This document shows, piece by piece, positions 1 to 64,000 of a stretch of DNA of 64,000 bases. This stretch comes from Myxococcota bacterium (GTDB taxonomy: Bacteria; Myxococcota; B64-G9). The stretch spans positions 117,547-181,546 of the forward strand of contig JAKLGA010000009.1 of the NCBI GenBank assembly GCA_022710975.1, written 5' to 3'. The notes under the pieces were generated by a model. That model was given only the letters and a program-made list of their open reading frames with translations. It did no database searches and was not told the origin of the DNA. Both the position numbers and the translations under genes were made by a program. The number at the start of each line of letters is the position of its first letter. Positions within the stretch are counted from its first letter, which is position 1.

Positions 1-1
1 G

Positions 2-1753
2 ATGCACGAGAAGACCTTCCGCCGGGCCTGCTCGCGGGCCGGGCTCAACCAGTACCTGATGCAGATGGTCAACATCCGCGAGCAGTGCTCCTGGGTGACC
101 GAGGACAAGGTCCAGGCCACCGACAAGGCCCAGGCGCTGGTCGCCGGCGGCGTGGGCAAGGCCTGCTTCCTGCGCCCGATCAACGAGCGCGAGGTGTCGG
201 TCAGCCAGAACGTGCTGGTGGTCGGAGGCGGCATCGCCGGGATCCAGGCCGCCCTGCAGTGCGCGGACGCCGGATTTCACGTCTACCTGGTGGAGCGGAA
301 GCAGTCGATCGGCGGCCACATGGCCATGTTCGACAAGACCTTCCCGACCCTGGACTGCGCGGCCTGCATCCTGACCCCCAAGATGGTCACCGTGGGGCAG
401 CACCCCAACATCACCCTGATGATCAACTCGGAGGTGGCCGAGGTGGGCGGCTACGTCGGCAACCTCAAGGTCAAGGTGCGCCGCAAGGCCAGCTACGTCG
501 ACCACTCCAAGTGCAACGGCTGCGGCATCTGCATGGAGAAGTGCCCGGGCAAGGCGACCAACGAGTTCGAGCAGGGCCACGGCAACCGCAAGGCCATCTA
601 CACCATGTTCCCCCAGGCCGTGCCCAACAAGCCCATCATCGACAAGGCGGCCTGCCGCTACTTCACCACCGGCAAGTGCGGCGTGTGCGAGAAGTTCTGC
701 AAGAACAACGCGATCGACTTCAAGCAGGAGGAGCGGCTGGAGGAGATCGAGGTCGGGGCGGTGGTGCTGGCCACCGGCCACCAGGTGTACGACGGGGCCA
801 AGGTCACCCGCTACGGCCTCGGCAAGCTGCCCAACGTGATCTCGGCCCTCGAGTTCGAGCGCATGGTGAACGCCGGTGGCTTCACCAAGGGAGAGATCAA
901 GCTGGCCGACGGCAGCCACCCCAAGGCCGTGGGCATCATCCACTGCACCGGCAGCCGCGACTCCAACCACATGGTGCACTGCTCCTCGGTCTGCTGCATG
1001 TACTCGATGAAGTTCGCCCACCTGATCCGCGAGCACTCCGGCGCCGAGGTGTACAACTTCTACATCGATCTGCGCTGCGTGGGTAAGGGCTACGAGGAGT
1101 TCTACAACCGCATGCTCGAGGAGGGGGTGCACTTCATCCGCGGCAAGGTGGCCGAGGTCTCGAACGACGCCCGCGACCCGAGCGAGGAGGGCAAGCTCAT
1201 CGCCCGGGTGGAGGACACCCTGGCCGGGGTGGTGCGGCGCATCCCGCTGGACATGGTCATCCTGGCCAACGGGATCAGCGCCCAGCCCGACGCGGACGAC
1301 GTGGGCCGCCTGTTCGGCGTCTCGCGCAACGCCGGCGGCTTCTTCATCGAGCAGCACCCCAAGCTGAACCCGTTCGGCACCCCCAACGGCAGCGTGTTCA
1401 TCGCCGGCACCTGCGCCGGGCCCAAGGACATCCCCAACGCGGTGTCCCAGGGCGCCGCGGCCGCGGCCGGCGCCATGACCGTGCTCCGGCAGGGCAAGGT
1501 GCTGCTCGAGTCCACCGCGGCCCGGGTGAACACCGACCTGTGCTCGGGCTGCCGCACCTGCCTGGACATCTGCCCCTACCGCGCCATCTCCTTCGACGAG
1601 GAGCTGAAGCAGGCGCGGGTGGACGAGACCATGTGCCGCGGCTGCGGCACCTGCGTGGCGGCCTGCCCCTCGGGCGCCATCGAGGGCCGGCACTTCACCG
1701 ACGAGCAAATCGCCTCCGAGATCGAGGGCTTGATGCGCACGCTGGGGGCCTGA
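2..1753 (+). CDS. HdrA-like FAD/4Fe-4S flavoprotein (heterodisulfide reductase subunit A family), 5'-truncated by window edge
   Basis: Glycine-rich dinucleotide motif VVGGGIAGIQAA, multiple CxxCxxC ferredoxin motifs (CNGCGICMEKCP, CSGCRTCLDICP, CRGCGTCVAACP); overall layout matches HdrA. No start codon because the ORF runs off the 5' edge. Confidence 0.8.
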   Translation: MHEKTFRRACSRAGLNQYLMQMVNIREQCSWVTEDKVQATDKAQALVAGGVGKACFLRPINEREVSVSQNVLVVGGGIAGIQAALQCADAGFHVYLVERKQSIGGHMAMFDKTFPTLDCAACILTPKMVTVGQHPNITLMINSEVAEVGGYVGNLKVKVRRKASYVDHSKCNGCGICMEKCPGKATNEFEQGHGNRKAIYTMFPQAVPNKPIIDKAACRYFTTGKCGVCEKFCKNNAIDFKQEERLEEIEVGAVVLATGHQVYDGAKVTRYGLGKLPNVISALEFERMVNAGGFTKGEIKLADGSHPKAVGIIHCTGSRDSNHMVHCSSVCCMYSMKFAHLIREHSGAEVYNFYIDLRCVGKGYEEFYNRMLEEGVHFIRGKVAEVSNDARDPSEEGKLIARVEDTLAGVVRRIPLDMVILANGISAQPDADDVGRLFGVSRNAGGFFIEQHPKLNPFGTPNGSVFIAGTCAGPKDIPNAVSQGAAAAAGAMTVLRQGKVLLESTAARVNTDLCSGCRTCLDICPYRAISFDEELKQARVDETMCRGCGTCVAACPSGAIEGRHFTDEQIASEIEGLMRTLGA

Positions 1754-1881
1754 GCCCCGCACCGGCCCGGCCCGGGTCGAGCGCTCGCTCTCCGGCACCC
1801 CGGCCTGGGCGCGCTGCCCGGGGTGGCAAATCTCCGCCTGGCGGGTTAAGGTCCTGCAGGGGAGGAGAGAGGGCGCCCGAC

Positions 1882-4530
1882 ATGCTCGCTTCCAGGTTGA
1901 CGACCCTCCTGGGGATCCTCGGAGTCGCCGCGAGCCTGGGCAGCTGCGGCCCCGAGGGCCCCACCCTCCACGAGCGGCTGGGCCCGCTCCGGCCCGCGCA
2001 GCTCGACCGCCAGGGCCGGCCCATCCTGCCCATCTGGGCCACCGAGCAGGAGCGCCTGGCCGCGCTGCGCGCCGCCCCGCCGCCCGCCGATGATCTCAAG
2101 GCCGCGCCCGCCGCGGGCTACCGGGTGCCGGCGGAGTACGAGCCGACGCAGGCCGTGGTCATGACCTACACCTCCTACGACTACCTGCTGGACGAGATCG
2201 CGCCCTACGTGGCCTCGGCCGGGGCCGAGGTCTGGATGGTGGGCGGTCCGGCCAGCATGTCCGGCGTGCCAGCCGCCCAGTACCGCCGGCTCGCCTGGCC
2301 CTACGACTCGGTCTGGTCGCGGGACTACGGCCCGGTCGGCATCGACGAGGCCAGCCACACGCTCGGCATCGTGGATCCCACCTACCGCCACTACGCCAGC
2401 CGGCCGGACGACGACGACATCCCCTGCCGGGTGGCCGTGGAGGCGGGCGCCGCCTGCCACACGACCACGCTCATCCTGGACGGCGGCAACTACATGACCG
2501 ACGGCCGGGGCTCGGTCTTCCTGACCCGGCGCATCTACGACTGGAACAGCCAGCTCAGCGAGGCCCAGGTGAACCAGCTGCTGCGGGACTACCTGGGCGC
2601 CCAGAGCCTGCACGTCTTCGACTACGCCGTGGACGAGTACGGCGATCCGGCCGACGGCACCGGGCACATCGACATGTTCGCCAAGCTGCTGCCCGGTTGC
2701 GTGGTGCTGGTGGTCGACACGGACGACGCGCCCTTCGCCGCGGTGTGCGACGCCGCGGCCGCGACCTTCGCCGGCCTCGAGTGCGTGCCCGGCCAGAACT
2801 ACCAGGTCCTGCGCGTGCCGGGCTGGTACCAGTCGGACGGCTGGTGGGGGGTCTGGTACACGTACACGAACTCGCTCATCATCAACGACACCGTCCTGGT
2901 CCCGTCCTACTCGGGCGGCCAGGACGCAGCGGCTCGCGCCGTCTACCAGCAGGCCCTGCCGGGCTACACCGTCGCGCTGCTCAACACCGACGAGCCCATC
3001 CTGAGCGGCGGCTCCATCCACTGCATCACCAAGGAGATCCCGTTCATCGAGGACCTGGGCTGCGCCACGCCGGCCGACTGCGATCTGCCCCAGGTCGACC
3101 AGCACGCCTGCACGGCCGGGGTGTGCGGCATCGTCAGCTGCGACCCGGGCTACGGCGACTGCGACGGCGCGGCGGACGACGGCTGCGAGCAGGACCTGTG
3201 GCAGGTCGCCGCCTGCGGCACGAGCTGCGCCCGGCTGGTGAACTGCCCGAGCGAGCTGCAGCACGCCGCGGGCGAGGGCTGCGCGGCCGGCGCCTGCGAC
3301 TACGCCAGCTGCGACGCGGGCTACGGCGACTGCGACGGGGAGCGCGAGGACGGCTGCGAGGCGAACCTGTGGCAGCCCGGGGCCTGCGGCACGACCTGCG
3401 CCCAGCGGGTCGACTGCGCGGCCCTGGTGCAGCACGCCACCGGGCTCGCCTGCGCGGCGGGAGCCTGCGACTACGGGGCCTGCGCCGCGCTGTACGGCGA
3501 CTGCGACGGCGACCGGACCAACGGCTGCGAGCTGGATCTCCGCCTGGACGAGGCGCACTGCGGCGGCTGCCTGACGAGCTGCGCGGACGGCGAGGTGTGC
3601 GAGGGCGGCCTGTGCGAGGTCCCGGCCTGCCCCGCGGGCCTCGCGGACTGCGACGGCCAGCCGGGCGACGGCTGCGAGGTCCAGCTCGGCACCGACGCGG
3701 ACTGCGCCGGCTGCGGGGACGACTGCCGGGATCGGTTCGCCCACGCCACCGGCGCGTGCGTCCAGGGCGCCTGCGCGCTGGGCCCGTGCGCGGCCGGCTA
3801 CGGCGACTGCGACGGGAGCGCGGCGGACGGCTGCGAGAGCGAGCACGCCACGGACGAGGCCCACTGCGGCGACTGTCAGACCGCCTGCGCGGCGGGCCAG
3901 ACCTGCGAGGGCGGCCTGTGCCGCGACGAGCCCTGCCCCGCGGGTCTCGAGGACTGCGATGGCCAGCCGGGCAACGGCTGCGAGGTCCAGCTCGGCACCG
4001 ACGCGGACTGCGCCGGCTGCGGGGACGACTGCCGGGGCCTCTTTCCCCACGGGCAGGGCGCCTGCCTGGCCGGCGCCTGCGCGCTGAGCGCCTGCGAGCC
4101 GGGCTTCGCCGACTGCGACCTCGAACCGGCCTCGGGCTGCGAGCGCTCGCTCGCCGAGGCCGGCACCTGCGGGGCCTGCAACCGCGCCTGCGCCGCGGGG
4201 GAGAGCTGCGTGCGCTCGGGCGCGAGCTGGACCTGCCAGGGCGGCTGCGCCGACGGCGACGGCGACGGGTTCGCCGACCAGGCCTGCGGCGGTGCCGACT
4301 GCAACGACCTGGCGCCCGGCGTGAACCCGGACGCCGCGGAGCAGTGCAACCTGGCCGACGACGACTGCGACGGGCAGACGGACGAGGACGGGGTGTGCGA
4401 CCGCCAGCCGGACGATGCCAGCGGCTGCGGCTGCGCGGCGTCGGGCGAAGGCGGTCCGGGCGCGGAGCTCGGCCTGCTGCTGCTCGTCGGCCTGGCGGCC
4501 GTGGGCCGGCGGCGGACGGGAGAGAGCTGA
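1882..4530 (+). CDS. Lipoprotein with agmatine deiminase / Porphyromonas-type peptidyl-arginine deiminase (PAD_porph) catalytic domain, ~6 cysteine-rich repeats, C-terminal MYXO-CTERM
   Basis: ATG at 1882 with lipobox LGSCG. Family motifs WSRDYGP, GGNYMTDGRG, GHIDMF and C-terminal GGSIHCITKE (catalytic Cys). Repeated CxxGYGDCDGxxxDGCE units. C-terminus GCGCAASGEGG + hydrophobic stretch + RRR resembles the MYXO-CTERM sorting signal. Confidence 0.8.
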   Translation: MLASRLTTLLGILGVAASLGSCGPEGPTLHERLGPLRPAQLDRQGRPILPIWATEQERLAALRAAPPPADDLKAAPAAGYRVPAEYEPTQAVVMTYTSYDYLLDEIAPYVASAGAEVWMVGGPASMSGVPAAQYRRLAWPYDSVWSRDYGPVGIDEASHTLGIVDPTYRHYASRPDDDDIPCRVAVEAGAACHTTTLILDGGNYMTDGRGSVFLTRRIYDWNSQLSEAQVNQLLRDYLGAQSLHVFDYAVDEYGDPADGTGHIDMFAKLLPGCVVLVVDTDDAPFAAVCDAAAATFAGLECVPGQNYQVLRVPGWYQSDGWWGVWYTYTNSLIINDTVLVPSYSGGQDAAARAVYQQALPGYTVALLNTDEPILSGGSIHCITKEIPFIEDLGCATPADCDLPQVDQHACTAGVCGIVSCDPGYGDCDGAADDGCEQDLWQVAACGTSCARLVNCPSELQHAAGEGCAAGACDYASCDAGYGDCDGEREDGCEANLWQPGACGTTCAQRVDCAALVQHATGLACAAGACDYGACAALYGDCDGDRTNGCELDLRLDEAHCGGCLTSCADGEVCEGGLCEVPACPAGLADCDGQPGDGCEVQLGTDADCAGCGDDCRDRFAHATGACVQGACALGPCAAGYGDCDGSAADGCESEHATDEAHCGDCQTACAAGQTCEGGLCRDEPCPAGLEDCDGQPGNGCEVQLGTDADCAGCGDDCRGLFPHGQGACLAGACALSACEPGFADCDLEPASGCERSLAEAGTCGACNRACAAGESCVRSGASWTCQGGCADGDGDGFADQACGGADCNDLAPGVNPDAAEQCNLADDDCDGQTDEDGVCDRQPDDASGCGCAASGEGGPGAELGLLLLVGLAAVGRRRTGES

Positions 4531-4602
4531 CGGAGCGGACCTGGCCCTTTGTTGCCAGCGCGGGCGGAATACCACAGAATGGGTCAGCCTCGGGAGGTGC
4601 GC

Positions 4603-5808
4603 ATGGGCCGCAGCGCGTGGGGTGTGCTCGTCCTGGTGCTGGGCGCCTGGCTGACGCTGGCGGGGAATCCTGGCCTGGCACGGGCGGACGGCATGTCCTT
4701 CAGGCTGATCGGCGGCGACGCCGACGTGCGGGCCACGGCCCAGCGGGCCGTCCTGTGGCAACGCGGCGGGACCTGGGAGCTGCACCTGCAGCCGGTCTTC
4801 GCGCGCGGGCAGGGCGCGGCCGCCTGGGTGGTGCCGTTCCCGGTGCGACCCACCGTGTCGGCGGGCAACCCGGACTTCCTCGACCAGCTCGAGGTGGCCA
4901 CCTCGCCGGTCTTCCTGCGGGTGTGCGCCGAGGGCGGCGGCTCCTCCTGCTTCGGCTGCATGGACGCGGCCGGGGTCGGGGACGGGGAGGTGCTGGACGG
5001 CAGCTCCTTCGTGCGGGTCTGGGAGCGGGGCCAGGTGGGCGGGCTGGACTACGCGATCCTCTCGGCCCAGGACGGGGACGACCTGGTGGCCTGGCTGGAC
5101 GCCGAGGGCTTCGAGGTGCCGGCCGCGGCCGCGGAGCTGCTCGCGGACCTGGAGCTGGAGGGCACCTTCTTCTTCGCCGCGCGGCTGGGGGCCACCCTCG
5201 ACCCCAGCCTGCCGCTCGCGCCGGTGCGCTTCGAGCTGCCCGGGCTCGACCCGCCCAGCTACCCGCTGCGGCTGACCGCGGCGGCGGTGCCGGCGGGGCA
5301 GAGCCTGGATCTGACCCTGTGGGTGATCTTCCCGAACAACGAAGGCTGGGTGCCGGACGGCCGCGAGGTGCGGCAGCCCTCCCGGGAGCTCGCGGACCGG
5401 GCGGCCCTGGACGGGGCCCTGGAGGAGCTCTTCGCCGCCGCTCCGGACGCGCTGGTCTTGCTGCACAGCGCGACCCTGGACGAGACTGGCGCCCTCGAGG
5501 GCCAGGTGTGCGAATGGATGCTGCCGTGCGTGGGCTACGCGGAGGTCGGGCTGGAGGCGCCCGCGGCCTGGGCGCCCGAGATGGAGTACCTCCGGAGCCC
5601 GCCCTACCTCGTGGACCGCTACCAGGCCCGGCTGGGGGCGGGCGGCCTGGAGGCAGACCTGCGTTTCCGGCCGCTCGCAGAGAACGAGTACCTCGGGCGG
5701 GTCACCCGCGTGTACACCCGCTTCACCTGCCGCCAGGAGGGCTCGGCCGGCGCCTGGGTGGCGTTGCTGGCGGCGGGCGTGGCGCTCCGCCTGCGCCGGC
5801 GGGCGTGA
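4603..5808 (+). CDS. Exported hypothetical protein (DUF2330-like), first of tandem paralog pair, with C-terminal hydrophobic+Arg-rich tail
   Basis: RBS GGGAGG 6 nt before ATG 4603, signal peptide, conserved block RAVLWQRGGTWELHLQPVF...AAWVVPFPVRP...GNPDFLDQLE shared with the next gene. Ends ...CRQEGSAGAWVALLAAGVALRLRRRA. Confidence 0.6.
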   Translation: MGRSAWGVLVLVLGAWLTLAGNPGLARADGMSFRLIGGDADVRATAQRAVLWQRGGTWELHLQPVFARGQGAAAWVVPFPVRPTVSAGNPDFLDQLEVATSPVFLRVCAEGGGSSCFGCMDAAGVGDGEVLDGSSFVRVWERGQVGGLDYAILSAQDGDDLVAWLDAEGFEVPAAAAELLADLELEGTFFFAARLGATLDPSLPLAPVRFELPGLDPPSYPLRLTAAAVPAGQSLDLTLWVIFPNNEGWVPDGREVRQPSRELADRAALDGALEELFAAAPDALVLLHSATLDETGALEGQVCEWMLPCVGYAEVGLEAPAAWAPEMEYLRSPPYLVDRYQARLGAGGLEADLRFRPLAENEYLGRVTRVYTRFTCRQEGSAGAWVALLAAGVALRLRRRA

Positions 5809-5827
5809 CCGGGTCGGGGAGGCTCGC

Positions 5828-7021
5828 GTGGATCGGCCGGCGTCTCTCGCGCTGCTCGTCGCCCTGCTCGGGGCCGGGTCCGTGGCCCGGGCCGACGGGC
5901 TGGCGTTCCGGGTGGAGGGCGGCCAGGCCGAGGTGCGGCCCACGGCCCAGCGGGCGGTCCTGTGGCTGCGGCGCGGGGTGTGGGAGCTCCACCTGCAGCC
6001 CGTGTTCGAGCGGGAGGCGGGCCGGGCGGCCTGGGTGGTGCCCTTCGCGGTGCGGCCCGAGGTGAGCCTGGGGAACCCCGACTTCCTCGACCAGCTCGAG
6101 CTGCTGACCGCGCCCGTGTTCCTCGAGGTGTGCCGGCCGGAGGAGGAGTCCTGCTTCGGCCAGGGCGGGAGCTCGGACACCGCCGGGGAGGTCCGCGCCG
6201 GGACGGCCGCGCCGGAGGTGTGGGAGCGCGGCCAGGTCGGGACGCTCGACTACGTGATCCTGTCCGCCAGGGACGGAGACGATCTCCTGGCCTGGCTGCG
6301 GGCCGAGGGGTACGCGGTGCCGAACACCGCCATCATCCCCGTGAGGGTCCTGGCCCGGGAGGGCGCCTTCTTCTTCGCCGCCCGGCTGTCCGCCGGCGTC
6401 GATCCGGACCTGCCGCTGCCGAGCCTGCGTTTCCTGCTGCCCGGCCTGCAGAACCCCGCCTACCCGCTGCGCCTGACGGCAGCCGGGGTCCCGGCCGGCG
6501 AGCACCTCGACCTCAGCCTGTGGGTGATCACCCCGCTGGGACAGGACTGGCTGCCCGCGGAGCGCCGCGTCGCCTCGCCGCCACCCGCGCTGGACGATGC
6601 GGCGGCCCTCGACGCGGCCCTGGGGGACATCTACCTGGAGGACCCGGACGGCCTGGCGCTGCTCTACAGCGCTTCGCCGCGGGAGACCGGCGGCTTCGAC
6701 GGCCAGGTGTGCGGCTGGCAGTACGGCTGCGTGGACTTCGCGGCGCTGGGCCTGGCGCGGCCCGACGCCTGGTGCCCGGAGCTGCAGCTCGTGCGGGACG
6801 ACGCCGCCTGGGTGCAGCGGTTCCAGGCGCGCCTGCACGCGACCGGGCTGACCACGGACCTGCGCCTGCGGCCCCGGGCGGCGACCGAGTACCTCGACCG
6901 CGTGGAGCGCGTCTACCTGCGCTGGGTGTGCCGCGACGCCCAGGCCACGTCCGGCTGGTGGGTCCTGCTGGCCCTGGGGCTGGGGCTCGGGCTGCGGCGG
7001 CGCCGGCGCGCTGGCCCTTGA
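5828..7021 (+). CDS. Exported hypothetical protein, tandem paralog of 4603..5808
   Basis: GTG start 20 nt after the previous stop. Same conserved N-terminal blocks. C-terminus CRDAQATSGWWVLLALGLGLGLRRRRRAGP. Confidence 0.6.
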   Translation: MDRPASLALLVALLGAGSVARADGLAFRVEGGQAEVRPTAQRAVLWLRRGVWELHLQPVFEREAGRAAWVVPFAVRPEVSLGNPDFLDQLELLTAPVFLEVCRPEEESCFGQGGSSDTAGEVRAGTAAPEVWERGQVGTLDYVILSARDGDDLLAWLRAEGYAVPNTAIIPVRVLAREGAFFFAARLSAGVDPDLPLPSLRFLLPGLQNPAYPLRLTAAGVPAGEHLDLSLWVITPLGQDWLPAERRVASPPPALDDAAALDAALGDIYLEDPDGLALLYSASPRETGGFDGQVCGWQYGCVDFAALGLARPDAWCPELQLVRDDAAWVQRFQARLHATGLTTDLRLRPRAATEYLDRVERVYLRWVCRDAQATSGWWVLLALGLGLGLRRRRRAGP

Positions 7022-7066
7022 TGCCGGGCGGGATTCGGGACACATTCGGGCAGGAGGAGCGCGGGC

Positions 7067-7726
7067 GTGGCGGCCCCCGAGCGCGACATGGCCGGGTTCA
7101 TCCGCACCCACACCCGGGTGGGCTCGCCGCTCCTCTGCCCGGAGCTCAGGCTGCACCTCATCACCGCCGAGTGCCACCTGTGGCGGGCCGGCGAGGCCGA
7201 GGTGCAGGCGCTCGGCATCCCCGAGCCCTACTGGGCCTTCTGCTGGGCCGGCGGCCAGGCGCTGGCCCGGCACCTGCTCGATCACCCTCAGCTCGCCCGT
7301 GGGCGGCGGGTGCTGGACTTCGGGTCCGGCGGGGCGGTCGAGGGCATCGCCGCGGCCCGGGCCGGCGCCGCGTGCGTGCTGGCCGTGGACATCGACCCCT
7401 GGGCCGCCGAGGCCGCCCGGATGAACGCGGCCCTCAACGGCGTGGCGCTCTCGACCGCCACCCGTGATCCCATCGGGGAGGGCTGCGAGGAGCACGAGCT
7501 GGTGCTGGCCGGCGACGTGGCCTACGAGCCCGCCTTCGCCGGTCGGGTGCTGGCCTGGCTGCGCTCGCTGGCCGGGCAGGGCCGCGAGGTGCTGCTCGCG
7601 GATCCCGGGCGCGGGTACCTGGCGACCGCGGACCTCGAGGCGCTGGCCAACCTGCGCGCCCCGGCGGACGTGGACGACGACGCGAGGCACCTGCGGGAGA
7701 CCACGGTCTACCGCGTGAGGCCCTGA
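7067..7726 (+). CDS. Class I SAM-dependent methyltransferase (COG3897/METTL21-like)
   Basis: Motif I VLDFGSGGAVEG, post-I acidic DIDP, motif LAGDVAYEP. RBS GGAGGAG 7 nt before GTG 7067. Confidence 0.7.
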   Translation: MAAPERDMAGFIRTHTRVGSPLLCPELRLHLITAECHLWRAGEAEVQALGIPEPYWAFCWAGGQALARHLLDHPQLARGRRVLDFGSGGAVEGIAAARAGAACVLAVDIDPWAAEAARMNAALNGVALSTATRDPIGEGCEEHELVLAGDVAYEPAFAGRVLAWLRSLAGQGREVLLADPGRGYLATADLEALANLRAPADVDDDARHLRETTVYRVRP

Positions 7727-7741
7727 GGAGAGGTGACCCGC

Positions 7742-8782
7742 ATGGCCCGGCCCGAGAACCCCGATCCCCTGGCGGCGCTGGCGCCCTGGGCGCTCTCGCC
7801 CCGCGCGGCCGCGCCGATCGTCGCCGGGCACATCAACCTGACCTTCCGAGTGGAGGCTGACCAGGGGCGCTTCGCCCTGCAGTGGGTCAACCCCATCTTC
7901 CGCCCGGAGGTGAACCAGGACATCGAGGCGCTCACCACCCACCTGGCCGGCCAGGGCCTGGTCACCCCGCGCCTGGTGCGCACCCGGGCAGGCGGGCTGT
8001 GGGCGCCCGGGCCGGACGGCGGCGTGTGGCGGGTCATGACCTGGATCGAGGGGGACCTGCTGCTCGAGGCGGACTCGCCCGCGCGGGCCGCGGCGGCCGG
8101 CGAGCTGCTCGGGCGCTTCCACGCCGCCCTGTGGGAGCACCCGCACCGCTTCCTGCACACCCGCCCGGGGGTGCACGACACCCCCGGACACCTGGCGCAC
8201 CTGCGAGCGGCGCTCGCGGCCGGGCGCGGCCACCGGCTGCTCGACCAGGCCGCGCCGCTGGGCGAGGCGATCCTGGCCGCGGCCGGGCGCTGTCCGCTGC
8301 CGGCGGCCCTCCCGGCGCGCATCGTGCACGGCGACCCCAAGCTGTCCAACGTGGTGTTCGGCCCGGACGGCCGGGCCCTGGCGTGGATCGACCTCGACAC
8401 CCTGGCGCGCATGCCGCTCGCGCTCGAGCTCGGCGACGCCTTCCGCTCCTGGTGCAGCCCCCGGGGAGAGGAGGTCGAGGCGGCCTTCGCGCCCGAGTTC
8501 TTCGAGGCCGGCCTGGCGGGCTGGGCGCGGGCGGTCGGCGCGCGGCCGACCCCGGCTGAGCGGGAGGCCATCCCCGGCGCGGTGGAGCTCATCGCCCTGG
8601 AGCTCGCGGCGAGGTTCTGCGCCGACGCCCTGGAGGAGTCCTACTTCGGCTGGGATCGCGGCCGCTACCCGGGCGCCGGCGAGCACAACCTGGCGCGCGC
8701 CCGCGCGCAGCTCGCCCTGGCCCGGTCGGTGCGCGCGCAGCTCGCGGACCTGCACCGCGCGGCCGCGCGCCTGCTGGCTTGA
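7742..8782 (+). CDS. Aminoglycoside phosphotransferase (APH)/homoserine-kinase-II family small-molecule kinase
   Basis: Brenner motif HGDPKLSNVVF and D-x-D motif WIDLDTL. RBS GAGGAGAGG 8 nt before ATG 7742. Confidence 0.7.
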   Translation: MARPENPDPLAALAPWALSPRAAAPIVAGHINLTFRVEADQGRFALQWVNPIFRPEVNQDIEALTTHLAGQGLVTPRLVRTRAGGLWAPGPDGGVWRVMTWIEGDLLLEADSPARAAAAGELLGRFHAALWEHPHRFLHTRPGVHDTPGHLAHLRAALAAGRGHRLLDQAAPLGEAILAAAGRCPLPAALPARIVHGDPKLSNVVFGPDGRALAWIDLDTLARMPLALELGDAFRSWCSPRGEEVEAAFAPEFFEAGLAGWARAVGARPTPAEREAIPGAVELIALELAARFCADALEESYFGWDRGRYPGAGEHNLARARAQLALARSVRAQLADLHRAAARLLA

Positions 8783-8835
8783 CAGACCGCCGCGGGCGGC
8801 CGGATGCTCGCGCGGGGGACGCGGAGGGACCGAGC

Positions 8836-10161
8836 ATGCACATGAACCGGTTGCATCGGCCGGCGCTGGCCGGCCTGGGCCTGCTGCTGTCCGTGCTCGC
8901 GCTGGGCTGCCTGCGCCCGGCCGGGGCCGAGGAGCCGGTGCGGGTGGTCATGCCCGGCCTGCAGGCCCACGCCGGGGTGCCCGACGGGGCCGCCCAGGTG
9001 CTGGGCGATCTGGTGCTGGAGGGGCTGCTCAACCGGCACGGCCTGCGGGCCCTGGGCCCCTCGGACATGCGCACGCTGCTGCAGGCCGAGGAGCAGAAGC
9101 GGCTGCTCGGCTGCTACGACGAGGCCTGCATGGTCAGCCTGGTGGGCGCCCTGGGGGCGGACTGGCTGGTGGGCGGCAGCGTGGGCCGGCTCGAGGACCA
9201 GTACGTGCTCAGCCTGGTGCTGATCGAGGCCAAGGAGGCCCGGGTGACGGCGCGCGTCTCCGCGCAGCTCGACTCCCTGAAGGCGGCCCCGGCCCAGGTC
9301 GGCCCGCTGGTGGACCGGCTGCTCGGGCAGCGGCCGCGGGTGCGCGTGCCGAGCGCCCTGGTGGCGCCGCCGCCGGCGGTCGAGCGCGCCCCCCTGGAGC
9401 TCACGGACTTCCGGCGGCGGGCGGAGGGCTACGTGGCCAGCCTGAAGCGCGGCCCCTACGCCCCGGCCCTGGTCGAGGAGCGCCGGGCGCTGCTCGAGGA
9501 CCTGGCCATCACCCCGCTCGCGCCGATGTTCCTGCGGAAGCTCAACACCTTCTGGGCCATCCCGGGCGCCGTGGACGCGGACACCCGGCTGCAGGTGCGG
9601 ACCGCCACCGAGGAGGGGAGCGCGCGGGACGCCCGGCTGCGCTTGCTGGAGTGGTTCGCCCTGGTCGACCAGCTCGAGCTGCTGAAGGCCGCCCACGCGC
9701 GCGGGCTGGAGATGGAGAAGAGCGGCGCCGGGACCCGCCTGCAGGCCCTGCCCTTCGAGGTGAAGCCGGCCCTGCCCGAGGAGCTGCCCGACAGCCCCGA
9801 GCGGCGGGCCTACCTGGAGGCCCGGGCCGGGGCGGTGCAGGCGGTCGAGCGCGCCCTCCAGGGGCTGGAGGCCGGCAACCCCCTGGCCTTCGCCCAGGAG
9901 TGGTTCCAGCCTGGGGACATGTCGTCGAGCGGCCCGAAGGCCACCTTCGAGGAGCTCCGCAAGCACCGCCAGAACGGGTTCAGCCTGCGCCTGTGCCCCC
10001 TGTTCACCGTGTCGACCGACGATCTGCGCCAGGCCGTCGAGCGCTTCCGGGCGAAGGGCGAGGTGGAGTTGTGCGTGCTCCGGACGCGGGGCGAGTTCGC
10101 CAGCCAGCAGACGCTGGAGCTGGCGCAGAAGAGCACCCAGTGGCGCATCCGGGCCTGGTGA
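8836..10161 (+). CDS. Secreted hypothetical protein
   Basis: RBS GGAGGG before ATG 8836. N-terminal signal peptide (LLLSVLALGCLRPAGA). No recognisable catalytic motif. Confidence 0.55.
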   Translation: MHMNRLHRPALAGLGLLLSVLALGCLRPAGAEEPVRVVMPGLQAHAGVPDGAAQVLGDLVLEGLLNRHGLRALGPSDMRTLLQAEEQKRLLGCYDEACMVSLVGALGADWLVGGSVGRLEDQYVLSLVLIEAKEARVTARVSAQLDSLKAAPAQVGPLVDRLLGQRPRVRVPSALVAPPPAVERAPLELTDFRRRAEGYVASLKRGPYAPALVEERRALLEDLAITPLAPMFLRKLNTFWAIPGAVDADTRLQVRTATEEGSARDARLRLLEWFALVDQLELLKAAHARGLEMEKSGAGTRLQALPFEVKPALPEELPDSPERRAYLEARAGAVQAVERALQGLEAGNPLAFAQEWFQPGDMSSSGPKATFEELRKHRQNGFSLRLCPLFTVSTDDLRQAVERFRAKGEVELCVLRTRGEFASQQTLELAQKSTQWRIRAW

Positions 10162-10171
10162 GCCGGGTGGA

Positions 10172-10933
10172 TCAGAAGCGGCGATCGCGCAGGAACGGCT
10201 GGCGGGCGCGGACCTCGGCCACCCGGGCCGGCTCGAGCTCGGCCAGCAGCAGGCCCTCCTGGGCGCCGCCCGCGGCCAGGGGCTCGCCCAGCGGGCCATA
10301 GATGGCCGAGCCGCCCGCGTAGGTCAGCCCGCCGCCCTGGCCCACCCGGTTGACCCCCACCAGGCAGCACTGGTTCTCCACCGCCCGGGCCGGCAGCAGC
10401 GTGTCCCAGGCGCGCTGGCGCGTGTCGGGCCAGGAGGCGATCACCAGCATCAGCCAGCACTCCTCGGCCACCAGGCGGAAGAGCTCCGGGAAGCGCAGGT
10501 CGTAGCACACGAAGGCGGAGGCGCGGCCGCCGCCGAGCGGGAAGGTGACCGGCCCCGGACCGGGCTCGTGCTGGCGATCCTCCCCGGCGTAGCCGAACAG
10601 GTGGCTCTTGACGTAGGTGGCCTGGAGCTCGCCGTCCGGGCCCACCAGCCTGGCCGCGTTTCGCCCGCGGCCGGCCGCGCCGGCGAGCACCAGCCCGCCC
10701 AGCACCGCGAGCCCGTGGCGCCGGGCCAGGGCTCGCAGGAAGGCCGTGGTCGGCCCGTCGTCCGCCTCGGCGGTGAAGGCCGGGTTCAGCGAGAAGCCGG
10801 TGGCGAACATCTCCGGCAGCACCAGCAGCTCGGCCCCCGCCGCCCGGGCGCGTGCGGCGAAGCCCTCCACCCGGGCGTAGTTGGCCTGGCGATCCTCCCA
10901 GGCCACCTCGAGCTGCAGCGCGGCCAGCTTCAT
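10172..10933 (-). CDS. Carbon-nitrogen hydrolase family protein (omega-amidase/Nit2-like)
   Basis: MKLAALQLE...LLVLPEMF...CYDLRFPE (E-K-C triad context). Start overlaps the stop of the upstream aminotransferase (ATGA). Confidence 0.8.
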   Translation of the reverse strand: MKLAALQLEVAWEDRQANYARVEGFAARARAAGAELLVLPEMFATGFSLNPAFTAEADDGPTTAFLRALARRHGLAVLGGLVLAGAAGRGRNAARLVGPDGELQATYVKSHLFGYAGEDRQHEPGPGPVTFPLGGGRASAFVCYDLRFPELFRLVAEECWLMLVIASWPDTRQRAWDTLLPARAVENQCCLVGVNRVGQGGGLTYAGGSAIYGPLGEPLAAGGAQEGLLLAELEPARVAEVRARQPFLRDRRF

Positions 10934-12099
10934 GACCGGCGCCAGCGCCGCAGACGGGCGATGGCCTCCTCCAGGGTGTCGTCCCGCTTGCAGAAGGCCA
11001 GGCGCACCTGATCCCGGCCCCCGCGCCGCTCCTGGTAGAACACGGAGAAGGGGATGGCGGCGACCCCGGCCTGGGCGGCCAGCCGGCGGCAGAACTCGAG
11101 ATCGTCCGTGGCCCCCAGGCCCCCGATGCGCCAGGTGGCGTAGTAGGTGCCGGCGGGCCGGCTCACCTCCAGGCCGAGCTCGGTCAGGGCGTCGCACAGC
11201 CGCGCGCGCCGCCGGGTGTAGGCCTCGAGCAGCTCCCGGTAGTAGTCGTCCGCGAAGCCCAGCCCCACGGCCATGGCGCGCTGCAGGGGGCCCGGGGTGC
11301 AGAACGTCAGGAACTGGTGGGCGGCGCGCACCGCGGCCGTGAGCGGCGGCGCGGCCACGGCGTAGCCCACCTTCCAGCCGGTCATGGAGAAGGTCTTGGC
11401 CGTGGAGGAGATGACGATGCTCGCCTCGCGCAGGCCCGGCACCTCGAGCAGGCTCACGTGCCGGCGCCCGTCGTAGACCAGGTGCTCGTACACCTCGTCG
11501 CCGATGGCCACCGCCCCGTGCCGCTGGCACAGCTCACCCAGGAAGCGGAGCTCCTCGGCCGAGTACACCTTGCCGCACGGGTTCTGGGGGTTGTTCACCA
11601 GGACGGCCCGGGTGCGGGGGTTGAAGGCCCGCTCCAGCGCCCGCTGATCCAGCTCGAAACCCGGGCCCTGCAGCGGGACGCACACCGGCCGCGCCCCGGC
11701 CCGCGCCACCATGGCCGGGTACAGGTCGTAGAAGGGCTCGAGCAGGATCACCTCGTCGCCCGGGTCGAGCAGCCCGAGCAGCGCCGAGGCCAGCCCCTCG
11801 GTGGCCCCGGCGGTCACCGTCACCTCGCGCTCGGGGTCCACCTCCAGGCCGTGGAAGCGCCGGAGCTTGGCCGCCACCGCCTGGCGCAGCTCGGGCACGC
11901 CGGGGCTGGGGGCGTACTGGTTGGGGCCCCGCAGGAGGTCCTCGGCCGCCAGGCGGCGGAGCTCCTCGGGGCCGTCGAAGTCCGGGAAGCCCTGGGACAG
12001 GTTGACCGCTCCCAGCCGGTTGGCGAGCTGGGTCATCTCGGTGAAGATGGAGGTGCCGAACGGGGCCAGGCTGGCGCTCACCTGTCGCTTGGGATCCAT
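10930..12099 (-). CDS. PLP-dependent aminotransferase class I/II (methionine/glutamine transaminase, YbdL-like)
   Basis: Full-length class-I aminotransferase fold: NLSQGFPDF, PxGxPELR, NNPQNPCGKVY, SSTAKTFSMTGWKVGY (Schiff-base Lys). Confidence 0.85.
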   Translation of the reverse strand: MDPKRQVSASLAPFGTSIFTEMTQLANRLGAVNLSQGFPDFDGPEELRRLAAEDLLRGPNQYAPSPGVPELRQAVAAKLRRFHGLEVDPEREVTVTAGATEGLASALLGLLDPGDEVILLEPFYDLYPAMVARAGARPVCVPLQGPGFELDQRALERAFNPRTRAVLVNNPQNPCGKVYSAEELRFLGELCQRHGAVAIGDEVYEHLVYDGRRHVSLLEVPGLREASIVISSTAKTFSMTGWKVGYAVAAPPLTAAVRAAHQFLTFCTPGPLQRAMAVGLGFADDYYRELLEAYTRRRARLCDALTELGLEVSRPAGTYYATWRIGGLGATDDLEFCRRLAAQAGVAAIPFSVFYQERRGGRDQVRLAFCKRDDTLEEAIARLRRWRRS

Positions 12100-12149
12100 G
12101 CGTACCTCCACCCGACGATTAGTCCAGCCAGGCCCGGCTCGCAAGCCTT

Positions 12150-12395
12150 GTGTTCGGCCCGATTCTGGGCCAGCATGCGCCCATGGACGAGGTGAAGAAC
12201 GTCTCGGTGCGCGTGGTGAACTGCCGGACCTGCTGGGCCGAGGGCGAGTGCAAGGTGGAGATCACCTTCAACGAGCTTGGCCGGGTGACCGAGGCCAAGG
12301 TGCTGGAGCTCTCCCCGGGCTGGGTGTACCGGCCCCACGGTCAGGCCGGCGGCCAGGCGCCCATCTGCCCGGCCTGCCAGGCCAAGCCCGCCTGA
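12150..12395 (+). CDS. Small zinc-ribbon protein (hypothetical)
   Basis: CRTC...CPAC paired Cys motifs. Start uncertain (ATG 12150 or 12183). No RBS obvious. Confidence 0.35.
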   Translation: MFGPILGQHAPMDEVKNVSVRVVNCRTCWAEGECKVEITFNELGRVTEAKVLELSPGWVYRPHGQAGGQAPICPACQAKPA

Positions 12396-12396
12396 G

Positions 12397-13071
12397 TCAC
12401 CCGAGCAGGTTCAGCAGCTCGTGGGCGCGCTCGATCAGCTCGCGCGCCTTGTCCGGATCATGGTTGCGCCCCTCGTGGAACAGCAGCGTGTCGCCCTGCC
12501 CCTCGAGCTGGAGGCCGGTGCCCGCGTAGCGCATGAGGGAGAGGCGCAGGCTCGGCTGGAGCTTCGCGCGCACCGCGGCCTCGTCCGCCCCCTGCAGCAC
12601 GAAGGCCCTGGAGAACTGCGGGTCCTCCTCGAAGTTGATGTCCTGGCCGCCGAACAGCTTGCCTAGGAAGTCCAGCATGGCGCGCTGGCGCCGCAGGAAG
12701 AAGTGCGGCAGCTTCAGGCGCGGGGCTTGCAAGATGCAGAGGGTCTGGTTGTGGACGGTCTGGTTCTTGCCGTGGCCGGTCACGTACTTGTAGTCCGCCA
12801 GGCACAGCTGGCCGCCGCGCACCGCGCCCGTGAGCACGTTCCGGGCGCGCTTGGAGTGGCCCAGGGTGAACAGCTTGAAGGTGCCGAAACGCGCCACCAG
12901 GGACGGATCCTCGCGCTGGAAGCGGAGATCCAGCTCGAGGGCCGCGGCCATCCAGGCCTGGCGGCGCCGCTTGGCCTGGAACCAGGCCAGCCAGACGAAG
13001 AAGGCGGTCAGGCTGATCAGCCCGGCCACCACCAGGATCACCAGGGTCCGCTCGTCCAAGCTCACCTCCAC
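12397..13071 (-). CDS. Single-pass membrane protein, hypothetical
   Basis: GTG 13071 preferred. TM helix LVILVVAGLISLTAFFVWLAWF then a cytoplasmic domain of unknown function. Overlaps the upstream zinc-ribbon gene by 10 nt. Confidence 0.5.
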   Translation of the reverse strand: MEVSLDERTLVILVVAGLISLTAFFVWLAWFQAKRRRQAWMAAALELDLRFQREDPSLVARFGTFKLFTLGHSKRARNVLTGAVRGGQLCLADYKYVTGHGKNQTVHNQTLCILQAPRLKLPHFFLRRQRAMLDFLGKLFGGQDINFEEDPQFSRAFVLQGADEAAVRAKLQPSLRLSLMRYAGTGLQLEGQGDTLLFHEGRNHDPDKARELIERAHELLNLLG

Positions 13072-13286
13072 AGCTTTCGCCACAGCCGTCGCCACAGGCT
13101 CACCCGCGGCGGCGGGGTGTGCTCGAACACGGTCTCCTCGAGGTCGGCGCGCTCCGGGTTGGCCACCTCGCGGATGTTGCGCAGGCACTGGCCGCAGATG
13201 TTGCTGCCCTTGACGTTCGGCTCCCCGCAGTAGGGGCAAGGGACGCGCTCCTGCTTGGCCTGGGTGGGTCGGACCGGCGGTGGCAT
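13062..13286 (-). CDS. Zinc-ribbon domain protein
   Basis: CPYCG...CGQC double-Cys knuckles. Basic W/R-rich tail. Translationally overlapped with 12397..13071. Confidence 0.5.
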   Translation of the reverse strand: MPPPVRPTQAKQERVPCPYCGEPNVKGSNICGQCLRNIREVANPERADLEETVFEHTPPPRVSLWRRLWRKLWR

Positions 13287-13317
13287 CCCGTGCCTCCCCT
13301 CGCGAGCGTCCGGCGTC

Positions 13318-14454
13318 TCAGGGCGAGGCCGCCCGCAGACGGATCAGGCCGTTGTCCATCAGGCGCTGGAGCAGGCGCAGGGTCTCCAGCTCGCCGAAGG
13401 CCGTGGAGCTGACCAGGCGGGCCACGCTCGAGTGGCCGTCCAGGCGCATGGCCAGGTGCACCTCGCGCGGGCCGAGGCGCGCCTCGGCCAGGCGCAGGCG
13501 CGGTCCGGCCAGCTCGGGCACGGCCGCGGGCGGCAGGGCCGAATACAGGGCCTCGAGCAGCTCGGCCCGGGCCCGCAGCTGGAGCTGCGCCGCCCGCGGG
13601 TGGTCGGGCTCCAGGCCCATGGCGGTCGCCAGCGGCTCGAGGGCCTCCTCGGCCCGGCCGCCGAGCAGCAGCTGCGCGCCGCGCTCCACCAGCTGCTCGA
13701 CCGCGGCCATGCCCGCGGAGGCGGTCGGATCCACCCGCACGAAGCCCTGGCGGTGGGCCTCGAACAGCTGCTGATGGATGCGGAACCGGCTGCCGCCCAT
13801 GCGCAGGCACAGCTTGCCCACCGAGATGGGCCAGCACAGCCCCTCCAGCTCGCGCAGCACGGAGTGGGGCGGATCGGCGGCCGCCTCCTCTGGCGGGCGG
13901 CAGCCGCGGGCTTGCACCAGCACGCGGCTGTGGGGCAGCACGGTGCGGATGCGGGCCCACTCGTCGCGGCGGCGGGCCGCCTCGAACAGGAGCTCGCGCG
14001 TGTCGACGGGCGCGGGCAGCAGCTCCTGCTCGGGCAGCGGATCGTCGTCCCGGAAGCCGCTGCCGAAGGGGGCGAAGTGGAAACTGCCCTCGCCCTGGAA
14101 CAGGAGGTCCATGGCCGTCTCGAAGGCGTGCAGCGCTTGCACCCGGCGCAGCGCCCCCGCGGACACCAGCCCCTGGGAGCGGAGCGCGGCCAGGAGCGGC
14201 TGTCCGCGCAGGGTGGACTCGAGGGTGCGCTGGAGCTGCGCCTCGCTCAGGTAGCCCCAGGACAGGAGCGCCGGCCGGATGTCGGCCCGCACCGGGTCGC
14301 CCACCACCAGGGAGATGAGCACGCCCTCGCGGAAGGCGAGCCGGCTCTCCTCCAGCTCCGCGCTGACGGTCAGGTTCCCGCTCATGCGGGACTGGTGCAC
14401 GATCTGGAGCAGATCGGTCAGCGCCAGGCTGTCGAAGGTGCCGGCCAGCGGCAT
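13318..14454 (-). CDS. DUF4388 domain protein
   Basis: N-terminal MPLAGTFDSLALTDLLQIVHQSRMSGNLTV is the hallmark of DUF4388. The listed ORF extends further 5' (710 aa), but that extension is compositionally antisense-like. Confidence 0.65.
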   Translation of the reverse strand: MPLAGTFDSLALTDLLQIVHQSRMSGNLTVSAELEESRLAFREGVLISLVVGDPVRADIRPALLSWGYLSEAQLQRTLESTLRGQPLLAALRSQGLVSAGALRRVQALHAFETAMDLLFQGEGSFHFAPFGSGFRDDDPLPEQELLPAPVDTRELLFEAARRRDEWARIRTVLPHSRVLVQARGCRPPEEAAADPPHSVLRELEGLCWPISVGKLCLRMGGSRFRIHQQLFEAHRQGFVRVDPTASAGMAAVEQLVERGAQLLLGGRAEEALEPLATAMGLEPDHPRAAQLQLRARAELLEALYSALPPAAVPELAGPRLRLAEARLGPREVHLAMRLDGHSSVARLVSSTAFGELETLRLLQRLMDNGLIRLRAASP

Positions 14455-14547
14455 GGGTCCTCCCCGTCGGCGCCATTGTGCCCCGGACCTCCGGCGGGCG
14501 CAAGCGTAGCCGGGAAGCGTTGCGCCGCGGGCGGTTCCGTGGCATCC

Positions 14548-16620
14548 ATGGGCTCCAGGGAGGTCCTGCGCGCCGTGAACGAAGTGGGACGCCTGGGTGA
14601 GCTGGTGGTGCTGCTCGGGGTGGGGGTGCTGGCCGCCCTGGTCATGGCCCGCATGCGCCTGCCGGTCATCGCCGGGCTGCTGCTGGCCGGCGCCCTGGCC
14701 GGGCCGCACGGGCTCGCCCTGGTGACCTCCTCCGAGGCCGTGGCCACCGTGGCCGAGGTGGGCGTCATCCTGCTGCTCTTCAGCGTGGGCCTGGAGCTCT
14801 CGCTCGCCAAGCTGGCGCGCATCGGCTGGACCGCGGCGCTGGGGGGCCTGCTGCAGGTGGCCGGCACCAGCCTGGCGGTGCTGGCCGTGGTGGTGACGTT
14901 CGGCGGCGCGTGGGAGCGAGGCCTGGCCTTCGGTTTCATGGTGGCGCTGTCCTCCACGGCCATCGTGCTGCGCGGGCTCCAGGACCGCGGCGAGGTGGAC
15001 GCCCCCCACGGGCGCTTCATCGTGGGCACGCTGGTGCTGCAGGACCTGTGCGTGGTGCCCATGATGCTGGTGATACCGCTGCTGGCGGGCGGCTCCGGCC
15101 CCTCGGTGGCCGGGCTGGCCTGGGCGCTGGGCAAGGCCGTGGTCATCCTGGCCGGCCTCGTGCTGCTGGCGCGCCTGGCGCTGCCGTGGTTGCTGCGCCG
15201 GGTGGATCGCACCCGCTCCCGGGAGGTGTTCTTCCTGTCCGTGGTGGTGGTCTGCCTGGGCACGGCCTACCTCACCCACCTGGCGGGCCTGTCGCTCGCC
15301 CTGGGGGCCTTCCTGGCCGGCATGCTGCTCGCGGACGGCGACTTCTCCCACCGCGCCCTGGGCGACATCCTGCCCATGCGCATCCTGTTCACCAGCGTGT
15401 TCTTCCTGTCGCTGGGCATGCTGTTCAACCCCCGGGTGGTGCTCGAGCACCCCCTGTGGGTCGCTGGGCTGTTCCTGGCCCTGCTCGTGGGCAAGGGCCT
15501 GCTGGCCGCGCTGGCCGGCCTGGCCATGCGCTTCCCGGCCCGGGTGGCCGCGCTATCCGGGCTGGCCCTGGCCCAGTTCTCCGAGTTCTCCTTCGTGCTG
15601 GCCAAGGAGTCGCAGGCGGCCGGCCTGCTGGGCGCCGTGGAGGCCGAGCTGCTGCTGGCCGCGGGGGTCCTGACCATGTTCGTCACCCCGCTCACCCTGC
15701 GCTTCTTCCCCCGCCTGGCCGCCGGCGCGGCGCTGCTGCGGCCGCTCGAGCGCCTGCTGGGCGCGCGCGGCATCACCGAGGTCTCTCCGGACCACGCCGC
15801 GCTGCACGGCCACGTGGTGGTGGTGGGCCACGGCGTGGCGGGGCGCCTGCTGACTGCGGCGCTGCGGGAGACGGGGCAGCCCTACCTGATCATCGAGCTC
15901 AACGCGGATACCGTGCGGGCCGCACGGATGGCCGGCGAGCCGGCCTACTACGGCGACATCACCAGCCCCGAGACCCTGGCCCACGCCCGGGTGAGGGAGG
16001 CCCGGGTGGTGATCGTATCCATCAACGATCCGGAGGCGGCGCGCCGGGCGGTGATCGAGTCCCGCCGCAACGCGCCGGACACACCGGTCGTGGTGCGCAC
16101 CCGCTACCTGGCCGACACGCAAGCGCTCCACGAGCTCGGCGCCACAGACGTGGTGAACGAGGAGCTCGAGGCGGGCATGGAGCTGATGGCCCGCGTGCTG
16201 CGGCTGCTCGGGGTCGGCAGCAACGAGCTGGCCGACCAGCTACGCCTGGCCCGCCGCCGCCACCAGCCGGCCGTGCGCAAGCTGACCATCCCCCGCAGGC
16301 AGCTCATCGAGATCCCCGAGCTGGCCGCCCTCAAGGTGGACACCTACCGGGTGCCGCCGCAGGCGTGGGCCCTCGGGCGCACCCCGGCCGAGCTCAGGTT
16401 GCGCTCGGTGACCGGGGCCTGGGTGGTGGGCCTGGGGCGGGATGGCAACCTGGTGGGCGGCTCGGTGACCGACAGCCGGCTGGAGATGGGCGACAGGGTG
16501 TTCCTGGTAGGCACCGGCGATCAGCTCAAGGCCGCGGCCGAGCTGTTGACCCGGGGCCCGGCCCAGGGATCCGTGGATGCGAACCTGCAGGAGGAGGACG
16601 GCGGAGAAGGAGAGGCCTAG
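14548..16620 (+). CDS. Kef-type monovalent cation:proton antiporter (CPA2) with TrkA-N/RCK and TrkA-C domains
   Basis: About 12 TM helices, Rossmann VVVVGHGVAGR (RCK N). The listed 1121-aa ORF carries a false N-terminal extension; true ATG 14548. Confidence 0.85.
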   Translation: MGSREVLRAVNEVGRLGELVVLLGVGVLAALVMARMRLPVIAGLLLAGALAGPHGLALVTSSEAVATVAEVGVILLLFSVGLELSLAKLARIGWTAALGGLLQVAGTSLAVLAVVVTFGGAWERGLAFGFMVALSSTAIVLRGLQDRGEVDAPHGRFIVGTLVLQDLCVVPMMLVIPLLAGGSGPSVAGLAWALGKAVVILAGLVLLARLALPWLLRRVDRTRSREVFFLSVVVVCLGTAYLTHLAGLSLALGAFLAGMLLADGDFSHRALGDILPMRILFTSVFFLSLGMLFNPRVVLEHPLWVAGLFLALLVGKGLLAALAGLAMRFPARVAALSGLALAQFSEFSFVLAKESQAAGLLGAVEAELLLAAGVLTMFVTPLTLRFFPRLAAGAALLRPLERLLGARGITEVSPDHAALHGHVVVVGHGVAGRLLTAALRETGQPYLIIELNADTVRAARMAGEPAYYGDITSPETLAHARVREARVVIVSINDPEAARRAVIESRRNAPDTPVVVRTRYLADTQALHELGATDVVNEELEAGMELMARVLRLLGVGSNELADQLRLARRRHQPAVRKLTIPRRQLIEIPELAALKVDTYRVPPQAWALGRTPAELRLRSVTGAWVVGLGRDGNLVGGSVTDSRLEMGDRVFLVGTGDQLKAAAELLTRGPAQGSVDANLQEEDGGEGEA

Positions 16621-16632
16621 CAGGGCTGGCGT

Positions 16633-16655
16633 GGACCGATCCGACCGATCGGTCC
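16633..16655. terminator. Candidate bidirectional terminator hairpin between convergent genes
   Basis: GGACCGATC-cgacc-GATCGGTCC: 9-bp perfect stem, 5-nt loop, between the Kef stop (16620) and protease stop (16667). No U-tract. Confidence 0.35.
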
Positions 16656-16666
16656 GGTCGCTCAGC

Positions 16667-17713
16667 CTACTGGCAATCGGCCGGGCACCGCGTCGCGTTC
16701 TCGCCCTTCTTCGTGTTGCACACGCCGTCGCCGCAGCAGGCGCCCTTGCGCACGCAGTCCGCGGCGCAGGCGGCGCAGGTCTCGCCGCCGGTGCACACGC
16801 CGTTGCCGCACACCTCGCCCGTGGGCTCGCAGTCGGGGTCGGCGCCCGGGGCGCAGGCCGCGTTGCACACGCCGTTCGCGGAGCAGTCCGGGGCCGGGGT
16901 GTTGCCGGTGAAGGCGTTGATGTAGCTCTCGAAGGTGTCCGCGCGGCTGCTCACGCCGTAGTCCAGGCAGGCCGCGTCGCCGTAGCTGGTCATGCCGCCC
17001 ACGTACACGGTGCCGTTGCGGCTGACGAAGGCCGGGCCGCCCGAGTCGCCGGAGCAGGGGCCGCCCTCGGACAGGGGCTGGTAGTAGTAGAGCCGGTCGG
17101 TGCTCAGCAGGTGGTCCAGGGTGCCCACCACGTGCAGCTTGTCGCCGAAGGCGTACTGGGAACCGCTCTCGACCGTGCCGAAGCCGGCGAAGTCGAGCGC
17201 CAGGTGGCCTTCGTCCGCGGCGGTGAAGCCCAGGCTCTGGGGCAGGGCCGGGACCGGGCTGGCCACGTTCGCGGGCACCGCGCTGGTCAGGCGGGCGAGG
17301 GCGATGTCGTTGGCCATGGTGGTCGAGCTGTAGCCCGGGTGCACCGCGATCGCGGACACCATGTAGAAGTCGCTGTAGCTCAGGGTGCCGGCGTTGTACT
17401 CGCGGATCGAGCTCTGGCCCAGGTAGATGGCCAGGCCCGACGCGCGGGTGCCCTTGAGGCAGTGGGCCGCGGTCAGCACCACGTTCGGGGTGATCAGGGT
17501 GCCGGAGCAGAAGGGGGAGATGCTGATGCCCTGCCTGGAGTTCTGGTGCAGGGAGACCACCGCGTCGTACTCACCGCCCGAGGCGGGCGAGCCGTTGTAG
17601 ATCGCGTTCTGGTGCTTGACCAGGTTGTTCTCGGTGGTGAGGCCGTCACCACAGGCCTGGAAGGCCACCGCACCCACGAGCGCCAGCGCGACCAGCATCA
17701 GATTCCGCCGCAT
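16667..17713 (-). CDS. Secreted trypsin-like serine protease (S1 family) with Cys-rich C-terminal extension
   Basis: Signal peptide. TAAHC (His), DIALARL (Asp), GDSGGP (Ser). C-terminal CxxGxC-rich tail. Confidence 0.85.
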   Translation of the reverse strand: MRRNLMLVALALVGAVAFQACGDGLTTENNLVKHQNAIYNGSPASGGEYDAVVSLHQNSRQGISISPFCSGTLITPNVVLTAAHCLKGTRASGLAIYLGQSSIREYNAGTLSYSDFYMVSAIAVHPGYSSTTMANDIALARLTSAVPANVASPVPALPQSLGFTAADEGHLALDFAGFGTVESGSQYAFGDKLHVVGTLDHLLSTDRLYYYQPLSEGGPCSGDSGGPAFVSRNGTVYVGGMTSYGDAACLDYGVSSRADTFESYINAFTGNTPAPDCSANGVCNAACAPGADPDCEPTGEVCGNGVCTGGETCAACAADCVRKGACCGDGVCNTKKGENATRCPADCQ

Positions 17714-18047
17714 GAGACTCTCCTCCGTTCCGACCGTTTTCGAACTGTCCGACCCTAGACTTACCTTTTCCCGAAATCCAGAATTTTCTTGCCCCTGGTG
17801 CAGGGCGTCAATAGCCTACGGATACACGCCGTCACTTCAAGCCTCATGCCAGCCCCAGGCGCCCCGGCCAAGATCTCAATCCACTGAATTCATAGAGTAA
17901 TTTGCAGTGTAGGATGTTGTGCTCCGGGGTGATCCTGTAGCCTGAAATTGATCCTTCGAACGCTGGTGTTCTCTTATGGTTCTGAATTTACTATTGTTTA
18001 TTTCTTGTAGCCCGGTTTTCAAAACGGGGACGGAGTTGCTTTCAGAG

Positions 18048-18812
18048 CTACGAAATCCTGGCTCGGCAGCGGAGGTGGAGCTCGTTCACGCGAGCCCACA
18101 CGGCCTTCGCGAATTCGCTGGAATCTCTGAAGTCCTTGGGATGCAGCGGCGCGCCGACCTCCACGGCCACCTGCTCCCCGGTCACCACCCGGTCCATGGT
18201 CTTGGGCACCACCCGGTAGGTGCCGTCGAGGCCGACCGGGATGATGGACAGCCCTTGCTCGTGGGCCGCCTCGATGGAGCCGGTGCGGATCTCCTGGCGG
18301 AGCTGGCCATCCGCGGAGCGCGTCCCCTCGGGGAACACCACCACGGCGGTCGATTCCTTGCACATGCGCAGGGTCTTCTCCAGCGCCTTGCGCCGGCTCT
18401 CCTTGCTGCCCCGCTTGATGAAGATGGTCCCGCCCGCGTAGGCGTGCATCCCGATGAAGGGCAGGTAGGCGACCAGGTCCTTGGACAGGAAGGCCACCGT
18501 GTCCAGGGCCTCCATGAGCACGGGGATGTCCACGTAGCTCTGGTGGTTGGAGACGAACATCATCCCGCGGCTGTCCGGCCGGGGGAGGTTCTCCTGACCG
18601 GTCACCTCGAGCTTGATGCCGAGCACGTAGCGGCGGACGTTCTTGGCCCACAGCACCATCATGTGGAGCTTCTTGAGGAGCTCCTCTCGCCGGTAGCGCC
18701 GGGTCACGAGCAGGGTCAGGGGCAACGGAACGACCAGGGCGTGGGGTGCAGACGCCGCGGCCGCGGCGACGAACCTGGCGAGCATGTTGAGGTGACCGAG
18801 CTTCAGTCGCAT
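18048..18812 (-). CDS. 1-acyl-sn-glycerol-3-phosphate acyltransferase (PlsC family)
   Basis: NHQSYVD (HxxxxD) and FPEGTRS motifs. RBS GGGAGG 5 nt before ATG 18812. Confidence 0.8.
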   Translation of the reverse strand: MRLKLGHLNMLARFVAAAAASAPHALVVPLPLTLLVTRRYRREELLKKLHMMVLWAKNVRRYVLGIKLEVTGQENLPRPDSRGMMFVSNHQSYVDIPVLMEALDTVAFLSKDLVAYLPFIGMHAYAGGTIFIKRGSKESRRKALEKTLRMCKESTAVVVFPEGTRSADGQLRQEIRTGSIEAAHEQGLSIIPVGLDGTYRVVPKTMDRVVTGEQVAVEVGAPLHPKDFRDSSEFAKAVWARVNELHLRCRARIS

Positions 18813-18942
18813 GGCGACCTCCCGTACGGACATGGGGCGCATACTACTGTCCGTTTGGGTCGCAAGGCAATAGGTTCGTGCTGCACGGGCACTTGCGCAG
18901 TCCCGCGAGCCTGGACATGCTAGCGGTGGAGAGGAGGCGCCC

Positions 18943-19503
18943 ATGCCCGAGGACGCTCGAGGGTTGCGCGTGTGGCTGTGGGCACCGCTCACCGGGCTCG
19001 TCACCGCGGGGCTGGCCCTGGCCCTTCTGCTCGCCTGGCCCCCGTCGCAGCCGGACGATCCGGCCGGGCGCATGCCGGACTTCCTGGCGCAAGACGGCGG
19101 GACCCAGCCGCCCCCGGTCGCGGTCCACTGCCTGCGCCCGGGTGGACCCGGGCCCCTGCCGCAGGCGGATGGCACCTGCCGGGTGGGAGACCTGCTCTCG
19201 ATCAAGGCGGCCACGAGGCGGGGCGAGCACTACCTGTCCGCGGCCTCCCTGGGGCCCGACGGCGCCGTGCGCTGGTACTTCCCCTCCGCCGGGGTGGCTA
19301 GCCTGGTGGTCGGTCCGGGCGGGCTGGCCAGCCGGGGCGCCCTCGTGGGCTCTGACCACCCGGCGGGTCGCCACGCGCTGTTCGTCCTGCTGAGCGCTGC
19401 CCCGCTGGCGGAGGCCGAGGCGCGCCTGGCACTCGAGCAGGTGCGCGCCGGGTGGCAGCCTGGGCCGCGGGTGCTGGAGGCCGAGTTCGAGGTCCTGCGG
19501 TGA
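18943..19503 (+). CDS. Hypothetical membrane-anchored protein
   Basis: RBS GGAGAGGAGG before ATG. N-terminal TM helix. Sits immediately upstream of the kinase gene. Confidence 0.45.
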   Translation: MPEDARGLRVWLWAPLTGLVTAGLALALLLAWPPSQPDDPAGRMPDFLAQDGGTQPPPVAVHCLRPGGPGPLPQADGTCRVGDLLSIKAATRRGEHYLSAASLGPDGAVRWYFPSAGVASLVVGPGGLASRGALVGSDHPAGRHALFVLLSAAPLAEAEARLALEQVRAGWQPGPRVLEAEFEVLR

Positions 19504-19573
19504 TCCCCCCGTTTCGGTTGTGACCCGCGCGGTTGGGTGGTATCCTGCCCCCCGTTCTCCGCGAGGTGCCCAG

Positions 19574-21082
19574 GTGTCGAACCTCGAGCCCGGACAGGCC
19601 TTCGGTCCCTACGAGCTCCAGCGCCGGCTGGCGCGCGGCGGCATGGGCGAGATCTGGCTGGCCGAGCGCAAGGGCATGGCCGGCTTCTCCAAGCAGGTGG
19701 TGATCAAGACCATCCTCGAGGACAACCTCGAGGAGCCCGGCGTGGTGCAGATGTTCCTGGACGAGGGACGCATCGCGGCCAACCTGCACCACCCGAACAT
19801 CGCCCAGACCTACGACCTCGGCGAGGTGAAGAGCACCTACTACATCGCCATGGAGTACGTGCACGGCCACGATCTGCGCGACCTGCTGCTGGTCCATCTG
19901 GAGAAGGGCCAGCTCATCCCGCTCAACATCTTGCTGAGGGTCACGGCCCAGGTGTGCGACGGGCTGCACTACGCCCACCACTGGAAGACCCCCGAGGGGC
20001 TGCCGGCCGGGATCGTGCACCGCGACATCAGCCCGCAGAACATCCTCGTCACCTTCGACGGCGCATCCAAGATCATCGACTTCGGCATCGCCCGCGCGAT
20101 GGCCGGCGCCTCCAAGACGCGCACCGGCGTGATCAAGGGCAAGTGCGCCTACATGTCCCCGGAGCAGGTCCAGGCCGAGAGCCTCGACGGCCGCTCGGAC
20201 CTGTTCTCGCTGGGCGTGGTGATGTACGAGCTGATCACCGGCCGGCGGCTGTTCAAGCGCGACACCGAGATGGCCACCCTGGAGGCGGTCATCCGCACCA
20301 GCATCCCGCCGCCCACCAAGCTCGATCCGAGCGTGCCCAAGCCGGTCGAGGAGCTGGTGCTGAGGGCGCTGCAGCGCTCGCCCAAGAAGCGCTTCCAGAC
20401 GGCCCAGGAGATGCAGCTGGCCGTGGAGGAGGTCATGCAGGCGACCGGCCTGCTGGCCACCTCGGCCCACCTGTCGGCCTTCATGCGCAAGCTGTTCTCC
20501 GAGGACGTGGAGCTGAACCGGGAGCGGCTGCGGGCCCTGAAGGCCAAGCTGCCGGCCACCCCGGGCGCGACGGACGCCGCGGCCCCGATGCTGGAGCGCA
20601 CCAAGCCCTTCGAGGTGGATCTCAGCAAGGGGTTGACCGGCGGGACCGAGGGCATCACCCGCGATCTGCGCGGCAAGCGCAAGGGCAAGGGCCGGGGACC
20701 CACCCCGCTGGCCTGGCTGCTGCTGGCCGGCCTGCTGGCCCTGGTGGCCGGCGGGCTCTTCGTCCTGTTCTACGACTTCGGCGGCCCGGCCGCCGGGACC
20801 GACGCCGGCCTGGCCGGCGAGCCCGCGCTCGACGCCGGGCCCGCCGCGGCCCTCGACGCCGGCCCTGCGGTCCCGGGTCTTCAAGGGACGGATGCCGTGG
20901 TCCCCGACGCCGGGGCGGCCGAGGCGGAGGGGGCCGACGCGGGTGTCCGGCCGCCGGCGGCGGACGACAGGCCCGCGCCCAGGCCGCCCGCGGGCAAGCG
21001 CAAGAAGGTCAAGCCGCCCGTGGGCCCGAAGCAGCCCGGAGATCCCAAGACCGATCCGCTCGACATCAAGCTCGAGCGCTGA
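19574..21082 (+). CDS. Hanks-type Ser/Thr protein kinase with C-terminal TM and Pro/Ala-rich tail (atypical HRDISPQN catalytic loop)
   Basis: G-loop GGMGEIW, VIK lysine, HRDISPQN, DFG, SPE. GTG 19574 has RBS GAGGTG; alternative GTG 19520. Confidence 0.8.
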   Translation: MSNLEPGQAFGPYELQRRLARGGMGEIWLAERKGMAGFSKQVVIKTILEDNLEEPGVVQMFLDEGRIAANLHHPNIAQTYDLGEVKSTYYIAMEYVHGHDLRDLLLVHLEKGQLIPLNILLRVTAQVCDGLHYAHHWKTPEGLPAGIVHRDISPQNILVTFDGASKIIDFGIARAMAGASKTRTGVIKGKCAYMSPEQVQAESLDGRSDLFSLGVVMYELITGRRLFKRDTEMATLEAVIRTSIPPPTKLDPSVPKPVEELVLRALQRSPKKRFQTAQEMQLAVEEVMQATGLLATSAHLSAFMRKLFSEDVELNRERLRALKAKLPATPGATDAAAPMLERTKPFEVDLSKGLTGGTEGITRDLRGKRKGKGRGPTPLAWLLLAGLLALVAGGLFVLFYDFGGPAAGTDAGLAGEPALDAGPAAALDAGPAVPGLQGTDAVVPDAGAAEAEGADAGVRPPAADDRPAPRPPAGKRKKVKPPVGPKQPGDPKTDPLDIKLER

Positions 21083-21099
21083 GCGCGGGGCGAGAGCAC

Positions 21100-24030
21100 A
21101 TGACATCGATGGCCGTGCGCCTGGGGCTGGTGGGCTGGCTCGTGTGTGTCCTGGCCGCGCTGCCGGCGCCCGTGGCGGCCCAGGCCGGGGGCACGACGCT
21201 CGACGCGGACGAGGCCGACGTGCAGTTCGAGCTCGGCAACGCCGCCTACAAGCGCAAGGACTTCCGCAGCGCCCTGTCCCACTACTTCGCCTCCAACCGC
21301 CTGGCGCCGAACCGCAACGTGGTCTACAACCTGGCCCGCTGCTTCGAGGCCCTGGGGCAGCACGTGGAGGCGTACCGCTACTACCAGGTGTTCGGCAGCG
21401 GCGCGCTGAAGGACGCGGAGCGCAAGGCGCTGGACGAGGCGCTGGCCCGCATGCGGCCTTTCGTGGCCTTGCTGCGCGTGGAGAGCCAGCCGCCGGGCGC
21501 GACCATCTTCCTCAACCGGCGGGAGCTCGGCTCCTACGGCCTGACCCCGGCCGTGCTGGCCGTGGCCCCGGGCACCTACCGGGTCCTGCTGGCGCGGGAC
21601 GGCCACCGCGACTTCGAGAGCGCGGCGGCGGTGGCGGCGGTGGGCCGGGAGGTGGCGGTGCGCGGGGAGCTGGCGCGCCTGGTGGGGCGGCTGCGCGTGC
21701 TGGGCGAGCCGGCCGGGGCCGAGGTGCGGGTGGAGGATCCGGCCGGGACCCTGGTGCGCGCGCTGCCCGCCGAGCTGGAGGTGAGCCCGGGCGCGGTCCG
21801 GGTGGTGATCACCCGCGAAGGCTTCCAGCCCCTGGAGCGCAGCGTGCGCATCGAGGTCGGACAGACCGAGAGCCTGGAGGTGAGCCTGGCGCCGCAGACC
21901 GGCACGCTGCTGGTCGAGAGCGCCGAGCGGGACGCGCTGATCCTGGTGGATGGGAAGCCCGCGGGCTTCACCCCGGCCGTGCTCGATCGGCTGCCGGTCG
22001 GCCGGCACGAGGTGGTCGTCCGCCAGGATGGCTTCCTGCCCTTCCGCACCGAGGTGGAGGTGGCCCCCGACGCGCGCGTGGTGGTGGAGGCCACGCTGCA
22101 GATCGTGGAGGACGTGGCCGCCGCCTCGCGCCTCCAAGAGAGCGTGCGCGACGCGCCCGCCTCGGTCAGCCTGATCCCGCGCCGCGAGCTGGAGGCCTTC
22201 GGCTTCTCGAGCGCCGCCGACGCCCTGACCGGCCAGCGGGGCGTGTACCTGACCGACGACGGCACCTACAAGTCGATCGGGCTGCGGGGCTACAGCCCCT
22301 TCGGGCAGTACGGCAACCGCCTGCTCGTCCAGCTGGACGGCCACTCGCTCAACGACGACTGGATCGGTTCGTCCTACATCGGCTTCGACCTGCTCAGCGA
22401 TCTCGGCGCGGTCGAGCGCCTCGAGCTGATCCGCGGCCCGGGCTCGGCCCTGTACGGCACCGGCGCCTTCTTCGGCGTGCTGAACCTGGTGTCCCCCCAG
22501 CGCACCCGGGAGGAGTACGTCTCGGGGGGGTTCGGCCTGGTCGGCCCGGGCACGCTGCGGGGGCGCGCCACGGGCAGCGCCTCCCTCGGCGAGGAGGCGG
22601 GCTTCTGGCTGAGCGCCGGCGGGCTGTACGGGCAGGGGCAGGACTACCGCTCGCCGGCCAGGGTGGGCTCGGCCGAGGCGCCGGACGGGGTGGCCCACGG
22701 GATGGGCGAGGCCGTGGCCGCCTCCGCGCTGGGCAAGGTCTTCTGGCGCGACCTGACCCTGCAGTTCTACCACCACCTGCGCGACAAGCAGGTGCCCAGC
22801 GCCTCCTTCGGCACCATCTTCGGCGACACCCGCACCCACAGCGACGACGCCCGCTCGTTCGTCGAGCTGCGCTACGAGCCCCGCTTCGGCGAGACGTTCC
22901 AGCTCCTCGGGCGCCTGTCCTACGATCACTACGGCTACGACGGCGCCTTCGCCTACGACGATCCGGACGCCGGCCTGGCCCGGGAGTTCTACCGCGGCGA
23001 CTGGACCACCCTGGAGCTGCGCGGGCTGGTCACCCCTGGCTACGGCCTGCGCCTGACGGTGGGCGGCGCGTTCGAGCAGCACTTCGCCAACCCGGGGGTG
23101 GGCGTGTACGGCGCCACCGGCGAGGTGTACTACCGCGAGCTGCACCCGTTCCAGACCTTCGCCGGCTACCTGGTGCTGGACTACGCCCCGCTCGACTGGC
23201 TGGCACTCTCGGCCGGGGCCCGCTTCGATGGCTCGCTGCTGTCCGACCTGCCCGACGAAGCCGGGGGCGTCGAGGACCGCTTCCTGTACTCGGTGAACCC
23301 CCGCCTGGCGGTGATCTTCAAGCCCGGCGCGGACGACACCCTGAAGCTGATGGCCGGCACCGCCTTCCGCGCCCCGTCCATCTACGAGCTGACCTACTGG
23401 GACGGGGGCCTGACCCAGGTGCAGAGCCCGGGGCTCGAGCCCGAGGGCATCTACACCGGCGAGCTGGAGTACACCCGCCGGCTGCCCGCGGGGTTCTCGA
23501 TCACCGCGGCGGTGTTCCTGAACTACATCCAGGAGCTGATCGCCCAGCGGGGCTCCGGTGACGAGAGCGACCCGCTGTACTACGTGAACCAGGACGAGGC
23601 GGTCTGGACGCTGGGCGGGGAGCTCGAGCTGCGGCGCGAGTTCCGCGAGGGCTGGATGCTGGGGCTGCAGTACTCCTACCAGCGCACCCGCGTGGACGGC
23701 CTGCTCGACGGCGCCGAGCTGCCCAACTCGCCCGAGCACCTGGCCGGGGTGCGGGCGGTGGTGCCGCTGGCCGGGCGCTACCTGCAGCTCGCCACCCGGC
23801 TGGCCGTGGAGGCGGGCCGGCTCGATCGCCAGGGCGGACGCACGGGCACGGCCGTGCTGTGGGACGCCACCCTGTCCGGGGAGCTCGACGCGTTCGGCCT
23901 GCGCTACGCGCTGGGCGCGCGCAACCTGCTCGACTGGCGCGTGGAGCATCCGGTGGGCGAGGACATCCTGGACCTCACCCAGCGCCAGCCCGGCCTGGGG
24001 CTGTTCCTCGATCTGTCCTGGGCGTACTAG
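21100..24030 (+). CDS. Outer-membrane TonB-dependent receptor-like protein with N-terminal tandem PEGA domains
   Basis: Signal peptide. Three or more PEGA-like units (PPGATIFLNRRELG, AGAEVRVEDPAG, ALILVDGKPAGFTPAVL). Plug-like region LIRGPGSALYGTGAFFGVLNLVS. Long beta-barrel-like C-terminus ending LDLSWAY. Confidence 0.7.
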   Translation: MTSMAVRLGLVGWLVCVLAALPAPVAAQAGGTTLDADEADVQFELGNAAYKRKDFRSALSHYFASNRLAPNRNVVYNLARCFEALGQHVEAYRYYQVFGSGALKDAERKALDEALARMRPFVALLRVESQPPGATIFLNRRELGSYGLTPAVLAVAPGTYRVLLARDGHRDFESAAAVAAVGREVAVRGELARLVGRLRVLGEPAGAEVRVEDPAGTLVRALPAELEVSPGAVRVVITREGFQPLERSVRIEVGQTESLEVSLAPQTGTLLVESAERDALILVDGKPAGFTPAVLDRLPVGRHEVVVRQDGFLPFRTEVEVAPDARVVVEATLQIVEDVAAASRLQESVRDAPASVSLIPRRELEAFGFSSAADALTGQRGVYLTDDGTYKSIGLRGYSPFGQYGNRLLVQLDGHSLNDDWIGSSYIGFDLLSDLGAVERLELIRGPGSALYGTGAFFGVLNLVSPQRTREEYVSGGFGLVGPGTLRGRATGSASLGEEAGFWLSAGGLYGQGQDYRSPARVGSAEAPDGVAHGMGEAVAASALGKVFWRDLTLQFYHHLRDKQVPSASFGTIFGDTRTHSDDARSFVELRYEPRFGETFQLLGRLSYDHYGYDGAFAYDDPDAGLAREFYRGDWTTLELRGLVTPGYGLRLTVGGAFEQHFANPGVGVYGATGEVYYRELHPFQTFAGYLVLDYAPLDWLALSAGARFDGSLLSDLPDEAGGVEDRFLYSVNPRLAVIFKPGADDTLKLMAGTAFRAPSIYELTYWDGGLTQVQSPGLEPEGIYTGELEYTRRLPAGFSITAAVFLNYIQELIAQRGSGDESDPLYYVNQDEAVWTLGGELELRREFREGWMLGLQYSYQRTRVDGLLDGAELPNSPEHLAGVRAVVPLAGRYLQLATRLAVEAGRLDRQGGRTGTAVLWDATLSGELDAFGLRYALGARNLLDWRVEHPVGEDILDLTQRQPGLGLFLDLSWAY

Positions 24031-24049
24031 CGGGGAGGCGGGGAGTAGA

Positions 24050-25144
24050 TCAGTTGCAGCCGGCCGGAGCGCCGATCACGCCCTCGACGAACTCCATCAT
24101 CGAGAGCTTCTCGTTGTCGGGGATGTCCACGCCCTGGGCCACCCACACGCTGCCGTCCTGCTTGTTGATCGGGCCGTAGAACACGTCCCAGGTGCCGGCC
24201 ACGAGCTCGGCCTGCTTGGTGGCCACCTCGTCCCGGACGGCCTGCGTCACCGCGTCGTTGTAGGCGCCCACGGCCACGATGCCGTCCGCGATCGAGCCCC
24301 AGTAGCTGTGGCTGGTCCAGGTGCCGTCCTTGACCGCCTGCACGCGGCGCGAGTAGTAGGGGCCCCAGTGCCAGACGGCGCTGGTCAGGATGGCGGTGGG
24401 CACGAAGCTCAGCGTGTCCGAGTCATAGCCGATGGCCCAGGCGCCGGCGGCCGCGGCGCGCTCGGCGGTGGCGGTCGAGTCCTGGTGCTGCGCCAGGAGA
24501 TCGCAGCCGGCGGCCAGCAGCTCGTCGGCCGCGGCGGCCTCCAGGGTCGGATCGAACCAGGTGCAGGTCCAGCGCACCTCGACCGTGGCGGTCGGGTTCA
24601 CGCTGCGCACGCCCAGGGTGAAGGCGTTGAGCATGCGGATGACCTCGGGGATGGGGAAGGCCGCCACGTAGCCGATGCGGCCGTTCGTGGTCATGCGCCC
24701 GGCCACGATGCCGGTCAGGTAGCGGGCCTGGTACATGCGGCCGAAGTAGTTGGCCAGGTTCGTGCCGGCCTTGTAGCCCGAGCAGTGCTCGAACTTGACC
24801 TCGGGGAACTGCGCGGCCGCCGTCTCGGTGGGATCCATGTAGCCGAAGGAGGTGGTGAAGATGATGTCGTTGCCGTCCGCCACCAGATCTGCGAGCACCG
24901 GGCCGAGGGCCTCGGCGGTCTCGGCCACGCTGTCGACGTAGGTGGTCTCCACGTCGTCCACCTCGAGCTCCACCTGCAGCCGGCCCTGGTCGTGGGCGTA
25001 GGTCCAGCCCAGATCACCGGGCTGGCTGATGTACACCCAGGCCGCCTTGGTCGTGGTGTCCTCGTCTCCGCCGTCGTCGCAGGCCGCGATCAGGCCGCCG
25101 AACGCAAACACGCCCAGAACCACACCCCACATCTTGGAACGCAT
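24050..25144 (-). CDS. BMP-family (Med/PnrA-like) ABC substrate-binding lipoprotein
   Basis: Lipobox LIAAC. Conserved BMP-family layout. Confidence 0.8.
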   Translation of the reverse strand: MRSKMWGVVLGVFAFGGLIAACDDGGDEDTTTKAAWVYISQPGDLGWTYAHDQGRLQVELEVDDVETTYVDSVAETAEALGPVLADLVADGNDIIFTTSFGYMDPTETAAAQFPEVKFEHCSGYKAGTNLANYFGRMYQARYLTGIVAGRMTTNGRIGYVAAFPIPEVIRMLNAFTLGVRSVNPTATVEVRWTCTWFDPTLEAAAADELLAAGCDLLAQHQDSTATAERAAAAGAWAIGYDSDTLSFVPTAILTSAVWHWGPYYSRRVQAVKDGTWTSHSYWGSIADGIVAVGAYNDAVTQAVRDEVATKQAELVAGTWDVFYGPINKQDGSVWVAQGVDIPDNEKLSMMEFVEGVIGAPAGCN

Positions 25145-25170
25145 GTCGTCCTCCCTCTTGCGTTTCCCTC

Positions 25171-26397
25171 TTACTCGAGGGCTTCGATCCGGTCCTGCCG
25201 GATGGTCCATAGGTCCACACGCCCGTCCATCAGATCCCCCCGCTCGTCCATGTCGACCGTCCCCGTCGTCCCCTCGTAGTCGAGGTTCATCCCCTGAGCC
25301 GCCAGCTCCATGGCCTGCTCCAGATCGTTCCAGCCGAGCTGCTCTCCGGGCGCCGAGGCGACCTGGCCGACCTGGTCGCGGATCGCGGCGCCCGAGGGGG
25401 CCGCGCCGGACTCCTCGGCGGCCCGGGCCATGGCCAGCACCAGGACCATGGCCGCGTCGTAGTAGAAGTAGGCCGCGTTGAGCGGCGCCTCGCCCTCCCA
25501 GCGGCTGGCGAAGTCCTCGGCGAAGGCGTCGGTGATCGAGGCCTGCCCCAGCGCGGGCGCCACGCCCACCGCGCCGTCCAGGACGCCCGGCGGCACGTTG
25601 TCCAGGAACACGTCGGCCTTGAGCGCGGGCGCCAGGTAGAAGCGGGCCTGACCGCCGCGCACGCTCCACTCCTGGACGATCTGCGCCCCGGTGCTGGCGT
25701 AGGACATCAGCGCGATGGCGTCGGGCTTGGACTCCAGGATCGGGGTGAGCAGCCGGTTGAAGTCGGGCGGCACCCCGGGCTGGAAGGAGACCGAGGTCAG
25801 GGTCTGGATGTTGCGGCCGATGAGCTCGTTGACCAGGATGTTGTTCAGCCCCAGGCCGTACAGATCGCCGACGTAGATGATCTGGGCCAGGCGCACCCCG
25901 TCGGCCTGCATCCGTTCGGCCATGGCGCGGCCCAGCTCGCGGGCGGTGGGGCAGGTGCGGAACCAGAAGCCGTTGTCGGCCAGCGTGCTGAAGAAGGGCG
26001 AGGTCACTCCGCCCGAGATGACCACCACGTTGCGGGTGGCGGCCACGGGCGCGAGCTGCTTGCCCATCTCCTCGTCCTGGGGCCCGAGGATGGCCACCAC
26101 GCCCTCGTCCATCAGCTCCTGGGCGGCGTCGAAGCCGCGCCTGAGATCGGAGTGGGTGTCCTTGGTGACCAGCCACAGGGGCCGCCCGGCGATGCCGCCG
26201 GCCTCGTTGACCTGATCGAGGACCTGCAGGATGGCGCGCTCGATGTTGGCGCCCTCGGAGGCGATGTCCCCGGTGAAGGGCAGCAGCGCCCCCACCTTGA
26301 GGGCGTCCGCGGGAGGGCCTCCGGCCGGCTCCACGCAGCCCGCGGCCAGGAGGATGAGGCCAAGCGCCAGCCAGGCCGGGCAGCGTTCGGTGCTCAT
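25171..26397 (-). CDS. Periplasmic substrate-binding protein, type I (LivK-like / Peripla_BP_6)
   Basis: Lipobox LAAGC. LivJ/K-like fold motifs. Start 3 nt from the TBDR stop. Confidence 0.75.
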   Translation of the reverse strand: MSTERCPAWLALGLILLAAGCVEPAGGPPADALKVGALLPFTGDIASEGANIERAILQVLDQVNEAGGIAGRPLWLVTKDTHSDLRRGFDAAQELMDEGVVAILGPQDEEMGKQLAPVAATRNVVVISGGVTSPFFSTLADNGFWFRTCPTARELGRAMAERMQADGVRLAQIIYVGDLYGLGLNNILVNELIGRNIQTLTSVSFQPGVPPDFNRLLTPILESKPDAIALMSYASTGAQIVQEWSVRGGQARFYLAPALKADVFLDNVPPGVLDGAVGVAPALGQASITDAFAEDFASRWEGEAPLNAAYFYYDAAMVLVLAMARAAEESGAAPSGAAIRDQVGQVASAPGEQLGWNDLEQAMELAAQGMNLDYEGTTGTVDMDERGDLMDGRVDLWTIRQDRIEALE

Positions 26398-26399
26398 GG

Positions 26400-28568
26400 T
26401 CACAGCTCCATCCACAGCTGGAGGTAAATCGTGCGCGGCGCCAGCGGGTAGTCGACCCCGCCATAGCCGGGGTCCGGACCCTCGACGCCGATCAGGTTGG
26501 TGCCGATCAGCCGGATCTCGGACTTGTGCCCCTGCAGCAGCTCCAGATCGAAGAGCGCCAGGGAGGCGTTCAGCATGACGTACGGATCGAGCGCGTAGAC
26601 CTCGCCCGCCTCCAGCGCGTTCTCGTCGCTGGCGTCCCGTGTGTCCACGTAGCTGAGCTCCAGCGTGAGCCGCAGCGGCAGCCAGGGGAGCTGGCCGCGC
26701 ACGCCCGCGTGCATCAGCCAGGTCGGGTAGGTGCTGCTCTCGGATCCGAGCAGGTCGGCCACGTAGCCCGGCTGCCCCAGGTCGCGGACCAGGTAAGCCA
26801 TGGACAGGTTCAGGTAGCCCTGGATCCACCGCTTCCAGCGCGCCCTGATCTCGGTCTCCCAGGACAGCAGGCCCATCTCGGCCACGTTGCGGGCCACCTT
26901 GTTCACGCCCTGCAGGGTGAACTCGGCCTTGTCCTGCAGGTAGGAGTAGGCCAGATCGGTGCTCACCTGGAGGAAGTCCCAGGGCTCGTACGAGACCTGC
27001 AGCTCGAAGGTGTCCACGCGCTGCGGCTCGAGGTCCGGGTTGCCCTGGATGTCGCCCGAGCGCATGGGCTCGCCGTACAGCAGCAGCGGGGCCGGCGCCT
27101 TGAAGGCGTGGCCGTACAGCAGCTTGAGGTAGAGCTTGTCGAGCGGCTGGTACACCGCGCCCGCGCGGCCGCTGACCTGGCTGCCGTAGATGTTGTGCCA
27201 GTCGTAGCGGATGCCGCCGGTCAGGCTGAGCGTCTTCTCGATCGGCGTCCAGGACACCTGGAGGTAGGCGTCCGGGTTCAGGAAGGCCTCGATGCCGGCG
27301 TGGGTGGAGGTGGACTCGCGCACGTCGCCCGGCTCCAGGGAGCCGACCTTCGTCTTGAGCACGTGCAGGTACGAGGGCAGCAGCTCCTCGTCGTAGATCA
27401 CGCCCACCCCGGCCACGAACGCCAGCGAGGGCAGGGCCTGGTACTGCGCGCCCAGGTGCAGCTCGCCGCCCTGGTAGCGGTACTTGCGCTCCACGTAGTA
27501 GATGTCGCTGCCGAGCTCGATGCGGTCGCGGGGGCCGGGGCTGCCGCGGAAGTACAGCCCGTCCACCTCGAGGCGCCAGTCCGTGGACAGCTTGAACTCG
27601 CCGCGCAGGTCGACGTATCCCTGCTGGATCGAGACCTGGTTATCGATGGTGCGGCCGGACTCGTCCAGGCCGCTGCCGAGCTGGAGCCAGTCGGCGAACT
27701 CCGCCCCGCGATCGAGGTAGGACATGTAGCCGGTCATGGACACCTGGCCGGCGTCGCCCAGGCCATAGGCCAGCTTGAGCAAGCCCGTACCCGAGGTCTG
27801 CTCCAGGCCCTCGGCCCGGGTGTCGTTGGCCCGCGAGGCGGGCAGCTTCGGGGACGGGGAAGACCCGGGCAGGGTCAGCTCGGACAGGTCGCGGTAACCC
27901 AGCCGCCCGGCCACCAGGACGTCCAGCTCGCCCGTCTTGAAACCGACCGCCAGGTCGGTGCTCCCGCCAAGCTTGGTCCCGTCGAAGCCGCCGCCCAGGA
28001 TCACCCGGCCGCCCGCGAGGTCGTCGCCCTTGAGGGTGATGATGTTCACCACGCCCAGGAAGGCGTCCGCGCCGTACAAGGCCGAGGCCGGTCCGCGGAT
28101 GACCTCCACCCGCTCGATGGCGCTCATGGGGATCAGCTCCGGGCCGAGCCAGTTGGCCCCGGTCTGGCGCATGGCTACGGTGTGGCCGTCGATCATCACC
28201 TTGATGAGACCGCTCTCGGAGCGCAGCCCGCTGCCCACGCCGCGCACGCCCACGTCCGGGGAGATGTGGTTGTCGACCAGGTACACCCCGGCCACGTGGC
28301 GCAGCACGTCCGCGACGGAGTCGTAGCCCCAGGCCCGGATCTCCTGGGCGTTCAACACGGTGACCACGGCCGGAGCCTCCTCGACGGTCTGCTCGGTCTT
28401 GGTGGCCGAGACCACCACGTTGAGCAGGTCCTCGAGGTTCAACTCCTCGAAGTCCTTGACGTCATCCCCGATGTCGCCCTGCGCTTCCTCCTCGGCCTGG
28501 CCAGCCAGAGGCAGTCCTAACCCGATCGAGGCAACCAGGATGGAGACGAACCGGAGTGGCGTTAGCAT
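26400..28568 (-). CDS. TonB-dependent outer-membrane receptor
   Basis: Signal peptide. Plug motifs (VIRGPASALYGADAFLGVVNIIT). C-terminal barrel ending ...YLQLWMEL. Confidence 0.8.
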   Translation of the reverse strand: MLTPLRFVSILVASIGLGLPLAGQAEEEAQGDIGDDVKDFEELNLEDLLNVVVSATKTEQTVEEAPAVVTVLNAQEIRAWGYDSVADVLRHVAGVYLVDNHISPDVGVRGVGSGLRSESGLIKVMIDGHTVAMRQTGANWLGPELIPMSAIERVEVIRGPASALYGADAFLGVVNIITLKGDDLAGGRVILGGGFDGTKLGGSTDLAVGFKTGELDVLVAGRLGYRDLSELTLPGSSPSPKLPASRANDTRAEGLEQTSGTGLLKLAYGLGDAGQVSMTGYMSYLDRGAEFADWLQLGSGLDESGRTIDNQVSIQQGYVDLRGEFKLSTDWRLEVDGLYFRGSPGPRDRIELGSDIYYVERKYRYQGGELHLGAQYQALPSLAFVAGVGVIYDEELLPSYLHVLKTKVGSLEPGDVRESTSTHAGIEAFLNPDAYLQVSWTPIEKTLSLTGGIRYDWHNIYGSQVSGRAGAVYQPLDKLYLKLLYGHAFKAPAPLLLYGEPMRSGDIQGNPDLEPQRVDTFELQVSYEPWDFLQVSTDLAYSYLQDKAEFTLQGVNKVARNVAEMGLLSWETEIRARWKRWIQGYLNLSMAYLVRDLGQPGYVADLLGSESSTYPTWLMHAGVRGQLPWLPLRLTLELSYVDTRDASDENALEAGEVYALDPYVMLNASLALFDLELLQGHKSEIRLIGTNLIGVEGPDPGYGGVDYPLAPRTIYLQLWMEL

Positions 28569-28726
28569 GCGCGCGTTCTCTCGGGGCAAGTGTTCATGTA
28601 CCGGACTTGGTGTATGCCAGGATCGCCCTTTTTGCAATACCTATCTTCAATCATTTCCGGAGACTGGTTCCAATTCTGGAGCCGAACGGGTAGCATCGGC
28701 TGTCGCCCACGCGGAGGTGGATTCCG

Positions 28727-29215
28727 GTGAGAGCAGCTCCCCTGGCGGGATTCTTCCTGGTGATGCTCCCTGGCCTGGCCCTGGCCGCTGATCCGGCGGC
28801 CGCACCGGTGCAGCAGCAGCACCGGCTGGTGACGCTCGAGCTCGACGGGCCAGCGTTGCGGGTCCTGGCCTCCCAGGTCGTCCCCCTGCCGTTGCCCAAG
28901 CGCCGGGGAGGGGAGGCGGTCGGCTCCGGCCACCCCTGGCGCGCCCGGCTGCTCGGCCCCGGAGGCGCGGTGCTGCACACCCTCGGCCTCGGCGATCCCA
29001 CCGAGCTGCGCGTGGAGCACGCCGACGACGCGGGCCGGATCCGCGCCCAGCGCGTCCGCCGGGAGGGCCCGGTGGTGTTCTGCCTGCGCCTGCCGCTGAC
29101 CGCAGGCCGGCTCGAGCTCCAGCGGCTCGATCCCGCCCGGCCGCGGGAGCGGCGGGCCCCGGAGGACGCCTGGCAGGGCGTCGGCGCGGTGGAGCTCCCG
29201 GGGGTGGCGCCGTGA
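28727..29215 (+). CDS. Secreted hypothetical protein
   Basis: RBS GGAGGTGG before GTG. Signal peptide. Stop overlaps the start of the M64 gene. Confidence 0.4.
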   Translation: MRAAPLAGFFLVMLPGLALAADPAAAPVQQQHRLVTLELDGPALRVLASQVVPLPLPKRRGGEAVGSGHPWRARLLGPGGAVLHTLGLGDPTELRVEHADDAGRIRAQRVRREGPVVFCLRLPLTAGRLELQRLDPARPRERRAPEDAWQGVGAVELPGVAP

Positions 29216-31764
29216 GCCGCCCGCGCGCGGCCCTGGCCGCCTGCCTGGTCAGCCTGGGCCTGGCGCTGTCCGCCGCGGCCTACGACGTGGAGACCGTGCA
29301 GACCTCCGGGGACTCCGCCAACCGCATCGATCTGGTCATCCTGGGGGACGGCTACAGGGTCGAGGACCAGGCCAAGCTGACGAGCGACGTGCAGTCCTTC
29401 CTCACGCGCTTCTGGCAGCAGACCCCCTACGCGGAGTACCGCAACTTCTTCAACGTGAAGCTCATCCACGTCATCTCGAACGAGAACGGGGCGGACAACG
29501 GCTCGTACGGCGCGGTGCGCGACACGGCCCTGGGCGCCTACTACAACTGCTACAACATCGATCGCCTGATCTGCCTCGACACCTGGGCCGTGTACCAGGC
29601 GGCCAACGCGGACGCGCCCGAGTGGGACTTCCTGTTCGTGATGGTGAACGATCCCAAATACGGGGGCTCCGGGGGCTCGATCTCGGTCTTCTCCGTGCAC
29701 GCCCTGGCTGGAGACATCGCCATCCACGAGTTCGGGCACTCGTTCGGCGGGCTGGCCGACGAGTACGAGGACGCCTACCCGGGCTACCCGGGCTGCGGCT
29801 CGGACTGCCCGGAGCCCAACGTGACCACCCGGACGGTGCGCGAGGAGGTCAAGTGGAACCCGTGGATCGACGCGGCCACGCCGGTTCCCACGCCCGAGAC
29901 CGGGACCTACTGGGACGCGGTGGGGGTGTTCGAGGGAGCCCGCTACCAGACCACGGGTGTCTTCCGCCCGAAGCAGGCCTGCTTCATGCGCCAGTACGGA
30001 GTCCCGTTCTGTGAGGTGTGCGAGGAGGCCCTGGTGCTGTCGGTCTACCAGCAGGTCTCGCCGCTCGACAGCGCCTCCCCGGCCGGCCCGGTCAGCCTCG
30101 GGAGCTGCGACCTGGCCAGCTTCGAGGTCGCCTACCCGCGGCCGGTGCCGGACACCGTGGAGGTCACCTGGCGCGTGGACGGCCAGGTCGTCCAGACGGG
30201 TGGCGCGGGGTTCGAGCTGGACGCCTCCGGGCTGTCGATCGGCGCCCATCAGCTCGAGGCCGAGATCGCCGATCTGACTCCGCTGGTGCGAACCGACCCC
30301 TCGTCGCTCCTGGTGGAGCGCCAGATCTGGACGGTCCAGGTGACCGGGACGCCGGTCTGCCTCATCGGCGGGGAGTGCATCCCCGATGGCACGCTGAACC
30401 CCGCCAACCCCTGCGAGATCTGCCAGGCGGCGAGCCAGCCCGGCGCCTGGAGCCCGCTCTCCGGGGTGGCCTGCGGCGACGGCCTCTACTGCAACGGCGC
30501 GGAGGCATGCCAGGCCGGCGCCTGCCAGGCCGGCGCGGCGCCCTGCCAGGACGACGGTCTGGCCTGCACGCTCACCTGCGACGAGGCCGGGCAGCGCTGC
30601 AACCTGCCCCAGGCAGGCTGGTGCGCCATCGCCGGGGTGTGCAGGACGGCGGGCGAGGCCGAGCCCGGCAACCCCTGCCGCACCTGCCAGCCGGGCGTGG
30701 ATCCCTCGGCCTGGGTCCCCGACGACAGCGCCACCTGCGGCGACGGGGAGTTCTGCGACGGCCCGGAGACCTGCCAGGGCGGCGTCTGCCAGGCCGGCGC
30801 GGCGCCCTGCCAGGACGACGGCCTGGCCTGCACGGACACCTGCGACGAGGCCGGGCAGCGCTGCGACGTGCCCCAGGCGGGCTGGTGTGCCATCGCCGGG
30901 GTGTGCGCGACCGCCGGGGAGGCCGAGCCCGGGAACCCCTGCCGGACCTGCCAGCCCGGGCTGGACCCGCTGGCCTGGACGGCGGACGATGGCCGGGCCT
31001 GCGAGGACGGCCTCTACTGCAACGGCGCGGAGACCTGCCTGGCCGGCGCGTGCCAGGCCGGCGCGGCGCCCTGCCAGGACGACGGCCTGGCCTGCACGGA
31101 CACCTGCGACGAGGCCGGGCAGCGCTGCGACGTGCCCCAGGCGGGCTGGTGCGCCATCGTCGGGGTGTGCGCGACCGCCGGGGAGGCCGAGCCCGGGAAC
31201 CCCTGCCGGACCTGCCAGCCCGGGCTGGACCCGCTCGCCTGGAGCCCGGACGACACGGCGGGCTGCGACGACGCGCGGCCCTGCACGACCAGCGACCATT
31301 GCCAGGCGGGCGCCTGCGTGGGCCAGCTCAGCCCGGGCTGCTGCACCGTGGCGGCCGACTGCGACGACGGGCTCGCCTGCACCCAGGACGCGTGCGACGC
31401 GGGCCAGAGCGCTTGCTCCAGCTCGCTGTCGGCCGGGGCCTGCCTGGTGGACGGCGTCTGCGCCCTCGCGGGAGAGGCCTCGCCGGGCAACGCCTGCCTG
31501 ACCTGTCAGCCCGGCACGGCGCCGCGGGCCTGGACGTCGGCCGAGGGCGCGGCCTGCGACGATGGCGACCCGTGCACCGCGGGGGGCGCCTGCCTGGCGG
31601 GCGCCTGCGCGCCGGGTGAGCGCCTGTGCGACCCGAGTTGCCCCTGCGAGGAGCCCGCCATGAAGGGCGGCTGTGGGTGCGGGGCGGGGACGGGCCAGGC
31701 GCCGGGCGCCCTGCTGTCCGTGCTGCTCGGGTGGCTGTGGGTGCGGCGCCGGCCGCGGGCGTGA
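29212..31764 (+). CDS. M64-family (IgA-peptidase-like) zinc metallopeptidase with three 88-aa cysteine-rich tandem repeats and MYXO-CTERM
   Basis: M64 hallmark IAIHEFGHSFGGLADEY. Three near-identical Cys-rich repeats. C-terminus GGCGCGAGTGQAPGALLSVLLGWLWVRRRPRA. Confidence 0.75.
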   Translation: MSRPRAALAACLVSLGLALSAAAYDVETVQTSGDSANRIDLVILGDGYRVEDQAKLTSDVQSFLTRFWQQTPYAEYRNFFNVKLIHVISNENGADNGSYGAVRDTALGAYYNCYNIDRLICLDTWAVYQAANADAPEWDFLFVMVNDPKYGGSGGSISVFSVHALAGDIAIHEFGHSFGGLADEYEDAYPGYPGCGSDCPEPNVTTRTVREEVKWNPWIDAATPVPTPETGTYWDAVGVFEGARYQTTGVFRPKQACFMRQYGVPFCEVCEEALVLSVYQQVSPLDSASPAGPVSLGSCDLASFEVAYPRPVPDTVEVTWRVDGQVVQTGGAGFELDASGLSIGAHQLEAEIADLTPLVRTDPSSLLVERQIWTVQVTGTPVCLIGGECIPDGTLNPANPCEICQAASQPGAWSPLSGVACGDGLYCNGAEACQAGACQAGAAPCQDDGLACTLTCDEAGQRCNLPQAGWCAIAGVCRTAGEAEPGNPCRTCQPGVDPSAWVPDDSATCGDGEFCDGPETCQGGVCQAGAAPCQDDGLACTDTCDEAGQRCDVPQAGWCAIAGVCATAGEAEPGNPCRTCQPGLDPLAWTADDGRACEDGLYCNGAETCLAGACQAGAAPCQDDGLACTDTCDEAGQRCDVPQAGWCAIVGVCATAGEAEPGNPCRTCQPGLDPLAWSPDDTAGCDDARPCTTSDHCQAGACVGQLSPGCCTVAADCDDGLACTQDACDAGQSACSSSLSAGACLVDGVCALAGEASPGNACLTCQPGTAPRAWTSAEGAACDDGDPCTAGGACLAGACAPGERLCDPSCPCEEPAMKGGCGCGAGTGQAPGALLSVLLGWLWVRRRPRA
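30472..31263 (+). repeat. Three tandem 264-nt (88-aa) near-identical direct repeats inside the M64 gene
   Basis: Units begin at 30472, 30736 and 31000 (CGDG.. / CGDG.. / CEDG..), with >90% nucleotide identity. Confidence 0.8.
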
Positions 31765-31772
31765 GGCGCGGG

Positions 31773-32204
31773 TCAGCCGTCTTCGGGATCCTGCGGGGAG
31801 TCCGCGCAGGGGTGCGCGGCCAGGAGGGCGTCGGCCTGGGCCTCCAGGTCGGGCCGGCGGAGGCCGCCGTGCAGGTAGAGCTTGTGCCCCTCGAACGAGC
31901 AGGGCGCCGGGTCGAGCCGGGGGATCGCCTCGCGCTCGCCCTGCAGGTGCTGGGCGAGCGCGCCGTCCAGGAAGTCGAGCCCGAGCGAGATGGCCCGGTC
32001 GTCCGGCAGGTCCGGCACGTCCAGGATGAACTCCATCAGCCGATCGGCGGGCAGGTCATGGAGGCGCAGCTCCAGCCGCCGGGCGCCCTGGTGGTGCCCG
32101 AAGACGAGGGTGATGGACTCGTTTGCCCGCAGGCGTGCGGCGTGGCGCTCGGTGAGCATCTGGGCGGCCTGGACTGCCAGGTGCAGGAGATCGTCGGGTT
32201 CCAT
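31773..32204 (-). CDS. Hypothetical protein
   Basis: 143-aa ORF with coding-like composition. No RBS, no motifs. Confidence 0.3.
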   Translation of the reverse strand: MEPDDLLHLAVQAAQMLTERHAARLRANESITLVFGHHQGARRLELRLHDLPADRLMEFILDVPDLPDDRAISLGLDFLDGALAQHLQGEREAIPRLDPAPCSFEGHKLYLHGGLRRPDLEAQADALLAAHPCADSPQDPEDG

Positions 32205-32475
32205 GGGGCCGATTCTACCCGATCCGGCGAGCTGAGAGCAGGGTGTGTGGTGTGAATTTCACGGCCACTGTGAATCCTGACAACAGCACCTGGCCAGGTT
32301 GAGGCGGACATCGAGTCTTGTTTTCCTCCATCTGGTCGAATGCTAGTCCCCTCGGCCTCTTTCTGGCCCGGAATTTGCTTGGAAGTCGCCGAGGAATCGC
32401 TCAACGAAGACACGCCCTTGAAGAGGCAATCGATTCTGCCCGTCTTCTGGCACGGTCTTCTGGAGGAGCTCTCGG

Positions 32476-33291
32476 ATGGAAGCCTGCGCAACCCAACTCG
32501 GTGCTGCACCCAAGCTCGCGCCCCAGACCGGGGAGCCCCAGGTCCACATCGACCTCACCGATCCCCGCCAGCGGGCGCTGTACGACCGGCGCTACGGGCG
32601 GACGCTCCAGAGGCTTCGCTCCTGGCTGCGCCAGGACGACCACCACCGCGCCCGCCAGCTCGAGCGCGGGCTGGCCCGCCAGGGGCTGGCGCTTCGCGAC
32701 CTGAAGGTCTTCGAGCTGGGCTTCGGCGCCGGTGAGCTCCTGCTGCGCTTCGAGCCGAGCTGCAGCCTGCACGGCTGTGATTCCTCCGAGGCCAGCGTGC
32801 TGGCGCTGGGGCACGACGCGCGCCTGGCGAGGTACCGCGAGCGCATGCTAGCCCTGTCGGCTCGGGACGGCGGGCCCGCGTATCCCTCCAGCGGCTACGA
32901 CGTGGTCATCGCCTCGGACGGGCTGGAACCGCGGGCGCGCGCCGCGCAGACCCTTCTGAGCTTGCTCCGCCACACGCGGCCTGGCGGTCTGGGTGTGTTC
33001 TTCTTCGACGGCCAGGCGCACGATCTGGCCGCCTGCGCCCGCCTGCTGCGCGGCGCCGGCTGGGTGCTGCTCGAGGGGCAGGCGGGCAGCCGCCTCGGCG
33101 TCCGCGCCTGGGATCTGCGCGGCGCGGGCGCGCCGGGGCCGCTCGCGCGGCTCGGCGGGGCGGCGGATCGGGTGGCGGGCGCGCTCCTCGGGCTCGCGCC
33201 GGCGGGGCTGCGCCAGCTGTGCGAGTCCCCGCTGGCCGCCCTGCGCGTGCGCCCGTCCCGGCTGATGCTCGTGGCCCGGCGACCTGCCTGA
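32476..33291 (+). CDS. Class I SAM-dependent methyltransferase
   Basis: RBS GGAGGAG before ATG. Motif I VFELGFGAGE, acidic post-I (HGCDSSE), motif II-like VVIASDGLE. Confidence 0.7.
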   Translation: MEACATQLGAAPKLAPQTGEPQVHIDLTDPRQRALYDRRYGRTLQRLRSWLRQDDHHRARQLERGLARQGLALRDLKVFELGFGAGELLLRFEPSCSLHGCDSSEASVLALGHDARLARYRERMLALSARDGGPAYPSSGYDVVIASDGLEPRARAAQTLLSLLRHTRPGGLGVFFFDGQAHDLAACARLLRGAGWVLLEGQAGSRLGVRAWDLRGAGAPGPLARLGGAADRVAGALLGLAPAGLRQLCESPLAALRVRPSRLMLVARRPA

Positions 33292-33331
33292 GCCGCGTTT
33301 CCGTTCACCCGCCCCGGCCGATCCTGGTAGG

Positions 33332-33961
33332 ATGCCTGCCGGCATGCGCTCCGTCCTTCCACTTCCCGTGTCCTGCGCGGCCGCGTGCCTGGCGCTGGCG
33401 GGTCTGCTCGCGGGCGGGCTCCAGGCGCAGCCCGCTGTCCCGCCCGCGAAGGCGGACCCGCGCCTCGAGCGCATGCTGGCCTGGGCCGAGGCCCGGCTCG
33501 GCACGGAGTACCGCTTCGGCGGGCGGCTCACCCGGCGGCTGCCCGGGCTCGACTGCCTCGGTCTGATCTTCCTGGCCCACGCCCGCGCCGTGGGGGGCTC
33601 CTGGCGCGACTACTCCGTGGTGCCCAGCCGGATGCTGCGCCTGCGCCAACTCGGGCCGGAGGTCGGCCGCTGGGCCTGGGACGAGGCGCCGCCGCCCTGC
33701 CCCGGAGACCTGCGGCGCGGAGACGTGCTGATCCTCTCCTGGCCCTGGGAGATCGAGGACGAGGTCCTCCAGCGCACGCCCGCGGGCCTGGCGCTGCGCA
33801 GCGCCCACGTGGGGCTGTACCTGGGCGCGGGGCGCTGCCTGCACGCCAGCCCCTTCGCTGGGCGCGTGGTCATCGAGCCCCTGGAGGCCCTGCTCCGGGA
33901 GCAGGGCTACCTCGGCATGATCGCCGTCCGCCCCTTCGGGGCGAGCACGCACGGGAGGTGA
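33332..33961 (+). CDS. NlpC/P60 (C40) family peptidase
   Basis: Signal peptide. YRFGG...GLDCLGLI (Cys nucleophile), HVGLYLG (His). Confidence 0.7.
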   Translation: MPAGMRSVLPLPVSCAAACLALAGLLAGGLQAQPAVPPAKADPRLERMLAWAEARLGTEYRFGGRLTRRLPGLDCLGLIFLAHARAVGGSWRDYSVVPSRMLRLRQLGPEVGRWAWDEAPPPCPGDLRRGDVLILSWPWEIEDEVLQRTPAGLALRSAHVGLYLGAGRCLHASPFAGRVVIEPLEALLREQGYLGMIAVRPFGASTHGR

Positions 33962-33967
33962 GGGAGC

Positions 33968-35425
33968 ATGCAGCGGCTGGGGTGCCTGACGGTCGGTCTG
34001 CTGGGTGTGTGGAGCCTGGGCATGCGGGTCGAGGACGTGCCCGATCCCATGCGCGCGGCCGGGAGCTTCGTCATGGACGCGGCCCGGGTGCTGGACCCGG
34101 GCACGGCCGGGGAGCTCGACGAGACCTGCCGCAGGCTCGAGCGGGACACGGGCGTCGAGCTGGCTGTGGTGACCGTGGACCGGCTGGAGGGTCTGGCGGT
34201 CGAGGTGTATGCCCGCCGCCTGTTCGACCGGCTGGGCCTGGGCAAGAGCTGGCGGGACAACGGCGTGCTGGTGCTCCTGTCCCGGGACGATCGCGAGATC
34301 CGCATCGAGGTCGGGGCGGGGCTGCTGCAGGTACTGACGGACGAGAAGGCCGGGGCGCTGCTGGACCAGCACGCCATCCCGCGCTTCAAGGCGGGCCAGA
34401 CCTCGGCCGGGCTCCTCGATCTCGCGCGAGGCCTGGCTGTCGCGCTCGGTCAGGCCCGCGCGCAGGGGCTCATCCGGGCCGAGGCCGGAGAGGGCCCGCC
34501 CGCCGGCGCCGATGGGGGTCCAGCCGAGGCGGCGCACGCGCAGCCCGCGGCCCCGGTCCAGGCGCCGCCCGGACCGTCGGCCGCGGGCGGGTCGCCCTCG
34601 CCAGAGACCGCGGAGGCGCCGCGGGACTACTGGGCGGAGGCGCGGCGAGAAGAGCAGATGCTGGGCGGGCTGGCCCTGGGCGCGGGCATGGCGGGCTTCA
34701 GCCTGCTCGGCGCGGGGCTGCTGTCGCTGATCGTCCTGCTGCGCCGCACGCGGGCCGGCAAGAAGAAGACGCTGGGGCGCGGGGTGCTCTTCCCCGTGCT
34801 GCTGTGGTGCGGCGCCGTGGCCGGGGGGATCGCGGTCGGAGCGGAGACGGACGACGCGACCTGGCCGGTGGGGGTCGGCTTGGGCGCGGGCGGGCTGTTC
34901 ACCACGCTGCACTTCCTGCTGCGCCGCCGCCTGCGGCGCCACATGGAGAGCTACCGGCGGCCGTGCGGCAAGTGCAGGGCGCGCATGGACCTGGTGGACG
35001 AGCAGGCCGACGACGCCCTGCTGAGCACCGAGGAGCAGGCCGAGGAGCGCATCGGGGGCGCGGACTGGGAGCTCTGGAACTGCCCCGGCTGCGGCGCCCA
35101 GGAGAAGATCGAGGTGAGCCTCGGCGGCGCCTCGCGCTGCGGCAAGTGCAAGCGGCGCACCCTGATCGTCAAGCGCACGACCCTGCGCTCCGCCACCTAC
35201 GATCACGGCGGCGAGGTGCGGGTGGACGAGACCTGCCACAACCCGAACTGCCGCCACCACTCCTCGCACACGCACTCCACCCCCCGGTTGACTCGCCCGA
35301 GCCCGTCCTCGGGCGGCTCCCGCTCGTCCTCGAGCTCCTCCTCGCGATCCTCCTCCTCGTCTTCGTCCTCGGGTGGCTTCGGAGGAGGCCGCTCTGGCGG
35401 CGGGGGCGCCTCGCGCAAGTGGTGA
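33968..35425 (+). CDS. TPM-domain protein (TLP18.3/Psb32/MOLO-1 phosphatase family) with TM segments, CxxC zinc ribbon and Ser/Gly-rich tail
   Basis: TPM core FVMDAARVLD...ELAVVTVDRLEG...NGVLVLLSRDDREIRIEVG. CGKC...CPGC...CGKC motifs. Poly-Ser tail. Confidence 0.7.
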   Translation: MQRLGCLTVGLLGVWSLGMRVEDVPDPMRAAGSFVMDAARVLDPGTAGELDETCRRLERDTGVELAVVTVDRLEGLAVEVYARRLFDRLGLGKSWRDNGVLVLLSRDDREIRIEVGAGLLQVLTDEKAGALLDQHAIPRFKAGQTSAGLLDLARGLAVALGQARAQGLIRAEAGEGPPAGADGGPAEAAHAQPAAPVQAPPGPSAAGGSPSPETAEAPRDYWAEARREEQMLGGLALGAGMAGFSLLGAGLLSLIVLLRRTRAGKKKTLGRGVLFPVLLWCGAVAGGIAVGAETDDATWPVGVGLGAGGLFTTLHFLLRRRLRRHMESYRRPCGKCRARMDLVDEQADDALLSTEEQAEERIGGADWELWNCPGCGAQEKIEVSLGGASRCGKCKRRTLIVKRTTLRSATYDHGGEVRVDETCHNPNCRHHSSHTHSTPRLTRPSPSSGGSRSSSSSSSRSSSSSSSSGGFGGGRSGGGGASRKW

Positions 35426-35526
35426 GGCGGCCCGCCGCTGGGCGTGACCGGAATCACAGCGCCTGGCTGAATTCGGGCCATGCTTCCGTCGTCTCGTGCG
35501 GTGAGCTCTTACGAGGGAGGAGACCC

Positions 35527-36555
35527 ATGCGCTCGATCCTGCCTGCCATCGTGGTGACCTGCTCGTGCCTGGCCTGGTCCGCGGGGGGCTGCGGTGGCTC
35601 CGAGGACCCGCTGCCGTTGCCGGAGGTGGAGGTGACCCTGGCGAACCTGTGCGATGAGATGGCCGAGGTGAGCTGCTACAACATGTTCACCTGCTGCACC
35701 GGCGAGCAGATCGAGGACGTCCTCGGCATCGCCATCTCGCTCGAGCCCGCGGACTGCCGCCGGGACATGGCGCTGCTCTGCCAGGAGCGCTTCGCCCCGA
35801 TCCTGTGGGCGGCCCAGAAGGGCTCGGTGGGCGTCGACACCCTGGCGATCGGCGGGTGCCTGCAGTTGATGCTGGTGCGGGGCGCCTGCTTCGAGCACGT
35901 GAGCACCATTCCCTGGGAGGAGGCCTGCGAGGCGGACCAGGTGGTGGGCACGGTCCAGCCGGGCGGCGCCTGCGTGTACGGGTGGGAGTGCGCCAACGGC
36001 GGCTTCTGCGCTCCGGACGCCCGCTGCGTGGCCCTGCCGGGCCCGGGGCAGGAGTGCGACGACGTGTGCGCCGCGGGCCTGTTCTGCAACCGGCGGACCT
36101 ACCGCTGCGAGAACCAGCTCGGCTCGGGCCAGGCCTGCAACGACTCCTCCTTCTGCCAGGCGGGCCTGTTCTGCAAGTTCGACGGCGAGGGCGCGGGCGC
36201 CTGCACCTCCCCGCGCGCCGTGGGGCAGCCCTGCGAGGGCGACCAGGACTGCGCCACCAGCTACTGCCAGCCGGGCGTGTGCGCCGGGAGCACCCTCGAG
36301 TGCTTCGAGAACTCGGACTGCCCGGGCCAGTGCGTGGGCTCGGACTCATCCTGCTTCAGCGACTACGACTGCGGCAGCCGCTGCTCCATCTCGCACGACC
36401 CCTGCTACTCGGACTACGACTGCACCGAGGGCGGGTCGTGCGTGCCCGACACCTGCGACCAGCAGGGCTGCTCCGGGCAGCCGGTGTGCGCGGAGCGCTG
36501 GCTGATCCTGGACTACTGCGAGGGCACCCTGGGGATGTTCCTGGGCGAGGACTGA
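35527..36555 (+). CDS. Cysteine-rich lipoprotein, hypothetical
   Basis: RBS GAGGGAGG before ATG. Lipobox-like SAGGCGG. More than 40 Cys in CxxxxC/CxxGxFC patterns. Confidence 0.6.
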   Translation: MRSILPAIVVTCSCLAWSAGGCGGSEDPLPLPEVEVTLANLCDEMAEVSCYNMFTCCTGEQIEDVLGIAISLEPADCRRDMALLCQERFAPILWAAQKGSVGVDTLAIGGCLQLMLVRGACFEHVSTIPWEEACEADQVVGTVQPGGACVYGWECANGGFCAPDARCVALPGPGQECDDVCAAGLFCNRRTYRCENQLGSGQACNDSSFCQAGLFCKFDGEGAGACTSPRAVGQPCEGDQDCATSYCQPGVCAGSTLECFENSDCPGQCVGSDSSCFSDYDCGSRCSISHDPCYSDYDCTEGGSCVPDTCDQQGCSGQPVCAERWLILDYCEGTLGMFLGED

Positions 36556-36568
36556 GCGCGACGGCGGC

Positions 36569-38092
36569 TCAGTACTCGAACAACCTGAGCTCGGCCAGCT
36601 CCTGCGGGTCCTCGCTCGGGCCCAGCGGGGAGAAGGCCTGGCGGGTGCGGGCGCCCCGGTCGTTGTCGTAGACCACGAGATCGAAGGCGAACACCTCTCC
36701 GCTCGCGGGCGGCGCCTCGCTGTAGCCCAGCTCCGTCCAGGGGATGCGCGCCAGGAAGGTCCAGCCCTGGCCCTCGCGGCAGTCGTCCTCGGGGCGCTGG
36801 CCGGAGAGCTCGAAGCGGAAGTCGACCCCGACCGGCTGCCAGGCCCCGCCGCCCAGGGCGTCGAAGGCGGTGCTGCCCGACAGGTCGAACAGGGCGCGGC
36901 GGGACACGCGCTCCCCGCCCGCGCTCGCCCGGATCAGGGTCAACTCCACGGCGTCATCGCGCTGGATGGCCTGGCGATCGCCCTCGCCGCGCTGCTGGGC
37001 GCAGAAGGTCTCGTCGCGGCTGCTCACGGCCAGCCCCAGCGCCGTCGGATCCCACAGCGCGCGGACCTCGACCGCCTCCTGCCCGGGCGCCGGGCGCAGG
37101 GCCAGCGGCGCGGCGCCGCTGGAGAGGTAGGCCCCGGGCTCCTCGGCGAAGGCGGCGCTGTCCCGGGGGACCGCCCGGGCGTCGAGCAGGCGGGTCTTGC
37201 GGAACACCTCGCCGGCCAGGGCCGGGTCGTAGGCCGGCCCGCCGGCCCAGGCGCCGGGCCAGCGGGTGAGCGCCAGGGCGCCCTGGCCGTCCACCTGGCG
37301 GAGCTCCAGCCCGAGCCGCATGCGCCGGTTCGGCCCGGGCCCGTCGTTGGCCTCGAGCTGGTCGATCGGCACGGCGGCGAAGTAGCGCGCGCCGTCCTCC
37401 AGTGCGGTGAAGTCGTGCAGCACGCTCACCCCGAGCGGGTTCCACAGCTCCTGGTAGCGCTCGGGGCCCAGGGCCAGGACCAGATCGTCTGCGCCGCGCT
37501 CGTCCTCCAGGCTGTCGGCCAGCCCGTCGAGCGCCACCACCAGCGCGTCGCCGGTCCACAGATCCTCGCCGTGCGTGGCGCCGGCCCCCCGCAGGCGGAC
37601 GTCGAGGAACAGGTGGCGCCGGTTGGCGGCCAGGCTGACCTCGGCCGGCCCGAGCCGGAGGCTCCACGGCAGCCCCTCGGGCTCGAGTCCGGCCGCGGGA
37701 TCCGCCAGGGCGGGACCGGCGTGGACCACGGCGGCCTCCACCCGCGTGAGGAACAGGCTCGCCAGCAGGGGGCCTTCGCCCTCGCGCAGCTCGGGGCTGA
37801 AGGCCCAGGCCCGGGGCTGGCCCTGCGCGGTGAGCCCGAGCAGCTCGAGGCGGAAGGGGCCGGCGGGGTGGATCGGCCCCAGGCGCGTGCTGCCACCGCC
37901 GCCCGGCGCGCGGAGCCCGGGCTCGACGGCGCCGTCCGGCGTGACCAGGCCGAGCGACAGCTCCGTCCAGCCGTCCATGGCGCCCTCGCCCACCGGCACC
38001 AGGTTGACGAACAGCTCGTCCGCCGCCTGGCTGGCGCAGCCGGCGAGCCACGCCGCGGACAGGCCGAGCAGGGCGGTCAGGCGCAGGCGCAT
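36569..38092 (-). CDS. Lipoprotein with CBM9-like/DOMON-like carbohydrate-binding-type domain (tentative)
   Basis: Lipobox LAGC. C-terminal VFAFDLVVYDNDRG resembles the CBM9 family; otherwise unknown. Confidence 0.55.
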   Translation of the reverse strand: MRLRLTALLGLSAAWLAGCASQAADELFVNLVPVGEGAMDGWTELSLGLVTPDGAVEPGLRAPGGGGSTRLGPIHPAGPFRLELLGLTAQGQPRAWAFSPELREGEGPLLASLFLTRVEAAVVHAGPALADPAAGLEPEGLPWSLRLGPAEVSLAANRRHLFLDVRLRGAGATHGEDLWTGDALVVALDGLADSLEDERGADDLVLALGPERYQELWNPLGVSVLHDFTALEDGARYFAAVPIDQLEANDGPGPNRRMRLGLELRQVDGQGALALTRWPGAWAGGPAYDPALAGEVFRKTRLLDARAVPRDSAAFAEEPGAYLSSGAAPLALRPAPGQEAVEVRALWDPTALGLAVSSRDETFCAQQRGEGDRQAIQRDDAVELTLIRASAGGERVSRRALFDLSGSTAFDALGGGAWQPVGVDFRFELSGQRPEDDCREGQGWTFLARIPWTELGYSEAPPASGEVFAFDLVVYDNDRGARTRQAFSPLGPSEDPQELAELRLFEY

Positions 38093-38097
38093 GCCCT

Positions 38098-39462
38098 TCA
38101 GCGGCCCTCCAGGCCGTGCTTCTTCAGCAGATCCTTGAGGTGGTGCCGATCGAGCCGGGCCTCGCGGGCGGCGGCCGACAGGTTGCCGCGGTGGCGGGCC
38201 AGGAGATCGAGCAGGTAGGCGCGCTCGAAGGCGTCCACCACCCGCCCCTTGGCGTCCTTGAAGGCGGCGCCCCCCTGGCGGGCCGTGCCCTCCCCGATGG
38301 CGCGCTCGAGCTCGGCCACGAAGGCGCGCGGCTCGAACGGGCGGCCGCTGGCGGCGCCGAGCAGCGCCGCCGCGCGATCGACCGCGTTGCGCAGCTCACG
38401 GATGTTCCCCGGCCAGGGGTAGGCCTGCAGCGCGGTCAGCGCCCCGGCCGGCAGCGCCTCGGCCCGCCAGCCCTCGCGCTCGCCAGCCGCCCGGACCAGG
38501 AAGTGCGCCAGGAGCTGGGGCAGATCCTCGCTCCGCTCGCGCAGCGGGGGCAGGCGCAGGGACACCACCGCCAGGCGGTAGAACAGGTCCTCACGGAAGC
38601 GCCCCTCGGCCACCTCGCGGCGCAGCTCGCGGTGGGTGGCCGCGATCAGCCGGACGTCCACCTCCACGGGGCGATCCGCGCCAACCGGCCGGATCTGCTT
38701 GCGCTCCAGCGCCCGCAGCAGCTTGGGCTGCAGCTCGGCCGCGAGCTCACCGACCTCGTCGAGCAGCAGGGTGCCGCCGCGGGCCTGCTCGAAGCAGCCC
38801 GCCCGGTCGGCCTGGGCGCCGGTGAAGGCCCCCTTGCGGTGGCCGAACAGCTCGCTCTCTGCGAGATCGCGGGGGATGGCGGTGCAGTCCAACACCACGA
38901 AGGGGGCGTCCCGGCGGGGGCTGGCCCGGTGGATGGCCTCGGCCAGCGCCTCCTTGCCGGTGCCCGTCTCGCCCTCCAGCAGCACGGTGACCTCGCTGCC
39001 GGCCACCTCCGCGGCGGTGGCGAAGATCTCGCGCATGCGGCGGCTCTGCCCGAGCACCCCGTGGAAGCTGGACGCCTCGAGGGGCGCCGGGCGCAGCCCG
39101 CGCTCCTCCGGCACGATCTTGAGCGCGGTCTGCCCGAGCCGCACCAGCGCGCCCGGGGCCAGCACCAGCTCCCGCACCCTCGAGCCCTCGTAGAAGGTGC
39201 CGTTGGTGCTGCCCGGGTCCTGGAGCCACACCCCTCCGGGCGCCAGCTTGGCCAGCAGGTGGCGACGGGAGACCGTCCCGTCGACCAGCACCAGCTCGCA
39301 GGCGGGATCGGTGCCGATCTGGATGGGCTCGGGCCCCACGGCGCAGGCCCGGCCCGCGTCCGGTCCCTCGACCACCAGCAGGCGCAGCGCGCCCAGGTCG
39401 CGGCGCACGTCCTCGCTCGGCCCGGCTAGCAGGCTGGTGGTCCTGGAGTCGTCCTGGCTCAT
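38098..39462 (-). CDS. Sigma-54-dependent transcriptional activator with N-terminal FHA domain (FHA-AAA+-HTH)
   Basis: FHA (GTDPACELVLVDGTVSRRHL...STNGTF), Walker A GETGTGKE, GAFTGA sigma-54 contact motif, R-finger region, C-terminal Fis-type HTH. Confidence 0.85.
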   Translation of the reverse strand: MSQDDSRTTSLLAGPSEDVRRDLGALRLLVVEGPDAGRACAVGPEPIQIGTDPACELVLVDGTVSRRHLLAKLAPGGVWLQDPGSTNGTFYEGSRVRELVLAPGALVRLGQTALKIVPEERGLRPAPLEASSFHGVLGQSRRMREIFATAAEVAGSEVTVLLEGETGTGKEALAEAIHRASPRRDAPFVVLDCTAIPRDLAESELFGHRKGAFTGAQADRAGCFEQARGGTLLLDEVGELAAELQPKLLRALERKQIRPVGADRPVEVDVRLIAATHRELRREVAEGRFREDLFYRLAVVSLRLPPLRERSEDLPQLLAHFLVRAAGEREGWRAEALPAGALTALQAYPWPGNIRELRNAVDRAAALLGAASGRPFEPRAFVAELERAIGEGTARQGGAAFKDAKGRVVDAFERAYLLDLLARHRGNLSAAAREARLDRHHLKDLLKKHGLEGR

Positions 39463-39562
39463 GCGGCGCCATTCTACCCGCCGCGAGCCGGCCTGGGAAG
39501 CTTCAACCGGGCGCTTCCGCCGGGCGCCCCCTTGCTGGTAGACTCCCGCCCGGAGAGCTTCC

Positions 39563-40471
39563 TTGAGGTGGACGAAGCACAGCGCGCGGGCGGCGGTCCT
39601 CCTGGGCCTGGCCTTGCTCGCCGGGGCCGCGGCGCCCGGGCGGGCGGACGGGCTCGACCAGGCCGCCGCGGACGCCGCCGCCCTGGAGACCCGCCGGTTC
39701 GTGGCCGAGGCCCGCGAGCGCTACCGCGCCTTCGAGCTGCCGGCCGCGCTCGAGCGGCTGGAGGCGGCGCGCGCCCGCTGGGCCCAGGCCTGCCCGGCCC
39801 TGGACGAGGAGCTCGCCAGCGCGCCCTTCCTGCTCGAGGGGCAGGTGCGCTTCGCCGCGGGCGAGCGCGCCCGGGCGCTGGAGGCCTTCGGCCAGGCGGT
39901 GGCCGTGAGCCCCGCGCTCGCGCCCGATCCGCGCGAGTGGTCGCCCAAGCTGGTGGCGGCCTTCGCCGAGGCGCGCGCGGGCCGGGAGGCGCTGCCCCAG
40001 GCCCGGCTCTCGCCGCTTCGGCTCTCGCCCGCTGGTGCGGAGCTCGCGCTGGACGGCCGCGCGCTGGGCGCGCCGCCGGGCCCGCTGTCGCTCCCGCCGG
40101 GCGACCACTGCCTGGTCGCGCGCGCCCCCGGCCACCGGCCGGGCGCGCTGGTGCTGCGCCTGGCGCCGGGGGAGGAGCGCGCCGTGGAGCTCGCGCTCGT
40201 GGCCGAGGCCGGGCCGGAGCCTGTGGCGCTGCCCGCCGCCGCGCCCGAGCCGGCGCCCGGGGCCGCCCTGCCGGCCCTGGAGCCGCGCGCGTTGGTCGCG
40301 CCCGAGCCGGCGCCCGCGCCGGTGGAGACCGTCTGGTACGAACGCTGGTGGGTCTGGACGCTGGTCGGCGCCGCCGTGCTGGGCGGCGCGGCCACGGCCC
40401 TGGGCGTGCTGCTCGCCCCCGGCGAGGGCGATCCCGGGCTGCAGGTGGTCATCACCCGCCCGCCGAGGTAG
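39563..40471 (+). CDS. PEGA-domain secreted protein
   Basis: TTG start with RBS GGAGAG. Signal peptide. PEGA core ELALDGRALGAPPGPLSLPPGDHCLV. C-terminal TM. Confidence 0.55.
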   Translation: MRWTKHSARAAVLLGLALLAGAAAPGRADGLDQAAADAAALETRRFVAEARERYRAFELPAALERLEAARARWAQACPALDEELASAPFLLEGQVRFAAGERARALEAFGQAVAVSPALAPDPREWSPKLVAAFAEARAGREALPQARLSPLRLSPAGAELALDGRALGAPPGPLSLPPGDHCLVARAPGHRPGALVLRLAPGEERAVELALVAEAGPEPVALPAAAPEPAPGAALPALEPRALVAPEPAPAPVETVWYERWWVWTLVGAAVLGGAATALGVLLAPGEGDPGLQVVITRPPR

Positions 40472-40474
40472 GCC

Positions 40475-42031
40475 GTGCCGGGCTGCTACAGGCTCATCGG
40501 CCGCATCGGGGCCGGAGGGATGGCCGAGGTCTTCGAGGGGCTGGCCCTGGGGGAGGCCGGCTTCGAGAAGCGGGTGGCCATCAAGCGCATCCTGCCCTCG
40601 CTGGCGCGGGATCCGGCCCTCACCGGCTTGCTGGTCGAGGAGGCCCGGGTCGCCAGCCGGCTGGCCCACGGCAACCTGGTGCAGGTCCTCGACCTGGGCC
40701 GCGCCGGGGGTGACTACTACCTGGTGATGGAGCTCGTGGACGGGGCGGATCTGGCCAGCCTGCAGCGGCACCTGCCCGGGCTCGGCCTCGAGCTCCCACC
40801 CGGCCTGGCGGTGTGGATCTGCCGGCAGGTGCTGGCGGGCCTGCACTTCGTGCACCAGCTCGGCGACGCGGACGGCCAGCCGCTGCACCTGGTGCACCGC
40901 GACGTCAGCCCGGGCAACATCCTGGTCTCGCGCGCCGGCCAGGTGAAGCTGACCGACTTCGGCATCGTGAAGGCCCGCGACCGGGCCATCCACACCGAGG
41001 CCGGCCTGATCCGGGGCAAGGCCGCCTACATGCCGCCCGAGCAGGCCGCCGGGGAGCCCCTCGATCAGCGCGCGGATCTCTTCTCCCTGGGCGTGGTGCT
41101 GCACGAGCTGCTGGTCGGGCGAGCGCTCTTCGCCGGGGACTCGCCGGCGGCGGTGCTGCGGCGGGTGGTGTCCCTCGAGCGCGAGCCCGCCCCGGCGCCC
41201 TCCAGCCTGCGGCCCGGGCTGCCCGCGACGCTGGACGCGGTGGTCGGGTGCGCGCTGGCACCCTGCCCCGCGGGGCGCTACCCCAGCGCCCGGGCGTTCG
41301 ACGAGGCGCTGGAGGCGGCCGCCCTGGAGGCCGGCCTGCGCGGCTCGGCCGCGGAGCTCGAGGACTGGCTGGCGCGCGCCATGCCGCCCGCCCGGCTCGA
41401 GCCGCTGCCGGCGGGCGCGGGCTGCATCGAGCTCGGGCCCGCGTCCGCCGCGCCGGTCGGGACCCTCCCGCTCGCCCGGGCGGTCGCGCCCATCTCCGCC
41501 CCCGGGCGCGCCGGCGGGCGAGGGGCCTGGCTCGGGCTCGGGGTGGTGCTGCTCGCGGGCGCGGCCGCCGTGGGCTGGAGGTTCCTGTCCCCGGAGGAGG
41601 GCGCGCCCGTGGCGCGGCCCGGCGCCGTGGCTGCCCCCGCGGCGCCCCCGACCTCCCCCGACCGCGGAGCCGATCTGGCGGCGCCCGGCCTGCGCCAGGG
41701 GCGAGGCTGCCTGCACGCCTGCGCGGGCGCGCAGCCCGCCCCGGTCCGGCCCGGGGCCAAGCCCGGGCGGCCGGCGCCTGGCCCGGTGACGCCCGCGGGG
41801 GAGGGCACCCTGTTCCTCAACTCCGAGCCGTGGGCGCGCATCCTGGTGGACGGCCGGGACACGGGCGCCACCACGCCCACGGTCGAGGGGCTGCGCCTGC
41901 GGGCCGGCCGCCACTCCATCACCCTCGTCAACCCGGAGCTGGAGCTGCGCCTGGACGCCGAGGTCGAGCTCGACCGGGACGAGGTCCTCAAGCGCTTCTT
42001 CGATCTGCGCAGGGATGGCCAGCAGCGCTGA
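40475..42031 (+). CDS. Hanks-type Ser/Thr protein kinase with TM and C-terminal PEGA domain (HRDVSPGN catalytic loop)
   Basis: G-loop GAGGMAEV, AIK, HRDVSPGN, DFG, PPE. C-terminal EGTLFLNSEPWARILVDGRDTGATTP = PEGA. Confidence 0.8.
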   Translation: MPGCYRLIGRIGAGGMAEVFEGLALGEAGFEKRVAIKRILPSLARDPALTGLLVEEARVASRLAHGNLVQVLDLGRAGGDYYLVMELVDGADLASLQRHLPGLGLELPPGLAVWICRQVLAGLHFVHQLGDADGQPLHLVHRDVSPGNILVSRAGQVKLTDFGIVKARDRAIHTEAGLIRGKAAYMPPEQAAGEPLDQRADLFSLGVVLHELLVGRALFAGDSPAAVLRRVVSLEREPAPAPSSLRPGLPATLDAVVGCALAPCPAGRYPSARAFDEALEAAALEAGLRGSAAELEDWLARAMPPARLEPLPAGAGCIELGPASAAPVGTLPLARAVAPISAPGRAGGRGAWLGLGVVLLAGAAAVGWRFLSPEEGAPVARPGAVAAPAAPPTSPDRGADLAAPGLRQGRGCLHACAGAQPAPVRPGAKPGRPAPGPVTPAGEGTLFLNSEPWARILVDGRDTGATTPTVEGLRLRAGRHSITLVNPELELRLDAEVELDRDEVLKRFFDLRRDGQQR

Positions 42032-42058
42032 GCCGGGCGGGCCTGGGTCGGGGGATCC

Positions 42059-44191
42059 TCAGTCGATGCCGTCGTCCATGAACAGGGTGCAGACCGAGCC
42101 GTCGGCCCGGGGGCAGGTGAAGTACATGGTGATGGAGGCCATGATCGGGTTGACCGTGCCGGTGCAGCCGCTGGCGGTGTAGATGGTCTCGTGATCGATG
42201 CAGCCGCCCGCGCCCAGCACGTCCGCCGCGACCTGCTCGAAGGCCAGGCTGCACCCGGTCTGCGCCACCGGGATCGGCAGCTCGGGCGGAGCCGTCCCGG
42301 CCAGGCAGTCGCCGCTCACCCAGTAGGAGCGGGCCACCTGCGGGCAGGACACCGCGTCGCAACCCTCGCTGCCCACGCAGTCCCCCGGGCAGTTGCAGCG
42401 GGTCTCGCCCTGGCCGCAGGTCCCGTCCCCGCAGCGGGCGCACACGAAGCAGGGGCAGTTGACGCCCATGCACGCCAGGGTCACGTCGTCCAGGACGGTG
42501 AAGGGGATGGGGGTCAGGCCGGCGCAGCACTTCCCCTCCGTGTCCGGGTCCTCGAACTGCCCGCCCTCGGCCACGCAGCCCGGCTCGACGCACAGGCCGG
42601 TCTGGGGGTCGCACTGGCCGTCGCCGCACACGCCGTCCATCAGGCAGGCCTGGAAGATGAAGCAAGAGGCGTCACAGCCCTCGCAGCCGCAGCCCTCGGC
42701 GCCGTACGGTCCCGGGCAGGTGCAGTCGCAGATGCCGGTGCAGGCGGCCGTGCACATGGGCGAGGCGTCGCAGGTGGCCGCGTCCGGGAGCCCGGAGCAG
42801 TTCGTGTTGCGGCAGTCCACCACGCACTGACCGTCCGCGGGCTGGCACACGAAGCCCTCGGCGCAGCCGGCCGGGGAGGCGTGGCACAGGCAGGGATCGG
42901 CGAACCACTCGATGGGGTACCACCTGCCGTCCTGGCCGCAGCTGTAGCAGCCCGGCTCCTCGGCCAGGTGGTTGCCGCAGGCGCAGGGCTGGGTCTCCCC
43001 GGGCACGCACTCGGGCACCGGGCAGTCCGCCCCGCAGGTGCAGAAGTTCTCCTCGGGGCCGCACACGTCGTCCCCGCAGGGCAGGCACACGTAGCACAGG
43101 CAGTCGAACGAGTCGCAGGTGAGCTCGCCCTGGACCACCATGGGCATGCTGTCGGTCATCTTCTCCAGCCCCTCGCAGCAGCGCTGGGCGCCGTCGAAGT
43201 CCACGAAGCGGTCGCCGAGCCCGTGGCAGTCGCTCTGGCACTGGAGCTCCGGCGAGCCGACGCACTCCCAGCGCCCGTCCGCGCCGCAGGTGCACCAGGG
43301 CACGCTGGTGCCGTCCGCGCAGGCGTAAGGGCGCACACCCCCGGGCACGCACTCGCCGCAGTCTTCGGCGCAGATGCAGGGGTCCTCGCCCGCGCCGCAG
43401 ATCCCGTCGCCGCAGGCCACGCACACGGTCACCAGGGCGTCGAAGGAGACGCAGCCCCCGCCAGCCGGATCGTAGGGGGTGTACTCGCGGGCGGCCAGGC
43501 CCTCGCAGCAGGGGGTCTGGGCCGGGGTGAGGTTCACCGCGCGCTCTCCGGCCTCGACGCAGTTCGGCTCGCACACGCAGTGCCCGGCCGCCTCGTCGCA
43601 CACCGAGGGGCAGTGCTGGATGGTCATGCACGGCTCGTCCGTCTGGCAGGGCACCTTGCACTCGCAGCGCCGCTCCGCGTTGCAGAAGGCCGGGCAGTTC
43701 AGCACCTGGCAGTCCTCGTCATCCGCGCACATGTCGACGCAGTGGCACTGCTCGTCCGAGCCGCAGTAAGCCTGGCAGTTGAGCGCCTGGCAGTCCGCGG
43801 TTCCGCGGCAGGTCAGGGGCGGCGGATCGCACTCACTGAAGGTCCCGTCCAGCTCCTCGTCGCAGCAGACCGTGCCGTCGGCGGCGGTCGTGCAGCAGCG
43901 CCCGTCGTCGGCGATCAGCCCGCCCAGGAGCTCGCACACGATCCCCTCGAGCACGGCCAGGTCGGCCGCGTCCACCCGCCCGTCGCCGTTGAGATCGCCC
44001 GCCAGATCGCCCCCGCCCTGGTCGAGGATGGCCTGGAGCGCCGCCAGGTCCTGCACGTCCACCCGGCCGTCGCCGTTCAGGTCCCCGCTCGGGCTGGGGT
44101 CGTAGTCCACGCAGCCCGTCGCCCAGCCCGCGAACGCAACCATCACCAGACCGGCCAGCAAGCCTCTCATCGCGTTCATCATCGTGTTCAT
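42059..44191 (-). CDS. Lipoprotein with two dockerin-type Ca-binding repeats (DLNGDGRVDxxDL) and large cysteine-rich region
   Basis: RBS GGAGGGAG before ATG 44191. Lipobox ATGC. Two DLNGDGRVD repeats. About 100 Cys downstream. Confidence 0.65.
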   Translation of the reverse strand: MNTMMNAMRGLLAGLVMVAFAGWATGCVDYDPSPSGDLNGDGRVDVQDLAALQAILDQGGGDLAGDLNGDGRVDAADLAVLEGIVCELLGGLIADDGRCCTTAADGTVCCDEELDGTFSECDPPPLTCRGTADCQALNCQAYCGSDEQCHCVDMCADDEDCQVLNCPAFCNAERRCECKVPCQTDEPCMTIQHCPSVCDEAAGHCVCEPNCVEAGERAVNLTPAQTPCCEGLAAREYTPYDPAGGGCVSFDALVTVCVACGDGICGAGEDPCICAEDCGECVPGGVRPYACADGTSVPWCTCGADGRWECVGSPELQCQSDCHGLGDRFVDFDGAQRCCEGLEKMTDSMPMVVQGELTCDSFDCLCYVCLPCGDDVCGPEENFCTCGADCPVPECVPGETQPCACGNHLAEEPGCYSCGQDGRWYPIEWFADPCLCHASPAGCAEGFVCQPADGQCVVDCRNTNCSGLPDAATCDASPMCTAACTGICDCTCPGPYGAEGCGCEGCDASCFIFQACLMDGVCGDGQCDPQTGLCVEPGCVAEGGQFEDPDTEGKCCAGLTPIPFTVLDDVTLACMGVNCPCFVCARCGDGTCGQGETRCNCPGDCVGSEGCDAVSCPQVARSYWVSGDCLAGTAPPELPIPVAQTGCSLAFEQVAADVLGAGGCIDHETIYTASGCTGTVNPIMASITMYFTCPRADGSVCTLFMDDGID

Positions 44192-44482
44192 CGTCGCTCC
44201 CTCCGCTCGATTGGGTTCGCTCCGCGCCTCGCGGGGTGTGCGAAGCAGGAAGCAGACCAGCCGGGAGCGCACCGCCCAACCGCATGAAAGCCCGAGGTTT
44301 TCGTGAAGGCCCTGGCGGAGGCTGCGCGGGCCGTTCTTGGGGGGTGCGGCCTCCAGATCGGGGGCCTGCCAGGTAACTCTCCTTCCTCGAAGGTGTTTTC
44401 TGGTAGGTCCGGCCCCGGGTCTTGCCCCCGGCCGCCCTCGTGTGGCAGATTCCCCTCGTCCATGGAGCGCAAGGAGGTTCCC

Positions 44483-45007
44483 ATGCCGCGTGCGATGGCC
44501 TGGACCGTGCTGCTCACGCTGGCGCTGGCCGGCTGTGGCGGGGGCGACAACCTGGGGCGGGAGGACGTCGAGGACCTGCCCGCCGGGGACGCCACCGGCA
44601 GCGCCCTGTCGGGCAACTACGACCTCGAGTTCTACACCACCGCCTGCAAGGGCGCCTGCCCGCTCATCGACATGGGGCTCTACTCCCTGTCCATCTGCGA
44701 CGTGGGCAACACGGACGACGCGACCGTCAGCGTGACCCAGACCGACGGTCGCCTGCTCATCGTCGGCCCGAGCCTGCTGGTCCCTCGCATGGAGGGCGGG
44801 CTCGACCAGGACGGCACCTTCCTGGTGGGCGGCTACGCCACGCAGAACTCGGGCTCGGTGGAGATCGTGACCCTGGGCGAGGGCGCCATCGACGGCCAGG
44901 GCCAGATGACCGGCAGCAGCGAGACGCACGCCTGGGGCGAGGTCAACCAGACGCGGATCGACTGCACCGCCCTGTTCGAGATCAGCGGCCAGCGCTCCAA
45001 CCCGTAG
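44483..45007 (+). CDS. Lipoprotein, hypothetical
   Basis: RBS AAGGAGG 5 nt before ATG 44483. Lipobox LAGC. The listed longer ORF start (44303) lacks an RBS. Confidence 0.5.
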   Translation: MPRAMAWTVLLTLALAGCGGGDNLGREDVEDLPAGDATGSALSGNYDLEFYTTACKGACPLIDMGLYSLSICDVGNTDDATVSVTQTDGRLLIVGPSLLVPRMEGGLDQDGTFLVGGYATQNSGSVEIVTLGEGAIDGQGQMTGSSETHAWGEVNQTRIDCTALFEISGQRSNP

Positions 45008-45022
45008 GCCGCTTCGCCCCCT

Positions 45023-45712
45023 TCAATCGTATTCCTTGTCCGCGCGCTTGCGCTTGGCGCGGTCGTGGGCCTCGCGCTGCTCTTGCAGGACGCTGGCGAC
45101 CTTCTCGTTCCTGGGGGCTTCCTTCTCGCCGCCGATGTCGCTCTCGCGCATGGGCGGCTTGTGGCTGGTGAGCACGTCGAGCAGGCGCTCGACCAGGCGC
45201 GCGGGGTCGGGCTCGTACATCACCCGCTCGGGCGGCGCGTGCCGGCCGGCCTTGGCCAGGATGTCGCCGATGTGGTCGGCGATGCCGCCCGTGCCCGTCA
45301 GCACCCCCACCGGCTTCATCTCCTCGTAGGCCACGGTGAACTCGTTCAGCGTGCCGATGCCCCCGCCCACGATCACCACCGCGTCGGAGGAGCGGATGTT
45401 GACGATGTCCCGCTCCATCAGCCCCATGCCCGAGAACAGGATCATGTCGTAGTGCTGCATGGGCGAGCCGTATACCTGAAGGTGCTCGGCCTCGCTGAAG
45501 GCCGGGGACACGCCGAACACGAAGCCGCCCCGGGCCTTGGCGCCCGCGGCCGCGTGGTCCGGCAGGCCGGGGCAGGCGCCGGTGATGCAGATGCAGCCGC
45601 GGTCGGCCACGGCCTCGCCCAGCCGGCGGGCCAGTTCCTGCGCCCTCGGGTCCCGGATGGTGGGCCCGGAGGCCGAGCCCATCACGCCGATCTTGATGCG
45701 TTTCTTCTCCAC
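45023..45712 (-). CDS. TIGR00725/LOG-like Rossmann-fold nucleotide-binding protein
   Basis: KIGVMGSASG...GFVFGVSP...VVIVGGGIGTLNEF. RBS GGAGG before GTG 45712. Confidence 0.6.
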   Translation of the reverse strand: MEKKRIKIGVMGSASGPTIRDPRAQELARRLGEAVADRGCICITGACPGLPDHAAAGAKARGGFVFGVSPAFSEAEHLQVYGSPMQHYDMILFSGMGLMERDIVNIRSSDAVVIVGGGIGTLNEFTVAYEEMKPVGVLTGTGGIADHIGDILAKAGRHAPPERVMYEPDPARLVERLLDVLTSHKPPMRESDIGGEKEAPRNEKVASVLQEQREAHDRAKRKRADKEYD

Positions 45713-45738
45713 GTCGCCTCCTCGGGAGCGGCCGCTGC

Positions 45739-47592
45739 TCAGCGGGGGTGGCGGGCCAGGTCCCACACCCGGCGCCAGGCAGGGCCGACCGGGTTCGCGG
45801 GCACGGCCGGTGCGTACTGGGCCGGGACGCCGCCGGTCATGGAGGCCAGGTAGCCGGCCACCGCGTACCACAGCTTGATCTCGTGGCCCGCGCCGTCGGT
45901 CACCAGGGCCGGCGCGGCGGGCTGGCCGTTCTGGTCCAGCGGCTGCAGGTTGAAGGACGCCAGGAAGGCCGCGATGTAGGAGGTGGTGGTGAGCTCGACC
46001 AGCTCCGTCATCGGATCCAGGCTCCAGTCCGGGTTGGCGCTGGCGTCGTAGACCACCGTGCCCGCGTCCGACTCGTCCAGCGCGGTGTAGGTGGTCAGCT
46101 TCTTGATGCGCATGTACTGCGGGGCGCTGGAGTCGATCTCCATGCGCAGCCCCGAGGTGATCATGAAGTAGTCGTTGTTGGTCATGCCGGCCGAGGCGCT
46201 GGTGGCCTCCAGGATGAGCTTCAGCGAGGCCCAGCTAAGGTAGAACTTCACCAGCGGGTAGCCCAGCCGCCCGTCCGGGCCGATGCCCAGCGGGGTCACG
46301 ATGTAGGCGTCCGGCAGGCCCAGCGCGCCGCCCGGGCCGAGCAGCATGTCGTCGCGCACGTCCCCGCCGTTGGAGACCGCGGCGACCTCGGTGCCCGAGG
46401 CCCGCCGCGCGGCGTCCGCCACCAGGTAGCCCAGGTTGTGGGCGTCGAAGTAGGTCCGCTCCAGCGGGAAGCCGGAGGTGGTGAGCGACTGGTCGAACTC
46501 GCCCGTGAGGAACGCGTCGGCCGCGGGCAGCACCGGGAAGCTCTGCAGCAGCTCCTGCTCGATCGACTGGATGAGCGGGTCGACCAGCGCCGACTTGGCG
46601 GGGTCGGCGGCCAGGCTGTCGTCGATGGCCAGGAGCTCGCCGGTGGCCGCGCGCGCGCCGCCCGCGCGGGTGAGCACCACGTGGGACAGGTAGCGGCCGT
46701 AGTCGCCGGCCTCCAGCGCCCAGGCGGTCTCGCCGTCCGGGCCGGTGATGGCGGCCAGCGACGAGCTCACCGTGTGCTCGTGGCCGGACAGCGCCAGGTC
46801 GATGCCCCGCACCTGGCGGAGCAGCTCGATGGTGTCGCCCGCCGGCTGGCCCGCCTGCTCGGTGATGCCCATGTGCGCCAGCACGATGACCACGTCCGCG
46901 CCCTCGGCGCGCATCTCGTCCACCACGGCCTGGACCTCGGGCGCGAGCTCGGCGATGGTGGTGGCGAAGGTGACCGGCACCGCGTTGTAGGTGACCGTGC
47001 TGTAGGACACCGGCCCGAGCACGCCGGTGATGCCCACGCTCACCCCGCCCACCTCCCGCAGGATGTAGGGGTGGATGCGCTTGCCGGCCACGCCCTCGGG
47101 GCCGTACAGCGCCTCCAGGGCGTCGTCCCCGGCGTCGTCGGCGTCGAAGCGGATGTTGGCGCACACCAGCGGGACGCCGGGCGCCTGCGAGGCGTCGATC
47201 ATGCCCACCAGCCCCGCGGGGCCCCAGTCGAGCTCGTGGTTGCCGATGGCGGCCGCGCTGAAGCCGAGCTCGGCCAGCAGATCGAGGTCGCCGCCCGCGC
47301 CGTTCGCCCCGCCGAACAGGGTGCCCATCTTGAAGTCGCCGGCGTCGAGCAGCAGCTTGGCGGGGGAGGGGTCGTCGGCGTAGAGCTTGGCCCAGCGGCC
47401 CATGCCCCCCAGGGTGCCGTCGCCGATGGCCCCGGTGTAGCTCATGTTCGGCTGGCCGAGCCAGTGGGAGTGGCGATCGTTCTGGTGGTAGACCACGAGC
47501 TCGTAGTCCTTGGGCGAGTCCTCGGAGCAGGCCGCGCCGGCCAGGAGGGTGAGCGCCAGGGTGGAGACCGGGATCAGGCGACGGATGTTCAT
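45739..47592 (-). CDS. Bifunctional metallophosphatase/5'-nucleotidase (UshA-like), secreted/lipoprotein
   Basis: Metallophos motifs (HQNDRH, GDFKMG, GNHELD, GHEH) plus 5'-nucleotidase C-terminal domain. RBS GAGGAGG before ATG 47592. Confidence 0.8.
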   Translation of the reverse strand: MNIRRLIPVSTLALTLLAGAACSEDSPKDYELVVYHQNDRHSHWLGQPNMSYTGAIGDGTLGGMGRWAKLYADDPSPAKLLLDAGDFKMGTLFGGANGAGGDLDLLAELGFSAAAIGNHELDWGPAGLVGMIDASQAPGVPLVCANIRFDADDAGDDALEALYGPEGVAGKRIHPYILREVGGVSVGITGVLGPVSYSTVTYNAVPVTFATTIAELAPEVQAVVDEMRAEGADVVIVLAHMGITEQAGQPAGDTIELLRQVRGIDLALSGHEHTVSSSLAAITGPDGETAWALEAGDYGRYLSHVVLTRAGGARAATGELLAIDDSLAADPAKSALVDPLIQSIEQELLQSFPVLPAADAFLTGEFDQSLTTSGFPLERTYFDAHNLGYLVADAARRASGTEVAAVSNGGDVRDDMLLGPGGALGLPDAYIVTPLGIGPDGRLGYPLVKFYLSWASLKLILEATSASAGMTNNDYFMITSGLRMEIDSSAPQYMRIKKLTTYTALDESDAGTVVYDASANPDWSLDPMTELVELTTTSYIAAFLASFNLQPLDQNGQPAAPALVTDGAGHEIKLWYAVAGYLASMTGGVPAQYAPAVPANPVGPAWRRVWDLARHPR

Positions 47593-47655
47593 GGGGACCT
47601 CCTCGATCGAGGCCCCATTCAAGCCCGTGGCGGCCCCGGAGTCAACCTGGAAGGG

Positions 47656-47889
47656 TCAGAGACGGCTCTCGTCGCAGATGTTCTGGTCGAAGCGGTAGCG
47701 GCAGGTGGTGAAGCCGAACAGGTGGTAGAGCGGGGACCAGCCCGCGGCGGCGGTCGCCAGCGGCCACAGCGCCAGGAGCCCCCACCAGGTCGACAGGGCG
47801 AAGCCGACCACCGCCAGGCTCAGGCCCAGCAGCAGGCGGAAGATGCGGTCCCACAGGGCGATGTTCGGTTCGGGTCGTGTCCAGCGCAT
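47656..47889 (-). CDS. DUF2892 (YgaP-like) small membrane protein
   Basis: Two TM helices. Conserved W...GxxxxCPxY-like C-terminal pattern (GFTTCRYRFDQNICDESRL). Confidence 0.5.
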   Translation of the reverse strand: MRWTRPEPNIALWDRIFRLLLGLSLAVVGFALSTWWGLLALWPLATAAAGWSPLYHLFGFTTCRYRFDQNICDESRL

Positions 47890-47979
47890 GTTGTTGCACT
47901 CCCTTCCCCCGGCCCGGCTGACCGGCACGACTCGGTCGGGCGGTGGGGGAGGGGGCTTACGGGCGGACCCGCGGGGCGC

Positions 47980-48690
47980 TCAGCGCCGGCCGCCGACGAT
48001 GCGCAGGATGAGCAGGAACAGGTTGATGAAGTCGAGGTACAAGACCAGCGCGCCGTGGATGGCCATCTTGCGCCCCGCCTCGGTGCCGGAGTCCACAACC
48101 TCGCCCATCAGCTTGATCTTCTGCGTGTCCCAGGCGGTCAGCAGCACGAAGATGAGCACGCCGGCGTAGGTGGTCACCCAGTACAGGGTGCTGTTCGCCC
48201 AGAACAGGTTCACCACCGAGGCGATGATGAGCCCGAACAGGCCCATCATGGCGAAGTGCCCCACGCCGCTCAAGCTCCGCTTGGTGAAGTAGCCGTAGGC
48301 CGAGGTGGCGCCGAAGGTGCCGGCGGTCACGAAGAAGGCGGCGGCGATGCCGGACAGCTCGAAGAACAAGAACAGCACCGCGAAGGTGAGCCCGTTCAGG
48401 GCCGCGTAGGCCAGGAACAGGGCGATGGCGGTGGCGGAGTTGATGCGCTTGGCAGCCCAGGAGAACACCAGCACCAGCACCAGCTCGCCGACCAGCAGCG
48501 CGTAGAACACCCCGCTCCGGGCCATCTGCCAGGCCCACTCGGCCGGCACCAGCATGGCGATGGCGCCGGTCAGCGCCAGCCCGACCGTCATCCAGCGGTA
48601 GACCACCCACAGGAACGCGTTCTCGGCCGTGATGGCGCGCGCGCCCGCGCCCAGGTCCGTCTGCCCCTGGTAGCCCTGGAAATCCGCCAT
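47980..48690 (-). CDS. Bax inhibitor-1/YccA (TMBIM) family membrane protein
   Basis: Seven TM helices, with family-typical length and C-terminal charged tail. RBS AAGGAGG before ATG 48690. Confidence 0.8.
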   Translation of the reverse strand: MADFQGYQGQTDLGAGARAITAENAFLWVVYRWMTVGLALTGAIAMLVPAEWAWQMARSGVFYALLVGELVLVLVFSWAAKRINSATAIALFLAYAALNGLTFAVLFLFFELSGIAAAFFVTAGTFGATSAYGYFTKRSLSGVGHFAMMGLFGLIIASVVNLFWANSTLYWVTTYAGVLIFVLLTAWDTQKIKLMGEVVDSGTEAGRKMAIHGALVLYLDFINLFLLILRIVGGRR

Positions 48691-48755
48691 GTGGCACCTC
48701 CTTGTCCGGCCCCGTATCTTGGGAGATCCGCGGGCCGGATGCAAGCGGACCGCGG

Positions 48756-48808
48756 CCGGGGCGTTGGCAGACCCGCCGTGTGTGAATCTCTCAGGGCAGC
48801 CTTCGAGG
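48756..48808. repeat. Intergenic repeat family A, copy 1 (CCGGGGCGTTGGCAG..CGTGTGTGAATCTCTCAGGGCAGCCTTCGAGG)
   Basis: About 50-nt element. Copies at 54500..54553 (about 85% identical) and 58017..58059 (5' two-thirds conserved). Confidence 0.6.
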
Positions 48809-48855
48809 AGTCCTGCCTCCAACTAGACACCGGCCACTCGCAACCAGCCACTGGC

Positions 48856-48938
48856 TTCTCGCCACCTCCTTCCTTTCCTTCACCCCGGGGAGGTACAATC
48901 GCGCAAGGCCTGACCCGGCACGCTCAGGAGGGATTCCG
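48856..48938 (+). promoter_or_regulatory. Conserved leader with candidate -10 TACAAT (48894..48899) 40 nt before ATG; duplicated at 52851..52933
   Basis: About 80 nt nearly identical between the two paralog leaders, including CACCTCCTTCYTTTCCTTC, GGAGGTACAATCGCG and RBS AGGAGGGA. Confidence 0.3.
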
Positions 48939-51707
48939 ATGGGGATCATGCGGTTCGCAACCCGCCTCCGCCCGATCTGCGCGATCCTCGGCCTGGCCCT
49001 GTGCCTGGGGGCCCTCCTCGCCTGCCCGGGTTGCGTCGACTACCAGGGGAACGTCCCCTGCGAGTCCGACTCCGACTGCGGCAGGGCGCAGGCCTGCGAC
49101 CTGACCCAGGGAATCTGCCGTCCCATGTCCTGCGTCCTGGCCTGCCAGGGCCGCGAGTGCGGGCCCGACGGCTGCGGCGGGACATGCGGCGCCTGCGCCG
49201 CGGGGGAGACCTGCAGCCAGGGCGGACAGTGCCTCGGCGCATGCTCGCCAGACTGCTCGGCCCGCGAGTGCGGGCCCGACGGCTGTGGCGGGAGCTGCGG
49301 CGCCTGCCCGGTGGGAGAAGTTTGCACCCCTGAGGGTATGTGCGGCGGCGACTACCCCTGCTGCGGAACCCGGGAGTGCGGGCCGGATCCGTGCATGGGT
49401 GTGTCGTGCGGCGCCTGCCTGCCGGGCGAGACATGCACCCCTGGGGGCATGTGCGAGGGCGACTACCCCTGCTGCGGGATCCGCGAGTGCGGGCCCGATC
49501 CGTGCGCGGGCGCCCCCTGCGGCACCTGCGGGATGGACGAGTGGTGCGACACGAGCGGCCAGTGCCAGGGCGTCTGCACCCCCGACTGCACCGGGAAGAG
49601 CTGTGGGGACGACGGCTGCGGCGGGAGCTGCGGCACGTGTGCGTACGATGAATGGTGCAGTGCGGCAAGCCAATGCAGGGCGGCCGCCCAGGTGGGGGAG
49701 GCCTGCCCCTTCGAGAGCATCAACCCGGACGCCGGGGTGTGCGCCGAGGGCTTGACCTGCCTGGGCCTTGCGCCCGAACCCTACAGCTCTCCGTGCTCGG
49801 CCGACGAGGACTGTCTGCTGTATCTCCAGGATTTCCATAACCCGGATTGTTCTGACGGTGGATGTGGGGGTTCCTTCTGCGTCGCCGATTGCGTGGCGGA
49901 GGACTGCGACTCAGGTTTCAGCCCACAAATGGTCGGGGGTCATTGCTACTGCATCCCGGCGAACGCAGGCCCGAACGACGGCCAGGTGGGCGACGCATGC
50001 TACTTCGATCCAGTCCATACCGAGGAGGGCGCCTGCGTCCCAGGCCTCGAGTGCTTTGGCATGGGGCCGTACTGGAACGAGATGCCCTGCACGGATGACT
50101 CCGACTGCTTGGCCTTCCTCCCTGCCTCCTACAACCCAGAGTGTGTCGCTGGCAGTTGCGGCGCGTCTCTCTGCGTCGGCCCTTGTGCCGCAGACGGCTC
50201 CTGCGCCGACGGCCTACAGCCGATTGTGATGGGCAGCGAGTGCTTCTGCATTCCCAGCGACCAGATCGGCACTGGCCAGCCCGGCGACCCCTGCCCCTTC
50301 GAGCAGGTCCATGCGGACGACGGGCCGTGCGCTCCGGACCTCGTGTGCCTGGGCAATGCCCAGGGCGCTGAAGCCTGCGCGACCGTCGCAGACTGCGTGA
50401 ACTTCGGCTACGACCAGGTCTACAACCCGGAGTGCGTCCAAGGCTTCTGCGGCTTCTCCTTCTGCGCCGGCCTCTGCGTGAACGGCGGCCACTGCGACCC
50501 CGGTTTCCTGCCGATCGAATCGGAGGGCACCTGCTACTGCATCCCGGACACCTCGGAGGCCACCGGTCAGGCCGGCGATCCCTGCCCCTTCGACCAGGTC
50601 AACCCGACCGCGACCGAGTGCGCTGTCGGCCTGACCTGTCTGGGGATCCTGCCGGATCCGAGCTCGACTCCCTGTCCCGCGGGCGACGCGGACTGTCTGG
50701 CTTTCTACGCGGCCGCCTGGAACCCCGACTGCGCAGTGGGCGGCTGCGGCGTGTCCTTCTGTTCGGCAACGTGCACCAACGGCGCCTGCCCCGCGGGCTT
50801 CGGGACCTATGACATCATGGACACCTGCTACTGCATCCCCCTCCAGCAGCCGTCCCCCTCCAGAATCGCCTACGTCACCAACCGGAGCGGCCGGTACGAG
50901 ATCTGGGTGATGACCGGGGACGGCCTCGGGCAGCGGCAGCTCACCTTCAGCGCGCCCGACGAAACCCAGCGCATGGGCGCGCACTCGCCGCGCTGGTCGC
51001 CGGACGGCGCCCGGATCGCCTTCCTGTACGGCGCCGGGGACCCGACGCCGGACAGCACGCGGACCATGGTGATGAACGCCGACGGGACGGACCTGCGGGA
51101 GGTCACCCACGCGATCAGGACCTACTGGGAGCTGATTGCCTGGAGCCTGGACGGGACCGCGATCCTCCAGGAGCTCGACCTCTTCATGAACTCTCAGATC
51201 CTGGGCGTCGACCTGGCGACCGGCGCGACCCGGGTGGTCCTGGACGACACCCCGGACGGCTACCTCATCGCGGTCTCCCCGGACGTCAACCCGGTGGACG
51301 CCACGCTCGCGTACATCGCCTACAACACCGGCGGCGACTGGGGCGGCTTGCGCCTCCGCGCCATGGACGGCGGCGCCGAGACGACCCTCCTCGGCGCCGG
51401 GGTCGGGGTCGCCTCGCCGAGGTGGTCGCCGACCGGCGAGGAGATCGCGTACTCGCTCGAGGACTCCACGACAGGCAGCTTCAAGGTGATCGCCCGGGCT
51501 GGCGGGCCGCCCCGGACCATCACCTTGGACCCTCCGGTCGACACCAGGGCGGTCAGCGTGGACTGGACCGAGGACGGGTTCATCTTCAGGCGGTCCGCGG
51601 GCTCCGGCGGTGAGATCTGGGCCTGCGGGGCGGACGGCAGCGGGGCTCACGCGCTCCTCGCGGACGGCTGGAACAACCTGGAGCCGGACTGGAGGAGCGC
51701 GCCGTAG
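48939..51707 (+). CDS. Cysteine-rich repeat lipoprotein with C-terminal TolB-like (PD40/WD40-like) beta-propeller
   Basis: Lipobox LLAC. Repeated RECGPDGCGGSCGAC units. C-terminal segment with SPDG/SPRWSPDG PD40-like blades. Confidence 0.75.
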   Translation: MGIMRFATRLRPICAILGLALCLGALLACPGCVDYQGNVPCESDSDCGRAQACDLTQGICRPMSCVLACQGRECGPDGCGGTCGACAAGETCSQGGQCLGACSPDCSARECGPDGCGGSCGACPVGEVCTPEGMCGGDYPCCGTRECGPDPCMGVSCGACLPGETCTPGGMCEGDYPCCGIRECGPDPCAGAPCGTCGMDEWCDTSGQCQGVCTPDCTGKSCGDDGCGGSCGTCAYDEWCSAASQCRAAAQVGEACPFESINPDAGVCAEGLTCLGLAPEPYSSPCSADEDCLLYLQDFHNPDCSDGGCGGSFCVADCVAEDCDSGFSPQMVGGHCYCIPANAGPNDGQVGDACYFDPVHTEEGACVPGLECFGMGPYWNEMPCTDDSDCLAFLPASYNPECVAGSCGASLCVGPCAADGSCADGLQPIVMGSECFCIPSDQIGTGQPGDPCPFEQVHADDGPCAPDLVCLGNAQGAEACATVADCVNFGYDQVYNPECVQGFCGFSFCAGLCVNGGHCDPGFLPIESEGTCYCIPDTSEATGQAGDPCPFDQVNPTATECAVGLTCLGILPDPSSTPCPAGDADCLAFYAAAWNPDCAVGGCGVSFCSATCTNGACPAGFGTYDIMDTCYCIPLQQPSPSRIAYVTNRSGRYEIWVMTGDGLGQRQLTFSAPDETQRMGAHSPRWSPDGARIAFLYGAGDPTPDSTRTMVMNADGTDLREVTHAIRTYWELIAWSLDGTAILQELDLFMNSQILGVDLATGATRVVLDDTPDGYLIAVSPDVNPVDATLAYIAYNTGGDWGGLRLRAMDGGAETTLLGAGVGVASPRWSPTGEEIAYSLEDSTTGSFKVIARAGGPPRTITLDPPVDTRAVSVDWTEDGFIFRRSAGSGGEIWACGADGSGAHALLADGWNNLEPDWRSAP

Positions 51708-51794
51708 GTTCGCCGGGCCCCCCGGGGCCGTAGGTGCCAGCCGCCTGCAAGGCTGGGTGGTCCGCTGCACACGCAACCACCAGCGAGGGTCGCG

Positions 51795-52769
51795 ATGAAG
51801 GGCAAGTCGGTCGATCTGCTGATGAAGGCGAAGCGTCGGCTCGACCCGCGGGCCCACACGGCCTGGACCGAGTTCCACCCGTTCCGCTCGGCCGAGGCGC
51901 GCGCGGAGTACTTCGCCTCTCTCGAGCCGCGCGAGCGGCGCTGGCCGATCCCCTCGGAGGACCGCGTCGTCGAGACCTCGTGGGCGCGGACCTTCGTCCG
52001 CGTGGGCGGATTGGCCGGCGGGCCGCCGCTGGTGCTGATGCACGGCGCGGCCACCAACTCCCTGAGCTGGGAGTGCAACATCCAGGGGCTGTCGGAGCGT
52101 CATCGCACCTACGCGATCGACAACCCCTACGACGTCGGCCGCAGCGTCTACGCGCGCGACGCGAGCAGCGTCGACGACTACGTGGCCTGGCTGGACGAGA
52201 CGCTCTCCGCGCTCGGGCTCGCGGGCGGGATCGATCTGGTCGGCATGTCCTACGGCGCGTGGCTGACCGCGAAGTACACGCTCGCCCACCCCGAGCGCGT
52301 CGCCCGCGCGGTGTTGCTGGTCCCGGCCCTGACGGTGCAGAACGTGCGCTTCGTCTGGGTGGTGCGCTGCCTGTTGTCGATGCTCGATCGGAGGCTCTCG
52401 CAGAACTTCGCGCGCTGGACGCTCCGCGACGCCTACGAGCAGGGCCCGCGCTCCAGGCAGCTCGTCGAGGAGATCGCCGACGACGGCCTCGCCCTGTCGA
52501 AGAAGTGCATCTCCCGGCACGTGGTGCTCCCCACCAGGCTCGAGGACGCCGAGTGGCGGCGCCTCACCACCCCGATGCTGGTGCTCGTGGGCGAGCACGA
52601 GAAGCACTACCACCCGGCGAAGGCGGTCGCCCACCTCGCGCGCGTGGCGCCCCGGGTCAAGGTGGAGGTCATCGCCGGCGCCGGGCACGATCTCGCGGCG
52701 GTCTTCCCCGAGCTGGTGAACCGGAAGGTGCTCGCCTTCCTCGAGGAGGGGCGGGCCGATTCGCGGTAG
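51795..52769 (+). CDS. Alpha/beta-fold hydrolase
   Basis: HGAATN oxyanion region, nucleophile elbow GMSYG, C-terminal GAGHDL (His). Confidence 0.8.
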   Translation: MKGKSVDLLMKAKRRLDPRAHTAWTEFHPFRSAEARAEYFASLEPRERRWPIPSEDRVVETSWARTFVRVGGLAGGPPLVLMHGAATNSLSWECNIQGLSERHRTYAIDNPYDVGRSVYARDASSVDDYVAWLDETLSALGLAGGIDLVGMSYGAWLTAKYTLAHPERVARAVLLVPALTVQNVRFVWVVRCLLSMLDRRLSQNFARWTLRDAYEQGPRSRQLVEEIADDGLALSKKCISRHVVLPTRLEDAEWRRLTTPMLVLVGEHEKHYHPAKAVAHLARVAPRVKVEVIAGAGHDLAAVFPELVNRKVLAFLEEGRADSR

Positions 52770-52850
52770 GGGCCACCAGACACTCGCGACTCGTCACCCC
52801 CTTCGGGGGCTGCTCCGCTTCGCTCGAGGACTCGCTCGCTCCGCGGCTCG

Positions 52851-52933
52851 CCACCCGCCACCTCCTTCTTTCCTTCCTCCCGTGGAGGTACAATCGCGGA
52901 AGGCCTGGCCCGGCGCTCTCAGGAGGGACTCCG
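52851..52933 (+). promoter_or_regulatory. Duplicate of conserved leader; candidate -10 TACAAT at 52889..52894
   Basis: Same motif order and same 40-nt spacing to the ATG as at 48856..48938. Confidence 0.3.
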
Positions 52934-54487
52934 ATGGGGATCACGCGGTTCGCAACCCGCTCTCGTCCGGTCCGCGCGACCCTCGGACTGGCCCTGTGCC
53001 TGGGGGCCGTCCTCGCCTGCCCGGGCTGCGTCGACTACCAGGGGACCGTCCCCTGCGAGTCCGACTCCGACTGCGGCAGGGCGCAGGTCTGCGACCTGAC
53101 CCAGGGGATCTGCCGTCCCATGTCCTGCATCCAGGCCTGCCAGGACCGCGAGTGCGGGCCCGACGGCTGCGGCGGGAGCTGCGGCGCCTGCGCCGCGGGG
53201 GAGACCTGCAGCCAGGGCGGACAGTGCCTCGGCGCATGCTCGCCCGACTGCTCGGCCCGCGAGTGCGGGCCCGACGGCTGCGGCGGGAGCTGCGGCACCT
53301 GCCCGGCAGGAGAAGCTTGCACCCCTGTGGGCGTGTGCGGCGGCGACTACCCCTGCTGCGAAACCCGGGAGTGCGGGCCGGATCCGTGCATGGGTGTGTC
53401 GTGCGGCGCCTGCCTGCCGGGCGAGACATGCACCCCAGCGGGCATGTGCGAGGGCGAAGCCCCCTGCTGCGGAAACCGGGAGTGCGGGCCGGATCCGTGC
53501 GCGGGTGTTTCGTGCGGTGAATGCATGGCGGGCATGCCATGCACCCCATCTGGCATTTGCATGGGCGATGCCCCCTGCTGCGAAAACCGGGAGTGCGGGC
53601 CGGATCCGTGCCTGGGACTGTCCTGCGGCACCTGCGGGATGGACGAGTGGTGCGACGCGAACGGCCGGTGCCAGGGCGTCTGCACCCCCGACTGCACCGG
53701 CCGCCAGTGCGGGGACGACGGCTGCGGCGGGAGCTGCGGCACCTGCGCGTACGATGAATGGTGCAACGACCTCGGCATCTGCGTCTGGGAATGCCAGCCC
53801 GACTGCACCGGCAAGGAGTGCGGGCCCGACGGCTGCGGCGGGAGCTGCGGCACCTGCGCCCCGATGCAGGTGTGCGACGCGACCGCCCGGTGCGTGCTCC
53901 CGGGCAACCAGCAGGCCGGCGAGCCCTGCGACTTCGACACGGTGAACGTGGGCGCCGGGGAGTGCATGACCGGCCTGGTCTGCCTGGGTGTCCTTCCGGA
54001 CCCCACCATAGGGGCCTGCACCACCGACGGCGACTGCGTCAGTTTCCTGGACCCCCTCTGGAACCCGGACTGCGTGGGCGGCTACTGCGGCGCCTCCTTC
54101 TGCTCGCCGGAGTGCGAGAACGGCGCCTGCGACCCTGGCTTCCAGCCGCAGTACATCAGCGGCCTGTGCATGTGCATCCCTTACTGGCAGGACCCTGACC
54201 CGGGCCTGCCCGGCGACCCCTGCGCGTGGGACCAGGTGAACTCCGAGGCGGGCAACTGCGAGGCCAGCCTGCTCTGCCTGGGTATCCCCCCGGACCCGCT
54301 CGAGACGCCCTGTCCCGCGGGGGACGGGGACTGTCTGGCTTTCTACGCGGCCGCCTGGAACCCCGACTGCGTGGACGGCGGCTGCGGCGTGTCCTTCTGC
54401 TCGGAATCGTGCACCAACGGCGGCTGCATTACTGGCTTCGAGCCGATCGACATTTCGGGCGACTGCTACTGCGTCCCCCTCCCGTAG
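52934..54487 (+). CDS. Cysteine-rich repeat lipoprotein, paralog of 48939..51707 lacking the beta-propeller
   Basis: First ~720 nt >95% identical to paralog 1. One extra Cys-repeat unit. RBS AGGAGGG. Confidence 0.75.
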   Translation: MGITRFATRSRPVRATLGLALCLGAVLACPGCVDYQGTVPCESDSDCGRAQVCDLTQGICRPMSCIQACQDRECGPDGCGGSCGACAAGETCSQGGQCLGACSPDCSARECGPDGCGGSCGTCPAGEACTPVGVCGGDYPCCETRECGPDPCMGVSCGACLPGETCTPAGMCEGEAPCCGNRECGPDPCAGVSCGECMAGMPCTPSGICMGDAPCCENRECGPDPCLGLSCGTCGMDEWCDANGRCQGVCTPDCTGRQCGDDGCGGSCGTCAYDEWCNDLGICVWECQPDCTGKECGPDGCGGSCGTCAPMQVCDATARCVLPGNQQAGEPCDFDTVNVGAGECMTGLVCLGVLPDPTIGACTTDGDCVSFLDPLWNPDCVGGYCGASFCSPECENGACDPGFQPQYISGLCMCIPYWQDPDPGLPGDPCAWDQVNSEAGNCEASLLCLGIPPDPLETPCPAGDGDCLAFYAAAWNPDCVDGGCGVSFCSESCTNGGCITGFEPIDISGDCYCVPLP

Positions 54488-54499
54488 CCGTCCCCTGCA

Positions 54500-54553
54500 G
54501 GCAGGACGTTGGCATACCCTGCGTGTGCGAATCTCTCAGGGCAGCCTTCGAGG
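54500..54553. repeat. Intergenic repeat family A, copy 2
   Basis: CAGGACGTTGGCATACCCTGCGTGTGCGAATCTCTCAGGGCAGCCTTCGAGG. Confidence 0.6.
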
Positions 54554-54632
54554 GGTTTGCCGATACCCGACCCACGATCTATCGAGGAACCCGGCTACCC
54601 GCGGCCACCCGCGGCACTCGGGTGGCACCTGC

Positions 54633-54674
54633 GAAGGCCTCTTCTTCGCGGCGTCATGCGGAAGATCCGGTCCC
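54633..54674. repeat. Intergenic repeat family B, copy 1 (GAAGGCCTCTTCTTCGCGGCGTCATGCGGAAGATCCGGTCCC)
   Basis: 41 of 42 nt identical to 57950..57991. Confidence 0.7.
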
Positions 54675-54779
54675 ACGAGAGGTACCGGCTGCCTGAAGAT
54701 GTGCAGATTGCGCTGCGGGTCTGAACGCGCGAAAATTGTCCAGGGGAGAGCATCGTCCCTGTGAGAATGGAGGTTACCC

Positions 54780-55517
54780 ATGCCAGCGATCCGTGGGGCC
54801 TTGGCGATGGGGCTCGCCCTCTCTTTGCTCTCATTCTCCGGCTGCGGTTAGGGTGCTTCCCTCTCGGAGATTCGCATCGAGCTCCAGGACCACGGCAGCG
54901 CCTCCTGCCTGGGCGCGGCCCACCTGATGATCCGCGCCCAGAACTCCCACGACACCCTGGAGCAACACGAGTACGGCAAGTTCTTCCAGACGAACCCCCT
55001 GGCCTGCGCGGGCGGCACGATCCTGGTCTCGGGCCTCGAACCAGACCACGAGTTCCGGGTCTCGGTCAGCCTGTGGGACTCGACCACCGACATGGATGGC
55101 CTGCTGGCCGAGGGCTCGACCTCCGCCTTCGAGCTCGAGCCGGGCGCCTCCCTACCCATCGCGGTAGACCTGTCGCGCACCGACGCTCGTCCGGGCACGA
55201 TCAGCTTCGCGTCCCCGCCGGCCGACTGGTCCCAGGCCGCCGCGGCAGAGGCGTTTCGCTTCACCATCACCGCGGACGGGGAGACCGTGCCGCAGCGCTC
55301 TGGCCACCTCGACGTCCAGCCCGAGCGCCTCACGGATCCGTTCCCGCTGATCATCTCCGACCTGCCCTTGACAGCCGAGCTTACCGAGTACCACGTGGTG
55401 GTGGAGGCACTGGGCAGGAGCACGCAGGGTCTCGACCCGCCCGTGCTCCACTCCTGGACCGCCACCGCTTTCCTGGGCGGCCCGGCGGTCAACCCTGGAG
55501 ATTCGATCCTCAAGTAG
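54780..55517 (+). pseudogene. Lipoprotein gene interrupted by an in-frame TAG immediately after the lipobox (signal peptide 54780..54851; body 54852..55517)
   Basis: RBS GGAGG 6 nt before ATG 54780 encodes MPAIRGALAMGLALSLLSFSGCG, then TAG at 54849..54851. The same frame continues open for 222 codons to 55517. Confidence 0.45.
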
Positions 55518-55657
55518 GAGAGGGCCCAGCCCGCGAGTGCCAGCCGCCTGCTATCGCCGCGCTACCATCCGAAGTACAATGAGGGAGCCAGACGGCAGGC
55601 GAACGAGAGGGCGTGCGTGGAGGTCGGGATCCTGGAGATGCGGAGGAGGCGAATTTG

Positions 55658-56323
55658 GTGAGGGCTACAGTCTTGGCTCTTGTGATTCTTCTGGCCACGG
55701 GCTGTGCCGAGCAGGTTGCGGGCGTCGATGGTGGCACAAATGGAAACGGCTACTGTTCTTATCGGCTTGCCATCGATGAACTGCTACTATTTTCGGACTA
55801 TGTAGCTCTTGGCAGACCGGTAGAAGCAAGGAAAGTGCTTTTCGAGGCGTTAGCTACTGCAGTTATCCCGCCTGAGGACTTCTTTTTTTGCACTATCTTC
55901 AGTGTGGCAACCATTGACACGCTCAACGTGGCTGTAAGACAAGACGACAATGAAGAGGCAACACCGCCTTGGGGCGATGAATTGGCGACCTACCATGATG
56001 AATGCATGCGAATTGCAGAATTTGAAAGAGGAACACAAAATCTACTTGCATATCCGACCGCACTCTTTTTTGCGCAGAACAACATATACCTGAATCGGCC
56101 ATATCTTATTGAGATGCTGGAGGTCGTGGACTCGAAGGTAAAAGTTGGACCCTCGAATACCAGATGCGGTGTAGCGCTGGAAATCGAGGTGACTGAGCTG
56201 TTCGATGCCGTTGCGGTGGGCGACTTTTCTGCGCTGTTGGAGGCCGATACGTATCCTTGTCGGCAGAATGATGGTGCGGCCATTGATGACCCTGACGGCT
56301 CCGATGGATCCGAAGGGAAGTAG
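55658..56323 (+). CDS. Lipoprotein, hypothetical (low-GC island gene)
   Basis: RBS GGAGGAGG then TTG 55655/GTG 55658. Signal + lipobox LATGC. About 47% GC. Confidence 0.55.
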   Translation: MRATVLALVILLATGCAEQVAGVDGGTNGNGYCSYRLAIDELLLFSDYVALGRPVEARKVLFEALATAVIPPEDFFFCTIFSVATIDTLNVAVRQDDNEEATPPWGDELATYHDECMRIAEFERGTQNLLAYPTALFFAQNNIYLNRPYLIEMLEVVDSKVKVGPSNTRCGVALEIEVTELFDAVAVGDFSALLEADTYPCRQNDGAAIDDPDGSDGSEGK

Positions 56324-56424
56324 AGAGACATCCCCCGCCGAAAGGACCCCCGCAGGCAGGTGCCAGCCACACTAGATGGGCATCCGGGAATCGGGGCTGA
56401 ATGACGAGATTGGAGTTCGAGGTC

Positions 56425-57339
56425 ATGAAATCGATCATCCATGCTGGGTGGTATGCGGCGCTTGCGATACCCTTGCTGATGGTTGGCGCAGAATCCTGTA
56501 CTGGAGGAGCAGGTCAAGGGCGCTACTCTGGCGGCATGGGAGGGGCGAAGATCGTGGGGAGAGGATTGGAGTTCGATTGCCCTGAGTATCAATATGGCGA
56601 CTGGGAGAACCCCCAGAAATTCTATCTATTTCCGAGAATCATAAAGAGTGGCGAGAGAGTAAAAATCTATCTGGCAGTGGAAGATGATGTGTTGATTAGA
56701 GAAAAGAATGCGAATGGAGAAGCAGAATTTTCTGTAGAAGTACTGCATGAGAAGGCATCACTCACCAGGGTGGGCTTTGCTGATGACCTGGGCAGCTTGG
56801 CGGGAACCATGTATTGGGCCCCGGTATTTCTGGGAACGGTTGATGTGGAGACCGATGTGCAGGGGTGGGTGGATGTGAACTATTTCAATGGGAAACAGGT
56901 GATAGGTACCAGGAGCATTCTGGTGACAGATGGCACCAAGGAGGAGTCTTCCTGGACATCAAAGGTGGTCTGTCGACTCGATTGTGGAAAATCTGTGCAG
57001 TTGGACCACGTCCTTGTCTACGTCGACCGCACCCCTGTCGAGTATTTCACCAAGATCGTGGCAGCCACGGGTGGCACCCTCGGCAGGATAGTATCTGTTG
57101 GATTCGGACAAGAGCCGTATGGGAATTGCTATCCTAGTTGCTATTTTCCATACCAGGGCGTTGCGTTGGACATCATTTTGCCTGAAGCGGGATTTCACAC
57201 CGCCTGTGGAGCGCTAGATTCAGTGGAGAAGTTGGGAATTCCTGGAGTGAAGGTCGCAATGCCTACTAAAGAATTCGGCACTGTCGATTTGAACCCGCAA
57301 TGCAGAACGATGGAGTTTCCCGTTGGCGACTGCCACTAG
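56425..57339 (+). CDS. Secreted/lipoprotein-like hypothetical protein (low-GC island gene)
   Basis: ATG 56425 preceded by GGAG. Signal peptide ending VGAESC. No known motifs. Confidence 0.55.
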   Translation: MKSIIHAGWYAALAIPLLMVGAESCTGGAGQGRYSGGMGGAKIVGRGLEFDCPEYQYGDWENPQKFYLFPRIIKSGERVKIYLAVEDDVLIREKNANGEAEFSVEVLHEKASLTRVGFADDLGSLAGTMYWAPVFLGTVDVETDVQGWVDVNYFNGKQVIGTRSILVTDGTKEESSWTSKVVCRLDCGKSVQLDHVLVYVDRTPVEYFTKIVAATGGTLGRIVSVGFGQEPYGNCYPSCYFPYQGVALDIILPEAGFHTACGALDSVEKLGIPGVKVAMPTKEFGTVDLNPQCRTMEFPVGDCH

Positions 57340-57384
57340 TGGGCTGAGGAGAGAGGGCTGGCGCGGGGCGGCGGAGCAGGCAGC

Positions 57385-57729
57385 TCAGTGCAGGCGCGCG
57401 GGTGGCTCCTCCGCCTTGACCGCGTTCAGGTCCGCCTTGAGCTCGGAGATGTCGGCCTTGACGATGACCATGTCCGCCTTGAGGCCCGCCACGTCGGTCT
57501 TCAGCACGGACACGTCGGTCTTCAGCACGGACACGTCCTGCTTGAGGACCCGCACGTCGCCTGCCAGGTCGAGCACCGCGACCTCGAGCCGATCGAAGCG
57601 CGCGTCCTGCTGGTCGAAGCGCCTGTCGTGCCGGGCGAGGTGCTCGCCGTTCATCTGCACGCCTTCGGCCACGGCCTGGATGGAGGACTGGATGTTCTCC
57701 AGGAGAATGGCGACCTGATCCTGTTCCAT
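57385..57729 (-). CDS. Small coiled-coil protein with heptad tandem repeats (DVSVLKT x2, then variants)
   Basis: ATG 57729. RFDQQDARFDRLE followed by DVRVLKQ/DVSVLKT/DVSVLKT/DVAGLKA/DMVIVKA/DISELKA/DLNAVKA. Perfect 21-nt DNA duplication. Confidence 0.55.
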   Translation of the reverse strand: MEQDQVAILLENIQSSIQAVAEGVQMNGEHLARHDRRFDQQDARFDRLEVAVLDLAGDVRVLKQDVSVLKTDVSVLKTDVAGLKADMVIVKADISELKADLNAVKAEEPPARLH

Positions 57730-57917
57730 GGCGCCTCCAGGGTAGCGGGCCTCGCGGGTGGAATCAACCCTCGCGTGCCCTCCCACGGACGGCGTTCCCG
57801 AGCAAGAACAATGCTACGATGCTGGATCCACGAATCCGGGGGGTTACGTTGCCAGGCGGCCCTCGGCGCTGCGCGGGTGACCGGATTTCCCGGACACCGT
57901 GACCGGAAATCGGACAC

Positions 57918-57945
57918 ACGCGCCAGGTGCCAGCCACCCGGAGCC
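57918..57945. repeat. Intergenic repeat family C (ACGCGCCAGGTGCCAGCCACCCGGAGCC), copy 1
   Basis: 28 of 28 nt identical to 58831..58858. Core GTGCCAGCC also at 51733, 55537 and 56360. Confidence 0.7.
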
Positions 57946-57949
57946 CGGC

Positions 57950-57991
57950 GAAGGCCTCTTCTTCCCGGCGTCATGCGGAAGATCCGGTCCC
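57950..57991. repeat. Intergenic repeat family B, copy 2
   Basis: GAAGGCCTCTTCTTCCCGGCGTCATGCGGAAGATCCGGTCCC. Confidence 0.7.
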
Positions 57992-58016
57992 TTCCTGAGG
58001 TGCCACCCACCTGCAG

Positions 58017-58059
58017 CCGGGGCGTTGGCAGGCCGTCCGTGCGTGGATCGCCCAGGGCA
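58017..58059. repeat. Intergenic repeat family A, copy 3 (partial)
   Basis: CCGGGGCGTTGGCAGGCCGTCCGTGCGTGGATCGCCCAGGGCA. Confidence 0.5.
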
Positions 58060-58202
58060 TTTCATGGAGGCGAAGGACAGGCGGGAAGGGCAGGGGGCGA
58101 GGTGCCAGGCAGGTTCCAGCCCCCCTCCGGCCGGAACTTCAGGCCTCCGTGGTCCCGTCGCGCCACGCGCCGTCTCGTTTCATGGCGGATAACAATCACG
58201 AG

Positions 58203-58817
58203 CTAGTCAATGAAAAAGCACATTCTGCGCCCTCCCTGGACTGGGATGCAGGGAAGGCCGTAGGTCGCGTTTCCTGGATACTTGCAATCATCGCAGTCTG
58301 ATTGGTCTTCGCAAAGGTGCGAACAGAATGCTTGTGGGTTTTGTGGGTCACCATCGCAAAAAAGACCTTCTCCACAGGCTGACTGCTGTTGGTCAGTACA
58401 GGGTGTGCCACAGGTGCCTTCTCGTGAACCACATTCTGCCCCGAGAGCTATCTTCTCGCAGAACGACGGTTCACCAAGTTGGCTGACGCAGCACATAGGA
58501 CTTCCGTCATCTAGTATGTCCAAGCAGTCAGAATCGGCATCACATGGAATGGTACAAAGACCCATGGAGGGCCCAAAGAGGCCATACTTGCAGAATTGTG
58601 ATTCACAGTCTTCGTTTTTGGCGCATAAGTCGCCAATACCCGCAGCGTTTCCATCGTTGCCGTCTTGACCATCCATCCCAGAATCAGGAGGCGATTCCAG
58701 ATCGCTGCATCCAAGGAACAGCCATTGAATGGCAACTATTGAGACAAGCAGAGAGACTCTTCGAACTACAATATAGGGTTCGAGGAAGGTCGATCTGCTG
58801 AGACTCTTGAACCCCAT
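58203..58817 (-). CDS. Cysteine-rich lipoprotein, hypothetical (low-GC island gene)
   Basis: ATG 58817. Signal + lipobox FLGC. 24 Cys in the mature part. Confidence 0.55.
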   Translation of the reverse strand: MGFKSLSRSTFLEPYIVVRRVSLLVSIVAIQWLFLGCSDLESPPDSGMDGQDGNDGNAAGIGDLCAKNEDCESQFCKYGLFGPSMGLCTIPCDADSDCLDILDDGSPMCCVSQLGEPSFCEKIALGAECGSREGTCGTPCTDQQQSACGEGLFCDGDPQNPQAFCSHLCEDQSDCDDCKYPGNATYGLPCIPVQGGRRMCFFID

Positions 58818-58830
58818 GGCTACCTCGCCC

Positions 58831-58858
58831 ACGCGCCAGGTGCCAGCCACCCGGAGCC
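58831..58858. repeat. Intergenic repeat family C, copy 2
   Basis: Identical 28-mer, 20 nt upstream (gene sense: inverted) of ATG 58817. Confidence 0.7.
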
Positions 58859-58878
58859 GGGCTCCTCGAGGCTCGCGC

Positions 58879-59508
58879 CTAGCGCGGCTTCCGGCGCAGC
58901 AGCCCCAGCCCGATCACCAGCCCCAGCACCAGCCCGCCGCCCTGGCCCGCGGTGGAGTCGGAGCAGTCCTCCGTGTCGTCGCAGGTGTGCCAGTAGCCCG
59001 CCTCGATGGTGTGAAAATGGCAGGACTGGTCGAGCGCCTGCGCGAGGACGAACTCCACCGGGGCGGAGTAGAGGTCGCAATCCACCTCCGTCCCGTCCAC
59101 CCTGAAGCTCGCCAGGAGGCAACCGTCACTCTTGCTGATCACGAAGACCCCGCGCTCGCCCACGGCCAGGGGAGTGCAGCGGTTGCACCCGGATTCGCAC
59201 GGCGTCCCTGCACCCCAGGAGAACTCCACCGGGAAGTCCACGGCCGGGCACTCGAGCCCGCCATCGCAGTAGATCGGCGTCTGGAGGAGGCTGATGCTCA
59301 GCCCGTCCGTCTGGACCGCCGTCACCTCGGCCTGGGCCACCATGGAATTCTCCTGCCATTCGAAGCAGCAGGGCGCGCCGGGGCACATCGCGGCCGCGCT
59401 GGAGGGAAGGACGACCAGCAGCAGCGCGGACAGGAGCCCGGCCAGCGCGACACCCTCGGCCGCGCGCGCCGCGCGGCAGACCCCTCGAGGAAATCCCTTC
59501 TCCCGCAT
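58879..59508 (-). CDS. Secreted cysteine-containing protein with C-terminal hydrophobic + RRKPR anchor-like tail
   Basis: RBS GGAGGT 7 nt before ATG 59508. Signal peptide. C-terminus CSDSTAGQGGGLVLGLVIGLGLLRRKPR. Confidence 0.5.
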   Translation of the reverse strand: MREKGFPRGVCRAARAAEGVALAGLLSALLLVVLPSSAAAMCPGAPCCFEWQENSMVAQAEVTAVQTDGLSISLLQTPIYCDGGLECPAVDFPVEFSWGAGTPCESGCNRCTPLAVGERGVFVISKSDGCLLASFRVDGTEVDCDLYSAPVEFVLAQALDQSCHFHTIEAGYWHTCDDTEDCSDSTAGQGGGLVLGLVIGLGLLRRKPR

Positions 59509-59736
59509 GTCCCCGACCTCCGTGAAGATGATTCCCGACCAGGGGAGGCTACCAGATAGAACGCCTGAAACCAAGGGGCGCGCCCGACCCGCAGGCGCCA
59601 GCCGTCGCGGGGGCGGACCCATGCGTCCGCCCCTGTGGGACTCCGGACCGATTCTCTGTAGGGGCAGACCCAACTTTCTGCCCCGGCGGCTGCACCAGCA
59701 GGCAGGGTTTCGGGAGGGCGCAGGGCACAGTCACGG

Positions 59737-60099
59737 TCAGGGCGTCCGCGGGCCCAGCACGTGGGGGAGCTGACGGTAGGTGATCGGGTCGAGCAGCAGG
59801 AGCGCGCGGAAGACCCGCCGGTGCGGCTCGGGCGATGCGGGGTGTGGCTCCAGGAAGAGCGCGGCGAGGAGATCGCGCCAGCGCAGCAGCTCGCGCCGCA
59901 GGCCGGGCCGCGGCTGGACCTCCACGGTGAGATCGGTGAGCGCGAGCGCGCGCTCGTAGCACGCGCGGAGCCGCTCGCCGCCGTCCTGGGCCAGGGCCCG
60001 CGAGGCCCGGTGGAGCTCGTTGCCGATCATCAGCAGCTGCTCGCCGAGACTGAACTCGGCCCAGCGCGCGGGCGACAGGCCTGCGTGCTGTCCCGCCAT
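59737..60099 (-). CDS. Hypothetical protein, downstream partner of overlapping pair
   Basis: ATG 60099 shares a nucleotide with the stop of the upstream gene (TGATG). Confidence 0.4.
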   Translation of the reverse strand: MAGQHAGLSPARWAEFSLGEQLLMIGNELHRASRALAQDGGERLRACYERALALTDLTVEVQPRPGLRRELLRWRDLLAALFLEPHPASPEPHRRVFRALLLLDPITYRQLPHVLGPRTP

Positions 60100-60467
60100 C
60101 AGAGGTCCTCCCCCTGGCCGATCAGGGCGAAGGTGATCTCCCGGATCGCGGCCCGGATGGCGGGATCCGTGATCTCCATGGAGGGGTTGCCGCGGCTGGG
60201 GCGGATGTTGATGAGCGCGGTGTGCTCGAGGCAGCCGTCGGGCCCCTGACCCGGGTAGTAGTTCGCGCCCCACAGGTCCGCCTGCTGGCTGCCGTCCTCG
60301 AGCAGCAGCTTTTCGGCGTCGGCGTGCAGCTCGCCGCCCACGGCCACCACCCGGCGGCGGACGTCGACCACCAGCTTGACCATGTCGCCGAAGTAGAGCC
60401 GCGTGAGGCGCGCGAGCTCGCTCCGGGCGATCGGCTGCGTGACGATCAGGATGCTGTCGGCCACCAC
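60099..60467 (-). CDS. Small conserved hypothetical protein (resembles DUF5674-type; tentative)
   Basis: MVADSILIVTQPIARSELARLTRLYFGDMVKLVVDVRRR...GGELHADAEKLLLEDGSQQADLWGANYYPG pattern. Confidence 0.5.
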   Translation of the reverse strand: MVADSILIVTQPIARSELARLTRLYFGDMVKLVVDVRRRVVAVGGELHADAEKLLLEDGSQQADLWGANYYPGQGPDGCLEHTALINIRPSRGNPSMEITDPAIRAAIREITFALIGQGEDL

Positions 60468-60650
60468 GACCTCCCGAGAGCTGCCGACAGGCTCGCACCG
60501 CGGTGGCGAAGATGCAAGCAGGGAGGTCGACGGCGGGTTGCCGCCCCGGTCCGCAGCCGGGGCCTCGTGGGTGAGGGGCTGCCGCCCATGTGCGGGGCGG
60601 AAGGGTCACGGCCCTTGCCCGGGAGCGGGCAGCCCGGGTAAGCTCCCCCC

Positions 60651-61016
60651 ATGCTGCGCGAGATCCAGCCCGTGGCCCAGGCGCCGGGCGAGCCCACCAG
60701 GCGCTGGTTCCAGGACGAGGAGTTCGACCTCTTCGTCTGGCAGGACGACCAGGGGCGGATCGTCCGCCTCCAGCTCGCCTACGACCGGCGCCGGTTCGAG
60801 CGCCTGCTCACCTGGGACGAGGGCCGGGGCTACTCCCACGGCGGGGTGGACGACGGCGAGCGCGGGCCGCTCACCCCCAAGGCCAGCCCCGTGCTGGTGG
60901 CCGACGGCCAGTTCGACGCCGCCCGCATCGCCGCCCGCTTCCGGGCCGCCGCCGGGGACCTCGAGCCCGGCCTGGCCGGGTTCGTCGAGGAGCGCCTGCG
61001 GCGAGCGCCGATCTGA
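60651..61016 (+). CDS. Hypothetical small protein
   Basis: 121-aa ORF with coding-like composition. No RBS. Confidence 0.35.
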   Translation: MLREIQPVAQAPGEPTRRWFQDEEFDLFVWQDDQGRIVRLQLAYDRRRFERLLTWDEGRGYSHGGVDDGERGPLTPKASPVLVADGQFDAARIAARFRAAAGDLEPGLAGFVEERLRRAPI

Positions 61017-61174
61017 TTCCCCCGTGCTCCCGCCCGGTTGACGCTCGAACCCCAGCGTGATTTGCTCGCCCCTGACAGCCAGCGCAGCCCGCGCCGCGTG
61101 GTCGGGAGCGGGGATCTTCCGCGCGCCTGGCGCGTCTTGAGGCCTGGCGGCCTGCCGCCGAGGGAGGGTCCGAC

Positions 61175-64000
61175 ATGCACACGGGTTCCCAGGGCAAGGG
61201 CTTCTTCCGGGGTTCCAGGGGCGCGCTCCGCGGCGCCCTCCTGCTCGCGCTGGCGGGCACGCTGGCGCTGCCGCTGCTGGCCGCGAACTGCGGAGAGCCG
61301 GTGCGCTCGCAACCGCTCCAGGCCCGCCTCGAGCTGGCCGCGGGCGAGGTGAGCGTGGAGCAGGGCGGGCAGACCGCGCTGGCCCAGTCCGGGCACGCGC
61401 TGCTGGCCGACGCGGGGGTGCGCACCGGCCAGGGGGCGCGCGCGCTGGTGCGGCTCTCCAACGGCGCGGCCATCTTCCTGCGGGGCGACACCCGGCTGCG
61501 GCTGGCCGCCGGCGCGGTCAGCCTGGAGGCGGGCGAGGTGTGGGTGGACGCCCCGGAGTCGGAGCGCGACGCCCCGGTGCAGAAGGTCGGCGAGGTGACC
61601 GTGTACGGCGTGGACGCCGGGCTCGACATCCGGCGCACCGACGCGGGCGGCGCGGTGGTGTACGTGGCCCGCGGGGTGGCCACCATCAGCGCCCCGGGCG
61701 GCCGGGTGGAGCTCAGGGCCGGCGAGCAGGCCGTGGTCGAGGGCGCGGCCGCGCCGGCGGTCACCCCGGTGGCCTTCTGGGACGACTGGACCGGCGGCAT
61801 GGCCGACAACCGCGTGGCGGGCGGGCTCAGCGGGGCCGGGGCCGGGCGCGTCTACGGCGTGGATCTGTCCGACCGCAGCGGCGCCCCGGCCAGGCCCCTG
61901 GAGATCAGCCGGCAGGCCATCCGGGCGGTGATCCGCGACGGGCTGGCCGAGACCGAGGTGGACCAGACCTTCTTCAACCCCGGCGAGCGGGCGGTCGAGG
62001 GCTGGTACTGGTTCGCCGTGCCCGAGGACGCGGTGGTGACCGGCTTCGCGGTCGAGACCGACGGCGTGCTGGTGGACGGCGAGTTCATCGAGCGCCGGGC
62101 GGCCTCGGCCGGCTACGACCGGGCCGTGGCCACCGGCCACGAGCCGGCCATCCTGGAGTGGGTGGACAGCCGCACCTTCCGCGCGCGCATCTTCCCCGTG
62201 CCCGCGGTCGGCACGCGCCGGGTGGTGCTGCGTTACTTGCAGATGCTGCCGGTGGTGGCCGGGACCTTCCGCTACCTCTACCCGCTGCAGAGCCCGGAGC
62301 CGGTGCGCATCGGCGAGTTCAGCCTGGGCGTGGACCTCGGCCCGGCCGGCAAGGACATGAGCCTGACCACGCTGGCCGACGCACTGGTCGAGGACGGCGG
62401 CAGCCGGGTGGTCATGCGCCGCTCGGGCTACGTGCCGCGGGCCGACTTCCTGCTCGAGGCGACCCTCGACCAGAGCCCCGAGGCGGCCCGCGCCTGGCGC
62501 TTCAGCCCCGGGGGCGAGGCGGCCGACTACGTGATGGTGCGCTACACGCCGGACTTCGAGTGGAAGCCGGGCGCCGCGGGCAAGGCCGCGGTGGTGGTGG
62601 TGGTGGACACCTCGGCCGGGGCCGACGAGGCCAGCCGCAGCCTGAAGGTCACGGCCGCGGAGTCGATCCTGCGGGCGCTGGCGGTGGACGATCGCTTCGC
62701 GCTGGTCGCCCTCGACGTGAGCCCGGTGGTGCTGCACCCCGCAGAGGGCCTGGCGGCCGCGACCGATCAGGAGATCGCCACGGCGCTGGAGCGGCTGTCC
62801 GAGCACGCGGCCGGCGGCGCGACCGATCTGGGCGCCATGTTCGACGTGACGCTGCCGCTCCTGCACGGGGCGGAGCAGCCCGCGGTGATCTACGTGGGCG
62901 ACGGCCAGGCCACCTCGGGCGAGACGGGCGGCGAGGCCCTGGTCGCGCGGCTGCGCCGGGCGCTGGCCACCTCGCGGGCGCGCCTGTTCACCGTCGGTGT
63001 GGGCCCGCAGGCCAGCCAGGCGCTGCTCGGCTCGCTGGCGGACCACGGCGGCGGCCAGGTGTTCCAGATCGACGAGCCCGAGGCGGCCAGCGAGCGCGCG
63101 CTGTCGCTGGTGGCGGCGCTGAAGACGCCCACGCTGACCGACTTCGAGATCGACCTCGGCGCGGCGCTGGACGAGGTGTTCGTCAGCGCCCAGGGCAAGG
63201 TGCGCCAGGGCGAGGAGGTGCGGGTGCTGGCCCGCACCCACCACCGGCTGCCCGGGAGCCTGAAGGTCAAGGGGCGGGTGAACGGCGAGGCGTTCAGCCG
63301 CGAGTACGGCATCCAGGAGGAGAGCGGCCCGCTCTCGAGCTTCGTGCCCAAGCTGTGGGCGGCCGACTACCTGCGCCGGGTGCTCGGCTCGGTGGCCGAC
63401 CCCGACGAGCAGCGCGGCCGGGTGCTGCAGCTCGGGGTGGAGTACGGGCTGCTGACTCCCTTCACCAGCATCCTGGCGCTGGAGAGCGAGGCCGCCTACC
63501 AGCAGCAGGGCATCCCGCGCCTGCGCTCGCCGCTGCGGGGGGTAAGGCTGTCCGCGCTCCTGGAGCGCGAGGACGGCCGCCTGGCCGCGCTCCAGCGCCT
63601 GTCGAACTCGGTGGGCTTCGGCTGCGCCCTGGAGAGCCCCCAGGAGTCGATGCCGGCCGCGCAGCTCGCGCCGGCGCCCGTGGAGCAGCAGAAGATGGCC
63701 GGCCACCGCGCGATGCGGGACTTCGCCGAGAGCGAGGCCCGCGCCCCGGCCCCCGCGCCGGCCGCGCCCTCGCTGGCGGCGGAGGGCTACGGCGGCGCGC
63801 CCGGCGGCGCGCTGGGCGGCCTGTCCGGCGGGGACGTGGCTCTGGCCAAGCCGGGGCCGGCCCCGGTCGCCAAGGCCGAGCCGGCCCGGGAGGAGGCCCG
63901 GGGCGGGGAGCTGGACGACGGCCGGGGGGGCATCGGCTCGCTCGGCCGGCCCCCGCGCGGGCGGCCGGCGCCCGAGCTGCTGACCTGCTCGGACGCGGCC
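61175..64000 (+). CDS. FecR-domain / VIT-domain / von Willebrand factor A (vWA) protein, 3'-truncated by window edge
   Basis: RBS GAGGGAGGG 6 nt before ATG 61175. Signal + lipobox-like LAANCGE. FecR-like N-terminus. VIT-like block. vWA MIDAS DTSAG...GGTD. Continues beyond 64000. The ORF track lists only antisense ORFs here. Confidence 0.7.
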   Translation, partial: MHTGSQGKGFFRGSRGALRGALLLALAGTLALPLLAANCGEPVRSQPLQARLELAAGEVSVEQGGQTALAQSGHALLADAGVRTGQGARALVRLSNGAAIFLRGDTRLRLAAGAVSLEAGEVWVDAPESERDAPVQKVGEVTVYGVDAGLDIRRTDAGGAVVYVARGVATISAPGGRVELRAGEQAVVEGAAAPAVTPVAFWDDWTGGMADNRVAGGLSGAGAGRVYGVDLSDRSGAPARPLEISRQAIRAVIRDGLAETEVDQTFFNPGERAVEGWYWFAVPEDAVVTGFAVETDGVLVDGEFIERRAASAGYDRAVATGHEPAILEWVDSRTFRARIFPVPAVGTRRVVLRYLQMLPVVAGTFRYLYPLQSPEPVRIGEFSLGVDLGPAGKDMSLTTLADALVEDGGSRVVMRRSGYVPRADFLLEATLDQSPEAARAWRFSPGGEAADYVMVRYTPDFEWKPGAAGKAAVVVVVDTSAGADEASRSLKVTAAESILRALAVDDRFALVALDVSPVVLHPAEGLAAATDQEIATALERLSEHAAGGATDLGAMFDVTLPLLHGAEQPAVIYVGDGQATSGETGGEALVARLRRALATSRARLFTVGVGPQASQALLGSLADHGGGQVFQIDEPEAASERALSLVAALKTPTLTDFEIDLGAALDEVFVSAQGKVRQGEEVRVLARTHHRLPGSLKVKGRVNGEAFSREYGIQEESGPLSSFVPKLWAADYLRRVLGSVADPDEQRGRVLQLGVEYGLLTPFTSILALESEAAYQQQGIPRLRSPLRGVRLSALLEREDGRLAALQRLSNSVGFGCALESPQESMPAAQLAPAPVEQQKMAGHRAMRDFAESEARAPAPAPAAPSLAAEGYGGAPGGALGGLSGGDVALAKPGPAPVAKAEPAREEARGGELDDGRGGIGSLGRPPRGRPAPELLTCSDAA

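What the first reader, a model, noticed from the sequence alone, without database searches (positions are those of the whole stretch)
1882..4530. Agmatine deiminase/PAD_porph catalytic domain fused to Myxococcus-type Cys-rich repeats and a MYXO-CTERM sorting tail
The catalytic motifs (WSRDYGP, GGNxxxDGxG, HIDxF, C-terminal GGSIHCITKE) are intact, so the enzyme is probably active. It is preceded by a lipobox signal and followed by about six CxxGYGDCDG...DGCE repeats and a GCGC...hydrophobic...RRR tail. That predicts a cell-surface-displayed deiminase, analogous in logic to P. gingivalis PPAD, which is sorted by a C-terminal domain. I have not seen such a fusion described.
Basis: partly seen in the sequence, partly recalled or inferred. 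Interest (0 to 1): 0.55.

Follow-up and report, generated by a model that had tools for sequence, protein, structure and literature searches.

The report
Surface-tethered PPAD-like deiminase of a myxobacterium
This gene encodes an exported arginine-type deiminase whose closest studied relative is the protein-citrullinating enzyme of the gum pathogen Porphyromonas gingivalis, here mounted on a cysteine-rich stalk with a myxobacterial cell-surface sorting tag. The combination recurs in uncultured myxobacteria but has not been studied.

Summary
Window 1882-4530 (+) is one intact 882-aa ORF (GC3 0.97). It has a lipoprotein signal (Cys22), a PAD_porph catalytic domain (aa 81-387) with all catalytic residues, and seven (not six) Cys-rich repeats. 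A MopE-like unit and a MYXO-CTERM tag (above NCBIfam cut-off) follow.

Refinements:
- It is not an AguA-type agmatine deiminase: 80 bits against a cut-off of 382, no AguB nearby, and it is exported.
- By sequence and by predicted fold its nearest solved relative is PPAD, so the resemblance is homology, not only analogy.
- It belongs to an uncharacterised clade in which all 39 aligned members carry a signal peptide (motifs YRHxxxRxxDD and PADGTGHIDM). This clade is the next-nearest group to PPAD among the relatives fetched, after T9SS-sorted PPAD-like proteins of Ignavibacteria and Bacteroidota.
- The full fusion recurs in at least 12 other metagenomic Myxococcota proteins with 1-10 repeats, so it is a family, not a one-off or an assembly artefact.
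- The repeats are not the TraA-type repeat. They are a common module of Myxococcota secreted proteins.

The substrate is unresolved. PPAD's carboxylate-binding Arg154 is kept, but the essential Arg152 is not positionally conserved. Verdict: new variant of known kinds, moderate interest.

The parts
1861..1873 (+). Shine-Dalgarno-like purine-rich stretch (GGAGGAGAGAGGG) 8-20 nt upstream of the ATG
   Evidence: Read directly from the sequence.
1882..4530 (+). Complete ORF: 882 aa plus TGA. The mature protein (Cys22 to Cys851) is about 85 kDa with predicted pI about 4.05.
   Evidence: GC3 is 0.97 along the whole ORF.
1882..1947 (+). Lipoprotein-type signal peptide MLASRLTTLLGILGVAASLGS|C, with the lipobox Cys at aa 22
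   Evidence: It fits a PROSITE-style lipobox rule: R5, no charged residue in the h-region, then S-L-G-S-C. The Cys is at the same alignment column in 24 of 39 family members.
1948..2121 (+). N-terminal linker (aa 23-40, low pLDDT) and the conserved LP(N/I)WAT-x-EE segment (aa 49-57) that packs on the catalytic domain
   Evidence: P50 is invariant and W52 nearly invariant in A1. pLDDT is 55-59 for aa 21-40 and 85 or more from aa 41.
2122..3042 (+). PAD_porph catalytic domain (aa 81-387), a five-bladed alpha/beta propeller. Catalytic residues: Cys381 (nt 3022-3024), His262 (2665-2667), Asn330, Asp148, Asp264, Trp145, Gly202.
   Evidence: Pfam. AF2 pLDDT 90.9. Foldseek best match is PPAD. Residue mapping. 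All these residues are invariant in 39/39 family members.
2383..2418 (+). Clade-specific loop Y168-R169-H170-Y-A-S-R174-P-D-D-D-D, homologous to PPAD's substrate-carboxylate loop Y-N-R152-P-R154-P-N-D-D
   Evidence: R174 is present in 38/39 members; R169 and H170 in 35/39 each.
3046..4251 (+). Cys-rich region: a cap (aa 389-419) plus seven repeat units of 49-57 aa (nt 3139-3309, 3310-3480, 3481-3627, 3628-3786, 3787-3933, 3934-4092, 4093-4251)
   Evidence: TRF finds period 171 x2.5 and period 306 x2.0. AF2 predicts beta-hairpin modules with pLDDT about 80-94 and pTM 0.38.
4297..4386 (+). MopE-type 'putative metal-binding motif' unit (aa 806-835)
   Evidence: Pfam PF11617, 32 bits against a cut-off of 27.
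4420..4527 (+). MYXO-CTERM sorting signal: SGCGC signature (Cys849, Cys851), spacer, hydrophobic LGLLLLVGLAAVG, then RRR
   Evidence: TIGR03901 scores 23.3 bits against a cut-off of 20. TIGR03382 scores 15.6 against 15.85. Sequence.

Best explanation
The gene encodes a catalytically competent cysteine hydrolase of guanidino groups (a deiminase). It belongs to a secreted, PPAD-related clade of the PAD_porph family and is built for display on the cell surface of a Myxococcota bacterium.

Inferred path:
1. Sec export through an N-terminal lipoprotein signal, with Cys22 acylated (inferred).
2. The C-terminal MYXO-CTERM helix holds the protein in the inner membrane.
3. One of the two signature cysteines (Cys849/Cys851) is lipidated and the tail is cut off by myxosortase MrtX.
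4. The type II secretion system moves the folded protein to the outer surface. Steps 2-4 are by analogy with TraA.

Once there, the roughly 400-aa run of seven disulfide-rich beta-hairpin repeats plus a MopE-like unit links the C-terminal anchor to the propeller head, presumably as a stalk or spacer.

The head uses Cys381/His262/Asn330, with Asp148 and Asp264 gripping the guanidinium, to convert a guanidino group to a ureido group and release ammonia. My preferred substrate class is extracellular arginine bearing a free alpha-carboxylate, meaning C-terminal Arg of peptides or proteins as for PPAD, or free L-Arg, rather than agmatine.

Shown here: the ORF, the domains, catalytic-residue conservation, closest homology to PPAD, recurrence of the fusion, and the exported nature of every family member examined. 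Inferred: lipidation, MrtX/T2SS routing, the stalk role and the substrate.

Sub-probabilities: active deiminase about 0.85; exported and envelope-associated about 0.9; surface display through MYXO-CTERM about 0.65; peptidyl-Arg substrate about 0.35.
For: Catalytic domain:
- PAD_porph E 7.8e-40.
- The AF2 model has pLDDT 90.9. Its best Foldseek matches are seven PPAD structures (E about 2e-27, 30% identity, rmsd 2.8-3.1 A), ahead of agmatine deiminases (E about 5e-23, 15-24% identity).
- phmmer against the PDB gives PPAD 1e-28 and AgDI 6e-17.
- The PPAD residues shown essential by mutagenesis map to W145, D148, G202, H262, D264, N330 and C381: W127, D130, G182, H236, D238, N297, C351. All are invariant in 39/39 relatives.
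- R154 maps to R174, present in 38/39.

Exported:
- All 39 aligned relatives have signal peptides. These are lipobox type in the Myxococcota-like branch and type I in Elusimicrobia.
- Two Cys pairs co-occur perfectly: 182/192 in 25 members with both and 14 with neither; 273/301 in 28 with both and 11 with neither. This is as expected for disulfides.

Sorting tag:
- TIGR03901 is above its cut-off.
- MYXO-CTERM, MrtX cleavage and T2SS-dependent surface display were shown for TraA.
- The window holds another protein with a MYXO-CTERM-like tail, an M64 peptidase. One of the adjacent DUF2330 proteins scores just under the cut-off.

Recurrence:
- The same architecture occurs in P0002-5, 7, 9, 10, 16, 58, 121, 122 and 240, with 1-10 repeats.
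- The locus of P0122 is syntenic with the window.

Sorting logic shared with PPAD:
- Relatives with PPAD's exact YNRPRPxDD loop carry T9SS C-terminal domains in 8 of the 10 scanned; the two without are Myxococcales proteins with other loop sequences.
- PPAD scores 132-182 bits against those relatives and 75-126 bits against this clade.
- hhalign between the two clades gives E 8.6e-78.

Not AguA:
- 79.7 and 81.7 bits against cut-offs of 381.8 and 483. The homologues score similarly.
- There is no AguB: the nearby CN_hydrolase scores 56 bits against a cut-off of 410 and matches YafV-like amidohydrolase best.
- No polyamine genes lie next to the homologues.
Against: - PPAD's Arg152, indispensable for its activity on C-terminal Arg, is not positionally conserved. 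phmmer aligns it with H170 and hhalign with the variable A172. The loop is two residues longer, and whether R169 or H170 substitutes cannot be told without coordinates.
- PPAD's Tyr233 is Gly259 here.
- There is no Ig-like domain after the catalytic domain and no T9SS domain.
- Having both an N-terminal lipobox and a C-terminal lipid-anchor tag is unusual. I could not check whether any of the 35 M. xanthus MYXO-CTERM proteins is also a lipoprotein, because that table is held only as an image.
- In the homologues the MYXO-CTERM model is sub-threshold or silent: 19.1 and 17.6 bits.
- No myxosortase or T2SS gene lies in the 64-kb window.
- No member of this clade has been assayed.
Confidence: 0.55

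Rival explanations
1. It is an exported agmatine deiminase, as the public annotation 'agmatine deiminase family protein' implies. It would convert environmental or prey-derived agmatine to N-carbamoylputrescine at the cell surface.
For: - It is a member of PF04371, most of whose characterised members are agmatine deiminases.
- The acidic residue four positions before the catalytic His (D258, invariant) occupies the position of MtAIH Asp220, which binds the agmatine amine.
- P0001 and many homologues are named this way by NCBI and JGI.
Against: - It fails both AguA models by about 300-400 bits.
- There is no AguB, putrescine carbamoyltransferase or carbamate kinase in the window or next to homologues.
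- As far as I know, characterised agmatine deiminases are cytoplasmic enzymes (own knowledge); every examined member of this clade has a signal peptide.
- Sequence and fold are closer to PPAD.
- An acidic residue at His-4 is also present in PPAD (E232) and in the T9SS clade, so it does not discriminate.
Confidence: 0.2
2. It is a deiminase of another small guanidino compound, or of free L-arginine only. In that case it would be a nutrient or ammonia-scavenging ecto-enzyme rather than a protein modifier.
For: - The substrate loop is remodelled relative to PPAD, with R152 not aligned and Y233 absent.
- The guanidino-modifying superfamily covers many substrates.
- The window also encodes TonB-dependent receptors and solute-binding proteins, though not adjacent to this gene.
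Against: Nothing in the neighbourhood points to a specific small-molecule pathway. [quoted passage not shown]
Confidence: 0.2
3. The protein is an ordinary periplasm-facing lipoprotein, or stays in the inner membrane. On this reading the C-terminal tail is a plain membrane anchor rather than a processed MYXO-CTERM signal.
For: The lipobox is conserved across the Myxococcota-type branch, including members without any C-terminal tag. The TIGR03901 score is only 3 bits above its cut-off, and homologues fall below it.
Against: The tripartite GCGC/hydrophobic/RRR tail is conserved at the extreme C-terminus in 12 or more orthologues that differ widely elsewhere. The two non-adjacent cysteines match the described signature.
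Confidence: 0.1
4. The fusion is an assembly chimera or a decaying gene.
For: Public short-read contigs break inside the repeat DNA (P0001 is partial; L006-L008 start inside the gene). The repeats are tandem duplications.
Against: The reading frame is intact with GC3 0.97 throughout. The same order of modules occurs in independent assemblies from JGI, ENA, NCBI and Logan.
Confidence: 0.02

Closest known systems
PPAD, Porphyromonas gingivalis peptidylarginine deiminase (PDB 4YT9/4YTB/5AK7)
   Same: - Closest solved homologue: 30-32% identity over the whole catalytic domain, rmsd about 2.8 A to the model.
- Same catalytic residues (Cys/His/Asn plus two Asp, Trp, Gly).
- Arg154 is conserved.
- Both are secreted and carry a C-terminal sorting signal that is cleaved and replaced by a lipid-type surface anchor.
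   Different: - Arg152 and Tyr233 are not conserved in position, and the loop is two residues longer.
- There is no Ig-like domain.
- The tag is MYXO-CTERM (myxosortase/T2SS) instead of a T9SS C-terminal domain (PorU, A-LPS).
- It has an extra lipoprotein signal and a 400-aa Cys-rich stalk.
- Its activity is untested.
T9SS-sorted PPAD-like proteins of Ignavibacteria, Bacteroidota, Calditrichia and WOR-3 MAGs (loci L028-L088)
   Same: Secreted PAD_porph enzymes with a C-terminal extension and sorting domain. Profile-profile E is 8.6e-78.
   Different: They keep PPAD's exact YNRPRPxDD loop and end in Por_Secre_tail. The window protein has YRHYxxRPxDD and PADGTGHIDM and ends in MYXO-CTERM.
Agmatine deiminases / iminohydrolases (AguA; E. 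faecalis 2JER, M. truncatula 6NIB)
   Same: Same Pfam family, fold and catalytic core. An acidic residue lies four positions before the catalytic His.
   Different: - 15-24% identity.
- Fails the equivalog models.
- These are cytoplasmic enzymes with lid loops that close the site; the window protein is exported.
- The pathway partners are absent here.
TraA and other MYXO-CTERM surface proteins of Myxococcus xanthus
   Same: Signal peptide, Cys-rich repeat stalk and MYXO-CTERM tail. Routing by MrtX and T2SS was demonstrated for TraA.
   Different: The head domain is different (an enzyme, not the PA14-like receptor). The TraA-type repeat model was not among the NCBIfam matches at E <= 0.1. No deiminase domain appears in the domain legend of the table of 35 M. 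xanthus MYXO-CTERM proteins.

Membership tests
PAD_porph (Pfam PF04371), guanidino-group modifying enzymes | Profile score above the gathering threshold | tested here: met
   137.5 bits against 25, full-length match 1-321/321.
PAD_porph (Pfam PF04371), guanidino-group modifying enzymes | Five-fold alpha/beta propeller fold | tested here: met
   AF2 pLDDT 90.9. Foldseek probability is 1.00 to PPAD and to AgDI structures.
PAD_porph (Pfam PF04371), guanidino-group modifying enzymes | Catalytic Cys, His, two guanidinium-binding Asp, and Asn | tested here: met
   C381, H262, D148, D264 and N330, each invariant in 39/39 relatives.
Agmatine deiminase AguA (TIGR03380 / NF010070) | Equivalog HMM score above the curated cut-off | tested here: not met
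   79.7 against 381.8, and 81.7 against 483. Ten homologues score 37-98 bits.
Agmatine deiminase AguA (TIGR03380 / NF010070) | Pathway context (AguB N-carbamoylputrescine amidase, or putrescine carbamoyltransferase and carbamate kinase) | tested here: not met
   The only CN_hydrolase (10172-10933, minus strand) scores 56 bits on TIGR03381 (cut-off 410) and matches YafV-like amidohydrolase best. None lies next to the homologues.
Agmatine deiminase AguA (TIGR03380 / NF010070) | Cytoplasmic enzyme without a signal peptide (own knowledge of characterised AgDIs) | tested here: not met
   A lipoprotein signal is present here, and signal peptides are present in all 39 relatives.
PPAD-type peptidylarginine deiminase | Closest homology to PPAD among characterised enzymes | tested here: met
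PPAD-type peptidylarginine deiminase | Arg152 and Arg154 binding the substrate's C-terminal carboxylate | tested here: inconclusive
   R154 = R174 (38/39). R152 aligns with H170 or A172. R169 and H170 are conserved (35/39 each) in a loop two residues longer.
PPAD-type peptidylarginine deiminase | Tyr233 of the Michaelis loop, which blocks internal arginines | tested here: not met
   The aligned residue is Gly259, within the invariant PADGTGH.
PPAD-type peptidylarginine deiminase | Ig-like domain and T9SS C-terminal domain after the catalytic domain | tested here: not met
   Cys-rich repeats start 7 residues after the catalytic domain. No Por_Secre_tail was found, whereas 8 of the 10 more distant relatives scanned have it.
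PPAD-type peptidylarginine deiminase | Citrullination of C-terminal peptidyl-arginine | not testable with these tools
   Needs an enzyme assay.
MYXO-CTERM sorting signal (TIGR03901) | HMM score above the cut-off, at the extreme C-terminus | tested here: met
   23.3 bits against 20, aa 847-878 of 882.
MYXO-CTERM sorting signal (TIGR03901) | Tripartite design: Cys-containing signature, hydrophobic helix, Arg cluster; plus an N-terminal signal peptide | tested here: met
   SGCGC, then LGLLLLVGLAAVG, then RRR. The signal peptide is shown. The design is as described.
MYXO-CTERM sorting signal (TIGR03901) | Host is a Myxococcota bacterium encoding myxosortase (MrtX/MrtC) and a T2SS | not testable with these tools
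   The identical partial protein P0001 is from a 'Myxococcota bacterium' MAG. No CPBP or T2SS gene lies in the 64-kb window, and the rest of the genome is not available.
TraA-type Myxococcus cysteine-rich repeat (TIGR04201, accession from memory) | Match to the repeat model | tested here: not met
   It is not among the NCBIfam hits at E <= 0.1. The only repeat-type hit is a weak one to NF041328, MXAN_6577-like (22 bits against 100).
Bacterial lipoprotein | Lipobox after a positively charged n-region and hydrophobic h-region, with Cys at positions 15-35 | tested here: met
   A PROSITE-style pattern (from memory) matches, with Cys22. Actual acylation is not testable here, and SignalP/LipoP were not available.

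The most novel reading that the evidence does not exclude
This is a protein-citrullinating ecto-enzyme of a myxobacterium and would be the first PPAD-type peptidylarginine deiminase outside the Bacteroidota lineage. It would be held on the cell surface by the myxosortase/T2SS pathway and used to neutralise C-terminal arginines on proteins of prey, of kin, or of the cell itself. It would also show that one secreted enzyme lineage has been re-equipped with phylum-specific surface-sorting tags: a T9SS C-terminal domain in Bacteroidota and Ignavibacteria, MYXO-CTERM in Myxococcota.
Probability: 0.3. Interest if true: 0.65.

Novelty: new variant of a known kind. Interest (0 to 1): 0.42.

Why it matters
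PPAD is still described as a unique bacterial citrullinating enzyme (abstracts). It is studied mainly as a virulence factor linked to rheumatoid arthritis.

A related, uniformly secreted clade in environmental bacteria would give comparative material for two questions: what the ancestral, non-pathogenic role of such enzymes is, and what determines specificity for C-terminal arginine. The clade includes Myxococcota, Bdellovibrionota-type bacteria and Elusimicrobia, and here the enzyme is displayed through the recently solved myxosortase pathway.

It also adds an enzyme cargo with a clear colorimetric assay to the short list of MYXO-CTERM clients. That could be useful for studying the sorting pathway.

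The practical annotation point is that 'agmatine deiminase family protein' is probably misleading for this clade.

Tried and rejected
- Conserved neighbourhood as a clue to function. Loci of P0005, P0002 and P0122 share nothing except in the closely related L089. The DUF2330 adjacency is therefore not a conserved system.
- A protease partner like gingipain. The trypsin-family lipoprotein at 16670-17815 has Gly, not Asp, at the S1 position 189 and lies 12 kb away. A Peptidase_C25 gene lies 8 kb from P0005, but this is a single case. I rejected both as evidence.
- AguB. The CN_hydrolase at 10172-10933 is YafV-like.
- Myxosortase or T2SS genes in the window. None were found.
- Fold of the repeat region. 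Foldseek against the PDB gave no match at E <= 0.001, only weak EGF/Notch/Pfs25-like resemblances.
- The His-4 acidic residue (D258) as an agmatine-amine binder. I dropped it as a discriminator because PPAD (E232) and the T9SS clade also have an acidic residue there.
- A residue-level alignment to agmatine deiminases. The PDB tool prints only the five best alignments, and all five are PPAD variants. The E. faecalis AgDI paper is not held.
- Structure coordinates are not exposed, so I could not see which residue fills the Arg152 position.
Full report
**1. What is in the sequence**

Window 1882-4530 (+) is a single ORF of 882 codons, from ATG to TGA. GC by codon position is 0.72/0.56/0.97, uniform over both halves, so it is real coding sequence and not a frame artefact of the 72-78% GC DNA. 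A purine-rich Shine-Dalgarno-like stretch sits 8-20 nt upstream. The longer GTG-initiated version (1540) would overlap the upstream HdrA-like gene (2-1753) and is not needed.

Pfam assigns aa 81-387 to PAD_porph (E 7.8e-40, full-length match) and aa 806-835 to the MopE-type motif PF11617. NCBIfam assigns aa 847-878 to MYXO-CTERM (23.3 bits, cut-off 20).

The N-terminus MLASRLTTLLGILGVAASLGS|C fits a lipobox rule with Cys22.

Between the catalytic domain and the tail there are seven, not six, units of C-x3-[YLF]-x-DCD-x6-GCE. Each has eight cysteines per 49-57 residues, and aa 389-882 contain 68 Cys in all. Units 1 and 2 resemble each other (63% protein identity). The pair 3+4 resembles the pair 5+6 (59% and 79%). 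Tandem Repeats Finder sees periods of 171 and 306 nt, so the array grew by recent tandem duplication.

**2. What the catalytic domain is**

It is not an AguA orthologue. The two NCBIfam agmatine-deiminase models give 80-82 bits against cut-offs of 382 and 483, and ten homologues behave the same way.

Against all PDB sequences, the best hits are the PPAD entries (E 1e-28, aligned end to end, aa 76-386). The agmatine deiminases follow at 6e-17 or worse, often only in part.

An AlphaFold2 model built on 39 relatives is confident (pLDDT 90.9, pTM 0.86). Foldseek ranks seven PPAD structures first (E about 2e-27, 30% identity, rmsd 2.8-3.1 A), then agmatine deiminases (E about 5e-23 and weaker, 15-24% identity, rmsd 3.0-4.5 A).

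I used the PPAD structural papers and the alignment offset. The residues shown by mutagenesis to be essential in PPAD map as follows: W127 to W145, D130 to D148, G182 to G202, H236 to H262, D238 to D264, N297 to N330 and C351 to C381. Each is invariant in all 39 aligned relatives. The enzyme therefore has everything needed for the Cys-thiouronium deiminase mechanism.

**3. The clade it belongs to**

The word-indexed search found 313 relatives. The exhaustive representative search found 167 clusters (50% identity) at E <= 1e-30 and 1948 at E <= 1e-10.

The close relatives (42-65% identity) come from these sources:
- Myxococcota MAGs and Pendulispora
- Oligoflexus, Silvanigrella and Bdellovibrio
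- Elusimicrobia
- one chytrid record

They share the motifs LPNWAT-x-EE, WxRDYGP, Y-R-H-x-x-x-R-x-x-D-D, DGGN, PADGTGHIDM, WYTYTNS and GGSIHC.

All 39 aligned members start with a signal peptide. It is lipobox type in the Myxococcota-like branch and type I in Elusimicrobia. Two cysteine pairs (182/192 and 273/301) are either both present or both absent in every sequence, as expected for disulfides. This looks like a uniformly exported clade.

More distant relatives (30-36% identity) occur in Ignavibacteria, Bacteroidota, Calditrichia, WOR-3 and Riflebacteria MAGs and in Ca. Uabimicrobium. Most carry PPAD's exact substrate loop, (V/I)D(W/F)xYNRPRPxDD. Eight of ten tested end in the T9SS C-terminal sorting domain, which is the PPAD architecture; the two that do not are Myxococcales proteins with other loop sequences.

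PPAD's catalytic domain scores 132-182 bits against those relatives and 75-126 bits against the window's clade. Profile-profile comparison of the two clades gives E 8.6e-78. Among the relatives fetched here, the window's clade is therefore the next-nearest group to PPAD after the T9SS clade. I could not root this with agmatine deiminases.

**4. The fusion is recurrent**

The complete arrangement is lipobox, PAD_porph, Cys repeats, MopE unit, then a GCGC-hydrophobic-RRR tail. It is found in P0002, 3, 4, 5, 7, 9, 10, 16, 58, 121, 122 and 240. These come from independent JGI, ENA, NCBI and Logan assemblies, with 1-10 repeat units.

P0122 is 60% identical over the full length. Its locus is syntenic with the window: Hdr-like genes upstream, and DUF2330, APH, a methyltransferase, a CN_hydrolase and an aminotransferase downstream.

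Other clade members carry different C-terminal modules instead: PKD plus a proprotein-convertase P-domain, a lamin-tail domain, or PKD plus a MYXO-CTERM-like tail (P0012). The head is therefore a cassette that has been combined with several display modules.

Short-read assemblies break within the repeat DNA (P0001 is partial; L006-L008 start inside the gene). This explains why full-length copies are rare in databases, and it argues against a chimera only because long contigs show the same module order.

**5. The repeat region**

More than 1000 proteins, nearly all unnamed and from Myxococcota/Polyangiales MAGs, match it. All 118 newly listed ones contain at least two units. Most have lipoprotein-like N-termini, and few have a MYXO-CTERM-type tail. 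Their partner domains include Stig1, discoidin and fibrinogen-C. It is a general extracellular module of this phylum.

The TraA-type repeat model does not match. The only repeat-type hit is a weak one to the MXAN_6577-like model.

AF2 predicts strings of two-stranded beta-hairpin modules with good local confidence (pLDDT about 80-94) but pTM 0.38. This points to beads without a fixed mutual orientation. There is no significant structural neighbour in the PDB, and the weak matches are tandem EGF-like rods. A spacer or stalk role is the most economical reading, but it is inference.

**6. Sorting**

MYXO-CTERM has a Cys-containing signature (often two non-adjacent Cys), a hydrophobic helix and an Arg cluster. 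For TraA it is cleaved by the CPBP-family myxosortase MrtX and is needed for T2SS-dependent cell-surface anchoring. Lipidation of the Cys is proposed, not proven.

The window's tail, SGCGCAASGEGGPGAE-LGLLLLVGLAAVG-RRR-TGES, fits this description.

The window contains another protein with such a tail, a Peptidase_M64 (28792-31764). The two DUF2330 genes directly downstream end in Cys-TM-RRR tails, one scoring 19.0 bits against the cut-off of 20.

No myxosortase or T2SS gene is in the window, so host competence could not be checked.

The simultaneous presence of a conserved lipobox would give the mature protein a lipid at each end. This is unusual and untested.

**7. Substrate**

This is the weak point. 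In PPAD, Arg152 (indispensable) and Arg154 hold the C-terminal carboxylate and the preceding carbonyl, and Tyr233 closes the site. Agmatine deiminases have no listed equivalents of these residues (legend of Fig. 5).

In the window protein, Arg154 corresponds to Arg174 (38/39). The loop is two residues longer, and Arg152 falls opposite His170 (phmmer) or the variable Ala172 (hhalign). Arg169 and His170, conserved in 35/39, might take over. Tyr233 is replaced by Gly259.

The invariant Asp258, four residues before the catalytic His, matches the agmatine-amine ligand Asp220 of the Medicago enzyme. An acidic residue is also present there in PPAD and in the T9SS clade, so it does not discriminate.

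Four observations make a carboxylate-bearing arginine substrate (peptide C-termini or free Arg) more likely than agmatine:
- Every examined member of the clade is exported.
- The clade is related to PPAD.
- One of the two arginines is retained.
- Polyamine-pathway partners are absent.

I put peptidyl-Arg at only about 0.35, agmatine at about 0.2, and other substrates or free Arg only at about 0.2. The rest is unknown.

**8. Comparison with what is known, and novelty**

Each part is a known kind: PAD_porph, MopE motif, MYXO-CTERM and lipobox. The combination is not described in the papers I could search. The myxosortase papers and their supplement do not mention a deiminase, and the domain legend for the 35 M. 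xanthus MYXO-CTERM proteins contains none.

[quoted passage not shown] The wide distribution of PPAD-like proteins is therefore not itself new, although reviews still call PPAD unique.

I rate the finding as a new variant of known kinds. It is a real, recurrent and uncharacterised architecture, and it makes a testable prediction: a myxosortase-sorted surface deiminase, possibly a citrullinating one. It does not reveal a new mechanism. Interest 0.42.

Noticed in passing
window 4549 (or 4603)-5808 and 5828-7021, + strand: Two DUF2330 paralogues lie immediately downstream (19-20 bp gaps). Each has a signal peptide and a C-terminal Cys...hydrophobic...RRR tail. The second scores 19.0 bits on MYXO-CTERM (cut-off 20). 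A DUF2330 gene also follows the orthologue in L089, but not in more distant loci. A promoter-like site, TTGCCA-17-CAGAAT, lies at 4552-4580.
   Followed up: partly
window 28792-31764, + strand: A Peptidase_M64 protein ends in GGCGCGAGTGQAPGALLSVLLGWLWVRRRPRA. By eye this is a second MYXO-CTERM-type tail in the window, but the NCBIfam scan reported no family for it at E <= 0.01.
   Followed up: partly
loci L028-L088 (e.g. L037:7938-9650, L055:7917-9641, L080:7971-10583): PAD_porph proteins of Ignavibacteria, Bacteroidota, Calditrichia, WOR-3 and Riflebacteria MAGs carry PPAD's exact YNRPRPxDD loop. Eight of ten tested also carry a T9SS C-terminal sorting domain. The PPAD architecture is therefore common outside Porphyromonas, although reviews still call PPAD unique.
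   Followed up: partly
L001:20169-22121 (minus strand), 8 kb from the deiminase P0005 at L001:10001-12121: A 1389-aa Peptidase_C25 (gingipain family) protein and an S9 peptidase lie near one orthologue. This recalls the gingipain-PPAD partnership, but it is a single case and is not seen in the window.
   Followed up: no
window 3102-4119; loci L006-L008; protein P0001: Public short-read contigs end or start inside the tandemly duplicated repeat DNA (periods 171 and 306 nt). Full-length copies of this gene are therefore under-represented, and database versions are truncated.
   Followed up: partly
window 16670-17815, minus strand: A trypsin-family lipoprotein (lipobox AFQAC) with its own C-terminal Cys-rich tail. 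Its S1 position 189 is Gly, so it is not Arg/Lys-specific.
   Followed up: partly
window 10172-10933 and 10930-12099, minus strand: A YafV-like CN_hydrolase (135 bits on PRK10438, below its cut-off of 249) is paired with a class I/II aminotransferase. This looks like an omega-amidase/transaminase pair. It is syntenic in L089 and is not AguB.
   Followed up: partly
protein P0087: A 46%-identical clade member is deposited under the chytrid fungus Globomyces sp. JEL0801. This is either contamination of that assembly or a horizontal transfer.
   Followed up: no
Searches (L025, L018, L083; Oligoflexus, Pendulispora): Several carriers of the clade belong to lineages that I recall as predatory (own knowledge, not checked here): Myxococcota, Bdellovibrio, Silvanigrella, Oligoflexus and the phagocytic planctomycete Ca. 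Uabimicrobium amorphum. Elusimicrobia and Ignavibacteria carry it too, so the association is only suggestive.
   Followed up: no
window 21100-24027, + strand: A TonB-dependent receptor has an N-terminal CarboxypepD_reg domain and two PEGA domains. A second TonB-dependent receptor is at 26403-28640, and two solute-binding proteins (24053-25102 and 25174-26400, minus strand) lie between them.
   Followed up: no

What the first reader, a model, noticed from the sequence alone, without database searches (positions are those of the whole stretch)
19574..42031. Both Ser/Thr kinases replace the catalytic-loop lysine (HRD-x-K-xxN) with serine, and both are coupled to PEGA domains
Kinase 19574..21082 has HRDISPQN and kinase 40475..42031 has HRDVSPGN, while retaining the G-loop, VAIK lysine, DFG and (S/P)PE. 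The canonical loop is HRD[LIV]KPxN, and the Lys contacts the gamma-phosphate. Two independent kinases in one window share the same K-to-S change. One is followed by a PEGA-TBDR fusion and the other is itself PEGA-fused. This points to a distinct myxobacterial kinase subfamily, possibly with altered catalysis or pseudokinase function.
Basis: partly seen in the sequence, partly recalled or inferred. Interest (0 to 1): 0.5.

Follow-up and report, generated by a model that had tools for sequence, protein, structure and literature searches.

The report
Kinases with a relocated catalytic lysine
Both protein kinases in this window belong to a large bacterial clade that lost the usual catalytic-loop lysine and, in strict step, gained a lysine on the neighbouring substrate-binding loop, so they are probably active kinases with a rewired active site, not dead ones.

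Summary
K1 (19574..21082) has HRDISPQN and K2 (40475..42031) has HRDVSPGN, and alignment to PknB puts the Ser exactly on the catalytic-loop Lys. No Lys lies elsewhere in the loop.

The P+1-loop Thr (PKA T201, PknB T179), which normally hydrogen-bonds that Lys, is Lys in both kinases (GKCAYMSPE, GKAAYMPPE).

Across about 470 related kinase domains the two positions covary almost perfectly:
- Lys loops always pair with Thr, Ser or Ala.
- Ser, Thr or Asn loops nearly always pair with Lys or Arg.
- All 8 Ser-plus-Thr domains carry Arg two residues further along the loop, as tyrosine kinases do.

All other catalytic residues are 99-100% conserved, which argues for active kinases with a relocated lysine rather than pseudokinases.

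K1 and K2 are 41% identical paralogues of one near-monophyletic clade, so they are not independent events. The clade also occurs in Acidobacteriota, Bdellovibrionota and Planctomycetota.

The PEGA links are real and syntenic but not specific to this kinase type. Orthologous PEGA-TonB receptors in more distant lineages sit beside canonical Lys-type kinases.

I found no description of this swap in the searchable literature and no solved structure. Verdict: a new variant of a known kind, of moderate interest.

The parts
19574..21082 (+). K1: bitopic Ser/Thr kinase. It has an N-terminal cytoplasmic kinase domain, one TM helix, a low-complexity periplasmic linker and a conserved C-terminal tail.
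   Evidence: Pfam Pkinase 143 bits. 100% identical to P0001, named 'serine/threonine-protein kinase [Myxococcota bacterium]'. AF2 model pLDDT 91.4, best PDB fold match PknB.
20018..20041 (+). K1 catalytic loop HRDISPQN. The Ser codon AGC at 20030..20032 replaces the canonical Lys.
   Evidence: It aligns on PknB HRDVKPAN without gaps.
20138..20164 (+). K1 P+1 loop GKCAYMSPE. The Lys codon AAG at 20141..20143 replaces the canonical Thr (PKA T201, PknB T179).
   Evidence: This position is Lys in 100% of 389 domains of the class.
20702..20779 (+). K1 transmembrane segment (aa 377-402, TPLAWLLLAGLLALVAGGLFVLFYDF).
   Evidence: Kyte-Doolittle 19-residue mean of 2.51.
21056..21079 (+). K1 C-terminal motif PLDIKLER, preceded by a basic run. 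It is conserved among orthologues despite a variable linker.
   Evidence: Alignment of P0001-P0008. Similar tails occur on the canonical kinases paired with distant receptor orthologues, for example GLDIRMER in L090.
21100..24030 (+). TonB-dependent receptor with an N-terminal extension: signal peptide, TPR-like region, three PEGA stretches, Plug and beta-barrel. It starts 18 bp after the K1 stop.
   Evidence: Pfam and translation. 54% identical over its full length to the gene following the K1 orthologue in L001. A kinase lies immediately upstream in 6 of 7 contexts examined.
40475..42031 (+). K2: Ser/Thr kinase with a kinase domain, a weak TM segment (aa 350-371) and a C-terminal PEGA domain.
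   Evidence: Pfam Pkinase 112 bits and PEGA 20.8 bits. 100% identical to P0121. Hydrophobicity 1.82.
40895..40918 (+). K2 catalytic loop HRDVSPGN (Ser codon AGC at 40907..40909).
41015..41041 (+). K2 P+1 loop GKAAYMPPE (Lys codon AAG at 41018..41020).
41804..42010 (+). K2 C-terminal PEGA domain (aa 444-512).
   Evidence: Pfam PF08308, 20.8 bits, E=3.5e-4, at the cut-off. Orthologue P0130 also has a PEGA hit.
39563..40471 (+). Gene immediately upstream of K2 in the same frame: signal-like N-terminus, TPR-like region, sub-threshold PEGA and a C-terminal TM helix.
   Evidence: Translation. PEGA 18.7 bits, E=0.0017. TM at aa 266-285. Orthologous to the PEGA protein upstream of P0130 (34% identity, E=1e-18).
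38098..39462 (-). FHA-domain sigma-54 enhancer-binding protein, transcribed divergently from the PEGA-protein/K2 pair.
   Evidence: Pfam Sigma54_activat 226 bits, FHA 44 bits, Yop-YscD_cpl 60 bits. The same arrangement occurs in L005/L006, and an FHA-EBP lies within two genes of P0166.
36569..38092 (-). 507-aa protein with a faint CBM9-like hit, syntenic with the K2 cluster.
   Evidence: CBM9_1, E=0.049. A 504-aa CBM9_1 (faint) gene sits in the same position in L005/L006.
42059..44929 (-). Dockerin/EF-hand-like repeat protein convergent with K2, also syntenic.
   Evidence: Dockerin_1 32 bits. A Dockerin_1 gene lies downstream of P0130 in L005/L006.

Best explanation
K1 and K2 are members of an old, large, nearly monophyletic clade of PknB-like (Hanks-type) Ser/Thr kinases. 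In this clade two residues that touch each other in the canonical active site have swapped identities.

The swap:
- The catalytic-loop Lys (PKA K168, PknB K140), which holds the ATP gamma-phosphate, has become Ser (rarely Thr or Asn).
- The P+1-loop Thr (PKA T201, PknB T179), which hydrogen-bonds that Lys and the catalytic Asp, has become Lys (rarely Arg).

The most likely mechanism is that the P+1-loop Lys reaches back into the same pocket and supplies the positive charge for the gamma-phosphate and transition state. These would then be catalytically competent kinases with a relocated lysine. They are probably Thr-directed, because the DFG+1 residue is Ile or Val.

What is shown: the motifs, the alignment register, the near-perfect covariation, the invariance of all other catalytic residues, the clade structure and the synteny.

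What is inferred: that the relocated Lys does the job of K168 and that the proteins are active.

In context, both are envelope-spanning sensors:
- K1 is encoded immediately upstream of a TonB-dependent receptor with a TPR/PEGA N-terminal extension. It probably reads that receptor through its periplasmic tail.
- K2 carries its own periplasmic PEGA domain. It sits beside a TPR/PEGA membrane protein and a divergent FHA-sigma54 activator, which would read the phospho-Thr it makes.
For: Register and swap: the PknB alignment puts Ser on K140 and Lys on T179.

Covariation over 470 domains:
- Loop Lys pairs with Thr 67, Ser 10, Ala 1, and never with Lys or Arg.
- Loop Ser pairs with Lys 349, Arg 3, Thr 8.
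- Loop Thr pairs with Lys 16. Loop Asn pairs with Lys 5. Loop Ala or Cys pairs with Arg.
- All 8 Ser+Thr domains read HRDLS[PG]RN, with Arg at i+4 as in tyrosine kinases. Two more genomic cases read HRDV[SA]QKN + GT, with Lys at i+4.
- A basic residue is therefore almost always kept, at one of three places, and never at both the loop i+2 and P+1 positions.

Catalytic machinery in 389 class members (PknB numbering): K40 99%, E59 99%, H136/D138/N143/D156/G158/E186/D198 100%, R137/F157/R262 99%. The activation-loop Thr171 is 89% conserved.

Clade structure: in an NJ tree built without the focal columns, 146 of 150 tips in one clade carry the P+1 basic residue. The two Lys-loop tips inside that clade have also reverted to Thr or Ser.

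Functional equivalence: orthologous TPR-PEGA-TonB receptors (41-45% identity) are paired with canonical HRD[LI]KPxN + GS kinases. Those kinases have C-terminal tails resembling K1's (closest in L090).

A conserved FHA (phospho-Thr reader) sigma54 activator sits next to K2 orthologues.

Fold: AF2 pLDDT 91.4, best match PknB.

Precedent for moving this basic residue: tyrosine kinases and JAK JH2 use the position two residues downstream, and ROP5B uses a Gly-loop Arg (PMC4718504). The P+1 Ser/Thr is stated to interact with the catalytic loop (PMC6213207).
Against: - No biochemical data exist for any member that I could find, and no solved structure. The nearest PDB chains (PknA, PknB, StkP) are all Lys + Thr.
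- I could not inspect side-chain geometry. The prediction tool returns no coordinates, and the AF2 activation loop just before the Lys (model residues 170-185) has pLDDT below 50.
- The clade is essentially one ancient event, so the covariation rests on few independent transitions (Fitch count 11 for the composite state, rough NJ tree).
- A second class-specific basic residue two positions upstream ('KGK', 89% K/R) and changes on alphaC (R55 to M, R58 to D) show the rewiring is broader. The P+1 Lys may serve another role.
- The sample of Lys-type domains is biased, because they come mostly from multi-kinase proteins retrieved with a Ser-type query.
Confidence: 0.7

Rival explanations
1. Pseudokinase or scaffold. 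Loss of the catalytic-loop Lys abolishes phosphotransfer, and these proteins signal by binding ATP or partners without catalysis.
For: The lysine is described as required for protein-kinase activity and present in all EPKs (PMC4702295). The loop gives partial hits to the APH and ABC1 atypical-kinase models. No activity data exist.
Against: The residues whose loss defines pseudokinases (beta3 Lys, catalytic Asp, DFG Asp, plus Asn and the alphaC Glu) are 99-100% conserved across 389 divergent domains. That degree of conservation is not expected if catalysis were lost. A compensating basic residue is always present. Canonical kinases fill the same genomic slot in related modules. An FHA reader of phospho-Thr is conserved next to K2.
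Confidence: 0.1
2. Specificity or regulatory variant. The P+1-loop Lys (with the neighbouring K/R in 'KGK') is mainly a substrate or activation determinant. It could select acidic or phosphorylated residues near the acceptor, change the acceptor, or pair with the new acidic alphaC residue. The loss of the catalytic-loop Lys would then simply be tolerated, giving a slow kinase.
For: The P+1 loop is a major specificity determinant (PMC6213207). PKA T201 contacts the substrate P-2 Arg (PMC8970585). Class-specific changes also occur at PknB positions 55, 58 and 177, and the activation loop is shorter.
Against: This does not explain why Lys-loop domains never carry K/R at P+1. It also does not explain why Ser-loop domains that keep the P+1 Thr always gain Arg or Lys at loop position i+4. 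That pattern tracks a charge needed at the active site, not a substrate contact. The two readings are not mutually exclusive.
Confidence: 0.18
3. Artefact or chance: a mis-registered loop, a sequencing error, or two unrelated degenerate kinases that happen to share a substitution.
For: None found. The window comes from a metagenome-assembled genome (name of P0001).
Against: The alignment to PknB is ungapped. The same codon (AGC) differs from AAG at two bases in both genes. Hundreds of homologues from independent assemblies share the motif.
Confidence: 0.01

Closest known systems
PknB / PknA / StkP-type bacterial Hanks Ser/Thr kinases
   Same: Best sequence matches (E about 1e-46) and best fold matches (TM 0.76-0.9). 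Same Gly loop, VAIK, alphaC Glu, HRD, Asn, DFG, APE and conserved activation-loop Thr171. Same bitopic layout with a cytoplasmic kinase, one TM helix and an extracytoplasmic sensor.
   Different: The catalytic-loop Lys is Ser and the P+1 Thr is Lys. The alphaC Arg55 is Met, the activation loop is shorter, and 'KGK' appears. The sensor is PEGA or a low-complexity tail instead of PASTA.
Tyrosine kinases and JAK JH2 (HRDLAARN / HRDLRAAN; basic residue shifted within the catalytic loop)
   Same: The K168-equivalent charge is supplied from a different position, and the P+1 residue co-varies with it (PMC4718504). Minor sister groups here use exactly the i+4 solution: HRDLSPRN and HRDVSQKN with GT.
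   Different: In K1 and K2 the charge comes from the P+1 loop, not from the catalytic loop. They lack the Pro-x-x-Trp P+1 motif of tyrosine kinases, and DFG+1 Ile predicts Thr as the acceptor.
WNK ('with no lysine') kinases
   Same: An invariant catalytic lysine is missing from its canonical motif and supplied from another element, and the kinase stays active (my own knowledge, not tested here).
   Different: WNK relocates the beta3 (VAIK) Lys to the Gly-rich loop. Here VAIK is intact and the catalytic-loop Lys is the one that moved.
RIO / Bud32 / APH-type eukaryotic-like kinases
   Same: They lack a Lys or Arg in the catalytic loop (PMC4702295). From my own memory, not tested here, the RIO and Bud32 loops read H-x-D-L-S/T-x-x-N. 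Partial APH and ABC1 Pfam hits and weak Bud32 NCBIfam hits fall on K1, and a partial ABC1 hit falls on K2.
   Different: K1 and K2 have the full Hanks C-lobe with an activation segment and APE. The Bud32 model scores 26 bits against a cut-off of 188. They are not members.
TonB-dependent transducers (FecA-FecR-FecI cell-surface signalling)
   Same: An outer-membrane TonB-dependent receptor with an extra N-terminal periplasmic extension is encoded next to a bitopic inner-membrane signalling protein.
   Different: The extension is TPR + PEGA, and no STN signalling-domain hit was listed. The partner is a Ser/Thr kinase, not an anti-sigma factor, and no ECF sigma gene is adjacent. The comparison is to how it may work; membership fails.
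FHA-domain sigma54 enhancer-binding proteins of Myxococcus xanthus (Jelsbak et al. 2005, listed in the references of PMC12288465)
   Same: An FHA + AAA+ sigma54 activator lies next to a Ser/Thr kinase, the presumed phospho-Thr input.
   Different: No experimental link exists for this pair. The kinase here is the Ser/Lys-swap type with a PEGA ectodomain.

Membership tests
Hanks-type Ser/Thr protein kinase (Pfam PF00069, PknB-like) | Significant match to the Pkinase profile and a bilobal kinase fold | tested here: met
   143 and 112 bits against a cut-off of 31.7. AF2 pLDDT 91.4 with PknB as the top fold match.
Hanks-type Ser/Thr protein kinase (Pfam PF00069, PknB-like) | Gly-rich loop, beta3 Lys (VAIK), alphaC Glu, HRD Asp, catalytic Asn, DFG Asp, APE Glu | tested here: met
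   All are present in K1 and K2 and 99-100% conserved in the clade. The first Gly of the K1 loop is Ala (ARGGMG).
Hanks-type Ser/Thr protein kinase (Pfam PF00069, PknB-like) | Catalytic-loop Lys two residues after the HRD Asp (HRDxKxxN) | tested here: not met
   Ser in both kinases. Ser 94% and Thr 4% across the clade.
Hanks-type Ser/Thr protein kinase (Pfam PF00069, PknB-like) | P+1-loop Ser/Thr (G-T/S-x-x-Y-x-A/S-P-E) contacting the catalytic loop | tested here: not met
   Lys in both kinases, and 100% Lys in the 389 domains that were classed by having Lys at this position.
Hanks-type Ser/Thr protein kinase (Pfam PF00069, PknB-like) | Phosphotransfer to Ser/Thr of proteins | not testable with these tools
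   Needs an in vitro assay. Indirect support comes from conserved catalytic residues and the FHA neighbour.
Pseudokinase | Loss of at least one of the beta3 Lys, catalytic Asp or DFG Asp (usual operational definition) | tested here: not met
   All three are retained in K1 and K2 and 99-100% conserved in the clade.
Tyrosine-kinase-like catalytic loop | HRDLAARN or HRDLRAAN, with Pro and Trp in the P+1 loop | tested here: not met
   K1 and K2 read HRD[IV]SP[QG]N with GKxAYM. Only small sister groups have Arg or Lys at i+4.
RIO / Bud32 / APH atypical kinases | Family profile above cut-off, and no activation segment or APE | tested here: not met
   NCBIfam Bud32 scores 26 bits against a cut-off of 188. 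The Pfam APH hit covers only the 40-residue catalytic-loop region. APE and a full C-lobe are present.
PEGA-domain protein (PF08308) | PEGA profile match at or above the gathering score | tested here: met
   Receptor 99.5 bits in 3 stretches. K2 20.8 bits, equal to the cut-off. The protein upstream of K2 scores 18.7 bits, below the cut-off, but its orthologue is positive.
TonB-dependent receptor | Plug domain plus a TonB-dependent beta-barrel | tested here: met
   Plug 66.2 bits and barrel 97 bits.
TonB-dependent transducer (cell-surface signalling) | N-terminal STN signalling domain and an adjacent FecR-type anti-sigma plus ECF sigma | tested here: not met
   No STN hit. The extension is TPR + PEGA, and the neighbour is a kinase. 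Only the working analogy is retained.
FHA-sigma54 enhancer-binding protein | FHA domain, Sigma54_activat AAA+ domain and a C-terminal HTH | tested here: met
   FHA 44 bits, Sigma54_activat 226 bits, HTH_8 19.3 bits (slightly below its cut-off).

The most novel reading that the evidence does not exclude
The Ser/Lys swap would be a third, so far undescribed, active-site architecture of Hanks-type protein kinases, beside the Ser/Thr-kinase pair (loop Lys + P+1 Thr) and the tyrosine-kinase pair (loop Arg + P+1 Pro). In it the gamma-phosphate lysine is delivered from the P+1 loop. It is used by thousands of kinases in Myxococcota and several other phyla. K1 would additionally belong to a new kind of trans-envelope signalling, in which a TonB-dependent receptor with a TPR/PEGA extension talks to a Ser/Thr kinase through the kinase's conserved C-terminal peptide instead of to an anti-sigma factor.
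Probability: 0.35. Interest if true: 0.7.

Novelty: new variant of a known kind. Interest (0 to 1): 0.55.

Why it matters
The catalytic-loop lysine is treated as universal and required in protein kinases. PMC4702295 states that all EPKs have an Arg or Lys there.

A large, conserved clade keeps every other catalytic residue but moves this charge to the residue that normally contacts it. This has four consequences:
1. It would be a natural experiment on what the lysine does.
2. It gives a simple rule for not mis-calling hundreds to thousands of bacterial kinases as degenerate.
3. It offers a clean swap-back mutagenesis test.
4. It warns that PCR or motif screens based on DLKPEN and GTxxYxAPE would have missed this class.

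The conserved kinase-TonB-receptor and kinase-FHA-sigma54 modules give testable entry points to envelope signalling in Myxococcota.

Tried and rejected
- **Mis-registration.** Checked by HMMER alignment to PknB. The loop aligns without gaps and has no Lys. Rejected.
- **A third kinase in the window.** None found by six-frame regex.
- **Literature.** Full-text searches for HRDVSP, HRDISP and related strings found nothing relevant. Concept searches found no description of the swap. PMC2887360 only says myxobacterial kinases 'predominantly' have Lys. The key kinome paper (Perez et al. 2008, PMC2572974) and Jelsbak 2005 (PMC549468) are not held. Prior mention there cannot be excluded.
- **A characterised member.** The M. 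xanthus DK1622 homologue (ABF91177.1) carries only a generic name. I could not tie any named Pkn/Pkt kinase to the clade.
- **Solved structure of the class.** None surfaced. The closest chains are PknA, PknB and StkP, all Lys + Thr.
- **Curated family.** No NCBIfam model passes its cut-off.
- **Side-chain geometry from AlphaFold.** The tool gives no coordinates, no model file appears in /data, and the activation loop is low-confidence.
- **PilZ neighbour.** Present beside K1 orthologues but absent from the window. ORF 18943..19503 has no similarity to it.
- **PEGA as a hallmark of the Ser-type class.** Rejected. PEGA occurs in 24 of 100 K2 relatives, DUF2378 is common among K1 relatives, and canonical kinases pair with orthologous receptors.

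Full report
**1. What is there**

The window has about 72% G+C. Its best database matches are named Myxococcota MAG proteins.

- Translating 19520/19574..21082 and 40475..42031 gives two proteins, here K1 and K2. They are 100% identical to database entries of 502 and 518 aa.
- Both hit Pfam Pkinase far above the cut-off: 143 and 112 bits against 31.7.
- A six-frame regex scan finds no other kinase catalytic loop in the 64 kb.

| Motif | K1 | K2 |
|---|---|---|
| Gly loop | ARGGMG | GAGGMA |
| beta3 | VVIK | VAIK |
| alphaC | FLDEGR | LVEEAR |
| catalytic loop | HRDISPQN | HRDVSPGN |
| DFG | DFGI | DFGI |
| P+1/APE | GKCAYMSPE | GKAAYMPPE |

**2. Register**

HMMER aligns K1 to M. tuberculosis PknB at E about 1e-46. 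The catalytic loop aligns without gaps, 'givHRDiSPqNilv' over 'giiHRDvKPaNili'.

- The Ser is therefore the true equivalent of PknB K140 (PKA K168), and no Lys lies elsewhere in the loop.
- In both genes the codon is AGC, two substitutions away from AAG.

**3. The second half of the change**

The same alignment shows that the Thr of the P+1 loop (PknB GTAQYLSPE, T179; PKA T201) is Lys in K1, and K2 has Lys at the same place. In canonical Ser/Thr kinases this Ser/Thr 'interacts with the catalytic loop' (PMC6213207). From established knowledge of PKA, T201 hydrogen-bonds K168 and D166. The two residues that normally touch have therefore exchanged identities.

**4. This is a family rule, not a peculiarity**

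- Among the 120 best homologues of K1, 119 have a recognisable loop, and all 119 read HRDxSPxN with GK.
- Among those of K2: 106 Ser+Lys, 9 Thr+Lys, 1 Asn+Lys, 1 Ser+Arg.
- An exhaustive phmmer search of 1.84 billion cluster representatives returned many multi-kinase proteins, which added canonical domains for comparison.
- Pooling all 470 domains with both motifs gives this table:

| Loop residue | P+1 residue (count) |
|---|---|
| Lys | Thr 67, Ser 10, Ala 1; never Lys or Arg |
| Ser | Lys 349, Arg 3, Thr 8 |
| Thr | Lys 16, one each Arg, Asn, Thr |
| Asn | Lys 5, Thr 1 |
| Ala | Arg 2, Asp 1 |
| Cys | Arg 2 |
| Gln | Thr 2 (both lack DFG) |

- All eight Ser+Thr domains read HRDLS[PG]RN, with Arg two residues further along the loop. 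That is the position tyrosine kinases and JAK JH2 use to replace K168 (PMC4718504).
- Two further genomic cases read HRDV[SA]QKN with GT.
- A basic residue is thus nearly always kept at one of three alternative sites, and the loop i+2 and P+1 sites are never both basic.

**5. Catalytic competence**

I aligned 490 domains with PknB as a ruler. In the 389 members of the Ser/Thr/Asn + Lys class (PknB numbering):
- The beta3 Lys and alphaC Glu are 99% conserved.
- H136, D138, N143, D156, G158, E186 and D198 are 100% conserved.
- R137, F157 and R262 are 99% conserved.
- The activation-loop Thr171 is kept in 89%.
- DFG+1 is Ile or Val in 92%. This residue is reported to shift acceptor specificity between Ser and Thr (PMC4702295). 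From my own knowledge, beta-branched residues favour Thr.

The pattern is what purifying selection on catalysis would leave, and it runs against a pseudokinase.

Other class-specific changes:
- Arg55 to Met and Arg58 to Asp on alphaC.
- A K/R two residues before the new Lys ('KGK', 89%).
- A shorter activation loop.

The rewiring is therefore wider than one pair, and I cannot say which contacts the extra residues make.

**6. One clade, not two events**

- K1 and K2 are 41% identical.
- I built an NJ tree of 230 non-redundant domains with the focal columns removed. One clade of 150 tips contains 146 with the P+1 basic residue.
- The two Lys-loop tips inside that clade also carry Thr or Ser at P+1, which looks like coupled reversion.
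- The sister clade mixes all three solutions.
- The tree is rough, so the number of independent switches is uncertain. The swap looks ancient and stably maintained.

The 80 loci kept are mostly Myxococcota. They also include MAGs labelled Thermoanaerobaculia/Acidobacteriota, Bdellovibrionales/Bacteriovoracaceae, Planctomycetota, Desulfobacterales and Bradymonadales, all with GK. The clade is not confined to myxobacteria, although MAG labels carry some risk.

**7. Structure**

- AlphaFold2 on a 50-sequence alignment gives pLDDT 91.4 and pTM 0.90 for the K1 domain.
- Foldseek puts PknB first, at TM 0.76-0.9.
- The activation loop (model residues 170-185) is below pLDDT 50, and no coordinates are exposed. 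The key geometric question, whether the Lys amine reaches the gamma-phosphate site, remains inferred.
- A query restricted to the loop-to-P+1 segment finds only Lys+Thr kinases as the nearest PDB chains. No member of the class seems to be solved.

**8. Genomic context of K1**

K1 architecture:
- One strong TM helix at aa 377-402.
- A low-complexity Ala/Pro/Asp/Gly linker.
- A C-terminus that is conserved among orthologues despite the variable linker: a basic run followed by PLDIKLER.

The downstream gene (21100..24030) starts 18 bp after the K1 stop. It encodes a signal peptide, a TPR-like region, three PEGA stretches, a Plug domain and a TonB-dependent barrel.

Conservation of the pairing:
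- Orthologues of K1 at 63-70% identity are followed 3 bp later by the orthologous receptor, 54% identical over its full length.
- The receptor family is large: 120 listed homologues of about 950-1000 aa.
- Among four distant members, three have a kinase gene immediately upstream and one does not.
- Those three kinases are canonical (HRD[LI]KPxN with GS) and only 29-32% identical to K1.
- Their C-termini resemble K1's to varying degrees: GLDIRMER, GIKLVR, DDIRSHR.

Two conclusions follow. The PEGA/TonB-receptor link is a property of the module, not of the Ser-type kinase. And the same slot is filled by either kinase type, which argues that they are functionally equivalent.

By analogy with FecA/FecR transducers, I propose that the receptor's periplasmic TPR/PEGA extension engages the kinase tail and relays receptor occupancy to the cytoplasm. 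This is inference only. The defining STN domain and the anti-sigma/ECF sigma genes are absent.

**9. Genomic context of K2**

- K2 has a weaker hydrophobic segment at aa 350-371 and a C-terminal PEGA domain.
- The gene directly upstream (39563..40471) has a signal-like N-terminus, a TPR-like region, a sub-threshold PEGA and a C-terminal TM helix.
- Divergent from this pair is an FHA + sigma54 AAA+ activator.
- The whole arrangement recurs around a 56%-identical orthologue, including a CBM9-like gene and a dockerin-like gene.
- An FHA-sigma54 activator is again nearby at 47% identity, but not in a third case.
- FHA domains read phospho-Thr. FHA-type enhancer-binding proteins are a known feature of M. 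xanthus (Jelsbak et al. 2005, cited in PMC12288465).
- The likely flow is: periplasmic PEGA sensing, then K2 (auto)phosphorylation on Thr, then FHA docking, then sigma54-dependent transcription. This again presupposes an active kinase.

**10. How general is PEGA?**

- Only 24 of 100 K2 relatives have PEGA at E<=0.01.
- Among K1 relatives, DUF2378 fusions are far more common than PEGA, by my count 36 against 5 in the precomputed domain column.

**11. Novelty**

- Full-text searches for the motif strings and for the concept found no description.
- One paper notes only that myxobacterial kinases 'predominantly' carry the Lys (PMC2887360).
- A review-level statement says that all EPKs have Arg or Lys in the catalytic loop (PMC4702295).
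- No NCBIfam model names the class.
- The central myxobacterial kinome paper could not be read, so an earlier tabulation is possible.

I therefore file this as a new variant of a known kind: a PknB-like Hanks kinase clade with a Ser/Lys swap between the catalytic and P+1 loops. It fails two classical motif features of the family but keeps the fold and every other catalytic residue.

**12. Verdict**

- The interesting content is the near-perfect coupling, which points to a relocated catalytic lysine. I give this 0.7 confidence pending biochemistry or a structure with nucleotide.

Noticed in passing
window 19574..24030; L001 6001..10430; L003 2407..6881; L089 1735..6410; L090 1967..6401; L092 1766..6419: A kinase gene followed directly by a TPR-PEGA-Plug-TonB receptor gene forms a conserved two-gene module, seen in 6 of 7 contexts. 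The kinase's periplasmic tail ends in a basic run plus a short conserved C-terminal peptide (PLDIKLER, PLDILMER, GLDIRMER), whether the kinase is the Ser/Lys-swap type or canonical. This may be transducer-like signalling from a TonB-dependent receptor to a Ser/Thr kinase.
   Followed up: partly
window 36569..44929; L005/L006: The K2 neighbourhood is syntenic at 56% kinase identity. It holds a CBM9-like protein, an FHA-sigma54 activator, a TPR-like/PEGA membrane protein, the kinase-PEGA gene and a dockerin-repeat protein. In L005/L006 a MazE/PIN toxin-antitoxin pair is inserted after the kinase; it is absent from the window.
   Followed up: partly
alignment of 490 kinase domains (PknB positions 55, 58, 177): The swap class also changes alphaC Arg55 to Met (82%) and Arg58 to Asp (71%). 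It gains Lys or Arg two residues before the new Lys ('KGK', 89%) and has a shorter activation loop. This may be a rewired alphaC/activation-loop coupling. It remains unexplained.
   Followed up: no
window 24050..28637 (- strand): A second TonB-dependent receptor (26400..28637) lies convergent to the first. It is followed by two periplasmic binding proteins: Peripla_BP_6/ANF_receptor (25171..26400) and Bmp/PnrA-like (24050..25150).
   Followed up: no
window 56001..60000: G+C drops to 0.61 against 0.69-0.76 elsewhere. The ORFs there (56401..57339, 57388..58206, 58879..59673, 59737..60609) have no Pfam hit, and the window has no tRNA gene. This may be foreign or fast-evolving DNA.
   Followed up: partly
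window 61076..64000 (+): A large protein with a sub-threshold FecR-like region followed by VIT and von Willebrand A domains runs off the end of the window.
   Followed up: no
homologue lists: Many close K1-clade kinases from Myxococcaceae and Archangium are fused to DUF2378 (TIGR02265, a Myxococcus paralogous family) instead of a membrane anchor. This suggests a cytoplasmic branch of the same swap clade.
   Followed up: no
window 29212..35425: Between the two kinase loci lies a run of envelope or secreted functions: M64 IgA-peptidase-like (29212..31764), a methyltransferase (32476..33291), NlpC/P60 (33332..33961) and a TPM-domain protein (33968..35425).
   Followed up: no

Follow-up and report, generated by a model that had tools for sequence, protein, structure and literature searches.

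Gene conversion and concerted evolution between bacterial paralogs are familiar from such cases as the tuf genes and families of surface proteins, and REP/BIME and MITE-like elements are dispersed palindromic repeats of intergenic DNA. Among lipoprotein genes, a set of tandem paralogs has been described for Staphylococcus aureus, namely the lipoprotein-like (lpl) genes on nuSa-alpha (Tsuru and Kobayashi 2008, PMC2568036). TraA-type surface receptors of Myxococcus xanthus, in turn, comprise a variable domain, cysteine-rich repeats and a MYXO-CTERM (PMC13184517). Here, we analyzed a locus encoding two Cys-rich paralogs, P1 and P2, within a 64,000-nt stretch of DNA (the window) from a Myxococcota bacterium of anaerobic digesters that has not been cultured. 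Our best reading, to which we assign a probability of roughly 0.7, is that P1 and P2 belong to an old multigene family and carry a fairly recent gene-conversion tract between them.

All features given with window coordinates lie on the forward (+) strand. P1 (NCBI tag PK668_18270; 48939..51707) and P2 (PK668_18280; 52934..54487) are open reading frames of 922 and 517 aa, respectively, and a single-copy alpha/beta-fold hydrolase gene (51795..52769) lies between them and outside the duplicated sequence, confirming the arrangement of two Cys-rich paralogs flanking a hydrolase that an earlier note on this DNA had described. The P1 leader (48860..48938), which is common with P2 (88.6% identical to 52856-52933), contains a GGAGGG Shine-Dalgarno motif 6 nt ahead of the ATG. 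P1 then encodes five 37-aa 8-Cys units (49110-49664), four 98-aa 12-Cys modules (49686-50857) and a PD40/TolB-like beta-propeller (about 50858-51704), and P2 encodes seven of the 37-aa Cys units (53105-53881) and two of the 98-aa 12-Cys modules (53909-54484). The suggestion that P2 had gained one extra Cys unit is right in that P2 has more of them, but the difference amounts to two units (seven versus five) and may have arisen either because P2 gained units or because P1 lost them; the 98-aa modules differ as well, with two in P2 and not the four of P1. Unit 4 of P1 is chimeric between units 4 and 5 of P2.

Both proteins show a signal peptide with a putative lipobox, read by eye as LLAC in P1 and VLAC in P2, with an RFATRxR stretch followed by ...LGALLA-C29 in P1 and ...LGAVLA-C29 in P2; in the further paralogs P3 and P4, the Cys is aligned differently. 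The permissive PROSITE-type lipobox rule, that is [LVI..][ASTVIL][GAS]C after a positively charged n-region and a hydrophobic h-region, fits P1 and P2. Both are secreted, disulfide-rich modular proteins with a probable lipoprotein or surface role. On the whole of P1, the PD40 model PF07676 reached 21.7 bits versus a cutoff of 20.9, with no single stretch passing alone, and the TolB model TIGR02800 gave a partial propeller match to the P1 C-terminus (E = 5.8e-16, 58 bits versus a cutoff of 343). The TolB N-terminal domain is absent from P1 and no Tol-Pal genes occur among the neighboring genes; the P1 C-terminus is propeller-like, not a TolB ortholog. The 37-aa and 98-aa Cys modules had no match in Pfam-A or NCBIfam (myxobacterial Cys-repeat models included) or in the PDB. 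Their folds are predicted with confidence, with six disulfides in the 98-aa module, but we found neither a described family nor a solved structure resembling them. Among Myxococcota metagenome proteins the 37-aa 8-Cys unit is widespread; the 98-aa 12-Cys module is rare (122 of 1.84 billion cluster representatives). A scan of 48.6-55 kb for sigma-70 promoters and terminators revealed nothing above chance.

Pairwise alignment placed the exchange tract at 48860..49509 on the P1 side and 52856..53504 on the P2 side (leader 52856-52933 plus codons 1-190), with about 93% identity. The two sides are collinear throughout (48860-49509 with 52856-53504) and, after a 111-nt indel, continue from 49516-49659 with 53622-53765. 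The near-identical 5' part and leader that had been reported are real, but at 92.8-93.3% the identity of the block falls short of the more than 95% claimed for it; units u1-u3 alone reach ~95%, the 79-nt leader 88.6% and the last 144 nt 91%. With 7% divergence, the tract is not very recent. Upstream of 48860 and 52856, P1 and P2 have no similarity and the boundary is sharp. The non-coding leader is common to P1 and P2 only, and both synonymous and non-coding divergence are low inside the tract as compared to outside (dS 0.089 versus 0.35-0.38). Specifically, dS is 0.089 for codons 1-168, with a dN/dS of about 0.6, and rises outside the block to 0.35 (P1u5/P2u6), 0.38 (P1M4/P2M2) and 0.6-2.4 (other module pairs), so that the distal parts that pair one-to-one are about four times as diverged as the 5' block. 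Alignment inside the repeated Cys units is partly ambiguous; P1u5 and P2u6 are 86% identical when compared unit by unit, and P1 identity is low there in the global profile. Runs of 65 and 75 nt are 100% identical between P1 and P2 and could act as substrates for RecA-dependent homologous recombination.

Constraint is common in signal peptides and around translation starts, and a block of this kind might have been preserved since an old duplication by strong purifying selection acting on leader, signal peptide and first units, with no recent exchange at all. However, dS is also low here (0.09) and the dN/dS of about 0.6 is fairly high. Moreover, the same 5' region is just 66-73% identical in P3 and P4, indicating that no family-wide constraint acts on it, and we consider this explanation highly improbable.

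P2 is a mosaic, with its second component resembling P3 (PK668_21680), a gene on another contig whose locus tag has the MAG prefix of P1 and P2. The assignment of P3 to their genome is based on the MAG bin (PK668 tags) and on co-occurrence in the same samples, not on a closed genome. Triplet informative sites located the P2 breakpoint at ~53527 (Fisher p = 8e-61): left of it, 200 sites are P1-like versus 21 P3-like, and right of it, 246 are P3-like versus 69 P1-like. In the same line, the sliding-window profile of P2 switches between 53504 and 53624. The part that follows (53528..54283) is 78-93% identical to PK668_21680 and 45-65% to P1 by sliding-window alignment, and in the last module at the 3' end of P2 (54284..54495) short P1-like and P3-like patches alternate. 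Over the N-terminus plus u1, P1 and P2 share 93% identity (dS 0.08) versus 66% (dS 0.59) for P2 and P3. P2M1 and P3M1, in turn, are 88% identical (dS 0.12), and P2M2 is 86% identical to P3M2 (dS 0.19) versus 78% to P1M4. The TAG stop codon of P2 is aligned with a CAG codon of P1, and P1-like sequence extends 8 nt beyond this stop, ending at 54495. P2 lacks the TolB-like propeller, as the earlier note had it, and a tblastn search of the window with the P1 C-terminus found no propeller remnant downstream of P2 or past the A/B repeats. Together, the mosaic and the dS contrast support gene conversion, which that note had offered as one option.

An identical present-day mosaic would be predicted by a single step of partial duplication and fusion, in which ectopic or illegitimate recombination inserted a copy of the P1 leader plus the first ~650 nt before a 5'-truncated, P3-like gene, and the sharp 48860/52856 boundary without flanking similarity would suit such an insertion. 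The breakpoint, however, lies in register within homologous 111-nt units, and the extra P1-like 3' patches fit repeated homologous exchange better. A one-step fusion is thus unlikely in our judgment, and gene conversion remains the preferred reading.

The headline reading put forward originally was a recent segmental duplication of a ~5.8-kb unit, mediated by or carried with a repeat (repeat A). As considered here, the model is a tandem or segmental duplication by unequal crossover between flanking copies of repeat A, or carried with them, with unit gain and propeller loss as later steps. The copies of repeat A reported upstream of P1 and downstream of P2 are indeed present (48752-48811 and 54497-54556; 85% identity over 60 nt and 91.5% over a 47-nt core). 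They have the same orientation and bracket P1, hydrolase and P2, the downstream copy sits exactly where P2 homology stops, and the 5' parts of the two genes are 93% identical, all of which a segmental duplication would account for. Yet only ~650-800 nt are highly similar, hydrolase and propeller are single copy, most of P2 (its 3' two-thirds) is nearer to P3 than to P1, and divergence is non-uniform along the genes, with dS ranging from 0.09 to above 0.6. At the internal P1-hydrolase-P2 junction (52770-52855), nhmmer found no copy of repeat A, and repeat A was thus not the mediator of a duplication. It also forms a dispersed family that recurs once more in the window and on no fewer than three contigs besides. 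A repeat-mediated segmental duplication is therefore very improbable, and the preferred explanation for the similarity of P1 and P2 remains conversion within an older family.

Across the whole window, nhmmer detected repeat A at three positions only. The first solo copy (48752..48815; E = 5e-17), a candidate REP/MITE-like half element, is located in the intergenic DNA between P1 and a divergently oriented Bax1-I-like gene; the second solo copy (54496..54564; E = 7e-18) adjoins the end of P2 homology; and the third is more diverged (58012..58080; E = 7.5e-17; 68% over the 60 nt of 58013-58072) and shows that repeat A is not confined to the P1-P2 unit. A 31-nt core pattern matched twice, with 0 matches expected by chance. 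Outside the window, at least nine copies with unalignable flanks were found on contigs L013 (6), L014 and L015 (2), read within ~10-kb stretches around the matches. Inverted pairs on L013 (4796-4962 and 9226-9394) form a ~165-nt hairpin with a DNA fold of -56.3 kcal/mol (z = -4.94); the solo copies of the window are unstructured, with RNA folds no better than shuffles. Repeat A thus looks like a dispersed palindromic intergenic element of REP/MITE-like type, with the window copies as probable solo halves. An Rfam E-value scan of 44-62 kb assigned neither repeat A nor repeat B to an RNA family, and a literature search on the motif GCGGSCG yielded nothing relevant. Two other readings of repeat A were discarded. 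Its TTGGCA...GC core was rejected by eye as a sigma-54 site, as the GG-GC spacing is 7-8 nt and not 10. An integron- or attC-like array of same-orientation copies was dismissed in view of spacings of 5.7 and 3.5 kb with several genes per interval, the occurrence of inverted pairs and the absence of an integrase.

The closest relatives of the hydrolase by nucleotide identity (87-90%) are found in unrelated contexts, as are its closest homologs by amino acid identity (70-86%), which have no Cys-rich genes around them; a scan of genome contigs with the hydrolase found distant relatives only, with 43% and 21% identity. No outgroup locus with conserved synteny to P1-hydrolase-P2 was found, so that just three or four paralogs underlie the proposed sequence of events and its direction, and such a locus gives no date for the duplication.

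The repetitive structure of the family raises the question of a mis-assembly, in which either the two copies or the P1-like 5' end of P2 would be artefactual. One locus from another sample, L004, is obviously a one-period chimera: it measures 3986 nt versus the 3995-nt period, being P2-type to 53179 and P1-type from 49250. In other assemblies, variants of P1 (alleles P0122 and P0123) are distinguished solely by patches of P2 type, which span either aa 122-143 (nt about 49302-49366; NCBI and ENA sequences) or aa 4-82. Chimera and patched versions indicate either that the repeats confuse assemblers or that recombination occurs; the variants could stem from assembler path-switching between near-identical stretches and, if real, would show that gene conversion is still under way in nature within a population. 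As for the locus itself, about 7% of sites distinguish the P1 copy from that of P2 and the block is thus not a collapsed or copied stretch. Two 21-kb loci from two JGI assemblies (L001 and L002) are 100% identical to the window, and three others from different samples and assemblers, namely L003 (49259-54078; another JGI sample), L005 (an ENA SPAdes-style NODE contig) and L006 (51290-53076; Logan), span the unique P1-hydrolase-P2 junctions and the internal breakpoint. The P2 protein is encoded on seven contigs, all of the 0.2-1 Mb class. An artefact at this locus is accordingly something to which we give almost no credence.

The mosaic structure, its breakpoint, the dS contrast and the dispersal of repeat A are direct observations; beyond these, taking P2 as a conversion mosaic, we infer the following history, including the mechanism, its direction and a secondary loss of the propeller. 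P1 and P2 are adjacent members of a larger, old family, which would evolve via homologous exchange. Non-reciprocal recombination between these direct-repeat neighbors 4 kb apart would have homogenized their first ~650 nt, from the 79-nt leader through the signal peptide and 3.6 Cys units, with P1 most likely as the donor. The remainder of P2 would retain the older ancestry common to P3, plus a few P1-like 3' patches. Changes in unit and module number (five versus seven and four versus two) may have arisen by in-register unequal recombination between 111-nt units and ~294-nt modules, and the propeller of P2 would have been lost secondarily, as suggested by the TAG in place of the P1 CAG and the break in homology 8 nt on. 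The repeat A copies adjoin the genes and did not create the duplication.

As a genome-evolution event, the locus is an ordinary segment exchange in a repetitive surface-protein family. A bolder idea is that P1 and P2, possibly with P3, form a recombination-driven system of surface-protein variation in a free-living Myxococcota bacterium, with the leader and signal-peptide cassette and the in-register Cys units as exchange substrates. We regard this as quite unlikely; if true, populations would keep making new combinations of stalk length, 12-Cys module and propeller, and the P1 alleles seen elsewhere (the aa 122-143 patch and the 5' end of L004) would be real recombinants. The main value of our analysis is corrective, in that the locus should be read neither as a fresh repeat-mediated duplication nor as a mobile unit with repeat A at its ends.

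How, then, does the locus relate to described systems? As in TolB, the P1 C-terminus matches the PD40 repeat and part of the propeller model, but P1 has no TolB N-terminal domain or Tol-Pal neighbors and scores far below the equivalog cutoff. Repeat A resembles REP/BIME and MITE-like elements in having an intergenic core of ~50 nt, often directly after stop codons, and in occurring on several contigs both as solo copies and as inverted hairpin pairs, although it has no Rfam match. With TraA, P1 and P2 share the status of secreted Myxococcota proteins combining tandem Cys-rich repeats with another domain; they differ from it in having no detected PA14-like variable domain or MYXO-CTERM model, with an N-terminal lipobox as the likely anchor. 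The lpl genes differ in that the P1/P2 proteins are unrelated to them, Cys-rich and modular, consist of just two linked copies plus unlinked ones, and use repeat units as exchange substrate in place of the one central conserved region of lpl. Nonetheless, in lpl as probably in P1 and P2, homologous recombination within conserved stretches shuffles adjacent lipoprotein genes. In both cases, 5' and 3' phylogenies are incongruent within one ORF, and intergenic or leader DNA moves together with the 5' coding part next to it (PMC2568036). Compared to paralogs subject to gene conversion in other bacteria, P1 and P2 are only partly homogenized, but they share the hallmarks of a sharply bounded, low-dS tract that includes non-coding flank and of direct repeats a few kb apart.

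The window, with a GC content of about 72%, encodes two Cys-rich putative lipoprotein paralogs, P1 (48939-51707, 922 aa) and P2 (52934-54487, 517 aa), with an alpha/beta-fold hydrolase gene (51795-52769) between them. The signal peptide of P1 ends in a plausible lipobox (LLA-C29). Behind it come a short N-terminal stretch that contains cysteines, a tandem array of five 37-aa units (49110-49664), each exactly 111 nt long with eight cysteines, and four roughly 98-aa modules (49686-50857) that have 12 invariant cysteines; the C-terminus is a PD40/TolB-like beta-propeller, for which the Pfam PD40 match was marginal and the TolB model scored far under its cutoff. P2 carries the signal peptide of P1 followed by seven units and two modules only, confirming an earlier note's observation that it lacks the propeller. 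The 37-aa unit (49110-49664 and 53105-53881; ...CxPxCxGKECGDDGCGGSCGxCxxGxxCxxxGxC) matched no curated family model; it gave 2862 matches and is widespread in metagenomic proteins from Myxococcota, Bradymonadales and Sandaracinaceae, many of them with 7-11 units. Among Myxococcota-type metagenome proteins, we also saw tandem runs of 5-13 units in a protein. The 98-aa module is a rare one, matching 122 of 1.84 billion cluster representatives at E <= 0.001. Taken together, the probable lipobox, the dense invariant cysteines and the terminal propeller suggest, with low confidence, cell-envelope or surface proteins in which a rigid, disulfide-bonded stalk presents putative binding modules. Other tandem arrays occur in GC-rich coding sequence of the window (3080-4210, 4676-6718 and 30369-31609; repeat periods 171/306, 1201 and 264 nt), and some of their copies encode Cys-rich motifs with a weak resemblance to the CG..C..C segment of that unit of 37 aa; they suggest that the window encodes several further repetitive proteins, which are probably secreted.

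An exact-protein look-up found P2 identical to PK668_18280 and the hydrolase identical to HOX45551.1, and the deposited P1 (PK668_18270) starts three residues later and has six residues unlike the P1 of the window. The metagenome-assembled genome (MAG) holding the locus, which NCBI annotates as 'Myxococcota bacterium', was built from JGI metagenomes 3300009776 and 3300025706, presumably anaerobic-digester samples, together with a number of ENA and Logan runs. Two 21-kb loci, both from large JGI contigs, were 100% identical to the window, three shorter contigs from other samples and assemblers spanned the unique junctions (L003, covering 49259-54078; L005, 49387-52847; L006, 51290-53076), and the P2 protein was present on seven contigs, each of the 0.2-1 Mb class. 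These findings indicate that the two-copy structure is real, and neither a collapsed nor an invented repeat.

The two 5' ends share a collinear block (48860-49509 versus 52856-53504) that is genuine, albeit at 92.8-93.3% identity rather than the more than 95% claimed before. The 79-nt leader is 88.6% identical between P1 and P2 and units 1-3 about 95% each; beyond a 111-nt indel, the block resumes for 144 nt at 91% identity. The one extra unit previously ascribed to P2 is in fact two (seven versus five). Unit 4 of P1 is chimeric: the first 67 nt resemble P2 unit 4 (59/67) and the final 44 nt P2 unit 5 (38/44), so deletion from P1 is no less likely than gain by P2.

Between P1 and P2, dS was 0.089 over codons 1-168, 0.35 for P1 unit 5 and P2 unit 6, 0.38 for the best-matching modules (P1 M4 and P2 M2) and 0.6 to above 2 for the remaining module pairs. 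Homology searches recovered two more family members: the close paralog P3 (PK668_21680, 806 aa), on a different contig of the MAG that holds P1 and P2 (L016, 9059-11479), and P4, on a contig from a different bin (L017). Over the N-terminus and unit 1, P2 was 93% identical to P1 (dS 0.08) and only 66% to P3 (dS 0.59); its first module was 88% identical to P3 M1 (dS 0.12), versus 57-65% to any P1 module, and its second was 86% identical to P3 M2 (dS 0.19) and 78% to P1 M4. The P1 and P3 propellers were 77% identical (dS 0.50). In a 60-nt sliding profile, P2 was P1-like at 52844-53503 (83-98%) and P3/P4-like from 53624 to about 54283 (78-93%), and of the informative sites in the P1/P2/P3 triplet, 200 were P1-like and 21 P3-like to the left of 53527, against 69 and 246 to its right (Fisher p = 8e-61). 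The last P2 module alternates between P1-like and P3-like patches, its terminal 25 nt being P1-like. The TAG stop of P2 lies opposite a CAG codon of P1, and eight more identical bases follow before homology to P1 ends at 54495.

These comparisons show P2 to be a mosaic. The simplest history would be that of an old family with segments passing between its members. The 5' similarity noted earlier would stem from a single, fairly recent, non-reciprocal exchange between the neighbours P1 and P2, spanning the leader plus about 570 nt of coding sequence, with P1 the likely donor, since the rest of P2 groups with P3 and its 5' end does not. The absence of the propeller from P2 looks secondary, as both P1 and P3 have one and the P1-like linker runs beyond the P2 stop. 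Of the repeat-mediated duplication or gene conversion proposed earlier, gene conversion is thus retained and a recent repeat-mediated segmental duplication is not.

Variant forms of P1 occur in other assemblies. In NCBI HOX45550.1/HRY95910.1 and an ENA contig, P1 shows six changes only, all to the P2 residue (aa 122, 125, 128, 132, 134 and 143; window 49302-49366), and this patch ends in or beside identical runs of 65 and 75 nt. At 3986 nt, a further contig (L004; ENA, MEGAHIT) corresponds to a single period (3995 nt) of the P1-hydrolase-P2 repeat. Its sequence follows P2 as far as 53179 and P1 from 49250 onward, the switch falling within a 65-nt identical run, and its protein (P0126) is P2-type at aa 4-82 (48939-49184). 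The variants are either population products of conversion or unequal crossover, or else the result of assembler path-switching, and we judged L004 to be mostly artefact. If real, they would represent ongoing gene conversion within the population.

Copies of a short element, repeat A, bracket P1 and P2 where the earlier note had placed them (48752-48811 and 54497-54556; 85% identity over 60 nt). Its proposed role as mediator of the duplication fails, as the interval from the hydrolase gene to P2, where unequal crossover would leave a copy, contains none. On the left, the shared block begins at 48860, 49 nt past the upstream copy. The downstream copy starts at 54496, exactly at the end of P2-P1 homology, a coincidence that makes it conceivable that an A-associated insertion or deletion removed the propeller-coding part of P2. 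In the window, a profile built from six copies matched no more than three, each on the plus strand (the third at 58013-58072); it also matched two in L015 and six in L013. The latter include two palindromic versions (4796-4962 and 9226-9394), each of two inverted copies about 40 nt apart and about 165 nt in total, one of which folds into an almost perfect DNA hairpin (z = -4.9). Solo copies showed no such structure and matched no Rfam family. More solo copies lie within the same 5-kb stretch of L013. A degenerate 37-nt core pattern also located copies on other metagenome contigs, which are probably from the same organism, since two of these agree in name and length with contigs that carry PK668-tagged paralogs, and L014 and L002 share a JGI assembly. 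Flanks are unrelated between copies, and the element begins a few bases past the stop codon in L014 and behind P2, a placement by which repeat A behaves as a putative dispersed, REP/MITE-like intergenic element.

Genes upstream of P1 lie on the opposite strand and are unrelated (a Bax1-I/YccA-like protein, a YgaP-like TM protein and a 5'-nucleotidase-like protein). Relatives of the hydrolase (window 51784-52757) share 87-90% nucleotide identity, with homology limited to the ORF and quite different gene neighbourhoods, one (L020) amid resolvase, transposase, Fic and toxin-antitoxin genes; no syntenic outgroup locus for P1-hydrolase-P2 was found among these neighbourhoods. The hydrolase position is thus lineage-specific, and the differing neighbourhoods of its relatives suggest a horizontally mobile or often relocated gene.

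Just downstream of P2, a 3.3-kb low-GC island (54628-57991; GC 0.595 versus 0.71-0.72 in the flanks) is bracketed by a 47-nt direct repeat (54628-54674 and 57945-57991, 96-98% identical). Its ORFs at 55655-56323 and 56401-57339 have a GC3 of 0.51-0.57 versus about 0.9 elsewhere. The island looks like a recently acquired insertion; it contains no integrase or tRNA, and its ORFs had no Pfam, NCBIfam or PHROG matches. At its right edge, a small minus-strand ORF (57385-57786) contains heptad-like tandem repeats (DVSVLKTDVSVLKTDVAGLKADM; DNA period 63-69 nt), with weak coiled-coil-type matches only (Lpp-like, phage minor head or needle). The 1.1-kb intergenic stretch at 57730-58878 is dense in short dispersed repeats, with repeat B and the third copy of repeat A among its contents: 57877-57907 matches L013 at 97%, 57917-57945 equals 58830-58858 (29 nt, 100%) and 58119-58174 matches L017 at 93%, hinting that the 'Verrucomicrobiota' MAG assignment of the L017 gene is a mis-binning.

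Among known systems, the Cys-rich repeat region of Myxococcus TraA (PMC13184517) has an architecture reminiscent of P1 and P2, but is not homologous. The closest evolutionary analogue is the tandem lpl lipoprotein cluster of S. aureus, in which recombination at conserved stretches has made the histories of the 5' and 3' ORF parts incongruent (PMC2568036).
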